Below are positions 1 to 64,000 of a DNA stretch of 64,000 nucleotides, piece by piece. Origin of the DNA: Chiloscyllium plagiosum (taxonomy: Eukaryota). The notes under the pieces were generated by a model. It was not told the DNA's origin. It made no database searches and saw nothing but the letters and a program-made list of their open reading frames with translations. The DNA lies in NCBI RefSeq assembly GCF_004010195.1, contig NC_057721.1, positions 34,516,931 through 34,580,930 of the forward strand, read 5' to 3'. Position 1 is the stretch's first letter, and each line of letters opens with the position of its first letter. The translations under genes were made by a program, and so were the position numbers.

Positions 1-156
1 GGCCACAGAAATGTCTGTCTGTACCTCTGACTACAGAATCCCCTAACACAATTGATCTCTTGGAAGCCGACATACCCCTCGTTGCATTAGAGCCAGTCTC
101 AGTACAGAAACTTGGTTGTTCGTGCTACATTCCCCTGAGAATCCATCACTCCCTGT
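1..156 (-). mobile_element. CR1 LINE ORF1 fragment (SGNH esterase domain)
   Basis: Minus strand translates IVLGDSVVRGTDRHFCG, the GDS motif block of CR1 ORF1 esterases; runs off the window edge. Confidence 0.75.
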
Positions 157-164
157 CAAGAATA

Positions 165-985
165 GGTAGCTTGTGTAAAAGGGATTAAATGTGTGAGCAA
201 AATATTGACAGATGTAGTATAAGATGAGAAAATTTGAACTTGTCCACTTTGGCAGGAAGAATAGAAAAGCAAAAGCTACTAAAATGGAAAGGAGTTCCAA
301 GACTCAGCGGTATCGAGGGATCTGGGTATTCCGATAGCTGAATCTGGAAAAGTTAGGGTGTAATTTCAGAAAGGCAATTGGTGTGTTCGGATTTATTGTA
401 AGAGGAATGGGATTTAAAAACAGGGATGTTTTACTGCAGATGACACGGACATCTGCAGTATAGTGTCTAGTTTTCGTCTTGGTACTTGAAAAAGATATAA
501 TTGTTTCAGAATCAATTCAGAGAAGGTTTACTTGACCCTTTTGTGAGTGAGAGGTTATCTCATAGAGGATGTGTTAACAGGTTGGATCTGTATCCATTGG
601 AATTCAGGAGAATGTGGGATAATCTTATTGAAATTTAAAAGACCCTGAAGAGGACTTGAATGTTGAATGTTTGTTTTTCTGAGGGATACTGAAATAAGAG
701 GGTACCATTTAAAAATGAGATGCCTTCCTTTTAAGACTGAGATGAAGATTTTAATTTTCTTTCAGAGGTTTGTCAGTCAGGAGAACTCTTTTCCTCAGAA
801 CTCATTTGAGGCTGAGCCATTGAATTTATTTAAGGCAGTATTTGGTAGAATTGACAAAGAAGTCAAGCTTTCAAACAGGAAATTGGAGTTGAGATCGCAA
901 TCAGATCAGCCATCATCTTATTGAGTGATGGAAGAGACTCAAAGAGATGAATAGCCTATTGTGCTCCTAAGTCCTATAATCCTGT
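165..985 (+). mobile_element. Decayed CR1 LINE 3' part (RT C-terminus and 3' UTR)
   Basis: ELVHFGRKNRK-like translation at ~235-270, then IQRRFT-like segments and a CR1-like tail; many stops. Confidence 0.8.
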
Positions 986-1472
986 TTTCCAATAAATCAA
1001 GAGCACAAATTCTTTGAGAAGGGGTACAGGAGTAAGACAAAGGAGAACAGAAGAATTGATGGATCAGAGTGGCTATAATGAAGGAGAAGATGTGAGGAGC
1101 ATGGACAAGGAAGGTCATGGAAGGATAATGAGAATTTAGAGTGGGAGATGATAAGGGAGAGGAGGGAAAGCTGAAGGAAGAAGATGATGGAGAGGAGAAA
1201 ATAAACAGAGAGAGGTTAGAGGAGAGGGGGATGAAGCAATGCACAGGAAGACAAAGAAAATGGGATAGTCAAAAATGGAACATGGAAAATTAATTGAATG
1301 AAGATGGATAATAATGACTTTGTAGCTATGAAACAATGGGAGAAATGACAGAATGTAAACTGAAGATAGAGATGAATGAATAAAATAAGTCAAAAAAATT
1401 AACTCGTGAGCGACCATTTGTACTGAATCCACCCAATGGGAATAAGTTTGGTAAAAACAAGGAACAGTAAAT

Positions 1473-1580
1473 GGTGGAAATTTGAGATATAAACAGAAAG
1501 TGCTGGACAAACTGAGTAGGTCTATTAGTGGAGAGACAAGCAGAGTTAGTTTTCAAGTCCAGTCACCCTTCATCCGAGCT
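1473..1580 (-). mobile_element. PLE terminal stub (family B) with decayed hammerhead motif
   Basis: AACAGAAAGTGCTGG...CAGAGTTAG..TTTCAAGTCCAGTCACCCTTCATC matches the stubs at 49.6, 51.3 and 56.0 kb. Confidence 0.65.
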
Positions 1581-1744
1581 GTATATTGAGAATTTCACAT
1601 GACAAGAAGTTTACTTCCAAGCATTTGTATCACTTTATTTCATTACAACTTGTCATTTTAATATTGTACTTGCAATATTCCTCTTTATAGTTGAGAAACT
1701 TGATGGCATAAAAGCTCAATTGATAAAATAGAGTGGATACCTGA

Positions 1745-3592
1745 TGCATGGTAGGCTAGTTAGCAAGATTAGAACACATAGAATACAGGGGGAACTAGCC
1801 ATTTGGATACAGAACTAACTCGTAAGTAGAAGACAGAGGGTGGTGGAGGGTTGACAAGGAAGTCATACTGGAGGCCTATGATCAGCTGTGTGCCCCAAGG
1901 ATCGGTGCTGGGTCCACTGCCTATCGTCATTTATATAAATGATTTGGATGTGAACATGGGAGGTACAGTTAGTAAGTTTGCAGATGACGCCAAAATTGGA
2001 GGTGTAGTGGACAGAGAAGAAGGTTATCTCGGAGTCCAATAGAATTTTGATCAGATAGGCTGGTGGGCTGAGGAGTGGCAGTTGGAGTTTAATTTAGATA
2101 AATATAAAGTGCTGCATTTTTAAAACACAAATCAGAGCAGGATTTATTGTTATGAAGGTGTAGAGGTGCACTGTACCTTTAAGAGAATTGAAAAGCTAGC
2201 AAGGACTGAAAGCACAGAGTGTCCTGAGCAAGGTAACAATGTAATGCATGGTCAAAACAAATAGCAGCAGATGGGTTACCATGAAACAAAAACAAATCCA
2301 AATTCAGCCAATCAGTTTAAATTATATCCCAAGATGCCAAAATGAAATCAAATTTGAATTTCGTATTTTGATAATATTAAAACCAATGAAATGATCCATT
2401 GTTTTGGAGTATAAAACTGGACATGTTGAATAGTTAGAGGGAGAACTGCCAAAGACCAACAAATGTAGACAGCTAGTTGAAGTATTCTCTGAAAGGTACT
2501 TAGCTTATGGGGAGTTTGTGCAGCAGAACATCGAAGCCAACTGGAGAGAATCTACAGAGGAAAATCTACAAAGCTGACTGGTTTTGAAAGATGATTTTCT
2601 GTTTGTAAATCTTATTTGGGTTTTTTTTTATTGGACTAGTATTGTAGAGTGGGAGGTAAAAGATAGGTTTAAGAGAAAAGAGTTATAAATAATTGTTGGT
2701 TTTAATCTTCTCTGTTGAACTTAAAGAATAAAGTTGTTAATTTTTACTTTCAGTAGTGACCCCTGGGATAGCTCTTTGCCTCTTGAATTTTAACAGATTA
2801 CAGCATGGGGTACATTTTTCTGTGTTGCAGATTAAAATGAGCAGAAGGATTTACTCTGTGTCGTAACATGATACACTTTATGGTCAAGTTCTGGGGAATT
2901 TTGCTGAACAAAGACACCTTGGAATGGAGGTTTATAGTTGCTTGAAAATAGAGTCGCAGGTAGATAGAGTAGTGAAGAAGGCATTTGGTATGCTTGACTT
3001 TAATGGTCAGTGCATTGAGTATAGGAGTCGGGAGGTTAAAGGCATTGGTTAGGCAGCTTTTGGAATACTACATACAATTCTGGTCTCCCTGCTTTCGGAG
3101 AAGGATATTGTGAAACTTGAAAGGATTCAGAAAAGATTTATGAGGATGTTGTTAATGTTGGAAGGTTTGAGCTATAGGGAGAGGTTGAATAGATTGGGGC
3201 TATTTTCCCTCGATCATCAGAGACTGAGGGGGTAACCTTACAGAGGTTTATAAAATCAAGAGGGGCATGGATAGGATAAATAGACAAAGGTCCTTTCCCT
3301 GGGGTGGAGGAGTCCAGAACTAGAGAGCATAGGTTTAGGGTGAGTAGGGAAATATTTCAAAAGGACCTAAGGGGCAATGCTTTCATACAGAGGGTGGTGT
3401 GTGTAGGAATTGGTGGAGTCTGGTACAATTACAAAATTTAAAAGGTATCTGGATGGGTACATGAATAGAAAGGGTTTAGAGGGATATGGGCCAAATGCTG
3501 GCAAATGGGACGAGATTAATTTAGGATATCTAGTCAGCATGGATGGATGGGACTGAAGTGTCTGTTTCCGTGCTGTACATTTCTATGACTGA
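1745..3592 (+). mobile_element. CR1/HER1-type LINE, 5'-truncated, split by a solo LTR
   Basis: ORF 1851-2042 carries RT motifs VPQGSVLGP and FADD; the sequence resumes in register at 2869 and ends in a CTATGAC-type tail. Confidence 0.9.
2148..2868 (+). mobile_element. Solo LTR (Gypsy-like), 721 bp
   Basis: TGTTATGA...TCGTAACA inverted ends; 4-bp flanks TTAT/TGAT (1 mismatch); TATAAAA at ~2410 and AATAAA at ~2727; interrupts the CR1 cleanly. Confidence 0.8.
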
Positions 3593-3599
3593 CTTAGGC

Positions 3600-5400
3600 A
3601 ATACCCTTGCCCCCCCCTTTCTTTCAGAGGTTTCTGGCCAAGACCACTCATGCAGTGACAGAGACACAACAATGGGCAACCAACTGAAAAAGCTCCTTTG
3701 TGCTAATTATCATTGGCACAATTTCAGTCTTTGCAGCACAAGTGTTTATCCATTCCGCCCAACTACTTTTCTTCTCTTATGCAGACACTGGCAACACCTC
3801 CACTTGGAAAAGGCCACAGTTTGAACCCTTCAGTTACAGCTTCACTACTGATGAGGAGGCCCTTGAGCCCTCAGAGCTTTCCTTGAAAAGCTGTTTCACC
3901 TGCATCCTCCTCCAGCTCGCAGACTTTCACCCCCATGGCTATTCTGTCCAGATTAGTTTTGGGGGAATAACAGATTCCCACAGATAGTGGAAGAATAAAT
4001 ATCCAAGGTTTCTGGTGATCAGACAACTGCCAGAGAGCAGACATCTGTTCAGCCACATACAAAAGATATGGCCTGGTCTTCGGCCAGAAGCTAAAAGCTT
4101 AAACTGCAGAGACAATCACAGGAGCACCAGAGGCATTTGGTGGAATAAACTAACGATGGAGTTGTCATTACAGTGGTGGCACACATGTTTATCTCTGTGG
4201 AAAAAAGTAGCAGCTGCCTTGGAAAGCTAGGTCCTGCAGAACACCCAGTGGCAGCAGGATATGTACTCAAGCCTGCACTATGTTGCTTTAGCCAGAGGTG
4301 CTCAGCAAGGTTAACAGGGATGTGAAAGAGCTTGACCTCAGTCCAGATGCTCTTCCCTCCCAGGGAGACTAGATGTTGCAAGCGGGTACCAGAGGGAGGA
4401 GAACATGAAACAAGACATAGAAACATGATAAATAGGTGCAGGATCAGGCCATTTGGCCTTTCAAGCCTAACAACTATACAATACAATCATGGCTGATCTT
4501 GCAATCTCAGTATTGCATTCGGGCCCTCTCCCTATACCCCTTGATCCCTTTAGCTGCAAAGGCCTTGTCCAGTTCCCTCTTGAATATATCTAATGAACTG
4601 GCCCCAACAGCTTACTCTGGAGAGAATTCTGCAAGTTCACAACTCTTGATGTGAAGAAATTCTTTCTCATCTCAGTCCTGAATGGCTTACCCTTATTCTT
4701 AGACTATGATCCCTTGTTCTGGACTTCTCCTGAACCTTCAGAACAGGAAGTCTCAGAGTCACCCTGTGCTGCAACTCCACTCTGACAGCTTACGGGCCAA
4801 GGAGGATGAGCCTTCATCTTGATAAAAAAATCCACAGGACCAACCACACTGCATGTTCTCTTGTGTCCCAACTGCAGAGCTCAATGTAGTGGAGGGCAGA
4901 AAACAGAGAAAGGCACATGGTTGGCATAGGTGCTACATCTTTGTAAATATGACCTTATTTTTGCCAATATATTTTCACTTTCGCTGTTACACTGTCTGTT
5001 GTAATAATTTTTCCCTGGCTAGGTCACAGCCATGTGAGAGATAAGACACGTTTTCACACATCCTAAGATTCTTCAATCACCATTCATTGCTCATCTCTCA
5101 CAGGCAACTGAACCTTGTCTGCTGATAACCTTGTATTGTCAGGGATTCTTGGAACTTAATTTTTGGGGAGTGTAGCCAATGCAGTACACATTAAAATGGA
5201 GGACTCTGTGGTTAAAGGCAATGTCCAGGGAATATGCCAGGACCTAGCTTGAACACATGCCTGGACACTTTCAGCCTGACAGTATAGTTGAGAGTATGAT
5301 ACCCATGATGATTCCAATCACCTTCATGCAAATGTTGTTCTTATGTAAAAGCTTTTCAAGGGAGCACAGTCACCCTCAATCCTGGGAATGTTTGATAGAT
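3600..5400 (+). mobile_element. Probable PIF/Harbinger relic (3' part of the Myb gene and convergent transposase end)
   Basis: Splice acceptor at ~3784, a basic GRKQRK-like C-terminus at ~4875-4895, and ATTGCTCATCTCTCACA (~5086) shared with 43862 in another Harbinger-like copy. Confidence 0.35.
4415..4730 (-). mobile_element. CR1 LINE 3' end fragment
   Basis: CATAGAAACAT...AGGCCATTTGGCC...CCCTTGTTCTGGAC is the reverse complement of a CR1 3' end. Confidence 0.8.
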
Positions 5401-5573
5401 AATTATGTCTGCTACCCCTCGCAGGATGAAGCCAACTAATGAAGTGTCACTGGATTCAAAATGTAACTCTGTTTTCTCCCAACAAGTACTTCCAAATATG
5501 TTGAAATTTGTTAGCAATTTCTCTTTTTGTGTGAAAGAGAAAATTGTGTCACTTCCTCTTTCAGAGCAGTGGA

Positions 5574-6060
5574 GATCACAACCTCCTTGCAGCATTGCTG
5601 GGCATCCTTTTTGACAACACTGACTCATGCTGCCATCTCTGCCCAGGCAGGCTGGGTCTGCTGGAGTGACATCTTGGTGCAGTCAGCTGTGAAAAGGACC
5701 AGCACTCTCTATCACCCAAAGCACCAGTGCTCTAGATCATTCTCCATGAAGCAAACAGTGAGCTTCGTTTTCTTCTGTACCATCTGATCAGAGTTTAAAG
5801 GTGCATAAGGCAGTGGGTGACGGTAATTCCTGGCTTGCAGTGTCTGAGCTATTCAACTGGAATTAAATGTAGTGTCAAATGTTAGGGAATTTTAGCTCAT
5901 TATGCAATTCACATATAACGCTATCAACATATCAATGGCATAAATATCAAGGTGACAAACAGATAATTGCATGTGATAACCCATCTCAATCCATGGTGGA
6001 AATGATGCCATGTTACACAATCCCCAACAGTCAATAGTTTCAAGTAGGAAAATCCCAGCC
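5574..6060 (-). mobile_element. PIF/Harbinger 5' end with decayed Myb/SANT exon 1
   Basis: From ATG 5783: MVQKKTKLTVCFMENDLE, frameshift, VLFTAD...QTQPAWAEMAA*VSVVKKDAQQCCK; TIR-like GGCTGGGATTTTCC at 6047-6060 on the minus strand. Confidence 0.7.
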
Positions 6061-6679
6061 TATTGGTCATCTAGTGTCACCTGGGCATAAAAACACCCTG
6101 GGTTCACTTTAACTCACCACTAACAGTTAAATGTTTTTTGGCCTCACTATATTTTCCATGCTATTTGGTGCAATCGATCCAATGGGTCCAGTGCTGTCTC
6201 ACAAGACCCTTCGGCCTGAGTAATTTCCTTTCTATGATTACCATTTCTGCTCAGAGCAAAGTCGTCTTGCAGCTCCAAATGTGACCTCAGCGACACCATA
6301 GTGATCATGATCCACAACTTAGTTATTCCTGATTTTGTTTGACACTTCTGGAATTTGGTAGCATTTCCTGGAGCAGGGATAATTTGGGTTGCAGAACATA
6401 AGCAGCTATCCTGGAGAAGTGGGAACATTTACTGAAACTTCAACAGGACTCTCCTGTAGCAACAAAAGACTGGAGTATCTTAAAGTGGAGAACCAATTCC
6501 CTCCCTCTGATAATGGTAATAAGAATAGATGATAAGGACATCAATCATTGATATGCACATAGCCAAATCACTTTTTATGTAAGGCACGTAGGGATCAGTG
6601 CGTGTGATGGGAACAGTCCAATTTTCCCTCAATGTCATTTTCGGTTGGAGATACACTCCGTTAGTTGAAAGTGGGATGT

Positions 6680-6960
6680 ACTAGGATATTGAATGCAATG
6701 TTTAGGACCTAGACTAGGAGTTTATTTGGATATGGAATGATGTTTATTCAGATCTGGAATAGAATGGTATTTACCAGACTCAGGATATAAGTTTATCAGG
6801 ATCTGGAATGGCAGTGTATTAGGATCAAGAAACTTAGTTTATTACGACCTAGATTTTAAGTTCATGAAGAACTGGAATGGAGTATATTAGGATCTGTAAT
6901 GGAGCGTATTAGGATCTCGATCAGGAGTTTATTAACATCTGGAATGCAAGTATATTGGAA
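6680..6960. repeat. Degenerate minisatellite, ~22-bp unit AGGATCTGGAATGGAGTTTATT, ~12 copies
   Basis: GATCTGGAAT and GT(T/A)TATTAGG recur at ~22-bp spacing. Confidence 0.75.
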
Positions 6961-6984
6961 ACAGATTCAATTGTGAGACTTAAA

Positions 6985-7127
6985 AGAGAATTGGGGTAGA
7001 AGTGAATTGTAGTGTTATGGAGAAAGATAAGGGAATGGGAATACGTGAGTTGCTCTGCCACAGACCCAGCATGAAAATGACAAGACAAACAGCCTCCTTG
7101 TTTTCAATAATTATTCTCTGGTTCTAC
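6985..7127 (+). mobile_element. CR1 3' UTR fragment
   Basis: GTTATGGAGAAAGA...TTGCTCT...CCAGCA...GCCTCCTTG, similar to the other CR1 tails. Confidence 0.5.
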
Positions 7128-7914
7128 TTGTCTTGGCTAGTCTACTGACATCATTAAAAAGTCTTTCACTGAGTATCATCATTTCTAAGGGTGCTATAAA
7201 TGTCATTGTGCATTGGAGGTTTTACCTTTTATGGTTGAACAAAGCTTCTAAATTAAGATATTGGTTGTTGAATTTCAGGTAGGTGCTAAACAGCATTGTG
7301 TAACAAAGACAAAATAGGACATGCTTTCGACATGTTTCATATTCAAAAGACATTGTATTTGAATAATCCCCTGCTTCCTGAGTGAATATAATCTAGTGTA
7401 TGTTACAGTTTAATTCTTGTTGACATAAACAAAATTTAAAGTAATCAGTAACGTTTAAACATTGATATTAAAATTACAGAGACATTCTTTTGGTTTAAAC
7501 TGAGAAGTCTTTAAACTATTTTATTATCTATATTCAATATGTTATCTATATGGGTTTCCTCAATTTGTACAAGACTTTTTAAATTCCAAAATATATTGCT
7601 GATAATTCAACTATCTTATTTCTTGGTGAACATTAGTACAGCATGCATAGCCCATATGTTGCTATCACACTTTGAGAAAGTAAGGTTGACATTTGCAAAA
7701 TGTCCTATGAAAATGCAAATGTCACATATCTTGGTCAATGTTCACCTCTACACCCTGGCATTAATGGAAAGATTAAGACTTAAAATAGAGCTGAATAGTC
7801 TAGTTCTCCTACTAACACAGTCAAAGAAGTGGCATTTTGTCAAGCATCTGCCACTGAACCCCCAAAGATTTCACCTGCAGCAGATGGTAAAGTGTTTTTA
7901 ATATGCAAATAAGG

Positions 7915-9213
7915 CTTCCAGGATAGTCAGGGAGAGTCAGACTACTGGAAAATAGTTTGTGCAATGCACTATTTAAGAGACGGAGGCAGAAGACAGGAAA
8001 CTATTGGACAATATGCTTGACCTCTGTTGTTGGTAAGATTTTAGATGAGATTGTGGAGTACTTGGAAGTGAATGGTAAATCTCGGGCAGAGTCAGCATGT
8101 CTAATCAAGAGGAGGTCATGCCTGACAAATCAGCTAGAAGTCTTTGAGGGGGTGAGGAGCAATTTAGACAGGAGAATCAGTGGATGTGATCTATTGGATT
8201 CCTAGGAGAGCTTCAACAAGATGCCACACAGTAGGCTGTTGAACAGGATAACAGCTCATGGTGTTCGAGGCAAGGTACTGGCATGCATGGAGAATTGACT
8301 GACTGGCAGATGGCAGAGAGTGCGGGTAAAGGGGCCTTTTTCAGGATGGCTGTGGTTGACTAGTGGAGTTCCGCAGGGGTCAGTGTTGGGTCTACAAGTA
8401 TTCATGTTATACCTTAATAATCTGGACAACGGAACTAAGGGCATTGTTCAATTTGCAAATTATACAAAGATTGGTGGCAGGATAAGTAGTGTTGAGAAAG
8501 CAGGGAGGCTGCAGAAGGACTTGGATCCGCTAGGAGAATGAGCAAAGATGTGGCAGATAGAATATGATTTGGGAAAGTATGAACTTATACACTTTGGTAA
8601 GAAAAATAGAGGTATAGTCTATTTTCTAAACAGGGAAATGCTTTGAAAGTCTGAAGCTCAAAGGGACTTGGGCGTCTTAGTTCAGGAATCTCTTAAGGTT
8701 AGCATTCAGGTTCAGTTGGCAGCTAGGAAGGAAAATGCAAAATTTGTGTTATTTTCAAGAGTGCTAGAAAACAAGGGCAGAATAAAACTGGTCAGACTGG
8801 GTTTGGAATATTGTGAACAATTTTGGATGGCATAACTAAGGAAAGATGTGCTGGTGTTGGAGAGCATCCAGAGAGCATTTACAAGAATGATTGCAGGGAT
8901 GAATGGCTTGTCATATGAATAACAGTTGAGGACGCTGTGTTGTTTAACCAATGGTATTTGGAAAGGGGATCTGATTGTAACTTACAAAATATTAAGAAGC
9001 TTGGATAGAATGGACATGGAGAAGTTTTCAAATAATAGAAGGACTAGGCCTGAGGGAACAGCCTCAGAGTGAAGGGTCAACCCTTTAGAACTAATTTGAG
9101 CATGAGTTTCTTCAGCCTAAGGGTGGCGAATCTGTGAAACTCACCGAAAGCTGTGTACGTCAATACTCAATGGACAGAGTGACCTAATTCTGCTTCTATA
9201 TCTTATGGTCTTA
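7915..9213 (+). mobile_element. CR1 LINE RT region and 3' end
   Basis: ORFs read GNYWTICLTSVVGK, RSCLTNQLEVFE and SGVPQGSVLGL...FANYTKIGG; tail TCTTATGGTCTTAT. Confidence 0.9.
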
Positions 9214-9547
9214 TAGAGTACTAAGGAACAAAGGGACAAATCCATAATTTAATTCCCTAAAATTTTCAGCATAGGATCATTAAGAAGGCATATGGGATGC
9301 TTGCCTTCATTAGTCAGTACTTTGAATGTGGGAGCAAGGGAGTCTCTTGATTAGGCCCCACATTTGTTAGGAATACCATGTACAATTGTGATACTGCACT
9401 ATTGGAAGGATGTGATTACATTGGAGAGATTGCAGAGGAGATTCACCAGGACGAAGCCTGGGATGAAAAGACTCAGTTATGAGGAGAGACTAGATAGACT
9501 GGGTTTATTTTCCCTCGATCAATGGAAGCTAAGGGGAATACAGAATG

Positions 9548-9758
9548 ACTTGGAGGTGCAGGTGTTGGACTGGGGTGGACAAAGTTAAAAATCACATGAC
9601 ACCAGGTTTATTTAGAAGCACTAGCTTTCGGAGCACCGCTCCTTTGTCGGGGGATTGTGATTCACATGACAGCCACCTGATGAAGGCGTGAGGCTCCAAA
9701 AGCTAGTGTTTCCAAATAAACTAGTTGGACTATAACTTGGGCTCGTGTGATTTTGAAT
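9548..9758. mobile_element. Fold-back PLE terminal stub (family C) with a hammerhead motif on each arm
   Basis: Inverted arms: AAAAATCAC...GAAGCACTAGCTTTCGGAGC versus CACCTGATGAAGG...GCTCCAAAAGCTAGTG...GTGATTTT. Confidence 0.75.
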
Positions 9759-9919
9759 TACAACAGGCATAGATAGAGTAGATAATGAGAATCTTTTCCC
9801 CATGGCAGACATGTCTAAAATCAGAGGGCATAAAATCAAAATGAGGTGACTTCAGGAAATAAATTTTCACCCAGAGGTAGTAGAAGTATAGAACTTGCTG
9901 CCTGAGAGGGTGGGGGAGC

Positions 9920-10012
9920 CAGGTCTAAGGAAGGGTCACTGGTCCCGAAACATTAACTCTGATTTCTCCCCAAATGCTGTCAGACTTGCTGAGCTTTTTC
10001 AGTTTTTTTTGG
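9920..10012 (+). mobile_element. PLE terminal stub (family B)
   Basis: CTAAGGAAGGGTCACTGGTCCCGAAACATTAACTC...AATGCTGTCAGACTTGCTGAG. Confidence 0.7.
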
Positions 10013-10647
10013 TTTATAATGATATTGACTGGGTGATAACTGTTTGCAAAAGCATCACAACTTTTCAGGGTTATCATTTGACAATTATATAACCAAATGA
10101 GAGAACCCAGAAAACCTCAATATAACAGGTTCTCTAAAAGACCCAACCCCAACATTGTAGCATACCACCGCTTTGAAGTGTCACCTTAGATTTTGTGCAT
10201 AATTTGTGGTATTCTCCAAAATGATACCTTGTTGTATTTGCACACTGGTATGTAGTACTTGGCAAGGGTTGTTTGCGTTTGTTTACTGCCACCAATTGCC
10301 CTTTTTGCTTTATTTTGCGTCTATTTCATGCTTAGCGGTAGAGGATTCACTTCCGTAGAGTGTCTGCAGAAAAGGCACTGTTCATTTTTTTAGATAATTT
10401 TATTTCATGTTGACAATAAATACAACTTCATTTGGTCAAGTGAAATTGCCTTAATTATGAAGTTGATACAGACACATCAGATCACTTCAAAACCTGGTGT
10501 AGAGTTCCTGGTGTCCATTCATTGTTTATGTGACATCAGTAGATTAGATGCAGCATAACTTTTTCCAGTAGGCTCCCAATTCTCTCTTTTTTTTGTCTAA
10601 TCAACCTATTCAGAAGTATTGAGAACACAGCGAATTGAGAACTGAGA

Positions 10648-10955
10648 GGGTGGCACAGTGGCTCAGTGGTTAGCACTGCTGCCTCACAGCACCAGGGTGC
10701 CAGGCTCAATTCCAACCTCGGGTGACTGTGTGGAGTTTACACATTCTCCCCGTGTCTGCGTGGGTTTCTTCCGGGTGCTCCGGTTTCCTTCCACAGTCCA
10801 AAGATGTGCCGGTCAGTAAATTGGCCACGCTAAATTGTCCATAGTGATAGGTGCATTAGTCAGCAGAAGTGAGTCTGGGTGGGTTACTCTTCGGAGGGGC
10901 AGTGTGGACTGGTTGGGCTGAAGGGCCTGTTTCACACTGTAGGGAATCTAATCTA
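10648..10955 (+). mobile_element. HE1-type V-SINE (tRNA-derived)
   Basis: A-box GTGGCTCAGTGG, B-box-like GGCTCAATTCC, V-domain GTGTGGAGTTT..ACATTCTCCCCGTGTCTGCGTGGG, CR1-like tail with AATCT repeats. Confidence 0.92.
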
Positions 10956-11241
10956 AACTGTTCCCAAGAAGAAGGCAGGAAAATGTCCTAACGCATAATT
11001 GCTGGCACAAATTATACTGCACCTACAGCCAACTTAGTCGAGATTAATTTACTCAACCCTCCAGTGAACCAATCTATGGTCTTCAGCTACCACCAATAGA
11101 ACAGTGGTGGAACTAATCAACTAGTAGGTCTCAGTCAGACATTTGGAGATAATGAGGACTGTAGATGCTAAAGGGTCAGAATCGATAAAGTGTGGTGCTA
11201 AAAAAGACTCAGCAGGTCAGGTAGCATCTGAGGAGCAGGAG

Positions 11242-11275
11242 AATCGATATTTCAGGCATAACCCTTCATCAGGAC
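11242..11275 (-). ncRNA. Minimal hammerhead ribozyme motif (PLE family A)
   Basis: Reverse complement: TC CTGATGA A GGGT TAT GCCT GAAA TATC GATT. Confidence 0.55.
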
Positions 11276-11485
11276 TGGGGAAGGGGAAGAGAGCTGAGAA
11301 ATAAATAGGGATAGGGGTTTGGGGCTAGGGGAAAGGTAGGCGGGATGACGATAGATGGACGAAGGTAGGAGGTGACTGTGATAGGTCAGTGGGAAGGGTG
11401 GAGTCAATGGTAGGAAGGAAGATGGACAAATAAGTCAGGTCAAGAGGGCGGTGCCTATTTGGAGGGTTGGATCTGGAATATTGAT

Positions 11486-11525
11486 GGGGGGGGGGGGGGT
11501 GGGGGGGGGGGGGGGGGGGGGGGGG
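11486..11525 (+). repeat. Poly-G tract G14-T-G25
   Basis: Directly visible inside the PLE. Confidence 0.9.
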
Positions 11526-13194
11526 AGTGGGGAAATTTGGAAACTGGTGAATTCAATGTGGTTGTAGAGTTCCGAGGTGGAAAATGAGATGTTCCTCCAC
11601 CAGTTTGAGGATGACCTTGTTTAAGCAGTGGAGGAAGCCCAGAATAGATATGTCGTCGGGGAGTGGGAGAGGGAGTTGAAGTGGATGGTCACCTGAAAGT
11701 GGAGTTGGTTGCTGCTTATGGACCAGAGATGTTCCCTGAACTATTCTGCGAGTTTGCGCTCAGTCTCTCCAATGTAGAGGAGACCACATCAAGAGCAATG
11801 GATGCAGTAAATGAGGATCGAGGATATGCAAGTCAATCTCTATCAGACACTTCACAGTTTATCTACCTTTAAAATGTTAGTTACAGATAATTGAAGTACA
11901 TTTTCTGATTGCTCATGTTGACAACCAAGTGCATATATCAGGAAATCCATTAACAGAGAAACTACAAGCTGCACGTGCACGATTTATTGATTTGCACTAC
12001 TGACATCCAAAACTGTAAATGGAAAGTTGACAATCAGGATATTTGCCATTATGACCACCATACATATTTCCTGCTGTTCCATTTTAGACGTAGGAGATGG
12101 AATTCAGTCATTTTTAATTTAGAAAAATAAATTCTGTTGTACGTAATAATAAAATTAAAATAAGGCATAAATTCATAAAATAATAGTGTAAATGTTTTTA
12201 CAAGCAGATGCATTTAAAATCTATGGAGACAAATCAAATTAATGAATGATTTTGATAATTTTGCCTCATTGTCAAACTAAAATTTGTAAATTTTCATAGC
12301 ATTTGCTAAACCTTCCAAAGTGGGTGCTTTATAATTTAAGATATATCATCATACAGTGGTTGCATGTTAGAAATGCCCTTTGTTATTCAAACTCAGCCTT
12401 TTTTAAGCAGGTCTTGATACAACCACAGCCTGTGGGAGAATTTCTCCAGAGCCATTGTTTCGAGGAGAACACTTGATCATGTGCCAAATGCTAGAGGGCT
12501 GTTCACTTTTAAATGGAGTTTGATTGCAGTGATCAACATAAATCCATCAATTCATTTCAGGTGGGAATTCTTAATTTATTCTTCTAATATACCTAACAGA
12601 CACAAACAAGTTTGCTGGGATTTTTAACTTCATTCTATTCAACATATTAATGACAAGTTATTTTTTTTAACAAATATCACAATGTTGGGATTAATTCAAA
12701 AAACTCTCAGGCGCTTCCATGCCATTAATTTCAATGACAAACTCTGTCAATAACATTTTCCTGTATAGACTCTGTATGAGCATAAAGGAGAATGATTTAA
12801 TGGATGCATAATATGCAATACATTTTTCAGACAAACATTTATACTTTCCTGATAAGCAGCAAATATGAAATTTTGCTCCAATATACTTATGCCCCACATC
12901 TCTAAAACATTTATGAGCAATTGAGGGGGGTGTGTTGACATCAAGTGTTGGCTGAGTGCTCCCACTCAGGAAGTGACAAGAAAAATCATTTTAATGCTTG
13001 GTCCTCATTATCACACATGTAGGAAGCTGCCTGCCTGTACTGAGTGTCCAGAGGCAAATATCATCTGGATCAAAGGCCACATGGTTGGCACATGAAAACC
13101 TTAAAAGGGGAGTTTATTTTGTGAATGCATAAGGGAGGGTGCCCATTAGCAGTGAAACAAATTTTACTTGTATTATTTCACAAAATATCTCAAT

Positions 13195-13397
13195 GACTAG
13201 CTAAGCTAGCATTTAATGTCTGTTCTTACCGCCCTTGGCAAGGTAATGGTGAACTGTCTCTTGAACCATTGTATTCCATGGTGGGTAATATATCTACAGT
13301 CTTTTTAGGAAGGTCGATAATTCCATGTCAGGACTGTTTGTGACTGAAACTTTCAGGTGGTGGTATTCCCATGAATCAGCTGCTTCTGTCCTTCTAA
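13195..13397 (-). mobile_element. L2/CR1-group LINE 3' fragment
   Basis: GCATTTAATG...GCCCTTG..AAGGTAATGGTGA...CTTGAACC...GGTGGTGGTATTCCCATG resembles a common shark LINE 3' end in reverse. Confidence 0.6.
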
Positions 13398-13399
13398 AC

Positions 13400-14095
13400 C
13401 GTAAGACCATAAAAAATAGGAACAGGAGGAGGCCATTTAGCCCCTTGAGCCTGCACAGCCATTCAATAGGATCCAACAGGCCTCATGTTCACTTTCATGC
13501 CCTTTCCCAAAATACCTGATTCCTCCACTTACCAAGAATCTGTCTATGTCAGTCTTAAATATACACACACACTGTGCCCCCTCAGCTCTCTGTGACAAGG
13601 AGTTCCAAAGACTAAAAACCCTCTGTGAGAAAAAGTTCCTTCTCGTTCCAGCCTTAAATTGGTGCCCCTTAATTCTACGACAATGCCCTCTGATCCTTGA
13701 TTCTCTCATGAGTGGAAGCATCTTCTCAATTGTTACCATTTCACTCTTAGGTTATCCTTAAGAATCCCATGTGTTTCAATGAGACCACCTCTTATGCTTC
13801 TAAACTCCATTGAGTGGAGTACCAACCTGTTTGATCTTCACTCATTAGGCAGTCCCTCTATACCAGGGATCATCTTATTGAACTTTTTCTTAACTGCCTC
13901 CAAAGAAATATTGTTTCTTAAATAAGGGGACCAAAACTGCTCACAGTACTCCAGGTATAGCCTCACTAGCACCTTGTACAGTTCCAGCAAGACTTCCCTA
14001 CTCTTATACTCCAACCCCCTTGAAATAAAGGCCAACATTCCACTCATCTTCCTGACTACCTGCTGGATCTGCATGCGAGCTTTATGTTGCAGCTT
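13400..14095 (-). mobile_element. CR1 LINE 3' part
   Basis: ORFs read GMLAFISRGLEYKSREVLLELYKVLVRLYLEYCEQFWSPY and ESRIRGH...RRNFFSQRVFSLWNSL. Confidence 0.92.
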
Positions 14096-14803
14096 TCTGT
14101 AGTTTTTTTCTCCATCTAAATGATACTCTCTTCTCTCTTCCAAAATTAACAACTTTGTTTTTTCCTGATTTTGCCTTTGGAGATTATACTAATTTTGTCC
14201 TTAAAAAAAAACCCCAAGTATCAACAAACAAAATCTCATCCCTGCACATACATACTACCATTTCTCCGTACTGGCTACTCTCTCTAACTTGTGAGCAGCC
14301 ATTAATTATTATAAGAAAGTATGTACCTTTTCTTTGAGTTATTGTGTTTCAGAGGGCTCATAAATGACCTCTAAAAATATGAATCTGACATCCTGCCATG
14401 TCAGATAATGGTATAACCATTCCACTTCTGCAGTATATCATGAGCTCCACATTATGAAACCATAGACATCAGTCAGATAGCAATAGCCATCATAACCTTA
14501 CTCAGAAAGTTTCAGTATTCCATCTATTCCCAATATCCAACTAACAACTTGCTATTTCCATGATTCTGACTTCTATTAGCTAGCTTATCAATTAACTGCA
14601 CCTGCTGAATTGTTTATTGCAACTGGAAAAACTCCTCGATATTTAGCAAAGTAAAACTTTGGTTTCAGGAATTCATGCACTTTCAATCACAAATTATCCA
14701 TTTTTGCACAATCAGTGTCTGTGGGGGAACTTTCCAAAGGAAGCACTAAGGGGTGACTTAGTAATTGGCATAAAGTATCCTTTGCACAATGCTCTCTAGT
14801 CTA

Positions 14804-15114
14804 GAGGAGGCAATGGCCTAGTGGTGTTACCACTGGACTATTAATCCAGAGACCCAGGTAATGTTCTGGGGACCACATTAGAATCGTGCCATTGCAGATG
14901 GTGGAATTTGAATTCAATAAATATATGGAATTACGAGTCTGCTGATGACCACGAATCCACTGTTGATTGTCTGGGGGAAAAAAATCATCTCATTCGCTAA
15001 TGTCCTTTGGGAAAGGAAACTACTATTCTTACCTGGTCTGGCTTACATTGTGACTCCAGACCCACAGCAATGTGGTTGCCTGATGCCCTCATCCCGTGAA
15101 TGAATGTTTAAAAA
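14804..15114 (+). mobile_element. tRNA-derived SINE (type 2, TGAATGAAT tail)
   Basis: A-box GGCCTAGTGG; core GGAAAGGAAA...CTTACCTGGTCTGG...GTGACTCCAGACCCACAGCAATGTGG, repeated at 24.5 and 45.6 kb. Confidence 0.8.
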
Positions 15115-15763
15115 ATGTCTCAGCAGTTCGCACTGATGCCTCACAGTGGCAGGGTCGTTGGTTTGGGTGACTTGGGTGACTGTCTGTGTGAAGTTGCACA
15201 GCGAAAAAGTGAGGACTGCAGATGCTGGAGACCAGAATTTAGATCAGAGTGGTGCTGGAAAAGCACAGCAGGTCAGGCAGCATCCGACGAGCAGGAAAAT
15301 CGACGTTTCAGGCAAAAGCCCTTCATTAGGAATGGAGGCAGGGAGCCTCCAGGGTGGAGAGATAAATGGGAGGGGTGGTGGTGGTGGGGTTGGGGAGAAG
15401 GTAGCAAAGAGTACAATAGGTGAATGGGGGTGGGGATGGATGCGATAGTTCCACCACAGAACACACCAGATGGCCTCCTTCTTTAGTGATCGCAATTTCC
15501 CTTCCCACATAGTTGAAGATGCCCTCCAAATCATCTCATCCACATTCCGCACCTCTGCCCTCAAACTCCACCCCTCCAACCGTAACAAGGACAGAACCCC
15601 CCTGGTCCTCACCCTCCACCCTACCAACCTTCCCATTAACCACATCATCCGCCGACATTCCCACCACCTCCAAACGGACCCCACCACCAGAGATATATTT
15701 CCCTCGCCACCCCCTTTCCACTTTCCGCAAAGACTGTTCCCTCCGTGACTACTGGTCAGGTCC

Positions 15764-16267
15764 ATGCCCCTCAACAACCCACCCTCCAGTCCTGGCACCC
15801 TCCCCTGCCACTGCAGGAATTGCAAAACCTACACCCACACCTCTTCCCGTTCCACCATCCAAGGCCCCAAAGGAGCTTTCCCCACCCATCAAAGTTTCAC
15901 CTGCATATCCACCAATGTCATTTATTGTATCCGTTGCTCCCGATGCAGTCTCGTCTACGTTGGGGAGACTGGACACCTCCTAACAGAGCATTTCAGGAAA
16001 CATCTCCTGGACACCTGCACCAATCAACCCCACCGCCCCGTGGCCCAACATTTCAAATCCCCCTCCCACTCTGTCGAGAACATGCAGGTCCTGGGCCTTC
16101 TCCACCGCCGCTCCCTCACCACCCAACGCCTGGAGGAAGAACGCCTCATCTTCCACCTCGGAACACGTCAACCCCACGGCATCAATGTGAACTTCACCAG
16201 TTTCCTCATTTCCTCTCCCCCCACCTTACCCCAGTTCCAACCTTCCAGCTCAGCACTGTCCTCATGA
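15764..16267 (+). pseudogene. Uninterrupted PLE GIY-YIG endonuclease domain (fragment of the PLE ORF)
   Basis: PGTLPCHCRNCKTY Cys linker, then SFTCISTNVIYCIRCSRCSLVYVGETG...RLEEERLIFHLGTRQPHGIN; frameshifted from the upstream RT linker. Confidence 0.85.
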
Positions 16268-16435
16268 CCTGTCCTACCTGCCAATCTCCCTTCCCATCTA
16301 TCTGCTCCACACTCCCCTCTAATCTATCACCCCCATCCCCACCCCCATTCACCTATTGTACTCTTTGCTGCCTTCTACCCAGCCCCATCCCACCCCCCCC
16401 CATTTATCTCTCCACCCTGGAGGCTCCCTGCCTCC

Positions 16436-16471
16436 ATTCCTGATGAAGGGCTTTTGCCTGAAACATCGATT
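16436..16471 (+). ncRNA. Minimal hammerhead ribozyme motif (PLE family A)
   Basis: ATTC CTGATGA A GGGC TTTT GCCT GAAA CATC GATT; the inverted copy at ~15298-15332 keeps CGTC but has CTAATGA. Confidence 0.65.
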
Positions 16472-17690
16472 TTCCTGCTCCTCAGATGCTGCCTGGCCAA
16501 TGTCTGCCAGGGCTCCCATGTCTGCCAGGGTTTCACCAGATGCTCCGGTTTCCTCTCACAGTCCAAAGATGTGCAGGTCGATTGGCCATGCTAAGTTGTC
16601 CGTAGTGTCCAGGAATGCACGGGTTGGGTGGAATAGCCAAGTTGGAGTTACAAGGATGGGGTAAGGGCCTGGGTTTAGGTGGGATGCTCTTTGGAGGGTT
16701 GGTGCAGTCTCAATGGGCCAAAAGGCCTTTTTCTGCACTACAGACATTCTGTGATTCTTCATGTCTAATTATTTTCAGTTTAATTCTTAAGTGACAGAAG
16801 CTATGATCTGAAGCTATTATTCATAACTCTAACACCAATTAACCTTCAACCCAAGCAAAGATGAATATAGTTATGCAGATTCAGCCACATGAAGAGTGAA
16901 AGGAATTTAAATATATTTTCCTTGCTCTTGATTTCACATGGGATAGTCACAGCATAGAATTAGAGCATCTGCCAAATTGTTGTTACCCATGGTATCTTCA
17001 CATTTCATGATGCATGATGTATTTGCATATCATCAGGTGAAATGTGCTGAGAATTTATTGGATCTATGGCAACAAAAAGAAGAAAGTACTTTTTAATGGA
17101 AAAAATGAGGACTTAGCATGCAGCAATAATAAATTCTGTTTTACTGATTACTTCTTGCATTATATCACTGCTATTAGTGGATTTGTTAATTAACTGTATC
17201 ATCAAACACGAAAGTATGAGATAAGGTTTTGACTAGGACATGGGGACTTAACCAATCACCCCAAATTAAATCCCAAGCTTTGGTGATGGTTGATCTCTGC
17301 CATCCTTTATTGTTTGATTTGTGGCATTGTATTCAGTTTGGTAAATGGAATGTCTCATAATAACAGACTGTTTCATCTGAACACAAAGGGACACAGCAGT
17401 AAAATCCATCTGTTCCAAGTTCAGATCCTTCCAGTCCATATGGAGCAGCATTGAGGCATGTTTTGAGAAATTCAAAACCAAGAATACATGTTTCTGACTG
17501 AATAGAATGAAATTATTTTTATAACTGTGATATGAAAGCCATTGTTGCCACCATTTGATGCTTGGCTACCAACTATTCATGGCTAGTAACTGTGGTAAAG
17601 TGTTGCCACCCATCCTCCTTCCAATGCCAGCCTCAGAGGCTGTTTCCTAGTCTGTGCTGGAGAATAGACCACAAATATGTCTCAGAAGAA

Positions 17691-18009
17691 CGGTGACTCA
17701 GTGGTTCGCACTGCTGCCTCACAGCACCAGGGACCTGGGTTCAATTCCATCCTCAGCGACTGTTTGCATGGAGTTTACACATTCTCTCTGTGTCTGGATG
17801 GTCTGATTTCCTCCCACAGTCTAAAGATGTACCGGTTAGGTGGATTGGCTGTGCTAAATTTCCCAGGGATGTGTAGACTAGGTGGACTAGTCATGGGAAA
17901 TGTAGGGTTTCAGGGATAGGATAGGAGGTTGAGCATGGATGGGATGCCCTTCGTAGGGTTGGTGTGAATTTGATGGGCCAAATGGCCTGCTTCCATACTG
18001 TACAGATTC
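17691..18009 (+). mobile_element. HE1-type V-SINE
   Basis: GGTGACTCAGTGGTTCGCACTGCTGCCTCACAG...GGGTTCAATTCC...GGCCAAATGGCCTGCTTCC. Confidence 0.88.
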
Positions 18010-19082
18010 AAGGAAACTCCTGTCCTAGATAACAGGATGTAGTTTATTCCATCACAGTAATCACATACTGTTGACTTTAACTCTTAGTCATGTTAATAAT
18101 TGTTAACAATAGGTGGGTAATACTCTATCACAAAACTGTGCCAGACTGCAATGTTCAAACCATCTCCGGCTGTCCACTGCTCAACCCAATGGCTATATTA
18201 TATCAAAGTTGGAGCTTCAGCTTTACTCACAGTTTACCTCTTTCATTTCCATTATCTTATTCAACATGGGGCAGAAGGCAAGAAACTGGAGAAGGAGTAT
18301 AGTGAGGGGAAATCATAGATGTAAACATAAGAAATGATACATTTTATGCTTAAGTCTTGAAATGAAATTAGATATTAGTATTGTCCTGGAAAATGTTTAG
18401 AAAGAGCCTGAATTGTGCCTGAATATTATTTGTTAACTTGTCTGCAGCAAAATAAAGGCATAGGTATTGAAGGTAGATTTGATAATGTTACACACAACAG
18501 GTTCAAGGAATGGCCTTATTGGAAATCCTAATTGTAAGTCTGTCATGATGGTCACTTATTGAGAAAAACACTGGGTAGATTTTAAGATTAAAATATTTAA
18601 TTGGCTATATTATAGTCGATGGGATAGCATATCCCAGAAATTTCACATCATTTTTTTGCTCAGTAAAATTAATAGTGTGTTATGATGACATAAAATGCGT
18701 GCTATTAAACTTTAAAATCTCACTGGTTATCCTAATAGCCTTGCATTTTCATGTTGAAAGAAGAACTGCTAACAATGAGCAGGCACACTCCAAAATGGCT
18801 GCGAAGTTAACTGATCTGCCAGTTGTTAAACTCAGAGAAATTACAAAGGAGTATCAAACTGTTGGGACTGACTACCACACCAGAACGAGCTATCACAGAT
18901 ACAATGACTAGAAATTAAAATTCATCATCTGCAATTTTAACTCACAGTGAGATCTTCATTGCAGGTGGGAATAGGAGTGAGTACGTGATTTCTTAATTAC
19001 AAGTATTCCTGGAACTAAACTATAAATTTGAACTTCATCTTTCAATTCGAAGGATTGAAAACCCACTCCGTGTCAACAGCTA

Positions 19083-19226
19083 CAGACAAACCTTGATTGA
19101 TTGAATTTTGGATTATCCAAACAAAATCATACGGTCCCGGTGCATGGCTAACTATGTTATCCAGCGTTTGATTAACCGAACGAAATACTCCCCGCCTGCG
19201 TCCTTTGGATAATCGAGGTTCCTCTG
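19083..19226. mobile_element. Tc1/mariner (Tigger-like) MITE, 144 bp
   Basis: TA|CAGACAAACCTTGATT...AATCGAGGTTCCTCTG|TA: imperfect TIRs with a TA target duplication. Confidence 0.75.
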
Positions 19227-19539
19227 TATAACAAAACTAATAGGGAATTCTGATAACAAACCATTGGAACAGCATGGGAAAATGGATTGCCCATTGAGTT
19301 TCAACAACCAGATATTTATCCATCAAGAACTATCACAGATTATGGAAAACATTTAACTAATACACAGTACTGGTCAGTGACACAATGCTCGGCATCCGTC
19401 GACTCATCTGAAGAATCTCTTGGCTCCACGAAAGAAACGGTGGTGAGGCTACTGATAAACAAATAGTTAATAACCTAAATGCAGCAAAATGGAAATAAGA
19501 GCACAATGCAATTAAATTTAAAAGTATTTAAGAATTCTC

Positions 19540-19750
19540 CACAGGGCCTATTAAACTGGCATCCTGTACCATCTGGAAACTCAAGATGCATGGTAACAGC
19601 AACAGATGTAAACGTCTCCCAGGCCTGTTACCATCCTAACTTGAACTTCATTGCTATTCGTTTAATGTTGCTGAATCCAAACCTGGAATTCTCTTCCTAA
19701 CAATCGCTGTCTATTTCACCACACTTCTAGATTATCAACTGCTAGGTCCT
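19540..19750 (+). mobile_element. Decayed L2/CR1-group LINE 3' fragment
   Basis: CCATCCTAACTTGAAC...ATTGCT...CCTGGAATTCTCTTCCTAACA, related to the 13.2 kb element. Confidence 0.5.
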
Positions 19751-20176
19751 GGTGCTGGGGTAACAACATGAGCCAGGACAACAAAGAAGACCTGCATCAA
19801 CTCTGCCACCTACAGCTTGCCATCTACAACTGCAAGGAGCTCAACAGGCTGCTGGGAATAGTCACCAGAGCTTACAGAATGGTCTAATCCAAAATCCAGG
19901 CTGTGTCCCCCCCTGAGGCTCATGCTCACAACTTCCCCCTGTACCTAACCTGCAGGACTCAGTCCCTCTCCCTAAGGCTCATGACACCCATCTAGGATCA
20001 CATACCACCTCCCCCCCGGACAGCCCCAGCGCTGACCACCATCCCACCTACCATCCCAACTCACTCCCTTGAAGGCCCCTACTCCACCCCTAGTCCACCC
20101 CTCAAAATACAAGTCAGTACTACTCCTATGCAATCTCTACCACAATAGGCAAATTCTCTTTCCCCTGCACCCCGGC

Positions 20177-20240
20177 AATCTCTTTCTTTCTTTCTCGCTT
20201 GCTCTCTCGTTCTCTCTAGCTCTCTACTCTCTCTAACTCC
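20177..20240. repeat. Imperfect (CT)n/(CTTT)n microsatellite
   Basis: Directly visible. Confidence 0.75.
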
Positions 20241-22324
20241 CTGCCCTTTGGCATCCCAAAATTACTTGCCCCGCTGCTTGATTTATGCTCTGATTAACTA
20301 CAATTCTACAAGTAGAACATGATTAGTGCAACTTTTGATGTTGACGGTGGCAGCACATGAGCTGAGTGCTGTGGGAAGAATGACTGATGGATGATGAGGT
20401 AGAGGGTGTGGAATATAAGCTGGAAGTGGTGAATCAGTAGACGTGGGATAGATGTGGGATAGAGAGTGATGGGGGTTAGGTAGAGAATTTGAGGTTGGGG
20501 AATTGTAGGGGTAGGCAGAGGAGAGTGGGGTTTGAGGTGGGAGAGTTGTATCAGTGAAAGAGTAGCATGTAAGGTAGGAGAGGTGCAGTGGGGTCCGGGA
20601 TGGAAGTGTCGAAGGGGCATCAGGGAACATAATAGGGTGCGTGGGAGAATGGAGAATGCAGGGTGGGGGACCAAGAGCAGATTGGTTGGGGAAGGGAGGA
20701 GAGTGGAGTACAATTGGTTGGAGTAGGGTTGGATGGAGGGATCAGAGATGTTGGGAGGAGTAGGGAATGGGCATCTGCTGAGGATAGCGGAGAGAGGAAG
20801 GAAAAGGGTGGTCTATAATAATACAGAACAATAAAATGCTATTTCACATTATTATAACTAATTACCATAATTACAACAACCAATATAACTAACACTAATT
20901 AAGCTATAATGATTACTGTAGTGATTTGTCTATGTTAAACGTCACACTGGCAAATGGAATTAGAAAATATGAGATTTGTCTTCCTTTTCTTGTTAGACCA
21001 TCACATTACGCCAAGGATTTAGAAAAAAATCTAACCTGAGTATTTCCTTCGTTGGATTGCTTCGAGGCTGATCAAGCACTTGTTTCAGCTTACTTTCTTT
21101 CCAGTCAATTTCCAATGAGTTCTGTTGAACATTGAGCATTTTAAAGGAAAATGTTATGAAAATGTTTCCAATTGTTGCACTTGGTGCAGTTGGTGGTTTC
21201 ATTTCATGGTCATTGATTTCAATAGATCACTACTAGTTGTCAAGTGATGACTGAATAATTTCTTTGGAACCCCGACTGAACATTCTTGAATGCACAACAT
21301 TGCAAACGAGTGCAATCCAATGCTGTCGGATACAGAATTACCTCTTTTTCTTGTAAAGGCTGGAGACCAGTTTGTTCCAAGGCAAATCCATTCAGTGTTT
21401 GAAGTTTCAGGAGCTTTGATTAGTGGTTATGAGCTGGACGCTGAACTATAGATACCGCAATGGATCGGCAGGAAGAGGAATTTTCTTTGTAAAAGGATGT
21501 AGCCACATCTTTGGATTGGGTCATGGGACTACAAGTGAGGCATGTTAGGGAGCCCAGGGGACAGGAGTGCAGGAGCCTCAACTTTTGTAAGCTTCAGACT
21601 GGTTAGAGGTTTTTCAACTTGTCTGGGTGAGAGTGAGAGCTGCACACTAGCTAAGCAAACTGATCATTGCATCATGCTACAGGAAGCCATTGAAGTGAGG
21701 AGAGTGAAACAATTGCAGTGGCAGTAGTGGATAGAAGGATTGAGTGCATTCTCTGCAACAAAGGCTGATAGTCCAGGGAGCTGTCTTGTCTGCTTAGTGG
21801 CAGGGTTTGGGACATCTGCTCTGGACTGAACAGGAATTTGCAGTGAGATAGAGGGGAACTAGCTTTGAGACAAGGAAGATTCAGTTATCATGTTTCATCT
21901 GAGTACCAATGATTTAGACAGGACAAAGAAAGGGGTTTTGCAGAGTGACTATGAAAAGTGAGACATCAAATTAAGCAAAATTGCAAAAGCCATAAGCTCT
22001 TGATTATTAAATGAACTATGTGAAAATCGCAAAGGGCAAATCAGTTTAGAAAGATGTCTGTGTGGATCAAAGATTGGTATTGGGAAAATGAGTTCATAGG
22101 ACCCTGGCACCAATATTTGGAGAAATGAGAGCTGTGCTAGGGCTAATGGTCTTGTGAGCCACATGGGGATTGGTGAGGCTTTTAAAATAATGGCAAAGCA
22201 TCAAATTTGGGAAGATGTGATAAATCAAAGATTTGAGACAAGACAAACGTGAATGCTATTAATAGAGGAAATGATGTGCTGACCATGAAAGCAAAGATAG
22301 AGAGCATATATCTGTGAGTAAATT

Positions 22325-22693
22325 GACAAGGGATCTTGGTGGTCAGCTAGAGGTCCTGTGCATAACAACGGCTGGGAGCCTGGATCAGGACTTCTACGGT
22401 TGGAGATCGAGTCCAACATAGGAGTGAGGGAGAGTCCCCCAGCATCTGTGATGGCGGCAACAGATGGCAGTCTGAGGTCTTCCAGACAGCGAGCCAAAGA
22501 GGAGGATATTGAGGTAGTGCAGGGAGTGAGAGCTCAGCATGGCTAAGCACTTCAGAAAGCCTGTGGAACGTTTCACGTTATTTCTTTATTTTTCTAATTA
22601 GTACCTAAGATTTTTACATAGGCATCTTTATACCTAAGATGATGCCTATACTTCTGCACTTGAGTACATGTGAGAATAAATTCTAATTCTAAT
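22325..22693 (+). mobile_element. Short retroposon with a Rex1/Babar-like 3' tail
   Basis: GC-rich body ending TGAGTACATGTGAGAATAAA followed by TTCTAA repeats; inserted between CR1 ORF1 and ORF2. Confidence 0.5.
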
Positions 22694-23206
22694 TATAAGG
22701 AAAGTATCTGAATGCAGGTAGCATTTGAGACAAATCAGATAAATTAAGAATCCAAATAGAAATAAATAATTTGGATCTGGTAGCCATCACAGAGATATGA
22801 CTACGGCATGACAAGGATTGGAACCTGAATCTTGAAGGTGGCAGGACCTATAGGAAGCACAGGAAACTAGGAAAAGGTGTTAGTGAGTGATAGATTAGAT
22901 GATATAGAGAGAGATGATATAAGTTCAGGAAATCAGGCTGTTAAAATATTTGGGCAGAAATGAGAAATGATAAAGACAAAAAAAAAATCACTTGGGAATA
23001 ATACACAGGCCACATGTAGGGTGTCGCATGATGAAAGAAATAATGCAAGCTCATCAAAAATGGAAGATGATAATCATAGTTGGTTATAATATACATATAG
23101 ACTGGGAAAATCAGATGGACAAAGCTACCCTGACTTAAGAGTTTATAGAATATTTTCAGATGGTTTCTAAGATCAACACATTCTGGAGCTGTCAATAGAA
23201 AAAGCA

Positions 23207-23414
23207 CAGTCAGTCCTTCTCTAACATGTGTTTCTTCAACACAAATTGGCTTTAACGTGATTGAACAATTTAGACTGTTATTTGTAGAACACAAACTTTC
23301 CTCACCTGTATTGGCTATAATGTGATTCTGGTCCCATTAGTTTAAATGGCGTGGATTTTCTTATAACAAAGATTGCATGAGAACGGAACAATCACGTTAT
23401 ACCAGAACCAATTG
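23207..23414. mobile_element. Tigger-like MITE
   Basis: Imperfect TIRs CAGTCAGTCCTTCTCTAACATG / CACGTTATACCAGAACCAATTG|TA, related to 36259-36476. Confidence 0.55.
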
Positions 23415-23599
23415 TACCTGGTTTTGTGCAAAGAGGCAGGATTATCTCATAATGTAGCAGTGACATAAATGATTGAATTTTCATTCAATTTTTGGGAGAG
23501 AGGAGTGAATCCATGATTTCTTTAAAGCTGAACTAAGGGCACCATTGAGGCTATGAAAGCAAAAGTGGCTAAAGTGAATTAGATAATTAGTCAAAAGAA

Positions 23600-23790
23600 A
23601 GTCAAAAATCACAAGGAATCAGGTTAGAGTCCAACACAAGCTTTCAGAATAATGCTCCTTCATCACTGCACCTGATAAAGGAGTGTCGCTCCGAAAGCTT
23701 CTGATTTCCAATAAACCTGTTGGACCCTAACCGGGTTTTGTGTGATTTTTGACTTTGTCCACCCCAGTCCAACACCAGAACTTCCACATC
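23600..23790. mobile_element. Fold-back PLE stub (family C) with 13-bp TSD
   Basis: Inverted arms around CACCTGATAAAGGAGTGTCGCTCCGAAAGCTT; flanks TTAGTCAAAAGAA (23587) and TTAGACAAAAGAA (23791). Confidence 0.8.
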
Positions 23791-24339
23791 TTAGACAAAA
23801 GAAGAGGTCAATAGAGATGCAGTGGCAGACATTTAATGGTATTTTTCAGAATACTTCGTAGAAAAATATTGCAATGAGTAAGAAACATTCCAAGGGATGG
23901 AATCCCCATCTGTGGCTAACCAGAAAGTTTAAAAATATATGGAAATTAGAAGTAAAAGTATATCATAATGTAAACGTAGGTAGAAGATAGAAGATTTGTC
24001 AGAATATAAAAAAAGCACAGAATGACTAAGAGAAAAGAGGGAGAAATGAGAGAGTTCAGTAAGCTGGTTTGCAAAATAGAAACAGATATTAAGAATTCCA
24101 ATAAATATTTTAACAAGAAAAGAGTTAACAATGTGAGTACTGGTCTTATATAAAAAAAGGAAAGGCAGATGGTATTGAACAGGCAGTTTGCATCATTCTT
24201 CATTCTAGAGGATACAATGGACATCCTAGAAGTAGCTACAAATTAGGAAATGGAAAGGAGAGAAGAAATCTGGAAAATAGTAATCACCAGAAAAATGATG
24301 CTGAATGAATTGTGGATCTAGGTGTTGCCAAGGCTCTAG

Positions 24340-24675
24340 ATGGTAGTGAAATGGTAAGGCTAGTAATTCAGTAATGCTCTGGGGACATGAGTTCAAATCC
24401 CAACTCTGGCTTATGTTGAGCTTTGAATTTTATTTTAAAGGAACTGGCCTAATGGTGAGCACTGTTATTGGTTTTACAGTTGGCAACAGTCATTATCTTT
24501 CTTTAAAAAAACCCTCTGGTTCACTGATGTCCATTATGGAAGGAAATCAGTCCTTATTGGTCTGACAACATGTAACTCTAGACCACAGTAATATGGTTGA
24601 CTCTACCTGCATTTTGAGCAATAAGTGCTGGCCTATCCAGAGTCACTACCATCCCTTGAACAAATATATTAAAAA
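24340..24675 (+). mobile_element. tRNA-derived SINE (type 2)
   Basis: B-box GAGTTCAAATCCC and the same core as 14804-15114. Confidence 0.75.
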
Positions 24676-26584
24676 GTCACAAGGTCCTGAGTGATCTTGA
24701 TAGGATGGATAAGAAGAGGATGTTTACTCTCACTGGAGAATATAGAACAAATTGTCTCCCATTTAAAACAGATGAGGTGTATTTATTTTCTCATAAATGC
24801 TCCAAGGTCTTTGAAACTCTCTTCCTGAAAAAACCATGGAAGCAGAGTGTTTGAACATTTTCAAAGCTGGGGTGGATAGGTCCTTGTTATGCAAGAGGGT
24901 GAAAGATTATCAAGGGTCAGTGGGAATGTGGATTTGTGGTTACAGTCCGATCCGCTATGATTTTATTAAATGGCAGAGCAGTCTCATGGAACCAAACTGC
25001 CTATTTGTGATCTTTAGTTTGCACGTTTGTAGGTTTAGAAGCCCTGTAGGGGGCAGTAGAACCTGAGAGAATAGTGATGGCTCACAACCAGGAACTTGAA
25101 TTAAATAGAAGTTGAGGTCAGGTCAGAAACATTGGGAAGTGTCACAACAGGATCCAAAGACATTAAAAGGGCCAGCTATTAGGAGATTAATCTTAAGATA
25201 ATGCAAGCAGAAAAGAATTTTGGGGAATACTGGGCCTAGACTGGTTAGTGGAAGTAGTTTAATGAATATTGTGCTATGAGATTGCAGTTTGGGTTGTAGA
25301 CCTTCTTGGTCAGATGTAGGCAAAGAATGTCCTCCTGAAATTCTTTTGGTGGATGGGACATTCTGTGTAAAGCCTGCATCCTCCTCCTTCACTTTGCAGA
25401 GTTTCCACTATTGTGCAGCCTCTCCTTCAGCTAATAGTCACATCGCAAACCCAAAGGCAATGCAACCAGAGCTCCCATATCTCAGGGAGCAATTCCTGTG
25501 TCCTCTTCAGTTTTAAGCACCAGGTCATAACACTCAATACAGGTGATTTGTAGTGGTAAATAAAATGTGCAGAGGTGTTCAATAACATCTCTTAACAAAA
25601 CAAAATCCCTAACTCTGGGCTAATCTTGCAGTTCAATGTGTATTTTGGACTGTCAAGTGAATAAGTTGAAAGGACGTGTTTTTCAAGTTGACAAATAGAG
25701 CTGGTAGGGCTGAGTGAGATTAGAGAGGTGAGGAACACTTATGTGCCCTTTCCGATATGGGTGCTATGAATTTAAAGTTTCCACCAGAAAGAAAAAATTA
25801 ACAAGTTACAAACTAATATACTCCAAAACTAGCTATTTTCACATATAGTAGTTATAAAAGTCCACACAATTACTAAAAACACCAACGCAGTAGTTAATGA
25901 CAGTGAAGCCGGAAGCACCAAATGCCTGTAGATTCTTTGGCTCTGTGGTCTTGCTGAGATGGACGCTAACACTTGCTTAGGGCTGATCTGCAGTTTAGTT
26001 TGAATTTCAATTATCATCAACTTTGATCCAAGTCGTAGACTTCTCTACCTGTACCACCATCTGATGCCTACAGCTGAACATTGATTTACACCATCAACAT
26101 GGACTGATTTAGGTCTGTATTTTAAATGTAGGACCACTAAGAGTATAGTTCTGTGGCTCCTCAGCCAAGACCAAGCATCTTTGGTTCCTTCAGACTGTTT
26201 TTAACCCTCAGTATTGTCATCCTTTTCACCAATAATGCTGTGTGCCCTGCATGCACAGGAGATCTGATCTTATGGATGTTACTCTTCCTGGTGTTCCTAA
26301 AGTTGATCTGGAAGGAAATAAATAATGTAAAGGTTGACATGTGCAATATAAATGGTAAGTGACAGATATATGTTTTAAGTGAGATGAAACATTTAAATGT
26401 GTCAAATATTTAGACAGGGAGCTTTCAGTTGATTGGCAGGAACTGATGGTAAGATGAGATGCGATAAAGACTTGATTGATAAATTTGCGGCTGCTACATT
26501 ACTAGAGTTTCCCTATCCACCCAGCAATAAAATCTGAACCCAGAGGGAGTACTTCCTCTCCCAGAGGGGAGTCTCTCCCTCATT

Positions 26585-26698
26585 CTGTAGATATTTTCTA
26601 ATTAACCTGTTCATTGATCTTATTACACACCTCTGAAGCAGGTGGGATTTGAACCTGAGACTCCTGGGGACATAGCAACTGCACCAGCACAACCCCCT
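26585..26698 (-). mobile_element. Short tRNA-derived SINE (type 3)
   Basis: Reverse complement has B-box GGTTCAAATCCCACC followed by CAGAGGTGTGTAATAA...CAGGTTAATT; a related plus-strand copy lies at ~37060-37160. Confidence 0.6.
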
Positions 26699-28931
26699 TT
26701 CTTATACTATAAACAAATCTCATCTTCTTCAAAAAAAAGGACTGGATGTGAACCATTCAAGGGCAATGCAATTTAGGTGTCAGTAAATCTTGTCTAATGA
26801 ATGAGACTAGCAGTGAAAGATTACACCTGACACAACTTGGAGATTTTTACTTCTTCAGCACCTTTCCTCAGATTCATTTTTGGGAGGGGAGAAAGTACAA
26901 TGACCAGTAGGAATGTAAAAGGGTAATACCATTCTCTACTTGTCAATGAATAAAAGAACAGGATGAACATTTATCATTAATGTTTATAAAACAATGAGAA
27001 GGATCATCATTGGACCCAAGGTCAGCTCTAAATCAAAAATTCTTCATTATACTGACATTTTACACGAGAGAGAGAGACATTATCATAACCTATAATATTT
27101 CTATCTCTTCTGATAGCTTGTCCTCACTGAGATAAATATCCTCCTGATGATAATAACCAATGAAACTGCAGCAGAATTCTCTGCCTTCAAGCAACTGATC
27201 AACAGTAAAGGATGAAGAAGGCAGATAGTTACCCATCTTGTGGCAGGAACATTGAACACCAGCTTCAAGAGGGAGGTAAACCTTAGGTGAAGAATCTTAT
27301 GATACATTTTATGCTTTGCATTTAAATAGTGATGGTGAGGTGAGTCTTATGATGTCCAGTCCTTTCTGACTATGGGCAAATATTTTCCCATGATCCTCTG
27401 ATTTCCAGCTTATTAGTTATATACTGGAGCATCTGGGCGTGTTTCTCAGGCAATTGCCTGGTATGTGAAGCAGAAGATCTTTCAGCTACACACCTCAAGC
27501 ACCATATTTAAATCCCAGCTACACATCACTTCAGACACTGCTAGTCAGAGGCAGTGAACTAATGTGGTTCTCAAAAGTAACTATATCTCAGATGAAATGT
27601 AAGCAAGCTCACTACTTCCAGGACACGGATCTGAAGAAGCTGGTGGATGCAGTGATGGAGAGGAAGGCAGTCCTGTTTCTGGTTGATCACCAAAGGAAAC
27701 CAGGCCACCAGACCTATCCAGCCTGGACAGGAACAGCAGCACGGGTCAGTGCTATGTCCCAAGTCAGAAGAACACTCAGCAATGCTGCAAGAATATCAAT
27801 GATCTTCTGTGCTCCATAAGGGTATATGCTGCTATTTTCCCTCTGTTACCTCACACTCACAGCAACACTACTCCCTCCAATGCGGCCAACGCAAACACCT
27901 GTTACCAAGGCTCATGGACTACAGCTCTCACTATTGCATACTTCATGTCCACTCAATAGCTCTCACCCACCTCCTCATCCCAGACTATTAACCCTTCCTT
28001 CCCTTTGCATCTCCTACTCACTCACCTTATCACATCTCCTGCTCACGCATCACAACCAAGAGTTCTTGATCCACTTCCATCATGATCCTTTTGTCTCATT
28101 GTCAGTAAAACTGGCCCATCCTTGGACTCATGTCTCAACAGTATCCTGGCTGGCCAACATGTAATCACCCAATCATGGCCAATCCTGCACTGATATAGAA
28201 CGAGTCCCTTGACTTGCTTGTAACTATTACCCTGACTGATTGTAGTCTCCCTTCACCCCAATGAGGACATTTTCTCTTTGACTTTCATACATTTCTATTT
28301 GCGTGAAGCACATGCTATGTGTTTGCCATGTAAGCTGCTGGCACAAGCTGCAACTCTGACTTTGCTGTAGCAACATACCCAACCTCTATTTAACTGATAG
28401 CTTTACTTTTCAGTGCTGCCCACCATCACAAGCTGTCTACCTCTCCTCTGTGCTAAGAAGCAAATTATACCACAGAGGCTGGCAACCTCGAACTGAGCAC
28501 TTATTACCTTGTGAATTAAGAAACACAATGTGACCCACAGAGCAGTCTGTAACCAGTAAGTCAGTGAATGTGCATGAAGAAAGCAATGTGACCCAAACAG
28601 AGGCAAACAAGGGAATGTTATGCAAGCAGGCCTGAGGATGGCATGTGTTCATGCCAGCATCAAATAATTCTGCACAGATGCATAAGAAATGTAACTGTCC
28701 CTGTGTGAAAGGCACCTGGCAGACATATGCAATCCATAGTTATCTATTAGCTTTAAAGCAGAGCATCAAAGCCTTGGAGTGGTGACTGAGTTGGTCTGAG
28801 GATGCCTAGTTGTGGGTAAGAGGTTGCGGAGGCTGGTTTTCAATAAATATTAAGTGACAGTGTATATAAGAAGGGCAATGAATCATATCCACATTGAGAT
28901 TTTGGAGAACATTTATATCTCACGTGTGGAT

Positions 28932-31038
28932 CAGGTTGTAAGTTTTCTCATTGAGCTGGTAGATTTGTTCTCAGATGTTTCATCACCGTGCTAGGTAACA
29001 TCATCAGTGAGCCTCCAGTGAAGCGTTGGTGATCTGTCCCACTTGCTATTTATCTGTCTCGGTTTGTTGTGGTAAATGACATCATTTCCGGTTCTGTTTC
29101 TGAGACGTTAGTAAATGGGGTCCAAATCTATATGTTTGTTAATTGAGTTCTGGTTTGAATGGCAGGCTTTGAGGAATTCCCATGTGTATCTTTGTTTAGC
29201 CTGTCCCAGGATGGATGTATTGTCCTAGTTGAACTGGCATCCCTCTTTGTCAGTGTGTATGGATACCAGTGATAGTTGGTCATGTCTTTTGGTAGCTAAT
29301 TGGTGCTCATGTATCCTGGTGGTTAGCTTCCTGCCCGTCTGCTCCAATGTAATATTTGTTGCTGTCCTTGCAGGATATTGTATATATGATGTTCATTCTA
29401 CTGGTTGTTGGTACGGGGGGCCTTTAAATTCATCAGGAGCTGTTTCAGTGTGGTGGTTGGTTTGTGGGCTACCATGATGCCTAGGGGCCGGAGTAATCTG
29501 GTCGTCATCTCTAATATGTCTTTGACGTATGGATGTGTGGTTAGAGTCTCTGGGCATGCTGTGTCTTCCTATTTATGTCTGTTGTGTAGAAATTAGCGGA
29601 CTGCGCTTATCGGATACCTGTTGTTCCTGAATGCATTGTATAGGTGCTTTTCCTTGACTTCCCTTAGTTCCTGGGTTCTGCAGTGTGTTGTAGTTCATTT
29701 AAATAACCTGTTGCAGCTTTGTTGGGATGATTGCTCCTGTAGTTGAATATCTGGTCAGTGTGTGTGGCTTCCCTGTACATGCTGGTCTGCAGCTCTCCAT
29801 TGTCTTTTTGTTCTACTGTGACATCTAGGAAGGGGAGTCTGTTATTATCCTCTTGCTCTTTCGTGAATTTTATACCAGTAAGAATGCTGTTTATATGTTT
29901 GCGGATTTCTTCTAGTTTGTTGCGGTTTATCACCAATGTCAGGAGTCTTTAGCAGAAGCAGTAATGCAGAGGTTAGAACGAACAGCCCTTCCCACGGTCC
30001 AGCCCAAGATTTGGGTCTGCTATATGGATGACACCTTTGTCATCAACAAACTAGAAGAAACCCACAAACACATAAACAACATCCTTACGGGTATAAAGTT
30101 CACCAAAGAGGAAGAAGAAACAACAACAGACTCCCTTTCCTAGATGTCACAGTAGAATGAAAAGCCAATGGAGAGCTGCAGACCAGTGTCTACAGGGAAG
30201 CCACACACACTGACCAGATATCAATTACAGAAGCAATCATCCCAACACCCACAAACGGAGCTGCATCAGGACATTATTTAGATGAACTAAAACACACTGC
30301 AGCACCCAGGAACTAAGGGAAGTCAAGGAAAAGCACCTATACAATGCATTCAGGAACAATAGGTATCCGATAAGCACAGTCCGCTAATTCCTACACAACA
30401 GACATAAATAGGAAGACACAGCATGCCCAGAGACTCTAACCACATTGCCATACATCAAAGACATATTAGAGATGACGACCAGATTACTCCGGCCCCTAGG
30501 CATCATGGTAGCCCCCAAGCCTACCACCACATTGAAACAGTTCCAGATAAATTTAAAAGCCCCAGTATCAACAACCAGCAGAATGAACATCATATACAAA
30601 ATGCCCTGCAAGGACAGCAACAAACATTACATTGGGCAAACGGCAGGAAGCTAACCACCAGAATACATGAGCACCAATCAACACCAAAAGACATGACCAA
30701 CTATCACTGATATCCATACACAGAGATGAATAGGGACACCAGTTCAACTGGGACAATAAATCCATCCTGGTACAGGCTAAGACATGCACAGGAATTCCTT
30801 GAGGCTTGGCATTCAACCTGGAACTCCATCAACAAATACATTGATTTGGACCCCATTTACCAACCTCTCAGAAACAGAACCGGAAGTGATATTATCCACC
30901 ACAACAAACCAAGACAGATAAATAGCAAGTAGGACAGATCACCAATGCTTCATTGACGGCTCACTGATGATGTTACCTAGCATGGCGACAAAAATGTCTG
31001 AGAACAATCTACCAGTTCAGTGAGCAAACTTACAACCT
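28932..31038. mobile_element. Penelope-like element (family D, Penelope/Poseidon-like) as a ~2.1 kb inverted repeat
   Basis: Right arm from ~29940: LAEAVMQRLE...KIWVCYMDDTFVI (RT), LPFLDVTV, LPYIKDI, NIIYKMPCKDSNKHYIGQT (GIY-YIG); the left arm 28932-29937 is its reverse complement. Confidence 0.92.
28971..29010 (-). ncRNA. Minimal hammerhead ribozyme motif (PLE family D)
   Basis: Reverse complement: TCA CTGATGA T GTTACC TAGCAC GGTGAT GAAA CATC TGA, with stem I TCA/TGA and a 6-bp stem II; a plus-strand copy lies at ~30961-31001. Confidence 0.7.
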
Positions 31039-31844
31039 CATATTCACATGTTCCATATCAAGGAATTGTGCCGGATGTTGGACTTGTTGAGAGTAAATAT
31101 CAAGAAATCAGGTGCACACACAAACTTCTATCTAGTAAGATAAATGGATGAAACGTTAGCCATTCAACCAACAGAGTGCATATTCAGGTTCCTGATATAT
31201 CCTCAGTATGCACAAGTAATGGTGGTCTCTTTATGCTTCTCGGGTGAAAAAACATCCAATATCTGCTTATGCACCAATTATAAAATGTAACTGCTGCAGG
31301 TATATTGCACTAGCAGATAAAGTGTGAGTCATTTCTCCCTGACATTTCTATCATTCGCTCCAATTCCTGTCATATCTCTGTTGCTGAGAATCCCCTCAGC
31401 AGCTGGTGTGATTTGCACAGGAGCAGAGGGCAAATTAGTTATTTAAGCCTTGGATCAAGCATGGTGTTCAAAAATTCCCCATATTGTCAATCCAGACCTT
31501 TAGACATGTGCACCTTGCGTATTCATTTTTTGTAACCTACTTCAGCTTTCTAACCCTCTGAAAACATTGGTCTTTTTGTGAAAACGCTCCTCTTTAAAAC
31601 TCACCTCTTGATACCAATGATAACCATGCTACTAGTCCTCAAAGCCATTCTAGAACTCCTAACTAAAGTTGTCTGTCTCTCCACCTCTGTCTCTTCATTT
31701 ACAATAGTTTTCAAAATCTTTTTGGCCAAGCTTTTCATCACTATCCTTTTGTTTCATTTTTTTAGTTTAGTTTCAATTTCATCTGATTACACTCTTGTGT
31801 AGATCATTTGTTCCACTAAAAGGATTATTAAATACTTAAATAAA

Positions 31845-32645
31845 AGCAAGGTAATTTGGATGCCAGTCAAATTCTGTGGATTTGGCAGCCTCTGTGTAGA
31901 GAGAAAGAGTTAACTTTATTGGGACCAGTCTGTCTTTTCTTCAGAATTTCAAAGTAAAGAGTCATATTGAACTCAAAAGGTAATTCTGTTTCTCTCTCCT
32001 GCTATGGACCAGGCCAGACCCCTCAGGAAGATAGCCCAGACCCTAACTTTTCTAGTCATTTTAAGCGGGTGTAAGGTGGATATCCTAGGAATGACACAGT
32101 TGGCACAACCACTCCATTTTAAACAAAACAGAATTTGTTTACACGTGAACAGAAGAAAACCAAATTTAGAATAAAAACTATTTGAAAACCTAACCAACAT
32201 GAAAATGCAACTTAATGATGTTGTTCCGAATGCTTGCAACATCCCATAAACACCCCCTTGGCAAAAAGCTAAACTCAAACACAGGTTCTTACAGGAGATA
32301 GATGTCAGAGAGAGAGAGAGGATCAGCATGGAACTGCTTCTTTGGGTCCCCAGCAGCTTCTCTGGGATCCCAGCGAAAACTTGACCATCAGCTGCAAGCA
32401 AAACAGCTTGCTCCAACCAAACCCTGAACTGGGAGAACTGGCTACTCCTCTTTCTTTGTACATGTGTTTTTAAAACGCACTTAAAAACTTTCTCAAGTGG
32501 AAATTTCCAGACATATCTGAACCTTGGCTTTTACAACCCCTTTTGACAAAACAAAACAAGGGCATTGTCACCTTGTTAAAGGAGCAGCATTGTCACACTC
32601 CAAAATTGCTGTCAGACTTGCTGACTTTCTCCAGCACTTTCTCTA
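31845..32645. mobile_element. Fold-back PLE stub (family B) split by a solo LTR
   Basis: GGCAGCCTCTGTG..GAGAGAAAGAGTTAAC...TCTTCAGAA, then GAGTCATATTGAACTCAAAA...TCTCTCC, resuming at 32598 with TGCTGTCAGACTTGCTGA. Confidence 0.65.
32000..32597 (-). mobile_element. Solo LTR (Gypsy-like), 598 bp
   Basis: TG...CA ends with a perfect 4-bp TSD CTCC (31996-31999 and 32598-32601); orientation inferred. Confidence 0.8.
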
Positions 32646-35619
32646 TAACTACATGACATTCTCATAAACAAAGCAAATCTGACAACTCACATTAAGCATT
32701 GTGAATTGAATATAACAGTTGACATGGTTATTATTAGAAAACCAAACTGGCAATTGCTTTAACAGCTTTCTGAGAATGGCTTCAGGTGAGTCTAGAGGAA
32801 ACATGATCATTGGATCATTCTCATTGGGGTGAATTATATTGAGGGTTCCCTTGCTTATCCATCCTAATTATCTCTTGAGAAAACCCAGAAAAATGAAGTT
32901 CATGTCAATTTCCCTGTGTTTTGTTTTTGTTTCTGGGTTTTCCATCATATCCTTTTTGAGTGAAGAATTTCTAAAATGCTTTCAGAACTGATTGCACAAT
33001 CGGACACTTGGAGAGGAGCTGTGGTGCCTGATTTTCTAATTATTTAAATTAATGGGCAGTAAATTAGGTAATACAGGCCTGTTATTTCCCAGCAAGTACT
33101 CACTGCAAGTGCTAATGCTTGCCTAGAGCATTGAATTAGGCAATAAGCCATCAGAGCAACCAGTTTGGAGTAAGAGCTCTTGAATAAAGAGTACACACCA
33201 CTCACAGATTGCAGAAATCTATCATTTCTGTCTCTTTTTTTCGAAGATTTGTGCTTTAACCAAATGCAAAATTAACAACACAAACTAGGTTAAGCAGTTG
33301 GTCAAGGATAACAACAGAAGTGTTTAGGCCTTTGAAGTAGCTTACCAGCCATTTTTTCCTCCAATATTGCATCACAGTAAGCAACCAGCAGATAACAAAG
33401 GAGTAACTGTAGTAACAACAGATGTGGTACACAACTTCTGTTTGTGGTCTGTTTTTTAACTCAATTTTGTTTTTATTACAGCCTCAACATGTACACATCT
33501 GCAGTTAAGCTTACACAACCATGAAACATTCATTACAGTCATATGAGGTCACAGCATCAGAATTAAGCCAAGCAATCACAGCTTAAAATTGCCTGTATTC
33601 CTTTTGATTTGTGTCCATCTTTGCAGGAGGAAATCAGAAGTTCTGGTTTGGAAATGCAGCGAAAATGAGAGTAATCCTGGCTCAAAATTAATTTAAGCTC
33701 TTGTTAATTTTGGTAATGCAAAGTTAGTAGCCTGTTGTAAGTCATTGCTATTTTCAAAATTCAGCTTCATCCTTGAATTACTTTGTTAATGTAATTAGTA
33801 ATGAGAACAATATATGTTAGAATACATAACCAAACAAATGTCATTTTAAGCTCTGAAGTACTTGAATTCTTCAGGTATTTCTGAATGTTACATAACTGAC
33901 AAACTGGATTATGCATTATGCCAATAGAAACCCTTTTTTCCTGCAGGAAGTTTGGTCTCCTCACACAAACATCAATAGAACCACATAAGTGGTCTGGAAA
34001 TGTGTTTCTCGTTAACAGTCGGAAGAAAATTACTTTTGAGTCTTATGTTCAACAACTATAATTTAGTCAATTTAAATTCTTGGCTTTTAAAAGGAGGTTG
34101 GTCTTTTGTTATAATAGCATTTCAAAGATGTAGAAATTTCAATTTCCATCAGCACGTCACATTTAGCAAGTGCCAAAATTTGATTTTGGTTGGTTGGGCA
34201 TGTTTTTATGTGCTCATTCCAGTCGCAGCAGCAGTGCATTTCTTGGGGTTATTTCAGGGGAGGCACACAAGTGTGAGGCCTTTTCTGCAATTGCCATCCA
34301 ATTAGTAATGGCAATCAGGTTGTGGAGGTGGGAGACTGAGTGACAGCATAAGTGTGGTCATCAGCCTTCACCATAAATGCAATGAGAGGTACAGCTGGCA
34401 TGCATGGCATGGATGAGAACTAGACAAATGGAGCAGAACTGGCTGGAGGCAATAGTTGTCACTTCCTCACTACTGACACTATTCTTTATTGCAGGTGATT
34501 GGCAGGAAATTGTAGTTATTCTTTGCTGATTAACATCTTATATTTATATATCATTGATTTGTCATGATACTTTGACCTTCTGTTCTGTATGCAAGTCCCA
34601 TTACCTGATGGGCTACAGTGAGCTGAATTTAATTCTAGGCACAATGTTCCCGGTGGTGGATCCAGATGTTGTTGCAGCTTACACATATGGTATATACTTT
34701 CACACTTGCAATCCCATTAAAGGGCAGATGGTGGTTATGTGGTGGATATTCAATAATATATTGGGGACAGAAAGCAAGTGCCTGAACCTACCATCAACTA
34801 GCTTCTTTAAAGGTCTGAACAGGCTATAGAAGAATTGCCTGGTCAAACGTGCTGGCTCTGCAGGCAGAGAGAATTGGGAGCCATCTGGGAGTGAGCAATA
34901 TCTCCTCAAAACCAATGATGTATTCTGTTTGGACTTACAGTCTGTGTGCCATTTTGGAATTCTTTGACTTAAGATCTGATCACTCCCTCCTGGTACATAA
35001 TAGTATTTGTTTCAGGATCTCTATCACGGTCACGCCAACTGCACAACACATGATGGTAAGACAACAACCAGTGCCAGGGTTCAGTGATGACTGAAGACCA
35101 AATCTCCTGTGGAGTGTCGGGGAATGGTGGGAGAGAGTCTTTCCAATAGAATACTCTCCTGCCTGACCATGAGGCTTGAGTGGAGATCATTATAGAAGTC
35201 AACAGTCATGAGGTCCAATAATACTCCTGAGCCCAGTTCTGAAATTTGAAACAACCTTCTCCAATTCACTAGATTAAGTGGTTTGGTGGATTGCCTCAAT
35301 GTTATTCTCACAATGGCATCTATCAGTGTGTGTGCATGCACACGTATACTATTTTACATATTCACAGCCTCCAGAGCGATATCAGCACTATTCATACTTT
35401 TGGATAACCCTTGTCTCCTTGCCCAGCTTAATTTTCATTTCTTCTAAGAATAAACCTTATATTCCCAAACTCTGCATGCACAATAGAGTAGCGTAGTTCC
35501 TGGTAAATCTTTTATTTATGTTTGTAAAAGACTGGTTATTATTGTTACACAATTAAATGAGGCTACTCAGGAAAATTAAGTATAGAATATGAAAAGAACT
35601 CAGATACAAAGGAGACCCC

Positions 35620-36090
35620 AATTTCCATTGCAGCCCAAAATTGTATGTTGTAGACAGGAAATAAAATCAAGGTCATTAAAAATTTGAGATGAGTGATACT
35701 AAAGTTCCACCAATGTAAGCCAGCAAGCAGTTAAGAGATGTGCTCTACTGGCCAAACATGAACAATAAAATCAAGATCACATCAGTCAGTGGAGTGCTTA
35801 TAAAGAATGTCAGACTAAACCAGTCAGAGAGCCACTGATGACACATGATATCTCAGGTAGACCATGGTTACAGCTGGGAGTAGATTTCATTACATTCGCA
35901 AGAACTGATTATCTTATCATCATAGCCAACTGTTGTAACTATTGAGAGGGGGACCAGCTGATATCAATGGCAACCACTGAGATTATCAAATACTTAAAAG
36001 TACAATTCAGCCATTGTGGGATTCCTGACCTTGTGATGAGCAACAATGGCGCTCAGTTCACGAGTGAACAATTCAGCCCCTTCATAAACT
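35620..36090 (+). pseudogene. Gypsy/Ty3 integrase relic
   Basis: RDVLYWPNMN...EPLMTHDISGRPWLQLGVDFITFARTDYLII...LKVQFSHCGIPDLVMSNNGAQFTSEQF (rve core); contains a stop and a frameshift. Confidence 0.85.
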
Positions 36091-36258
36091 TTATTTTGAC
36101 AAGATTGCCTAACTGAACTGAACTGTCCATTGCCAGAACTGAACATGGCAGAGCAGAAGGGATATAAACCTCCAATGATCTCAGCTGATGTACCAAATGG
36201 GACTTGAACAGAGCAGGTGCCATCTTGATAGCATGCAATTGAAGTGAATGACTGGATT

Positions 36259-36476
36259 CAGGTAGTTCTTCTATAACGCGATGGCTGTGTTCTTGTGCAA
36301 CCCCATGTTATAGAAAAATCATGTCTCAGAAACAGCGCTTAATAATTGGTGATGTGCTTGTGTTACAGCCATCACATGTTTCGAAAGTTTGCACTTTAGA
36401 AACAGTGTCCCCATTTCACCAATCATGTTGTAGTGAATTCACATTAAGGAAATGTGCATTATAGTAGAATGACCTG
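36259..36476. mobile_element. Tigger-like MITE
   Basis: TIRs CAGGTAGTTCTTCTATAACGCG / TGCATTATAGTAGAATGACCTG; TA flanks decayed. Confidence 0.7.
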
Positions 36477-37939
36477 TGTACCATTACAGTTGCAGGATCA
36501 TAACAAAACTGGAGCAGCTGTTCCTTCATTCCAGGTGGCTGATCAGGAAGATATGAATTTACCATTTGCAGAGCGCATAGATTAGCCATTGGATCCGGAG
36601 ATACACAGCAACTAACAGTGGAAATGGAACAATATTGGAACAACAGCATGTACCACACAACAGCCAATGAGATAAGAACAACACTCACTTGGAAAGGAAC
36701 ATCACCCAGATCAGTAGCTAATAACATATGAATGTACCATTAAAAGATCAGCAAAATTTAAAAACCATGAATCAAATTTCCAGGGATTGGCAACATCATG
36801 CACATTCCTACCCCAGCACTCCTTTCTTATGAAAAAAGGAAGCAATAGGGTTCAGCATTTATGAGTGGAAATTATGCTCAGGTCACTCAAAGAAAAGACG
36901 TACTCAATCCTAATAGTTCTTTCTTTATGCAGAACTGTCAAAGGAAGACAAGCAACTCTTCCCTTTTTACAACAGGTAGCTGCCATGTTCTGACATTTAA
37001 AAGTCCTAATAGTCACTTGAATAGCTGCCCTTTAAGGTAAGTTTATAAGTTAAGTACATAAAGTGTCCATAGTTCTGAACAAAAAGACTCCAGGCTCAAG
37101 CCCCATCTCCTCCAGAGGCATGCCATAACACCTTTGGGCAGGTTAATTTAAGTTATCTATTAGGTTGGTGTGATGGGAAGGTGGGGTGCCAGCTAGAGAT
37201 AGGCAGATTGCCAGTTAGGGTGGGGTTAAGGCGCAAGATGGCAAGGGGGCCAGTTATGTATTTAGGGAAAGCAGGGTGAGCCGGAGAAATCTGGTGAATG
37301 TCTGGTCTTGTGGGCTTTGGGTCTGGTGAGGGGGGTGCTGGTGGGTTCTAGGTTAAGGATGCCAGGTCCCTGAGGTGGTGGATGTGGGGGAATCGGGTGC
37401 TGGGATTTTGGATCGGGAAGTGTAAGTGATATGGGGAAATTGTATGCGGCCGTGTGTTTGAGGTGAGTATGGTGTGTTAAATAGTTACTTCAAAGTTAAC
37501 TATGCATTTAATAGTCAAATTTCTCCAGAATAAGATCTTACTTAATTTCTTTGGAATCATTCAAAGTCACTGACTTAAATGGAGACTTTCAGACAGTTCC
37601 AGTCATAGATGAATAATGAAGACTGAGGGTCTCCATTCCCAATTCCTAGCTCCACTGGAATAATGAATGTCTCATGAGCAAAAGGTCTACCCCTATGTAT
37701 TCAACGCACATGCTGAGACTGAAGAGCATAATAAACTGCCAATGCACGACAATAGTTCTGTGTATTTTTGACACCTTGGGTAACTCAAACATTTATATGA
37801 TTATAAATCCAAATTTTTGGGGAAGGTTTGTCTAAAAATGTATGTTTGGCTTGAAATACAATCAGGTACAAATGTCCTTCTTTGTCTGTCAGAGAAATAT
37901 GATCTCTGCCATGAAGTTAATGGTGACACTGCAGGCAGC

Positions 37940-38200
37940 CATCTGAGAGCTATCATCAGGATTCCATTCTGACCAGACTGCTGAACACAGGACAAAGTGA
38001 ACCACATGGTGTTTTATGACAATCTGGTAGCTTCATATTCACCATTAAAGATCCTAGTTTTTATTCCAAATTTATTTCATTAACTGTCTATTAATTCCCC
38101 TGTTGCAGTGATGGGATATGAACTCATGTCTCTGTATATTATCAATAATTTGAGCCTCTGAACTACTATTCTAATAATATAATTGCAATGCTACCATACC
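37940..38200 (-). mobile_element. tRNA-derived SINE fragment
   Basis: GGGATATGAACTC is a reverse-complement B-box; GAACCACATGGTGTTTTATGACAATC...TATTCCAAATTT matches the type 2 head. Confidence 0.6.
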
Positions 38201-39121
38201 ACATCAAATACTGTCTTTTCTCCCACCCCATAATGTGAGCAGTTAGAAGGACTGCTTCTGGTATTTACTGCATTCTTCAATCTTTTCAGGGTGCACATTA
38301 AAGTGAATGGGCTTGGACTGAGTTTGTCAAAACAGCAAGATTTCTGATCTAATTTCTACCACGTTGCCAAGACTCTCAGCAGCCATTTTTTGAAGTTCTA
38401 GAATTCTCCCTTTGGATATGATCATTGAGTAACTCTCTTTTTTGTTAATCAAATTCCTACTTTTTTGGTGTTAGAAATTGGATTTCTCATTTTTGGACAT
38501 GCTAATTAGGATTTGAGACCTGTCCATGCTGGATCCAAATGAAGTGAACAGGATGGAAAATCGATTATTGTTTACTCCTTAACAAGTTTTGTGGTGGATT
38601 CCTGGCTACATAGTCAGTGGTATTTGAGCACCGCAGGAGGACATGTAGAGTTTGAACTATCTCTGTGCTCCATGCAACTTTCCATTTTTAAATGTGTTAC
38701 TAAAAGATAGACGCATTAATTCACAGTCAGCTCATGGAAAAATTAATATGAAAGAGTCAAGCAAGATGTGACACCAAGCAAAGGTTCAGACTTCCCACTT
38801 CAGTACTGCTATCCTGGAGGCAACTATTAGACAAGTGAAATGTTTTGTTGTTTGCTTGGAGTGGTAGTGGTTTTATATTGCCTCTCTAATGAGGTTGTAG
38901 TAGTCTGCATATATTTTAACCATGACAAACTATTTACGCATTCAAGGATCCACACAAGCTCATGGTGTCACTTTGAGGTCTGTCTCCAGACTCTCTTGTA
39001 GTCATGTGAGCTTACATCATCTATAATTATGAGATGCTTACATTGCTCAAAGTATTGTCTTCATATAGGATTGCTGGGATATGTGCTAACCATTCATTCT
39101 GACAATACCTTCTAATCAGGA

Positions 39122-39181
39122 TTAAGTTACAAATCACACAACACCAGGTTATAGTCCAACAGGTTTAATTGGAAGCATTAG
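39122..39181 (-). mobile_element. 60-bp PLE family C stub with perfect 13-bp TSD
   Basis: AATCACACAACACCAGGTTATAGTCCAACAGGTTTAATTGGAAGCATTAG flanked by CTTCTAATCAGGA at 39109 and 39182. Confidence 0.85.
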
Positions 39182-39644
39182 CTTCTAATCAGGAGAAATT
39201 CTTTGTCTCTGTTAGGAGCTTCTCTTGTCCCTTCCAGTTTTCTCTGTTGGTGACAAGTGTTTTGCTACTGAGCATGTGTATAGTTTTATGTCTGCTATCA
39301 ACTCTAACTTGTTTTTCAGTCTGTTCAAATGGTATTCTCCACAAGTTATTGTTTGACAGTTCCCTTGAAAGTTCCCAGTGGGTGAATTGCATCTCATCAA
39401 ATGCAGTGTGAAACATTGAATACAAGGTCGCACATTGTAATTTTGTTTGTCTGAAGAGGAGAAACGTTTGTTCATGATCTGTTTTAATCTTAAACCTTAA
39501 TCTTAAAGCTCCAAAACGTAATTGGAGAACTTCTTGCAGATCCATATTACCCAGACATTTTGTTTAAACTCAATAGTGCTGTATCATTTTCTTTTCTATT
39601 AGTGAATTTGAAGCACTCAAACAACAGCCTCCATATTGCAGCTA

Positions 39645-39830
39645 ATAGCAAAATATTTTGGCTGCTGGAAATCTGAAATAAAAGCAGAAAATGCTGGAGA
39701 AACTCAGCAGGTCAGCCAGTATTTTTGAAGAGAGAAATAGAGTTATTACAACATTAATTCTTTTCTATCTCCACAGATGCTGTTAGACCTGTTGCGTATG
39801 TTCAGCATTTTCTGTTACATTCAATTTTTC
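39645..39830. mobile_element. Fold-back PLE stub (family B) inside the Gypsy relic
   Basis: GCAGAAAATGCTGGAGAAACTCAGCAGGTC and its inverted partner GATGCTGTTAGACCTG...CAGCATTTTCTG. Confidence 0.75.
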
Positions 39831-41789
39831 ATCGTCTTGGATCTGGTAAACATGGTAACCAGCTCTGTGGATGGATCATCCACAATTATTATTATTAATA
39901 ACTGTGGGTCAAAATGTCAGAGGAAGTTAATTTTTTTCATTCCTTTCAGAATAATTTCTTTGATCAACATTCCAGAACCAATATTGGCCTTGTCTTAGTA
40001 ACTTCTCAACTGCTTATTAATTGTTGATAGATGAGGTATGAATTTCCTGACTTCATTAATTATCCCTCAAAATCTTTGCAGCTTTGTTATGATGTTTTTT
40101 ACAGAGAGTCTGAGTCACTTTTTCTCCCCCTGATGATCTGTTGCTTGTATTCTGTGATCTCGAAATGGCTTTGCGAATTCAAATTTGTCAGTTAAAATAA
40201 GGCCTGAACCCTGCAATATTTTCAGGTCCTCTTAATTCCATTATCATGGTCCTCCTTTGTTGGACTTTATAAAAAGTATCATTCATTTGGTAGATTGTTC
40301 ATGCTTTCCTTGGAATAAATTGGACTTAGTTTTGTGGAATATTTCAGGCACAAGCAGTCTATTGAAGGTGTTATAAAGTGTTAGCATTCTTCTTCCCTGG
40401 CCCAAAATTACTTGTCAGAGACCAAATGAAAGCATCTAATTTTGTGAACAGTGTAGTCTTCACCAGTTTATCTCAGCTGTAATCAACCACTTAATGGATT
40501 TCATATTGCACTGCTTGCTGAGTTAGATTAGGTCCACACAGATCCTAACATTTCCATTTGGTTTACGAGCAGTGACAATAACTGAACATCATTTAGTTGG
40601 TATTGTAATCAGTAAAATTACTCCTGCTGTTGCCTTCTTTCCATTTATACCTTCTTTCCATTTATACCTTCACTTATGCTTTACAGATATAATATGTTTC
40701 TTACAGTAAAAAGCCAAATTGATCTGGAATTTGCTTTCAATGTAATAGTGTGTTCATATTCTTTTAGTTCATATTCTTTTAGTCTACCCAGTCCTGAAAT
40801 AATTTGGGAAATTCTTCTCAAAATTCTATTTAACTTTCTCACTCAGCAAATTTATCTTATCTTGAAGATCAATTTTAATCTGAAACATGATTTCTTGCTA
40901 AAATGTTAAGATTTTAATCTGCAAAATTCTGGACTGAATTTCCCATTTACATTGAGGTGATGGTGAGTGCATTGCATGGTGTCTGATCCAGCTTAGACCC
41001 AAATAACAGCACAGGTCAGAGTTATGTCCTGCATCAAAAGAGATGCCCAGTGTTGATACAAAAGGCTCAAAAATGCAATGCATTGGAAAGGGCAAGAACC
41101 ACCATCTCCCTCTGGTACTTTACCCTTACATCACCCACTCAGTCTAACTTCCCACTACACACACTTCTTACCGAAGCTCATGGACAGCACATCTTTGTAT
41201 TGTGTGCACTGCATCTACTCAAAACACTCACCCACTTCCTCCTTCCAAACTAATAACCGTTTCTGCTGTCTGCCATTTTTACTCAATCACAGGAACACTT
41301 TACCAACACTTTTGCCATGTATGATTACTAATTGCTTGATATTCACTTCCATCATTATCAATCTCTCCCTTTGTCTCATTGCAGGAAAAATACTGTCTTC
41401 TAACTAGGCTGAGAGGGCACTTTCTCATTGCTCACAAAGAGACGGTTGCCCAGAGAAGAATAGGAGCACCTTATGTGGAGAAACACCAATGGACAACAAC
41501 CCAGTGATCTTTATTTGTGCTCTGCTGTGCTGCTTTCCCATTACCATCAATATTAACTCATTCTTAACCTGAATACAATTATATCCATCTCAAAACCTTT
41601 AATCCATATATTCTCGTATGCAAGCACTGGTTGAATCCACTGAATCTCCCCTAGCCAGAGGCCGGAATTGGAAGTGATCACCTCTACCTTTGACGATAAG
41701 CTAGTGAAGCATCAGGGATGAACTACAAAACATTCACCTGCAAGTTCCACCAATTCAGAGACATGCATACATGTGGCTGTCTTCATAGT

Positions 41790-42010
41790 AAAGATGAAGT
41801 CACCATCATCTGCCCAGATCACAGGGCTGCTCTCTCATTAGAAATGGACCAGTGATGGTGAGTTTAACCCAAGGGTCACTATACCTCAAAGTGAGGGAAG
41901 AGGTTGAGATGGAGAGTTCTTCGTGGTAATTTCAGCTGGTGTGGGAATTGAACTCGTGCTATTGGCATCACTCTGCATCGCAAAGCAGCCATCCAGCCAG
42001 GACAGACTGA
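41790..42010 (-). mobile_element. tRNA-derived SINE (type 4, probably MetaSINE-like)
   Basis: Reverse complement: GGCTGGATGGCT...GAGTTCAATTCCC (B-box)...TCTCAACCTCTTCCCTCACTTTGAGG..GTGACCCTTGGGTTAAAC...GACTTCATCTTT. Confidence 0.65.
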
Positions 42011-42029
42011 CTGTCAGTGTCTGCTGGGT

Positions 42030-43297
42030 ATGCACACAGTAGACAGGCAGGAGGCTGGATGAATACAGGAAGCAAGGCAGCATCAGGAGGGGCAAAAGTT
42101 GACTTTTCAGGTGTAACTCTTCTTCAGGACTTGGGGTGGGTGTAAGGGGAGCAGCAGATAAAGGGGGTGGCGGGCAGTGTGGTGAAGTGGGGATAGGAGA
42201 AGACAAGTAGAGGGCATGGCCTGGTTGGTCAATGGGAGGAATGAATTTGGTTGGTGGCATGGAACAGCAGAAGGGATGGGGAGGGGCTCGGAAAGGAGTT
42301 GGGGGATGGGAAGGGACGTTATTTAAAATTAGATAACTCAACCTTGAGTCCTCCAGGTTGAAGATAAGATGTTGTTCCTCCAATTTGTACTGTAGTTGTT
42401 TTGGCAATGGAGAAGGCCAAGGATGGTCATGTTGGAAAGGGTGTGGGAAGGAGAAATGGGCAGTGACTGGGAGGTGTGGTCGGTCCCAGCGGGCCTGGCT
42501 TAGATGCTTGGTAAATTGTTCCCTAAGTTTACATTCGGACTCCCCAATGTAGGGGAGACCACATCAGGAGCACCTGATGCAGTAAACCCGGTTGGAAGAG
42601 AGTTAGGTGAACCTCTATCTCACTTCGAAGGACTGTTTGGGGCCCCGGATGAGGAGGTTGGTATACGGGCAGGTTTTAAATCTTTTCTGGTTATAGGAGA
42701 AGGTACTTTGGGGTGCAGTGGTGGAAGTGGTGTGAACCAAGAACTGTCAGAGGGAATGGTGCTTGTGGAAGACATTGAGGGGTGGGGAGAGGAAGATGTT
42801 CTTGGTCGTGGTATCTGTTTAGAGTTGGTGAAATTGTTTGAGGATGATGCGTTGGATACAGAGACTGGTGAGGTGGTAGGTGAGGACAAGGGGAACTCTG
42901 TCTTTATTGCGTTGGGAGGGGAGGGGGTTTAGAGTGGTGGAACAGGGAATGGAAGTGGTGCAGCAGAGAGCTGCCTGGATGGTGGAAGGAGGAAAAGTAT
43001 GTTGCTCAAAACAACTGGACATCTGGGATGCTCGTGAGTGGAATGTCTCCTCGTCTGAGCAGATGTGGCGGAGGCAGAAGAATTGGGAGAATGGGATGGA
43101 GTTCTTGCAGCATACTGGGTGGGGGAAAGTGTAGTCTAGGTAGTTATGGGAGTCTGTGGGTTGTAGTAGATGTCTGTCCGGAGACTGTCGCTGGAGATTT
43201 AAATGGAGAGGTCAAGAAAGAGGAGGGAGGTGTCTGAGATGGACCAAGTGAATTTGAGGGTAGGGTGGAAATTGTGTGCAAAGTCGATTAACTGCTC
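42030..43297 (-). mobile_element. Penelope-like element (family A-related), 5'-truncated
   Basis: HNFHPTLKFTWSISDTSLLFLDLSI, RNKDRVPLVLTYH, YKLEEQHLIFNL; the terminus carries rc CCTGAAGAAGAGTTACACCTGAAAAGTC at 42101-42128. Confidence 0.9.
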
Positions 43298-44932
43298 AGT
43301 ATCAAAGGAAAGGTGTGAGGGAACAGTACATTCCAAATCAATCCAGGTGCACCTTCCTCTCAGTGAGATAGGGTTGTGCCAGTATGCACAGTGAAGAGAA
43401 ACAACAGAGAGTTTTCCCCATCCTACCCTCACCCTCAGTACCACAGCATGGTCATTATAGAGGTTGCCTGCTCCTCCAACTCCTCCCAGTCTGTGATCCT
43501 AGCAGTAGAAACTCAGGTAGATAAGCCTGCAGCTGAGCAGGATGATTCCAGTATTCCCAGGCAGTCTGGCCCCAAATGCAGCCAAAGAGACTGCCTAAAC
43601 TTTCCAAGTTTTCAAAGGCACCTCCATCCTATAATGGGAGGTACAGGAAGGAGAAAATACATTGAGGGCATACATGTGACAGAGATGCAACATCATTGTA
43701 AATAAAGTATCATTTTTGTAAATACATTTTAACTTGCACAGTCAAATAATGTTGCGCAGGAACATAATTTCCATGGTCAGCCTTGATTAAGTCATACCCA
43801 TATGAAAGATGAACAGCTTTATCAGACATCTGAAGGATAAAAGAAGTTATAATGGCTAAATATTGCTCATCTCTCACAAACAACTGACTACTTGCTTGGA
43901 GATAGCCTCAAACATCTGGGATCCTTGAACCGTGAGGTTGAGGACTGGAGCCAAAACACTGCATTTTAATGTGGCCAACTCTGAGGCGAGACACGGAATA
44001 TGCCAGGAATGTACTCGGTCTTGGCCTGCACTCATCATTGCACTTACACTCACCATGTGAATAAGACTACAGAAACAGTGATGATTACACACATTTCTGC
44101 AGATAAAAGATTTGTTGCATGGATCAGTTCTTCAAAACATTCAAGGATAAGAGATTTACAATAGGCACAATGTAAGTCCACTCTCCCTCATAATACAGTG
44201 GCCATCTAAATCTGACTCTTAGGTGCTGGTCCATTCTGGGATGTCTGGGTAGTGGAGAGTTCTTCCAACTGTGGCAAGTTGAAGAATTGGGCTAGTGTCA
44301 AATGAGGGAGATACCATAAATGGTAGGATTTGCAGTTAATATTCTCTCTAAGCTGCAGGGCCATGCAGACGTGCAACCATTCAATGTTCTGCATCACTGA
44401 TTGGAGGAGAAAAATTAATTAGAGAGACCTACCACCTCACCAGTCTCTGTATCCAGCTAATGAATATGTTGGAGACAGTGAGATAGCATGGAAAACCCTT
44501 CACGATTTGGACAGTTCACTCCCTTTTGTCTTTATATTTTACTCTCGCTATGATCTGGCCTTTAACTTTCAAATTTGTTCCTCCTTGCTCTTGTGGTTTG
44601 ATTGAAGAAGCTTGGAACTTGATTTGCTATAACTATTGTAATTTCTCAGATTGTATATTAACACTTGCTTCAATGTCTCATTTGAATTTAGCAAAATATC
44701 CCCTATGTTGTGATTTACCAGCCAGACTTTATTGTCTGGCTCAGCGACCTTTCCTAGGACGTCCAAATTCTGTAGCCATAATTGTCCTATTTAGTGGATT
44801 TGATTGCATGTAAACTATTGCCATTTACTTTCATTGGTTGCAATTTTATGATAATATATGTTGACATACCGCGTTTAGTGCAATTGTGACTTAGAGCTCC
44901 CCCTGCTGGGTGGTCATCATTTGGGAGATGTT

Positions 44933-45788
44933 GGTAATGTGGTAGTAATGACACAATGCTAGTAATCCAGAAACCCTGGCAAATGTCCTGGGAACTTGGA
45001 TTCACACTGCACCATGGTAGATGGTGAAATCTGAATTCAATAAAAAATATCTGGAATTCAAAAGCTAGTCTAATTGTAGCCTTTAGTCCAAAGATGTGCA
45101 GGTTAGGTGGATTGGCCATGGTAAATTGCCCAGTTTTTAGGTTAGATAGACTAGCTATGGGAAATGCAGTGTTACAGAGATAAGATAGAGGGGTGGGCTT
45201 GGGTGGGCTCCTCTTCAGAGGGTTGGTGTGAACTCGATAGGCTAAATGGCCTGCTTCCACACTGTAGGGATTCTATGATGCTATGATTCTATGATAAGAG
45301 CCCATCCGATTCATTCAGTGGCACGGTGGCACAGTGGTTAGCACTGCTGCCTCACAGCGCCAGAGACCCGGGTTCAATTCCCACCTCAGGTGACTGACTG
45401 TGTGGAGTTTGCACATTCTCCCCGTGTTTGCTCCGGTTTCCTCCCAAAATCCAAAAATGTGCAGGTTAGGTGAATTGGCCATGCTAAATTGCCCGTAGTG
45501 TTAGGTGAAGGGGTAAATGTAGGAGAATGGGTCTGGGTGGGTTACGCTTCGGCGGGTCGGTGTCGACTTGTTGGGCCGAAGGGCCTGTTTCCACACTGTA
45601 AGTAATCTAATCTAATCTAATGCCCCTTAGGGAAGGAAATCTGCCATCCTTACCTGGTCTGGCCTACAAGTGACTCCAGACCCACAGCAATGTGATTTAT
45701 TCTTAACTGCCCTCAGGGAATTTACAGATAAGCAATAAAAGTAGGACTAGCCAATGACACCTATGTCCATGGAATGAATTTTGAAAAA
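44933..45788 (+). mobile_element. Type 2 SINE containing two nested HE1-type SINEs
   Basis: Host at 44933-45080, 45296-45316 and 45621-45788; HE1 3' half at 45084-45295. Confidence 0.75.
45318..45620 (+). mobile_element. HE1-type V-SINE, young (CpGs retained)
   Basis: GTGGCACGGTGGCACAGTGGTTAGC...CCCGGGTTCAATTCCC...(AATCT)n tail. Confidence 0.92.
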
Positions 45789-46606
45789 AGATTGGTGTCT
45801 AGTTCCCACCAGAAATGAAGCGCTTCTAAAATGGCAATTGGTGTGTTTTACTAACTTTGGCTTTTGCTTCAATCCTCTCTCTGATTTTGGGCCTACAGAT
45901 TACAAAGAGTATCTTGGCTTTTTCCATGGAACCTTGGACTGCCATGAGCTATAACCCAACTTTGCTTAGGATCTTGGACAGCATCACTGGGAGAAACAAA
46001 GACTTTCAAATGACACACGTTGCTCTAACACAACTTGCATACTAGAATATTTATTTCTATACATGACTACAGGTTGCAGTAAAACTTAAGGTGTTTTAAC
46101 TTCCACTGTAATATTTAGTTAATTGCTAACTTAAAGAAAACCTAGAATTTTAAATTAAAATCCTCTATCTCTCACACAATTACCAGCAGTTAAGATACCT
46201 GAGGGAGTTCTTTGTTTATAATTTCTGAGTACAACTAAGCAAAATTTTAAAATATCAGATTAAACAAGCCACTAATGAACCGCTGTATGTTCTTTCAGAG
46301 CTTGTATATTCCTGATTTAAGGCTGCAACAAAATTTAACTTTTCTTAATTAATGAGTAATGTTTAGTTAATTGCTAAATGAAAGGGCAAAAAAACTAGAC
46401 TAAAAAAAAAACACCTTTCAACCTTACACTCATCTGTTTTTACTGTAAATGGAAGGGAGGTCATTAATAAAGCAGTTGAATCTGTTTGCACTGAAGAACC
46501 TCATATAATGATACACTGCTTATGAGATTATTGACTTCCAGCAACCACAACCCATCTTCTTTTGAACAAGGAATGCCTCCAAAGACGGAGTGTTTACAAC
46601 TCTTCC

Positions 46607-46838
46607 TGAAGTAACTCCACAAAGGCTGGTATCCTGTCACCAAGACACCTTTTATTTACATGTGGAGGGTCCTTGACACTGACCCAGTTCCCTCAGTGCC
46701 AGCTCTGCGTGAAAAGGATGTCTGACATACCTGTTTATATCTGTAAGACAGGGCTCCCCGGTGGACCAGATTAACAGCCCAGTCAGGGAACTCATTTTCT
46801 ATGAAGTCCCCCTGGCTGACCTCATTACAATCACTACA
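46607..46838 (-). mobile_element. Short Gypsy-like solo LTR, 232 bp
   Basis: Reverse complement: TGTAGTGATTGTAATG...GATATAAACAGG...AAATAAAGG...GTTACTTCA; no matching TSD. Confidence 0.75.
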
Positions 46839-47700
46839 TAGGCCATTCAGCCCACTGAACCTGTCATGCATTTTACGATGATCAAGGTGGATCAAATCCT
46901 TTAATGCATTTTACTCACCCTATTCCCATAATCCTGCATGCCATTGCTAATCTTGACCACAAAAAATACTCAAAGACTGAGCGTCCATGGCCCTCCATAC
47001 CGGAGACTTTCACAACCCTCTGAATAAAATAATTTCTCATCTTCAACCAAAGTGATAGCCCTCTTATTATAAACTTCAGCCCCTAGTTCCAGATTCCCCA
47101 AACAGGGGAAAAATCTTACCTGCATCTACCCTGTCAACACTTTACATCTCCTATAGGTTTCAATGAGATCATCTCTCATTCTTTGATATGCAGGCTCAGT
47201 TTGCCCAATGTCCCTTCATAGTGTAGTTTAGCCATCCCATGGATGAAGGGTTGACTTATTAAAAACAGCTAAATAGTTGGGCCTTTTTTCATTCGAGTTT
47301 AGAAGAATGAGGGGTGATCTTATTGAAACACACAAGATTGTGATGAGACAAGACAGGGTAGATGTTGAGAACATGTTTGCACTAGTTGGAGAATCTCAAA
47401 CTAGGTCACATTGTTACAGAATAAGGGGGTCTCTCATTTGAGAGGAAAAGGAATTTCTTCTCGAAAAGAGTAGTGCATGTCTGGAATTTTCTACCTCAGA
47501 CAGCTGTGGAGGCTAGATTATGGAAAGTGTCTAAAGCGTATGCCGATGGATTTCTGAGATATCGAGGAGCCTAGGGCTTTGAGGAGTTGGCATGAAAGAA
47601 GAATTGAGGAGTAGGGCAGATCATGTATGATCTAATCGAATGGCAGGGCAGGTATGAGAGTCGAATGGCCTAATCTTGCTCCTGTTTCCTGTTTCTTATT
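46839..47700. mobile_element. Two CR1 3' ends joined head-to-head (minus 46839-47240, plus 47241-47700)
   Basis: Both begin at the GM..L.Y...L..LGL...RMRGDLIE region and run outward to CR1 tails. Confidence 0.75.
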
Positions 47701-48479
47701 TTCTCCTGCACTCTACATTGAACCAGGGTTGGTCTGTTGGATTGATGGTAATGGTAGGCTCGGGTATATGCTGGATCACAAGATTACAGTTCGTGGTTGA
47801 GTACCATTCTTTTGCTGATTATGGCCCAGAGTGCCTTGTTGCTGTCAGGCTTTGAGTTGCTAGATCTTTTCAAAACTTTTAGCATAGTGTAATTCCATTG
47901 AACACATGATATCCCCATTGTGAAGATGATACTTTGTCTTTACAATACGATAATGGGCTGATGCATTTGAAATAGTTGGATCAGCAGTTTTTTAACCTCT
48001 TGTTAGTTTCCTCACCACTTACTGCAAACTAAGTCCAGCAGTCAAATCCTTTGGGACCCAAACAGTTTGGTCAGTAATGGTGGTACTCAAACATTCTTGG
48101 TGATGAATATTGAAGTCCTTAACCCAAAGTGCCATCTGTGCCTACTTCTTCCAATTTGTGTTCAACATGAAACAGCAATGATTCATCATCCAAAAATGGA
48201 TTAGAATGTAAGTGGTAACGTGCAGGAGTTTTCAATGCCCATGTTTGACTTCATGCCATAAGACTTCACAGAATGTAAAGTCAACCTCAGAACATCCTCC
48301 TAACCATACATTACAATGCCACCACCTCTGCCAGGTCTGCCCTGTGGCTAGGCTATCTAGGGATGTTGATGTCTGGGAGATTGCCTCTAAGTCTGATTCC
48401 ATCACTATGTCAGGATATTTCTTGACTAGAGGGAATTTAAGAGTCAACCACATTTGTTGGACTCTGGCCCATAGGACCA

Positions 48480-48655
48480 GAACTCACACTCAGACAGACT
48501 AGGTGAGGGTGGCATACTTTCTTCCTTAAAAACAGGACTTTAGTGATCCAATTAATTGTTAATTCCAGATTTTATTAGTTAAATTCATCATCACCTGTAC
48601 TGAGATTTGAAACAATGTCTCCATCGCATTGTCCAGTGACATTACCACTGCCTCC
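48480..48655 (-). mobile_element. Type 2 SINE fragment
   Basis: GGTGAGGGTGGCA..TTTCTTCCTTAAA...ATTCCAGATTTT...GAGATTTGAAAC is the reverse complement of the type 2 core and head. Confidence 0.6.
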
Positions 48656-49591
48656 CTTTATTCTCTGAATATCTTATGTCATAGAATCTTCTAAGGGTGG
48701 CCTGCCTTAACATCCTTTATCATATAATTGCCAGGTTAAGCCCCCCTTCTCTGTGTAGTTCGCAGGAAAAGTGATAGCTGTCCCCATATCTATGCAAGGC
48801 GCTACTCTATCCTCACCAACTGGGTGTGGTAACAGCTGAAATGTTTCAGCAACTCCCCACAATATTTCCAAAAAACATTTTAAGCAAGTCAAAAATATCC
48901 CAGTTGCAACTTATTGTTTGATCTTTTAAATAGCCCAAACCAGGACCCATTTTGCTTCATTTTGTTTGCTTTTTCCGCCTCAGATGTAATTAACAAAGAT
49001 GCTTCCTCCACATGAAAGAAAACATACAAATTTGTTTCACCAGAATGGTTCAAAGGGTAGAAAATATCATCCTATTTTCACTGGACTGAAATTGGATTAG
49101 TGACATGATGTAGACAATGCACTTCTTATCCAATCTTGCAGAGTTGTTATTGCTTCAAATCCACCAATAACAATTTTGTCTCAGGGAGCCAGCCATATTC
49201 ATTCTTTTATTTCAGTTCAGTTGCAAATGAAATAGATAAAAACCATGTAAGGTTGGTATCACATATTATTTTTGTGAGAAATGTCCAACAAGAATGTAAT
49301 GAAAATTTGTTTTGTTGAAAATAATCAATATTGCAAATACCACATAAATCACCATTATGAAGAGATGTGATACAAAAATTATTTTTTAAAAGATCATATA
49401 GACCAATATACATATATCTTGAACCTTTAAACAAAGGACATTTTGTGAAGGAGAAGGTACAGGCACAATCATATCAACTTTGCAACTGAAAGGAACAGGT
49501 GGCCTGGATGAATTCTTACTCTGGAAAACATTCAGAAAACATGGCCTAGTTGATGAGTTGATATATTTTTTAACTCAGAAAATTTGAGAAG

Positions 49592-49730
49592 AAAATCAGA
49601 AATTTCTGGGGAAACTCAGGTCCAGCAGCATCTGTGGAGAGGAAGCAGAGTTAACATTTCAAGCCCAGTGACCCTTCATCAGATTCTTCTGTTTCTAATT
49701 TTCAGCATCTGCAGCTCTTTGTTTATTTTA
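49592..49730. mobile_element. Fold-back PLE stub (family B) with an intact hammerhead core on the minus strand
   Basis: rc 49649-49685: AAT CTGATGA A GGGTC ACTG GGCTT GAAA TGTT AACT. Confidence 0.75.
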
Positions 49731-49868
49731 GAGAAATTTTAAGACCTGAGAAACAAAAGCCCATTGCGGCCTTTGTCTGCAATACCTCTCAATAATGTGT
49801 GTGAGCTGTAAACACACCTGAAGTCATTTTAATCATTTATGGAGTTGAATGGTGATGAATTTTTGGAT

Positions 49869-50092
49869 AAAAGCAAATTACTGCGGATGCTGGAATCTGA
49901 AACCAAAAGGGAAAATTCTGGAAAATCTCAGCAGGTCTGGCAGCATCTGTAAGGAGGGAAAAGAGCTAACATTTTGAGTCTAACTGACCCTTTGTCAAAG
50001 CTTTGACAAAGGGTCAGTTAGACTCAAAATGTCAGCTCTTTTTTCTCCTTACAGATGCTACCAGATCTGCTGAGATTTTCCAGCATTTTCTC
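49869..50092. mobile_element. Fold-back PLE stub (family B), ~100-bp arms, no loop, 8-bp TSD
   Basis: Axis between 50000 and 50001; TTTTGGAT at 49861 and 50093. Confidence 0.85.
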
Positions 50093-50100
50093 TTTTGGAT

Positions 50101-50641
50101 GTATTTTTGGAATATACCTACTGTTTCCAGCAAAGGGATTTCAGCCAGCTGTAACTGTTCCAGAGAAGCACACCAACATGAGAAACTGGTGTGTGTAAGA
50201 TAACTTCAAAATCAAAACACCATTTGGGACAATCAATCAGTGACTTAACCTCTTTTTTTGAGAGTAAAATTTACTCGATCAAAATACTTTAAATGATCTG
50301 CAGAGTGTTCATTTTTTTTTGTTTTTCCCCAGGCTTGAGTATATTTGTGTGTGTTAATTTATTTTTCTCACAAAAAGCATATATCTCAAAACTGGTTGTC
50401 ACTGACTTTTATTTAAGTAAATTTTCTTTTAGTAATAAACCAGTTGTTTGTTTTAGACTAAAGAAACCTGGCTAACTTGTTTTTATTACTGATCATACTG
50501 TACCAATTGGCACCTCGGTACAGTTGAAGACCTGTATGATTGCCCACATCACCAATCTGGTTAAATTAAAAACATATTGTGACAAGTGGAGGAGTAGGGC
50601 TAGAGAGAAATCAGTGTAATCCTCCAAACCCAGTCATAACA
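50101..50641 (+). mobile_element. Probable LTR 3' part
   Basis: AATAAA at ~50434 and a GTCATAACA end similar to the 2148-2868 LTR; 5' boundary not found. Confidence 0.4.
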
Positions 50642-50690
50642 TAGGATTATTATCACGTTGTCATGAAAATTCATATTTTATTTTGAGGAA

Positions 50691-51021
50691 GGGGCGGCAC
50701 GGTGGCTCAGTAGTTAGCACTGCTGCCTCACAGCGTCAGGAACCCAGGTTCGATTCCAGCCTCAGGTGACTGTCTGTGTGGAGTTTGCACATTCTCCCCG
50801 TGTCTGTGTGGGTTTCCACTGGATGCTCTGGTTTCCTCCCACAGTCCAAAGATGTGCAGGTCATGTGCAGGTGAATTGGCCATGCTAAATTGCCGATAGT
50901 TTAGGTTATTAGTCAAGGTTAAATGTAGGGGAATGGGTCTGGGTAGTTACTCTTCGGAGGGTCGGTGTGGACTTGTTGGGCTGAAGGGCCTGTTTCCATA
51001 ATGTAGGGATTCTAAATCTAA
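50691..51021 (+). mobile_element. HE1-type V-SINE
   Basis: GGGGCGGCACGGTGGCTCAGTAG...GGTTCGATTCC...V domain...GAAGGGCCTGTTTCC. Confidence 0.92.
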
Positions 51022-51312
51022 AAGGTAGCTTGAGGAAAGCTTTATAGTTCATCAGTGTGAATTTACTAAAACAATGATCCAATTTTTCTGGGATTGGAAA
51101 TGCTGATATCTTTAGTGCTGATCCAGCAGAGTTTGCAGGGTCAATACAGAACAAGGTATTTACACAATGTTTTTGGATACTAGCACCATCAAACATAAAT
51201 AATTCCAGGTACATGCCTATAGTACAGAAATTTCAGTGTCCCACAACTATCTCTGCTCAGGGACCTTATTTTGTTTCCTTTGTTCTCCTAAATGAAATAA
51301 GGTCACGAAAAA

Positions 51313-51477
51313 GTAACAAAACTAGAAATTGCTGGAAAATTTCAGCATGTCTGGCAGCATCTGTGGAGAGAAATCAAAGTTAACATTTCAGGTCCAGTGA
51401 CCCTTCTTGAAAACAGTTCTGCTGAGATTTTTGTTTTTGTTTCTGACTTCGAGCATCCTCCGTTTTGTCAGTTTTTC
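51313..51477. mobile_element. Fold-back PLE stub (family B)
   Basis: AGAAATTGCTGGAAAA..CAGCA..TCTGGCAGCATCTGTGGAGAG...GTCCAGTGACCCTTC with a short inverted arm. Confidence 0.75.
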
Positions 51478-52486
51478 ATGAAAAAGTAGACTTCCACTTG
51501 AGGACTATACTAGATAGCTTGAAGAGAAATTGGGATATTGTGCTTTTTACACTGCCCAATGTCTAGAGTATATCTGGGTGAATTCTAGAATGCAGGAAAT
51601 GTTACTGATTCTCCACTTCGAAAACAAAGGAAAACCTATGTCAGGTGAGAGACTATAACTTCTCATCACCATCTTCTAAAGGTCACGAATCTTTTCAAGG
51701 TCAAATGTTAAAGAAAAGGGGGTCATTCCAACAATCAACTTGCATACAGATACCTCTTGTCACAATAAGTTTTGGAACTTTTGTCATTGGCATTCTGGTG
51801 TACTGCAGTTGCACCAACGGAACAAGATCCCGAGAATATTCGCACCTTTGTGCGTTTTATGATGGTTTGGTAATTTTACCAAATTTGGGGCTGAGGAAAA
51901 ACTTTGCAGAAGCTTCTTGAGGGAAGGAAGGGTTGGAACTGTTTTTCTGCAGGAAATTTGATATACAACTGTATGTTTCCCTGTGTATTATTACTGTGGA
52001 TTTGACAGCTTGCATACAGTAAATGGATTAAGTAATGTTTTAAAATAGAGCAAAAAGTTATTAATCCTATAGATTTGGTACAAGTATCGCTATGAGAAAG
52101 TGAAGTAAGATCCAAGAGAGGACAGATTCTGTAATACTTGAAGAAACAATGAGCTGATGAGTTGAAAGATGTTTTCTCATTCCAAACATTATTCTGTTCA
52201 TTGAGTTGAATGGGTATAAATAATCAGATGTTACACATGAAACATACTGATGTTATCACTTTAGTTATCAATTTACAGTCAAATCTTTGGTCCAGACCTC
52301 CTGATCTTTGCTGTGGTCACAGCAATCCTTTGTTTCCCAACTATCTGATTAACTCATGAATTTTGGCACCCACTTGTCACCAGTGACATAATCCCATCCA
52401 AAGCCAGTAAGAATGATCAGTCAGGGCATCCAACTGAGGCCTGGGAGGTAGAATTTCAAGAGCTTATGCCTCAGAGACTTCAACAG

Positions 52487-52832
52487 TTTTAGCGAGTTTT
52501 GAGAAGATTTGTAGCTCAGGTTGCGGTTCTGGATGTAGGTTTGCTCGTTGGGCTGGAAGGTTCATTTCCAGATGTTTCGTCACCCTACTAGGTAATATCT
52601 TCAGTTGGACTCCAGGCGAAACACTGTTGATAATTCCTGCTTTCTATTTATATGTTTGGGTTTCTTTGGCTTGAAAATGACATCACCAACCCAAAGAAAC
52701 CCAAACATATAAATAGAAAGCAGGAATTATCAACAGTACTTCGCTTGGAGGCCCACTAACGATGTTACTTAATAGGATGACAAAACGTCTGGAAATGAAC
52801 ATTCCAGCTCTACGAGCAAACCTACATCCAGA
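52487..52832. mobile_element. Fold-back PLE stub (family D-related), ~150-bp arms, 10-bp TSD, hammerhead motif on each arm
   Basis: ACTTCAACAG at 52477 and 52833; rc 52568-52606 reads CTGAAGA T ATTACC TAGTAG GGTGAC GAAA CATC TG. Confidence 0.85.
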
Positions 52833-55220
52833 ACTTCAACAGATTGTTACCAGCGTCTCCCACAGCAAACCCTTCCATCACTCCACCCTAACCACCTCTC
52901 CACCCCATCACCAATTCCCTCTCTCAGTTAGAATTGACTTTGAAGTTAGTTATCAGAATTATAAACTGTTTACAGTACAGGTTATTCAGCCCACTGGGTC
53001 CCCACCCAATGCTTTATGCCCTAGCCCTGTATTTTTTTTCTGTCCATGAATAAATATAAGTAAGCAAGTGCATGGAATCCACCACACCCACCCCACTATG
53101 TCAGCTGTCTAAAGATCACCAAAAGAAATCAGATAAACAGCCACTCTATGATTGCTAGTAAATCAGGATGAAACCAACTTGAATAAAACTGTCTCACTGT
53201 GGTTCCAGTAACCACAGCTTACCACTGTGTTGGGCTGACTAGAAGTGTGCATGTATAACAAAACATATTGTACTGAATATTAAATACACTGAATTGAGCA
53301 AGATGTAAATATTGTAAATCAATCACATTATTCAAAATGATTTCAAGTTAACTTTACAGTATTTCAAATTTTAAAAATGACTACCAAGTGTCAGAGGTTT
53401 GTAGTACATTCCTCAGTTTAGGTTTAGCAATGAGATAAACTACCACCTAAAGGAAATTAGGTTACTGAAAATGAATGTATAAAATGTTCTATCACATGTA
53501 ACTTCTGTCTGCAGAATTTCCTGTCAAAGTATGCTGTTTTCCTTTGTGACATTTTGGCATGTGATGCAATCAGATAGGTTATCAAGCCATCGTTGTCATT
53601 CTTCTTTTCTGTGAAAATACAAAGTTTGACTTTCAATTTTTATGCTATACTTGCTATTCACAGACTATTCAATATCACTATATTTCTGCCTCTTACAAAT
53701 AAAACACAAACTAGAACATGATTGGAGTGAAATCACAGCTTCCTTTAATTATAACATTTATCACTGTATTAAAAACGTTGGATATCAGAATTTCAGATGA
53801 TCCTCAACCTCTTCAGAGCAATTTTATCACAAGAACTGGTTTTATCTGACTTTGTTATGAACAGTGTTTGAAGCTAACCTTTGTTACTGCAGCTGTATCA
53901 TAATATTGCTCAGATTATTAGTCAATGGATTATGACAATATCTGAGATAATGCTACATATTTTAACATACAAACATATGGACTAAAAGGTCTTAATTTTC
54001 AACTAGTTTTTCCGGTGTAAAGCTAACATTATACATCTTTCTCCTGTTACAGTACCTCATATTTTTTATCTCCATGGAGAACATTAATTTGTTAATAGCT
54101 TAATTATTATTCTGTCTTAACTAATGGGACAATTTTATTAATTAATTAAGAATACCAAGATAAAAATTTACAATAAAGCTATTTGAGTACTTCCATCAGT
54201 CAACGGAGTGGTCAGAACCTTTTGTAAAACTGGGGCATTACATTTCAGTTTGCACAAAAGTGAAACAAGCTTGCTCAAGGTTGTTTTTTGTTTTAATAAT
54301 CTCCATTTCAGTCTAAGTAATTAAAATGAAACTTTCACAGGGATATAAAGTGGGCACTGGCAAATTTATCTCCTTTTACACAAACCATCACATATTCTCT
54401 CTCATTTTAGTCAATGACCCAGATTTGTGTGGAGGAAACTTCAAAAATAGCAGGCTGGATCCGAATCCAGAATTCCTGCCTCCAATCCCATTTCCCAATT
54501 TTGTTTGACAGTCACTATTCATATGTAATAGTTGTTGGCTCCATTACAAGGTGAGCATTTCAATTCTCATTCAACTTTGATAGAGCCAGAGCCATTCTGT
54601 TAAATACACATATTTCATAGCTGGGGAGCCATTAACCACAAGGGATCACCTATCTTGAGGTGGGAACTAAAGAAAAGACTCTCAACATCCCCTTTATAGA
54701 ACATTGACCTGATTACCTTCTCATAAACCTGTCAATCAAAGCCATTGATTGTATCAATTACAAAAGAAACTTTAATTAATGTCAGGCATATTAAACTTGT
54801 GCGAAGAAACACATCGGTACGAGAAGAACACTTTAAAAAAAGATTATGAGGAGAAATGCTAAAGTCATCAGTCTCCCATGGCAACAATATACAAGTTGTT
54901 TCAATGCCTCTTACAGGACTCAGCTCATTAGTCATTGCTGGATCAAAGCCCAGCATTCATAATTTGACTATTTTGCAGTTGTGTCAATGATGTGAGCTGA
55001 ACAAACTGCCAAATGTTTAATTTTCAGCTTTTTCTGGGCTCTTGGAGGAGCAGTTTATTTTCTAACGGAGAATATTTTCAATGTCTCCTTGCTTGTTATG
55101 GAAGTTTCAATGATATATTAATGAGTTGTCAGACCTGCCAGGAAGTGATTGATTCTGTAAGAAGTGATTATGAAAACATTGGATGCATGTGGGCATGGAA
55201 GCGGTATATTTGCATAGACT

Positions 55221-55640
55221 CATAGAATACAGAAGTAGGCCATTTGGGCCATCATGTCTGTGCCAGTCAGCAAAGATCTGACTACACAAATCCAATTTAC
55301 AAGATTTGGACTATAACCCTGGAGGCTATGAGAGTGCATGTGAATATCTAAACACTGAACCAAGATGCTTTTCACCACTTTTTCAGGCAGACAATTCCAG
55401 CCTCATACAAACCTCTAAGTAAAAAACGATTCTCCTCAAAACCCCTCTTAATCTTCTACATTTTATTTTAATTCTATGCCCGATGGTTATTGAAACCTCT
55501 ATTTATGGGAAAAGTGCCTTTCTATCCATCCTATCTACACCTTCATAATCCTATACATATCCATCAGGTCCCTGTTAACGTTTACTCCTCTAAGATAAAC
55601 AATCTGAGCCTATCCAATCTTTCCTCACTATCTCACTGGC
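55221..55640 (-). mobile_element. CR1 3' end
   Basis: CATAGAATACAGAAGTAGGCCATTTGGGCCATC...CTATCCAATCTTTCCTCA. Confidence 0.8.
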
Positions 55641-55949
55641 CCTCATATTAATAAGCCTTCTAGAAAACTCAACGCAACTGACACTTGGCCAAAAATATAA
55701 GATTCACTTCACAGAAACTTTGTTTTAATGTCTGTGATAAGATCTTTCTTACCTCCATAGAGCTTTGTTTATTTGTTCTGCTTCTGTGTAGTAAACTCTT
55801 GATGTTGAAGAATATCTGCCTTATGTGAATGTTTCACCAGCTAACCACCATGTTAATCGATTTCAAAAATATGAATACATGGTCTATCAAGCCTTTCTGG
55901 GATCTGATTTGTCCAGTATTATAATCAGTTGGGATTATGACTCACAAGA

Positions 55950-56172
55950 AAAAAAACAAAGAACTGCAGATGCTCTGCAAATCAGAAACAAAAATAGAAA
56001 TTGCTTGAAAAGCTCAGCAGATCTGGCAGCATCTGTGAAGAAGAAGCAGAGTTAATATTTCGGGTCCAGTGACCTTCTTCAAAACTGAAGATCACTGGAT
56101 CCAAAACGTTAACCTTACTTTCTGTCCAGAGATGCTGCCAGATTTGCTGAGTTTACCCAGCAATTTCTGTTA
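55950..56172. mobile_element. Fold-back PLE stub (family B)
   Basis: Arms meet at ~56085: GGGTCCAGTGACCTTCTTCAAAA|CTGAAGATCACTGGATCCAAAACGTTAAC. Confidence 0.8.
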
Positions 56173-56469
56173 TCATTTGGGATCATTACACATAAAATAA
56201 TTGCAAATCAATAAATGATAGACATATTTTACCAAACTTGCCTCATTAATTACATATTCTACCCCAATGGTGGCCCTATTGACCAATCTAGCCCTGTCTT
56301 ACCATTAACCATTTCTCAAAATAACATGCCATACAACAGGTATCTACTGAAAAACTGGCACACCGGCACCCATGTTGTACTTAAAAGGCTGTTGTACTTT
56401 CAAGCAAGCACTAACCACAGCTGCCTGGTCCTTTCCCTGACAAATGTAGTATGAATTTACCAGAAACGG

Positions 56470-58000
56470 GAAAGATGATGCAGTAATTCTGTAACAGGGC
56501 CTGGAGATCCCAATGGTGCAGAGAATTACATGTCACCAGATCCTGGCAGCTTGGTCTGAGCTCGAAATCTTTCTCAGAATGGTCTCCATGGGAAGGAGGA
56601 ATGGCCAGCAGTGCCACAAGTAGGTCAATGACCTCCCTGGATGCTGCCTGACCTGCTGCGCTTTTCCAGCAACACATTTCCAGCTCTGATCTCCAGCATC
56701 TGCAGACCTCACTTTCTCCTCAATGACCTCCCTGCTCTACCAGGGTAAATGCCACACTTTTTTTAACTTATACCTCACACTCACTCTGTTACTGATCCAC
56801 CAATGTTCATGCTCTAGCACGCTCACCATTGCCTGTAACATTTTCCCTCACTCACTCTCAACCCCTCCACCACACTATGAACTCTGCACAACCACTCCAC
56901 TGCCTACTCACTGTCTTGCAACACCTTACCACATTTCCACCAACTCTAGCAGAAATTCCATTCACATTCAGCTTGTTCAATTCTCCTCTTTCTCTCCTTC
57001 CAGCAGAAGGTGGCCTGTAGAAAGATAGATAAGGCAAGTACAGATGGAGGGTATCTGACTATCTGAAGAAGACCAGGATTGCACTTGCAAGGATATCGAG
57101 ACCACTGGCTGTAATGTCTTCTTTCTCTTTTGTTTTGCAGGTATGCAGTGGGATGTTCACTGTGCATTGATGTCCAGCTATGTCAGAAGCCACCACCTTG
57201 ATGTTTTAGAGTGAGAATATACTGAAATCTCGGATGAAGCATCAGTAAGGCTGCCTCCTCCACCTTCCACAAGCTCAGATTATGACACCCTGATTGGAAT
57301 GTAAGCCTTTGGAAGAGTGGGAGCATAATCTGGTGAACACCTCTCAGTGACAGCTCCATAGCTTGCTGAGGAAGAAACGTCCCAGGTTTCTGACAATCAG
57401 AGGTCTGCCAGAGACCAGGTACTGTTCAGTCCCAGGCAGGAGAGGTTCCCGTGGTATTGGCAATCAGGGACTTCATCCAAATGGACAGGGAGATACAGGA
57501 GCAGCTTGCAGATATGTTGGAGGCAATGGCCCTTTTTATCCTGAAAAGCTGCAAGACAGCAGCTACATGCATCAACTGCAATCCATCACCCCAGTAATTG
57601 GTTCTCAAGACTGAAGGCATGGCAATAGGGAAACAAGGAAGCTGGCAAATATTCCTGGTGCCCTTTCTTCACAAGGAGATTGGGTGGTACCAGGAGGCAA
57701 CAAATGGAGGAACCAGACACAGATTCCCTAGAAGTCTCCTCTCAGGCTACTTCAGAGTGGCTGGGTACTCCATCTCCATCCTGCCTGCACCCCTCTGACC
57801 TGTGGAAGTTCAAGCCAAGGTGGGTCCACTTGCCTCTGGCAGGACAACTCAGGATGTGATGCACTAATACCCCTGGGGTCACCCAACCAATCCTCCTGAG
57901 TCAACAGGCTGCATTGCAGGAAAGGTTCCCTCCACTCCATCTGCTGAACCTTTCAACACAGTAGGAAGGAGAAAAATAAAGAAACCTATTGAGGACATGT
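56470..58000 (+). mobile_element. PIF/Harbinger relic: three-exon Myb/SANT pseudogene
   Basis: Exon 1 QILAAWSELEIFLRMVSMGRRNGQQCHK*VNDL with donor GTAAAT at ~56744; acceptor at 57003 then QKVACRKIDKASTDGG; acceptor at 57140; basic VGRRKIKK end at ~57961-57984. Confidence 0.7.
56640..56719 (+). mobile_element. 80-bp PLE family A 3' stub with 15-bp TSD, inside the Myb exon
   Basis: GATGCTGCCTGACCTGCTG...CAGACCTCACTTTCTCC flanked by TCAATGACCTCCCTG at 56625 and 56720. Confidence 0.85.
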
Positions 58001-58865
58001 TGGTGGCACAGATGAAATTGCACTGCATATCAAGTCTCATGTTTGTATAAACCTGATTGTTTGACTCATGTGTACCATCATGATGTTTAACTTGGTATCC
58101 ACACAGGATGTACCATGGATCAGTGTCCGTGTTGAGAAAGCCTGCTGCATCATGTGGAAGTATACAGGGCAATGGGTTCTGCTGACACCATTACCCATTC
58201 TGGTCAAACATCCCTATTCTTTCCCTGGCTTCTGTGTATAAAAGTGTTGGTGTGAATGAAGTGGTCAGTAATGTTGGGCAGAGAGGTGTGCAGCACACAG
58301 TGAGCCAATGCAATAGGATTGCCAGGGATGACATACCATTCAGGTTTGAGTCCTGTACACTGCAAAGCTCTGTGTGTATTGTTCTTTCCCTTTAAATGGC
58401 CTCACAGTGAGTCTGGCAACCCCACAGGTCACATGTTTACCCTGAGTGATATCAGAGGCTCACTGTGCTGGGACTGATGGGTGCCTCCCTGGACTTCAGT
58501 GAGGACTACTTTCCTAAGACTTTGATGCAAGCTTGCTTGCTGAACTTTAATGTGTTTGTTGAGTAAGGTGCTAGCACATCGTACAAGTATGAGAATGACT
58601 TAGCAGGGAACCATACAGCATGAAGTACACTCCCTTAACTGAAGACTGCTTACTAATAAGTTAAGCTGCCTGTCTGTATGACTGCACTAACATGTATGGT
58701 ATGGCATGGCAAGGCATCAAGGTGGCAATCTTCCAGGTAGATACTAAGTCAGTGAGCGCAATGAGAGCAGGCGAGTGGATCTGAACTGCAGTCTGGTCCA
58801 AGCAATGAGCTGAGTCTTTGTCCATGCACACAAAATGCCCTTGTAACAGATGGTAAAATTACAGG

Positions 58866-60920
58866 GAACATAGAAACTCCTAGAAAGTGTTTCTATAAAT
58901 ATGTGAAAGAAAATATACAGGAGGCCTGGTTAGTGAGTTTGCAAATGATACCAAAATAGGGGGCGTAGTGGCCAGGGAAGAGGATTACCCCAGAGTACAA
59001 TGGGATCTGGATCAGATGGGCCAATGGGCAGAGGAGTGGCAGATGGAGTTTAATTTAGATAAATGCGATGTGCTGCATTTTGGAAAGGCAAATAAGGACA
59101 GGATGTATGCAGTTAATGTCATGCACCTGGGGAGCAACGACAAACAAAGAGGCCCAGGGTGCAGGTGCATAATTCCTTGAAAGTGGAGTTGCAGGTGTAT
59201 AGGGTGGTGAGGAAGTCATTTGGCATGTTGGTCAGAACAATGAGTATAGGAGTTGGAATTTCATGTTGCGGCTGTACAGGACATTGGTAAGGCCACGTTT
59301 AGAATACTGCATCGAATTCTGGTCACCTTTATATAGGAAAGATGTTAAACTTGAGGTGTAGAAGAGATTTCAAAGGATTTCATTGGGATTGGAGGGTTTG
59401 AGCTATAGGGAGAGATTGAATAGGCTGGGACATTTTTCCCTGGAGCATCAGAGGCTGAAGGGTGACCTTACAGGGATTTATAAAATCATAAGGAGAATGG
59501 ATAGGGTGAATAGTCAAGGTCTTTTTCCTAAGGTGTGGCAGTTCAAAACTAAAGGGCACAGGTTTAAGGTTAGAGGGGAAAGCTTTAAAAGGACCTGAGG
59601 GGGATCTTTTCACGCAGAGGGTGATGTGTGTATGGAGCGAGCTACCAGAGGAAGCGGTGAATGTGGGAAAATTACAACATTTAAAAGCAAATGGATGAGT
59701 ATATGAACAGGAAGGGTTTAGAGGGATATGGGCCAAATGCTGGCAAATGAGACTAGGTGAGATTGGGATGTCTGGTTGACTGAGTTGGATGCAAGGATCT
59801 GTTTCCATGCTGGATAACTCTATAACTCTATTAGTAAAGAAAAAAATGTAAGTCCTTTACAGTCAGAAACTTGAGAAATTATAATGGAGGAAACAAACAA
59901 ATGGTGGAAACAAACTCACACTTTGGTTCAATCTTCACAAAACAGGAAAAACTTACCGCAGGAAACCATTGGTAATATGAGAGGGCTGAATTAAAGGCAA
60001 TCAGTATCAGTAAGAAAATAGTGCTGGAGAAATTAATGAGATTAAAGGCTGACAAACTACCAGGGTCTGATCATTTACAATCTAGAGCATGAAAGAGAGT
60101 GGCCCTGGGAATATTGGATGCATTGGTGGTTATCTTCCAGAATTCTTTAGATTATGGAGGTGTTCCTCCAGACTGGAGCATTGTAAATGTAACCCCACTA
60201 TTCAAAAAGGAGAGAAAGAAATATCAGAGATTGCAGAATTGTTAGCCAAACATCAGTAGTGGAGAAAACGCTGGAGTCTATTATAAAAGACGTGATAACA
60301 GAACATTTGGAAAACATTACAGGATTGAACAAAGCCAGCCTACCTGAGTTTTTTGAAGAAATAACTAGTAGAATAGATAAGGAAGAACCAGTGGATGTGG
60401 TATATTGGATTTTCAGAAGATTTTTGATAAGGTCCCTCATAAGAGTGGGCAAAGTTAAAGCATTATGTATATGGGTGTTAAATTGGCTTGGATTGAGAAT
60501 TGGGTGTCAATCAGGAAATAGAAAGGGAATTTTGTTTCTAAGCAGCCGGCAGAGACTAGTAGGGTACCTCAATGTTCAGTTCTTGGGCCTTAGCTATTTA
60601 TAATTTATATAAATGACTTAGCTGAGGGAATAAAGTACAATATTTCCATATTTGCTGACAACAGAAAATTGGGTGGCATTATGAATTATGAGGTGGATTC
60701 AAGGAAGGATACAAAATGATTTCGGGAAGGTGAGTGAATGGGGAAACACATGGCAGATACAGTACAATGTGGCTAAATGTGAAACTATACACTTCATGTG
60801 AAAAAAATGAATGTCAGACTAATTTCAAAATGGTGCTGTATTGGGAACTGTGAAGGTACAAAGGTACCTGGGTGTCTTTGTACTCCAATCAATGAGCATA
60901 GAAAGGTAGATGCAGCAAGC
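58866..60920 (+). mobile_element. Older CR1 ORF2 fragment hosting a younger CR1
   Basis: KCFYKYVK at ~58885, resuming at 59831; ORF 60259 reads KTLESIIKDVITEHLE...EFFEEITSRIDKEEPVDVVY. Confidence 0.8.
58920..59830 (+). mobile_element. CR1/HER1-type LINE 3' part
   Basis: FANDTKIGG, QWAEEWQMEFNLDKCDVLHFG, LSYRERLNRLG; tail ACTCTATAACTCTA. Confidence 0.9.
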
Positions 60921-62112
60921 ACCTTCACCTAGCCTGTCTCTGACTTGTCCCTTCCCTTCTTTAACACATGTATTCCATTTCTGGGGATTGGCTGTCTATC
61001 AATATCCCTGACAAACTCAGCAATTTGACTACTTTTCCTTATCTCAAGCTTTCTGTGTGTCCATCATTCCATTTTCCCTGTTTCTCTGTCTCCATCGCAT
61101 CTGTGCCTCTGATATGTCCTCCTTTTCTCTCAACCAAAACTTCTCCTCAGATGTACTTGAGATGATCATCAGCCATGTCTGAACCGTTTCCTGCAGTTCT
61201 GTCTTCATTTCATGTCCTCTTTCTCAGAAGAAGGATTCCCTTTGTCCTTACTTTCCACACCATCAGCTACTGCATTCAGAGGATCATCCTCCATCATTTC
61301 TTTTGCCTCCAGCAAGATGTTTCCACTAAACACATTTATCCTTCCCCTTCTTTGTCATCATTCCACTGGAACTGTTCCTTCGATGACACCAAGGACCACT
61401 CCACTGACACTCAATATCTCCTCATACCTGCATGGCAGCTTCCCATGCAATTGCAAAAGCTGTATCCTTCCACCCACCTTGACCATTACATTCTCCTTCC
61501 TCGCTGTCCAAGACCAAAAATATACCTTCCAGAAAAACAACGATTTAATTGCACATCTTTCAATTTAGTCTGCTGTATTCAATGCTCACAACACAGTCTC
61601 CTTTCCATTAGTGAGGCCAAACTCAGACTGTGTGACTGCTTTGTGTTCATTGTTCTGTTTACTTCTGCTAGGTCATAAGAATGACCCTGACTTTCCATTT
61701 CAATACACCATTTTACTTCTGTCCAAGGTCTGCTGCAGTATTCCAGTGAAACCATATGCAAGCTGAAGAAATAGTAGTTCATTTTCCATTTAGGTACTTT
61801 ACAGCCTTCAGGGTTCAAAGTTAAGTTTAAGAACTTCAGGCGATAAACACTGTCTTCTGTCTTGAATACAGCCCTCCCCCATGTCTTGTTCCCAACAGAA
61901 TTGACTCATTTTCTACTATTTGCATCTACAATTTACATCTGTTCTACATCTATATTGTTCGTCTACTATCATTAGCATTTCCTTTGTCTTTTGCTCTGGG
62001 CATCCTCACCATATGTTCCACTTACTACTATGCTCCCAAAAAAATCATTTTCCAGGTCTTTGCAGTTTTGAATAAGGGTCATACCAGGCTTGAACCATTA
62101 ACTCTGTTTCTC
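60921..62112 (+). mobile_element. Decayed Penelope-like element ending in a family B terminus
   Basis: RRIPFVLTFH...IQRIILHHF, HGSFPCNCKSC, FNCTSFNLVCCIQCSQHSLLSISE (GIY-YIG); end GAATAAGGGTCAT...GGCTTGAACCATTAACTCTGTTTCTCT. Confidence 0.8.
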
Positions 62113-63819
62113 TAATTAATTTCTCTATCAAATCTATATTTGTAAACTAATCTTGTTGGAAGCTAGTGAACCATCTATATTAAAGCATTATGTGGTTGGA
62201 AAAAGCAGAAGTATTCTTTTGGAGTGCACAAGGTAAGTGTGAGCCTTTGCTGTCTCAGGCATCTTCTGATACTTCTCTTCAGTGACAGACACTTGCATCA
62301 TCTCACTCCACTCTCTCCCCACAGCTTCTCTCTGCTACCATAGCTTTCTCTTGGTGCCTGAACAGCTGATCCTCACCATTTCCACAGACCATCTGCTTCT
62401 GTTTGCAAACAGCAGAATGAGACCCGTAATACAAAGCTTGATGAAAATTTCCAAGGAAGATTTTCATCTGATCCAGTCAACTTGAGGAGCTAAACAGGTA
62501 AATACATATTGACTTGTATCTGACATAGTTACACTGGGGCAATTACAGAGCAGAACTGACGGTTAAAGTGGAAAAAGGAATATGAGTAACAGCACCACAG
62601 CAACATAAGAATTTCATGGTGCACAGCAAAAGAACGTTATGGATGATGGTATGATTTGCAAAGTGGCAGGGTGACAAGTTGGACAGTAAAAACAGGATCA
62701 GAGTAGAAGTCAGATGAGAAGCCAAAGAGTAATAGGAGGAACATAGGAACGTGTGAATCTTTTGATGGTAAAAGGCCATGTTGCTTAAGTTGCTTTCTGT
62801 GACATGATGATGATGATAGAGCTGTTGACTCATAATTGCAATCAATCATGGTCAATTAGTCAACCTTACATCAAGAAATGAGGTGAGATAAACCTCAATT
62901 ATGAAACACTTGAACACCCATGTCTAAAATCTTTATTTGTGATAAAAAAAAACTCAGTAAAGCTGGCTTTGCATTTAAGCTCATTTAGAACAAATTCTTG
63001 GAAGAACAGGATCTGTGAGTGGGCTGCCTATATTCAAATTACTAAACCAGGCTCTCTCTCATCCTGGCAGTGAGCTTTCTCATCAGTTACTGGGGCAAAG
63101 AAGCCAGATTTTGTCATCCAATTGAGGGGAACTGCCTCATGGGTGCCAGTCCCCTGAAATCTAAACAAACCAGCAGTATAAAAGCAGCTAAAGAGAAACT
63201 GCTGCATATAAGAACTAGCTTGAGACTAATTTATGATACTTATCTAGGTGACATAAAGGAACTAGTATAAAGACACTGGAACTGAGCCCTTTCTGAGCAT
63301 TCAAAGGAACAATGCACATAGCACATCCAGTCCTGCCATAGATTCAATGAATCCCCAACAGACTAAGCAAACATCTTAACAAGCATAACATTGGAATTTG
63401 TTGTTTTTCTTGTGGCTTCAGATTTCAGAATGTTCTTAGCTACTCAAAGGACTCGTTCCATGGGAGAACAAAGCAGTATTTACATCAGCTCTTTTCATAG
63501 TGGCATATTATGTTGGCAAACCTAAAAGACCCCTCAAGGTACAAACCAAGGGATACATCTGCTATGTTAAACATGAAAAGAGGATGCTTGCCTCAGACAT
63601 GTTTCACATTCAAAGCACAACCTTGCACAGGAACAGTTAAGCTAATAACACTGTGTTACAGTAACAGTCAAAAAGTGATCATTCAGATCTAGAGAATTCA
63701 CTTAGGCTTAAACAGAAAAAATAGCCATAAATTTAAATCTACTTTAAACATAATTCTGAAGACGTTAAAAATAACCTCTTAAAATCTTCCTTTATGTGCA
63801 TCAGGATAACAAGAATACT

Positions 63820-64000
63820 CCACACTAAATGAAAATATGAAAGCAGGTGGACAGCAAGCAAATAGACTCAAATGGCACATTGGCCTTCAATTCAAGAGGA
63901 TTTGATTTCAGAAAGATATCTTACTGCATTTATATAGGCACCTGAGGACACCACAAGCGAAGTACTGTATGGAGTTATGATCTGAGAAAGGATATGCTTT
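63820..64000 (+). mobile_element. Decayed CR1 fragment
   Basis: NGTLAFNSRGFDF...DILLHLYR-like translation; runs off the window edge. Confidence 0.6.

Follow-up and report, generated by a model that had tools for sequence, protein, structure and literature searches.

Minimal hammerhead ribozymes were described in the pseudo-LTRs of metazoan PLEs in 2014 and are known from the Neptune and Poseidon elements of fishes; no cartilaginous fish is named among their hosts in the abstract, Results or Discussion of that study (Cervera and De la Peña 2014, PMC4209133). The published motifs are type I hammerheads without a stem III, palindromic at 15.1-16.1, with an extra base between positions 9 and 10.1 and a G10.1-C11.1 pair, and they form several families per genome, whose members are mostly single and truncated and in some cases paired on opposite strands (PMC4209133). 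The copies reported here, from the shark Chiloscyllium plagiosum, share all of these features. They also resemble PAc, the Poseidon element of Anolis carolinensis, in which the hammerhead lies at the junction of repeat and ORF, the tail arises from two internal RT starts, unprocessed RNA mainly serves as template and no RNA ends occur at the cut (Frangieh et al. 2024, PMC11167929). In the parts of that report on which we draw, neither a transcription start nor a poly(A) site nor a 5' pile-up is described; here, such features are read from genomic copies and RNA reads. The Penelope elements of Adineta vaga and Drosophila virilis likewise have a promoter within the pseudo-LTR (with a putative TATA box and Inr in A. 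vaga), inverted 5' arms, a 30-40-bp tail and target-site duplications; however, the D. virilis promoter is TATA-less, unlike those described below (PMC3846280, PMC2377424). The palindromes of these elements were interpreted as products of antisense self-priming, and "no obvious mechanism" was seen for pseudo-LTR regeneration (PMC3846280, PMC2377424). Type I hammerheads in very high copy number (126,247 in axolotl) are also found in non-LTR retrozymes; the latter, however, are organised as tandem repeats, those of axolotl having canonical motifs and circular RNAs, whereas the shark copies are dispersed, solo or head-to-head, and minimal (PMC7229834, bioRxiv 10.64898/2026.07.22.740005). One chondrichthyan was sampled in the retrozyme preprint (bioRxiv 10.64898/2026.07.22.740005). 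Head-to-tail hammerhead units of the retrozyme type were not found among the copies of our window, all of which are solo or head-to-head.

The window comprises 64,000 nt, for which a first-pass annotation had proposed about 20 hammerhead motifs from four PLE families (A to D). The nhmmer profiles built from genomic copies gave 27 matches in the window (A 5, B 13, C 5, D 4), of which 22 span the hammerhead core, and none in the reversed window. All 14 positions cited in that annotation lie inside a hammerhead-like motif of the family and strand claimed. The copy placed near 62105 is present but very degenerate; it was missed by the family profiles and recovered by BLAST with an E value of 0.027. 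The copies are probably decayed minimal type I hammerheads in PLE terminal repeats, many of them likely short cDNAs of the uncut RNA 5' end. The features are as follows:

1486..1581, minus: family B terminus, decayed core (family profile, E 4.6e-12)
5437..5533, plus: family B terminus, decayed core (family profile)
9566..9654, minus: family C inverted arm, broken core (family profile)
9673..9761, plus: family C terminus whose core begins at 9677; G12A, cut predicted after 9705, AATAAA at 9715-9720 (family profile)
9920..10016, plus: family B terminus, G5A (family profile)
11187..11276, minus: older A-type terminus, both boxes and palindromic tetramer kept (family profile); Neptune-type endonuclease remnant upstream
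15231..15334, minus: family A inverted arm, G5A (family profile)
15749..16267, plus: Neptune-type Cys-rich linker and GIY-YIG frame, 172 aa
16435..16498, plus: family A terminus with its core from 16440 and both boxes retained (family profile)
23596..23665, minus: family C inverted arm (family profile)
23669..23771, plus: family C terminus, core from 23672, G8A, AATAAA at 23710-23715
28903..31045, both strands: family D Penelope/Poseidon remnant made of two inverted arms of about 1 kb, which contain RT and endonuclease fragments and bear hammerheads at both outer ends (28903-29013, minus; 30958-31045, plus) (family profile)
31861..31947, minus: family B terminus, heavy decay (family profile, E 4.6e-5)
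32596..32644, plus: family B tail alone, without core (family profile)
39118..39184, minus: family C tail alone, with target-site duplication (family profile)
39672..39816, both strands: family B tail-only palindrome (family profile)
42053..42131, minus: older A-type terminus, boxes kept, stems decayed (family profile); Neptune-type endonuclease remnant upstream
49590..49684, minus: family B terminus with a weak stem II and both boxes retained (family profile)
49896..50100, both strands: family B head-to-head palindrome, both cores broken (family profile)
51313..51408, minus: family B terminus, broken core (family profile)
52498..52843, both strands: inverted pair of family D copies; the one on the minus strand (52498-52608) keeps its boxes, the one on the plus strand (52750-52843) is broken (family profile)
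55982..56180, both strands: family B head-to-head palindrome (family profile)
56634..56693, plus: family A tail alone, first base about 11 nt past the predicted cut, 13-bp target-site duplication (family profile)
62074..62110, plus: very degenerate B-type motif (BLAST); endonuclease-like remnant upstream, 61166-61678

A generic descriptor, which demands both catalytic boxes, a stem II of at least 4 bp and the UH, matched the window four times, against a mean of 0.017 (maximum 1) in 60 first-order Markov simulations. The Rfam hammerhead scan of the window returned none, neither at gathering score nor at E values up to 10. The Rfam miRNA matches in the window turned out to be the palindromes, and no tRNA gene was detected there.

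The exact genomic matches have the CUGANGA and GAAA boxes, the A15.1-U16.1 pair and the H17 of minimal type I hammerheads. Stem II consists of 4, 5, 5 and 6 bp in A, B, C and D, with the G10.1-C11.1 pair and one extra 5' base, and stem III is a palindromic tetramer, ACGT in A, B and D and AGCT in C, exactly as first read. The four termini had been called otherwise dissimilar, which does not apply to A and B, whose tails align. Compensatory stems were borne out: pairing is maintained between families and, in D, between subfamilies, the third stem-I pair of D being C-G in 38, G-C in nine and U-A in eight of 78 copies. The A stem I given as ATTC/GATT has a U.U mismatch as its third pair, and four full pairs are found in one A subfamily only; with 3-4 bp, the shark stem I differs from the published minimal hammerheads (PMC4209133). 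Stem I is retained in 136 of 197 sampled exact matches (A 67/96, B 36/55, C 26/36, D 7/10). In family B, the base preceding the predicted cut is U, which corrects the first reading. Among the variants listed in the read layouts, those within the motif fall at loop-II positions. Per-position conservation of the sampled matches was set aside as evidence because the anchors preselect the core. In cofold predictions, the active dimer with its palindromic duplex is not the minimum-energy fold.

That the motif is a DNA promoter element or a protein-binding hairpin rather than a ribozyme would fit the missing Rfam match in the window, its place directly behind the putative start and the weak stem I of most A subfamilies. 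However, families whose flanks are unrelated have in common all catalytic positions, the G10.1-C11.1 pair and a palindromic tetramer, stem I shows covariation in D, and the homologous PAc motif cleaves and is rescued by C3G/G8C (PMC11167929). A non-ribozyme role is thus very improbable, and the identity of the motifs as minimal hammerheads is close to certain.

The PLE origin of all four families was confirmed, as RT and/or GIY-YIG coding sequence adjoins the motif in genomic copies of each. For family A, this context is provided by locus L002 and by the frame at 15749-16267, which belongs to a broken element ending in the 16440 hammerhead; the PF01541 match of this frame (E 0.017) is below the cut-off, that of the sister copy L002 (E 7.3e-5) above it. 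Family D coding sequence lies at 28880-31060 of the window and in L116 (RVT_1, E 1.7e-10). In L182, an ORF is enclosed by two family C repeats 2517 bp apart, and L183 contains a GIY-YIG fragment. Family B is represented by L231, L213 and L132, with endonuclease-side remnants only and a PLE protein match upstream in 5/55 loci; L133/L134, considered as a family B tandem, was ruled out, there being no PLE protein match upstream. The order of RT and C-terminal GIY-YIG endonuclease was assembled from fragments, of which four of nine have a Pfam match, two of them above the cut-off. Pseudo-LTRs, an inverted 5' arm, a 30-40-bp tail and target-site duplications are all present in these PLE copies. A Cys-rich linker between RT and endonuclease is present in Neptune and lacking in Poseidon (PMC8557442); in the shark it is seen in A and B, partly in C, and not in D. 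Judged by this linker, A, B and C appear to be Neptune-like ends and D a Penelope/Poseidon end, with C the least certain.

The window copies are fossils. None of the 22 core-bearing copies has the intact family pattern, and both catalytic boxes are retained in six (11272, 16440, 29007, 42127, 49682 and 52604), among which only 11272 has also kept the palindromic tetramer; in the 16440 copy, the stem III palindrome is gone through CpG decay. Decay at CpG sites, as suggested earlier, is common, with a CpG-type change in 19 of the 22 copies, a score in which about five copies with indels were read out of register. The very large genomic reservoir that had been predicted was found: 112,957 exact matches to the four core-plus-stem-II patterns (A 93,494, C 17,608, D 1,489, B 366), against none for the controls, the B and C patterns and samples being small or biased toward intact cores. 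Decayed copies are estimated by extrapolation at about 0.7 million. Published counts for the class are about 2,000 in Schistosoma mansoni, 4,000 in coelacanth and, as the largest that we found, about 9,000 in Xenopus tropicalis, obtained by different search methods (Cervera and De la Peña 2014, PMC4209133); the kind of motif is thus known, its scale was not.

The ends of the copies bear on how they were made. In A, in B and in some of the C copies, 5' ends accumulate 0-10 nt ahead of the core (93/150 in A, 47/58 in B and 15/45 in C lie within 10 nt of it), and family D has no such pile-up (1/17). In a blind-chosen 568 kb plus the window, 33 of 157 A sites begin at -8 to 0 and two at the cut site; a search for a further 5'-end peak at the cut revealed none, several apparent cases being internal deletions or arms. 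Sequencing depth changes about fourfold at the first stem-I base in both DNA contigs and RNA reads. Target-site duplications of at least 9 bp flank 15 of 49 short solo A copies, and the 3' ends of these copies lie at +60-65 (six) or +96-101 (eight), two ends about 37 nt apart. The pile-up could also reflect pausing or drop-off of the RT at the folded hammerhead, sharpened by microhomology to ATT targets, and would then be uninformative on the transcription start. Junctions often have 1-4 nt in common with the target, the PAc endonuclease favours ATT (PMC11167929) and D is without a pile-up, all of which suits such pausing; however, the ATT directly past the cut site attracts no peak, TATAAA lies 30 nt upstream of the start in B and C, and the start (-8 in C, -4 in A) tracks the promoter rather than the stem. 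Pausing is therefore a possible but rather unlikely explanation. Family A has only a weak TATA-like box, and only part of A a poly(A) signal, which, like the missing pile-up in D, speaks against copies as cDNAs of the uncut RNA 5' end.

The base before the start was considered as a trace of the cap. A first sample had G in 14 of 17 cases, but a non-templated cap G was weakened by larger samples and by target-site analysis: solo A copies have 21 G vs 16 A (p 0.036), and the G lies within the target-site duplication in five of nine junctions without extra bases and is itself an extra base in only two of 15. That G is mostly target-derived again agrees with RT pausing. In family C, 78 of 100 bases are G, inseparable from inverted arms. 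A cap-derived G is thus weakly supported. The idea that the junction is a splice acceptor, as it is in D. virilis, was discarded, since the 21 solo G junctions comprise eight AG and 11 TG.

Family C RNA is polyadenylated about 30 nt past the predicted cut, with sense-biased poly(A) tails at L187:2193 and 2196 (325 and 407 of 2,678 reads), and the DNA copies end 23-64 nt beyond these sites. The reads, which may come from host transcripts carrying insertions, run across the predicted cut without a dip, and none ends there. RNA starts did not accumulate at any position either, which a poly(A) single-cell library would be unable to display in any case. Since a cleaved C 3' product of about 30 nt plus tail would be lost, uncut reads are compatible with cleavage. 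It was proposed that hammerheads cut tandem precursors and that the RNA usually serves as template in cut or circular form (Cervera and De la Peña 2014), for which the direct tandem repeats of L182 and the retention of the motif across four families would speak. The RNA reads that pass the cut site argue against this, as does the lack of a 5'-end excess at the cut (nine positions around it have 11 main or solo sites, the 18 around the core start 136), and PAc employs unprocessed RNA in vitro (PMC11167929); cleavage and ligation as the usual route are improbable. Inverted arms and short copies might instead stem from self-priming on an antisense template made from a bidirectional promoter (Arkhipova et al. 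2013, PMC3846280). An inverted arm adjoins 53 of 93 short A copies and antisense reads are present, but solo copies with target-site duplications share the same start, and family C RNA is about 9:1 sense, with the sense strand polyadenylated. Self-priming is also an improbable source of these copies.

For the preferred origin as short cDNAs of the uncut RNA 5' end, transcription would begin 4-8 nt before the hammerhead core, and the RT would begin inside the RNA about 55-100 nt past the cut, as for anole PAc in vitro, and continue to the RNA 5' end. The resulting product of 93-130 nt may be inserted alone, be folded back into an inverted arm, or transfer to the 3' repeat to give longer copies. 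Start, internal RT start, run to the 5' end and product fates together have about an even chance of being correct. Intact motifs, by analogy with the literature, may cleave slowly, as dimers or aided by an element protein.

In retroviral LTRs, U3 contains the promoter, R extends from the start to the poly(A) site and U5 from there to the RT start, and a short minus-strand strong-stop cDNA is made. The 5' pile-up, the TATA spacing and the family C poly(A) site fit such a layout with strong-stop-like cDNA copies. PLEs differ in having neither tRNA primer nor integrase, the target DNA cut by GIY-YIG acting as primer, and the analogy is our inference. With a likelihood somewhat short of even, we propose that vertebrate PLE termini act like retroviral LTRs, combining a TATA/Inr start, hammerhead and poly(A) site. 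The RT, starting further inside, would make a strong-stop cDNA up to the cap, whose jump to the 3' repeat would regenerate the pseudo-LTR; the hammerhead, filling the repeated segment, may take the cap off as a slow switch gated by dimer formation or protein. We found no published report of these motifs in sharks and no strong-stop reading for PLEs, although subscription papers, Repbase/Dfam entries or supplements may contain one. Intact minimal hammerhead cores exceed the largest published count that we found for the class more than tenfold, and Rfam overlooks the window copies. Junction and RNA data now give exact positions to a putative start, a poly(A) site and two putative RT starts, so that pseudo-LTR regeneration and the role of PLE hammerheads become testable. 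If the LTR-like reading is true, the cores of this genome, 100,000 of them intact and about 0.7 million decayed, would constitute a fossil record of the strong-stop step.

The first-pass annotation named 14 positions of the window, and the described minimal hammerhead motif is present at all of them. Profiles built from genomic copies of the four families (149 of A, 59 of B, 59 of C and 28 of D) yielded 27 matches in the window, 22 of them spanning the core, and none in the reversed window. A generic hammerhead descriptor matched four times (0.017 expected), and an Rfam search of the window found no hammerhead. Decay had been described as frequent at CpG sites, and CpG-type changes indeed occur in 19 of the 22 core-spanning copies; the window, from a genome 3.56 Gb in size, has a CpG observed/expected ratio of 0.19. 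None of these copies retains the intact family pattern and six retain both catalytic boxes; the window's motif copies are fossils. The termini, which had been called dissimilar, are so for C and D, neither of which aligns to A or B, but not for A and B, whose tails align with each other. The window also holds other repeats:

10647-10952, 16528-16758, 17682-18018, 45053-45616, 50691-51015: tRNA-like SINE copies with a LINE-like tail
1959-2147, 3129-3549, 9434-9536, 58920-59791: related repeat fragments
6702-6946: five ~38-nt units of a short, degenerate repeat

We take the SINE to be of the shark HE1 type, and the related fragments are presumably 3' ends of CR1-type LINEs. One SINE copy truncates an A tail at 16498.

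Reverse transcriptase (RT) and/or endonuclease sequence accompanies motifs of A, B, C and D, in keeping with the PLE origin proposed for them. The A motif at 16440 terminates a broken element in which a Cys-rich linker and a GIY-YIG frame are found, the D motifs of the window close two inverted arms holding RT and endonuclease fragments, and Neptune-type endonuclease remnants lie upstream of the B motif at three loci. For C, one genomic locus (L182) shows a repeat-ORF-repeat arrangement across 2517 bp with RT motifs, and another (L183) a GIY-YIG fragment. A Pfam search of PLE protein fragments matched four of nine, two above the cut-off. By the linker criterion outlined in PMC8557442, A and B are provisionally classed as Neptune-type, C, with less certainty, is probably Neptune-type, and D is provisionally assigned to Penelope/Poseidon. 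At L182:1500-3900, the C element is flanked by two direct repeats, its ORF starts near the tail end and the endonuclease is deleted. In the window, upstream of a degenerate motif at 62074, the open frame at 61166-61678 shows a Cys pattern resembling that of an endonuclease.

The reservoir suspected to be very large is so: patterns that require an exact core, stem II and UH but leave stem I free match 93,494 times for A, 17,608 for C, 1,489 for D and 366 for B, and every control gave 0. Stem I is retained in 136 of 197 sampled exact matches, so that about 80,000 would be complete. A blind sample of 568,063 bases contained 12 exact matches and 117 core-spanning profile matches (control 0), the latter extrapolating to ~0.7 million genome-wide. 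Published counts for the minimal class, as summarized in PMC4209133, reach ~9,000. In the axolotl, 126,247 motifs are reported (PMC7229834; bioRxiv 10.64898/2026.07.22.740005); these, however, are canonical motifs in retrozymes, whereas the shark PLE copies carry minimal hammerheads.

Stem II comprises four pairs in A, five in B, five in C and six in D; it includes the G10.1-C11.1 pair and carries a single additional base on its 5' side. Either ACGT or AGCT serves as the palindromic tetramer. Stem I opens with a C-G pair in families A and C, with U-A in B and with A-U in D. Among 78 D copies, the third pair is C-G in 38, G-C in 9 and U-A in 8, which represents two independent changes, not 55. 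The claimed compensation in stem I stands between families and within D; most A subfamilies carry a U.U mismatch at this third position. That the motif serves a non-catalytic role is highly improbable. In dimer cofolding, the palindromic duplex is not at the predicted minimum, which is in line with the low activity described for such motifs (PMC4209133) and the protein dependence indicated for the hammerhead of PAc, the Poseidon element of Anolis carolinensis (PMC11167929). Genome-wide, family B has its predicted cut after U and a palindrome that extends to six bases, and this may impede folding into the active form. The family is old: in 568 kb, profile matches to its core number 25 and exact matches 0. 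A further subfamily, related to D but distinct in its upstream sequence and with GCA/TGC as stem I (L026, L078, L134, L202, L256, L316, L336, L347), is absent from the window.

Many copies begin just before the core. Counted without 30 loci per family picked by upstream or palindromic sequence, in samples requiring intact cores, element sequence breaks off no more than 10 nt from the core in 93/150 A, 47/58 B, 15/45 C and 1/17 D copies. At the first stem-I base, depth rises about fourfold in public DNA contigs and RNA reads, and a non-element base directly precedes the start in 11,483 A and 1,937 C matches genome-wide. We propose that transcription would start 4-8 nt before the core, that RT would start inside the RNA and run off at the 5' end of the uncut transcript, and that the product would then be inserted, folded back or moved by strand transfer. 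RT pausing behind the 5' pile-up is a possible, though doubtful, alternative. Anchored at the tail, in the blind sample plus window, A copies start at -8..0 in 33/157 and at the predicted cut in 2/157, while 81 begin past +60, many being split alignments; cleavage and ligation of hammerhead RNA is unlikely to account for the ends. An inverted arm is present in 53 of the 93 A copies, and antisense self-priming, as sketched in PMC3846280, seems a slightly poorer candidate still. At L175:1529, an A-type inverted arm is fused to a C-type hammerhead, which suggests template switching between families. Target-site duplications flank 15 of 49 short solo A copies, whose 3' ends lie at +60-65 or +96-101, and C copies have two 3' ends 37 nt apart; both agree with the tail and two RT starts described for PAc (PMC11167929).

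TATAAA lies 30 nt upstream of the start in C and B, A has a weak TATA-like box only, and in D, which shows no 5'-end pile-up, the TATA box lies 48 nt upstream of the core. The C reads of one single-cell poly(A) run are ~9:1 sense, and 325 and 407 of 2,678 reads have poly(A) at 29 and 32 nt, respectively, past the predicted cut; these reads may be host transcripts. Genomic C copies extend past this site and were thus not primed at that poly(A) tail. Read depth does not dip at the predicted cut, where any cleaved product would escape detection by its small size. Among the first 100 matches listed for each family, counted by eye, the base before the start is G in 63 and A in 37 for A, and G in 78, A in 9 and T in 13 for C; solo A copies have 21 G versus 16 A (p 0.036). 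G lies within the target-site duplication in 5/9 junctions without extra bases and is an extra base in 2/15, and microhomology with the target is common. Support for a cap-derived G is weak; annealing of cap-templated C or target preference may explain the excess.

The minimal class was first described in 2014 (PMC4209133); our literature search found neither a report of it from sharks nor a reading of PLE copies as strong-stop cDNAs. Regeneration of pseudo-LTRs has been described as lacking an obvious mechanism (PMC2377424). Taken together, the shark motifs are real, their scale is unusual, and they offer a testable mechanistic clue.
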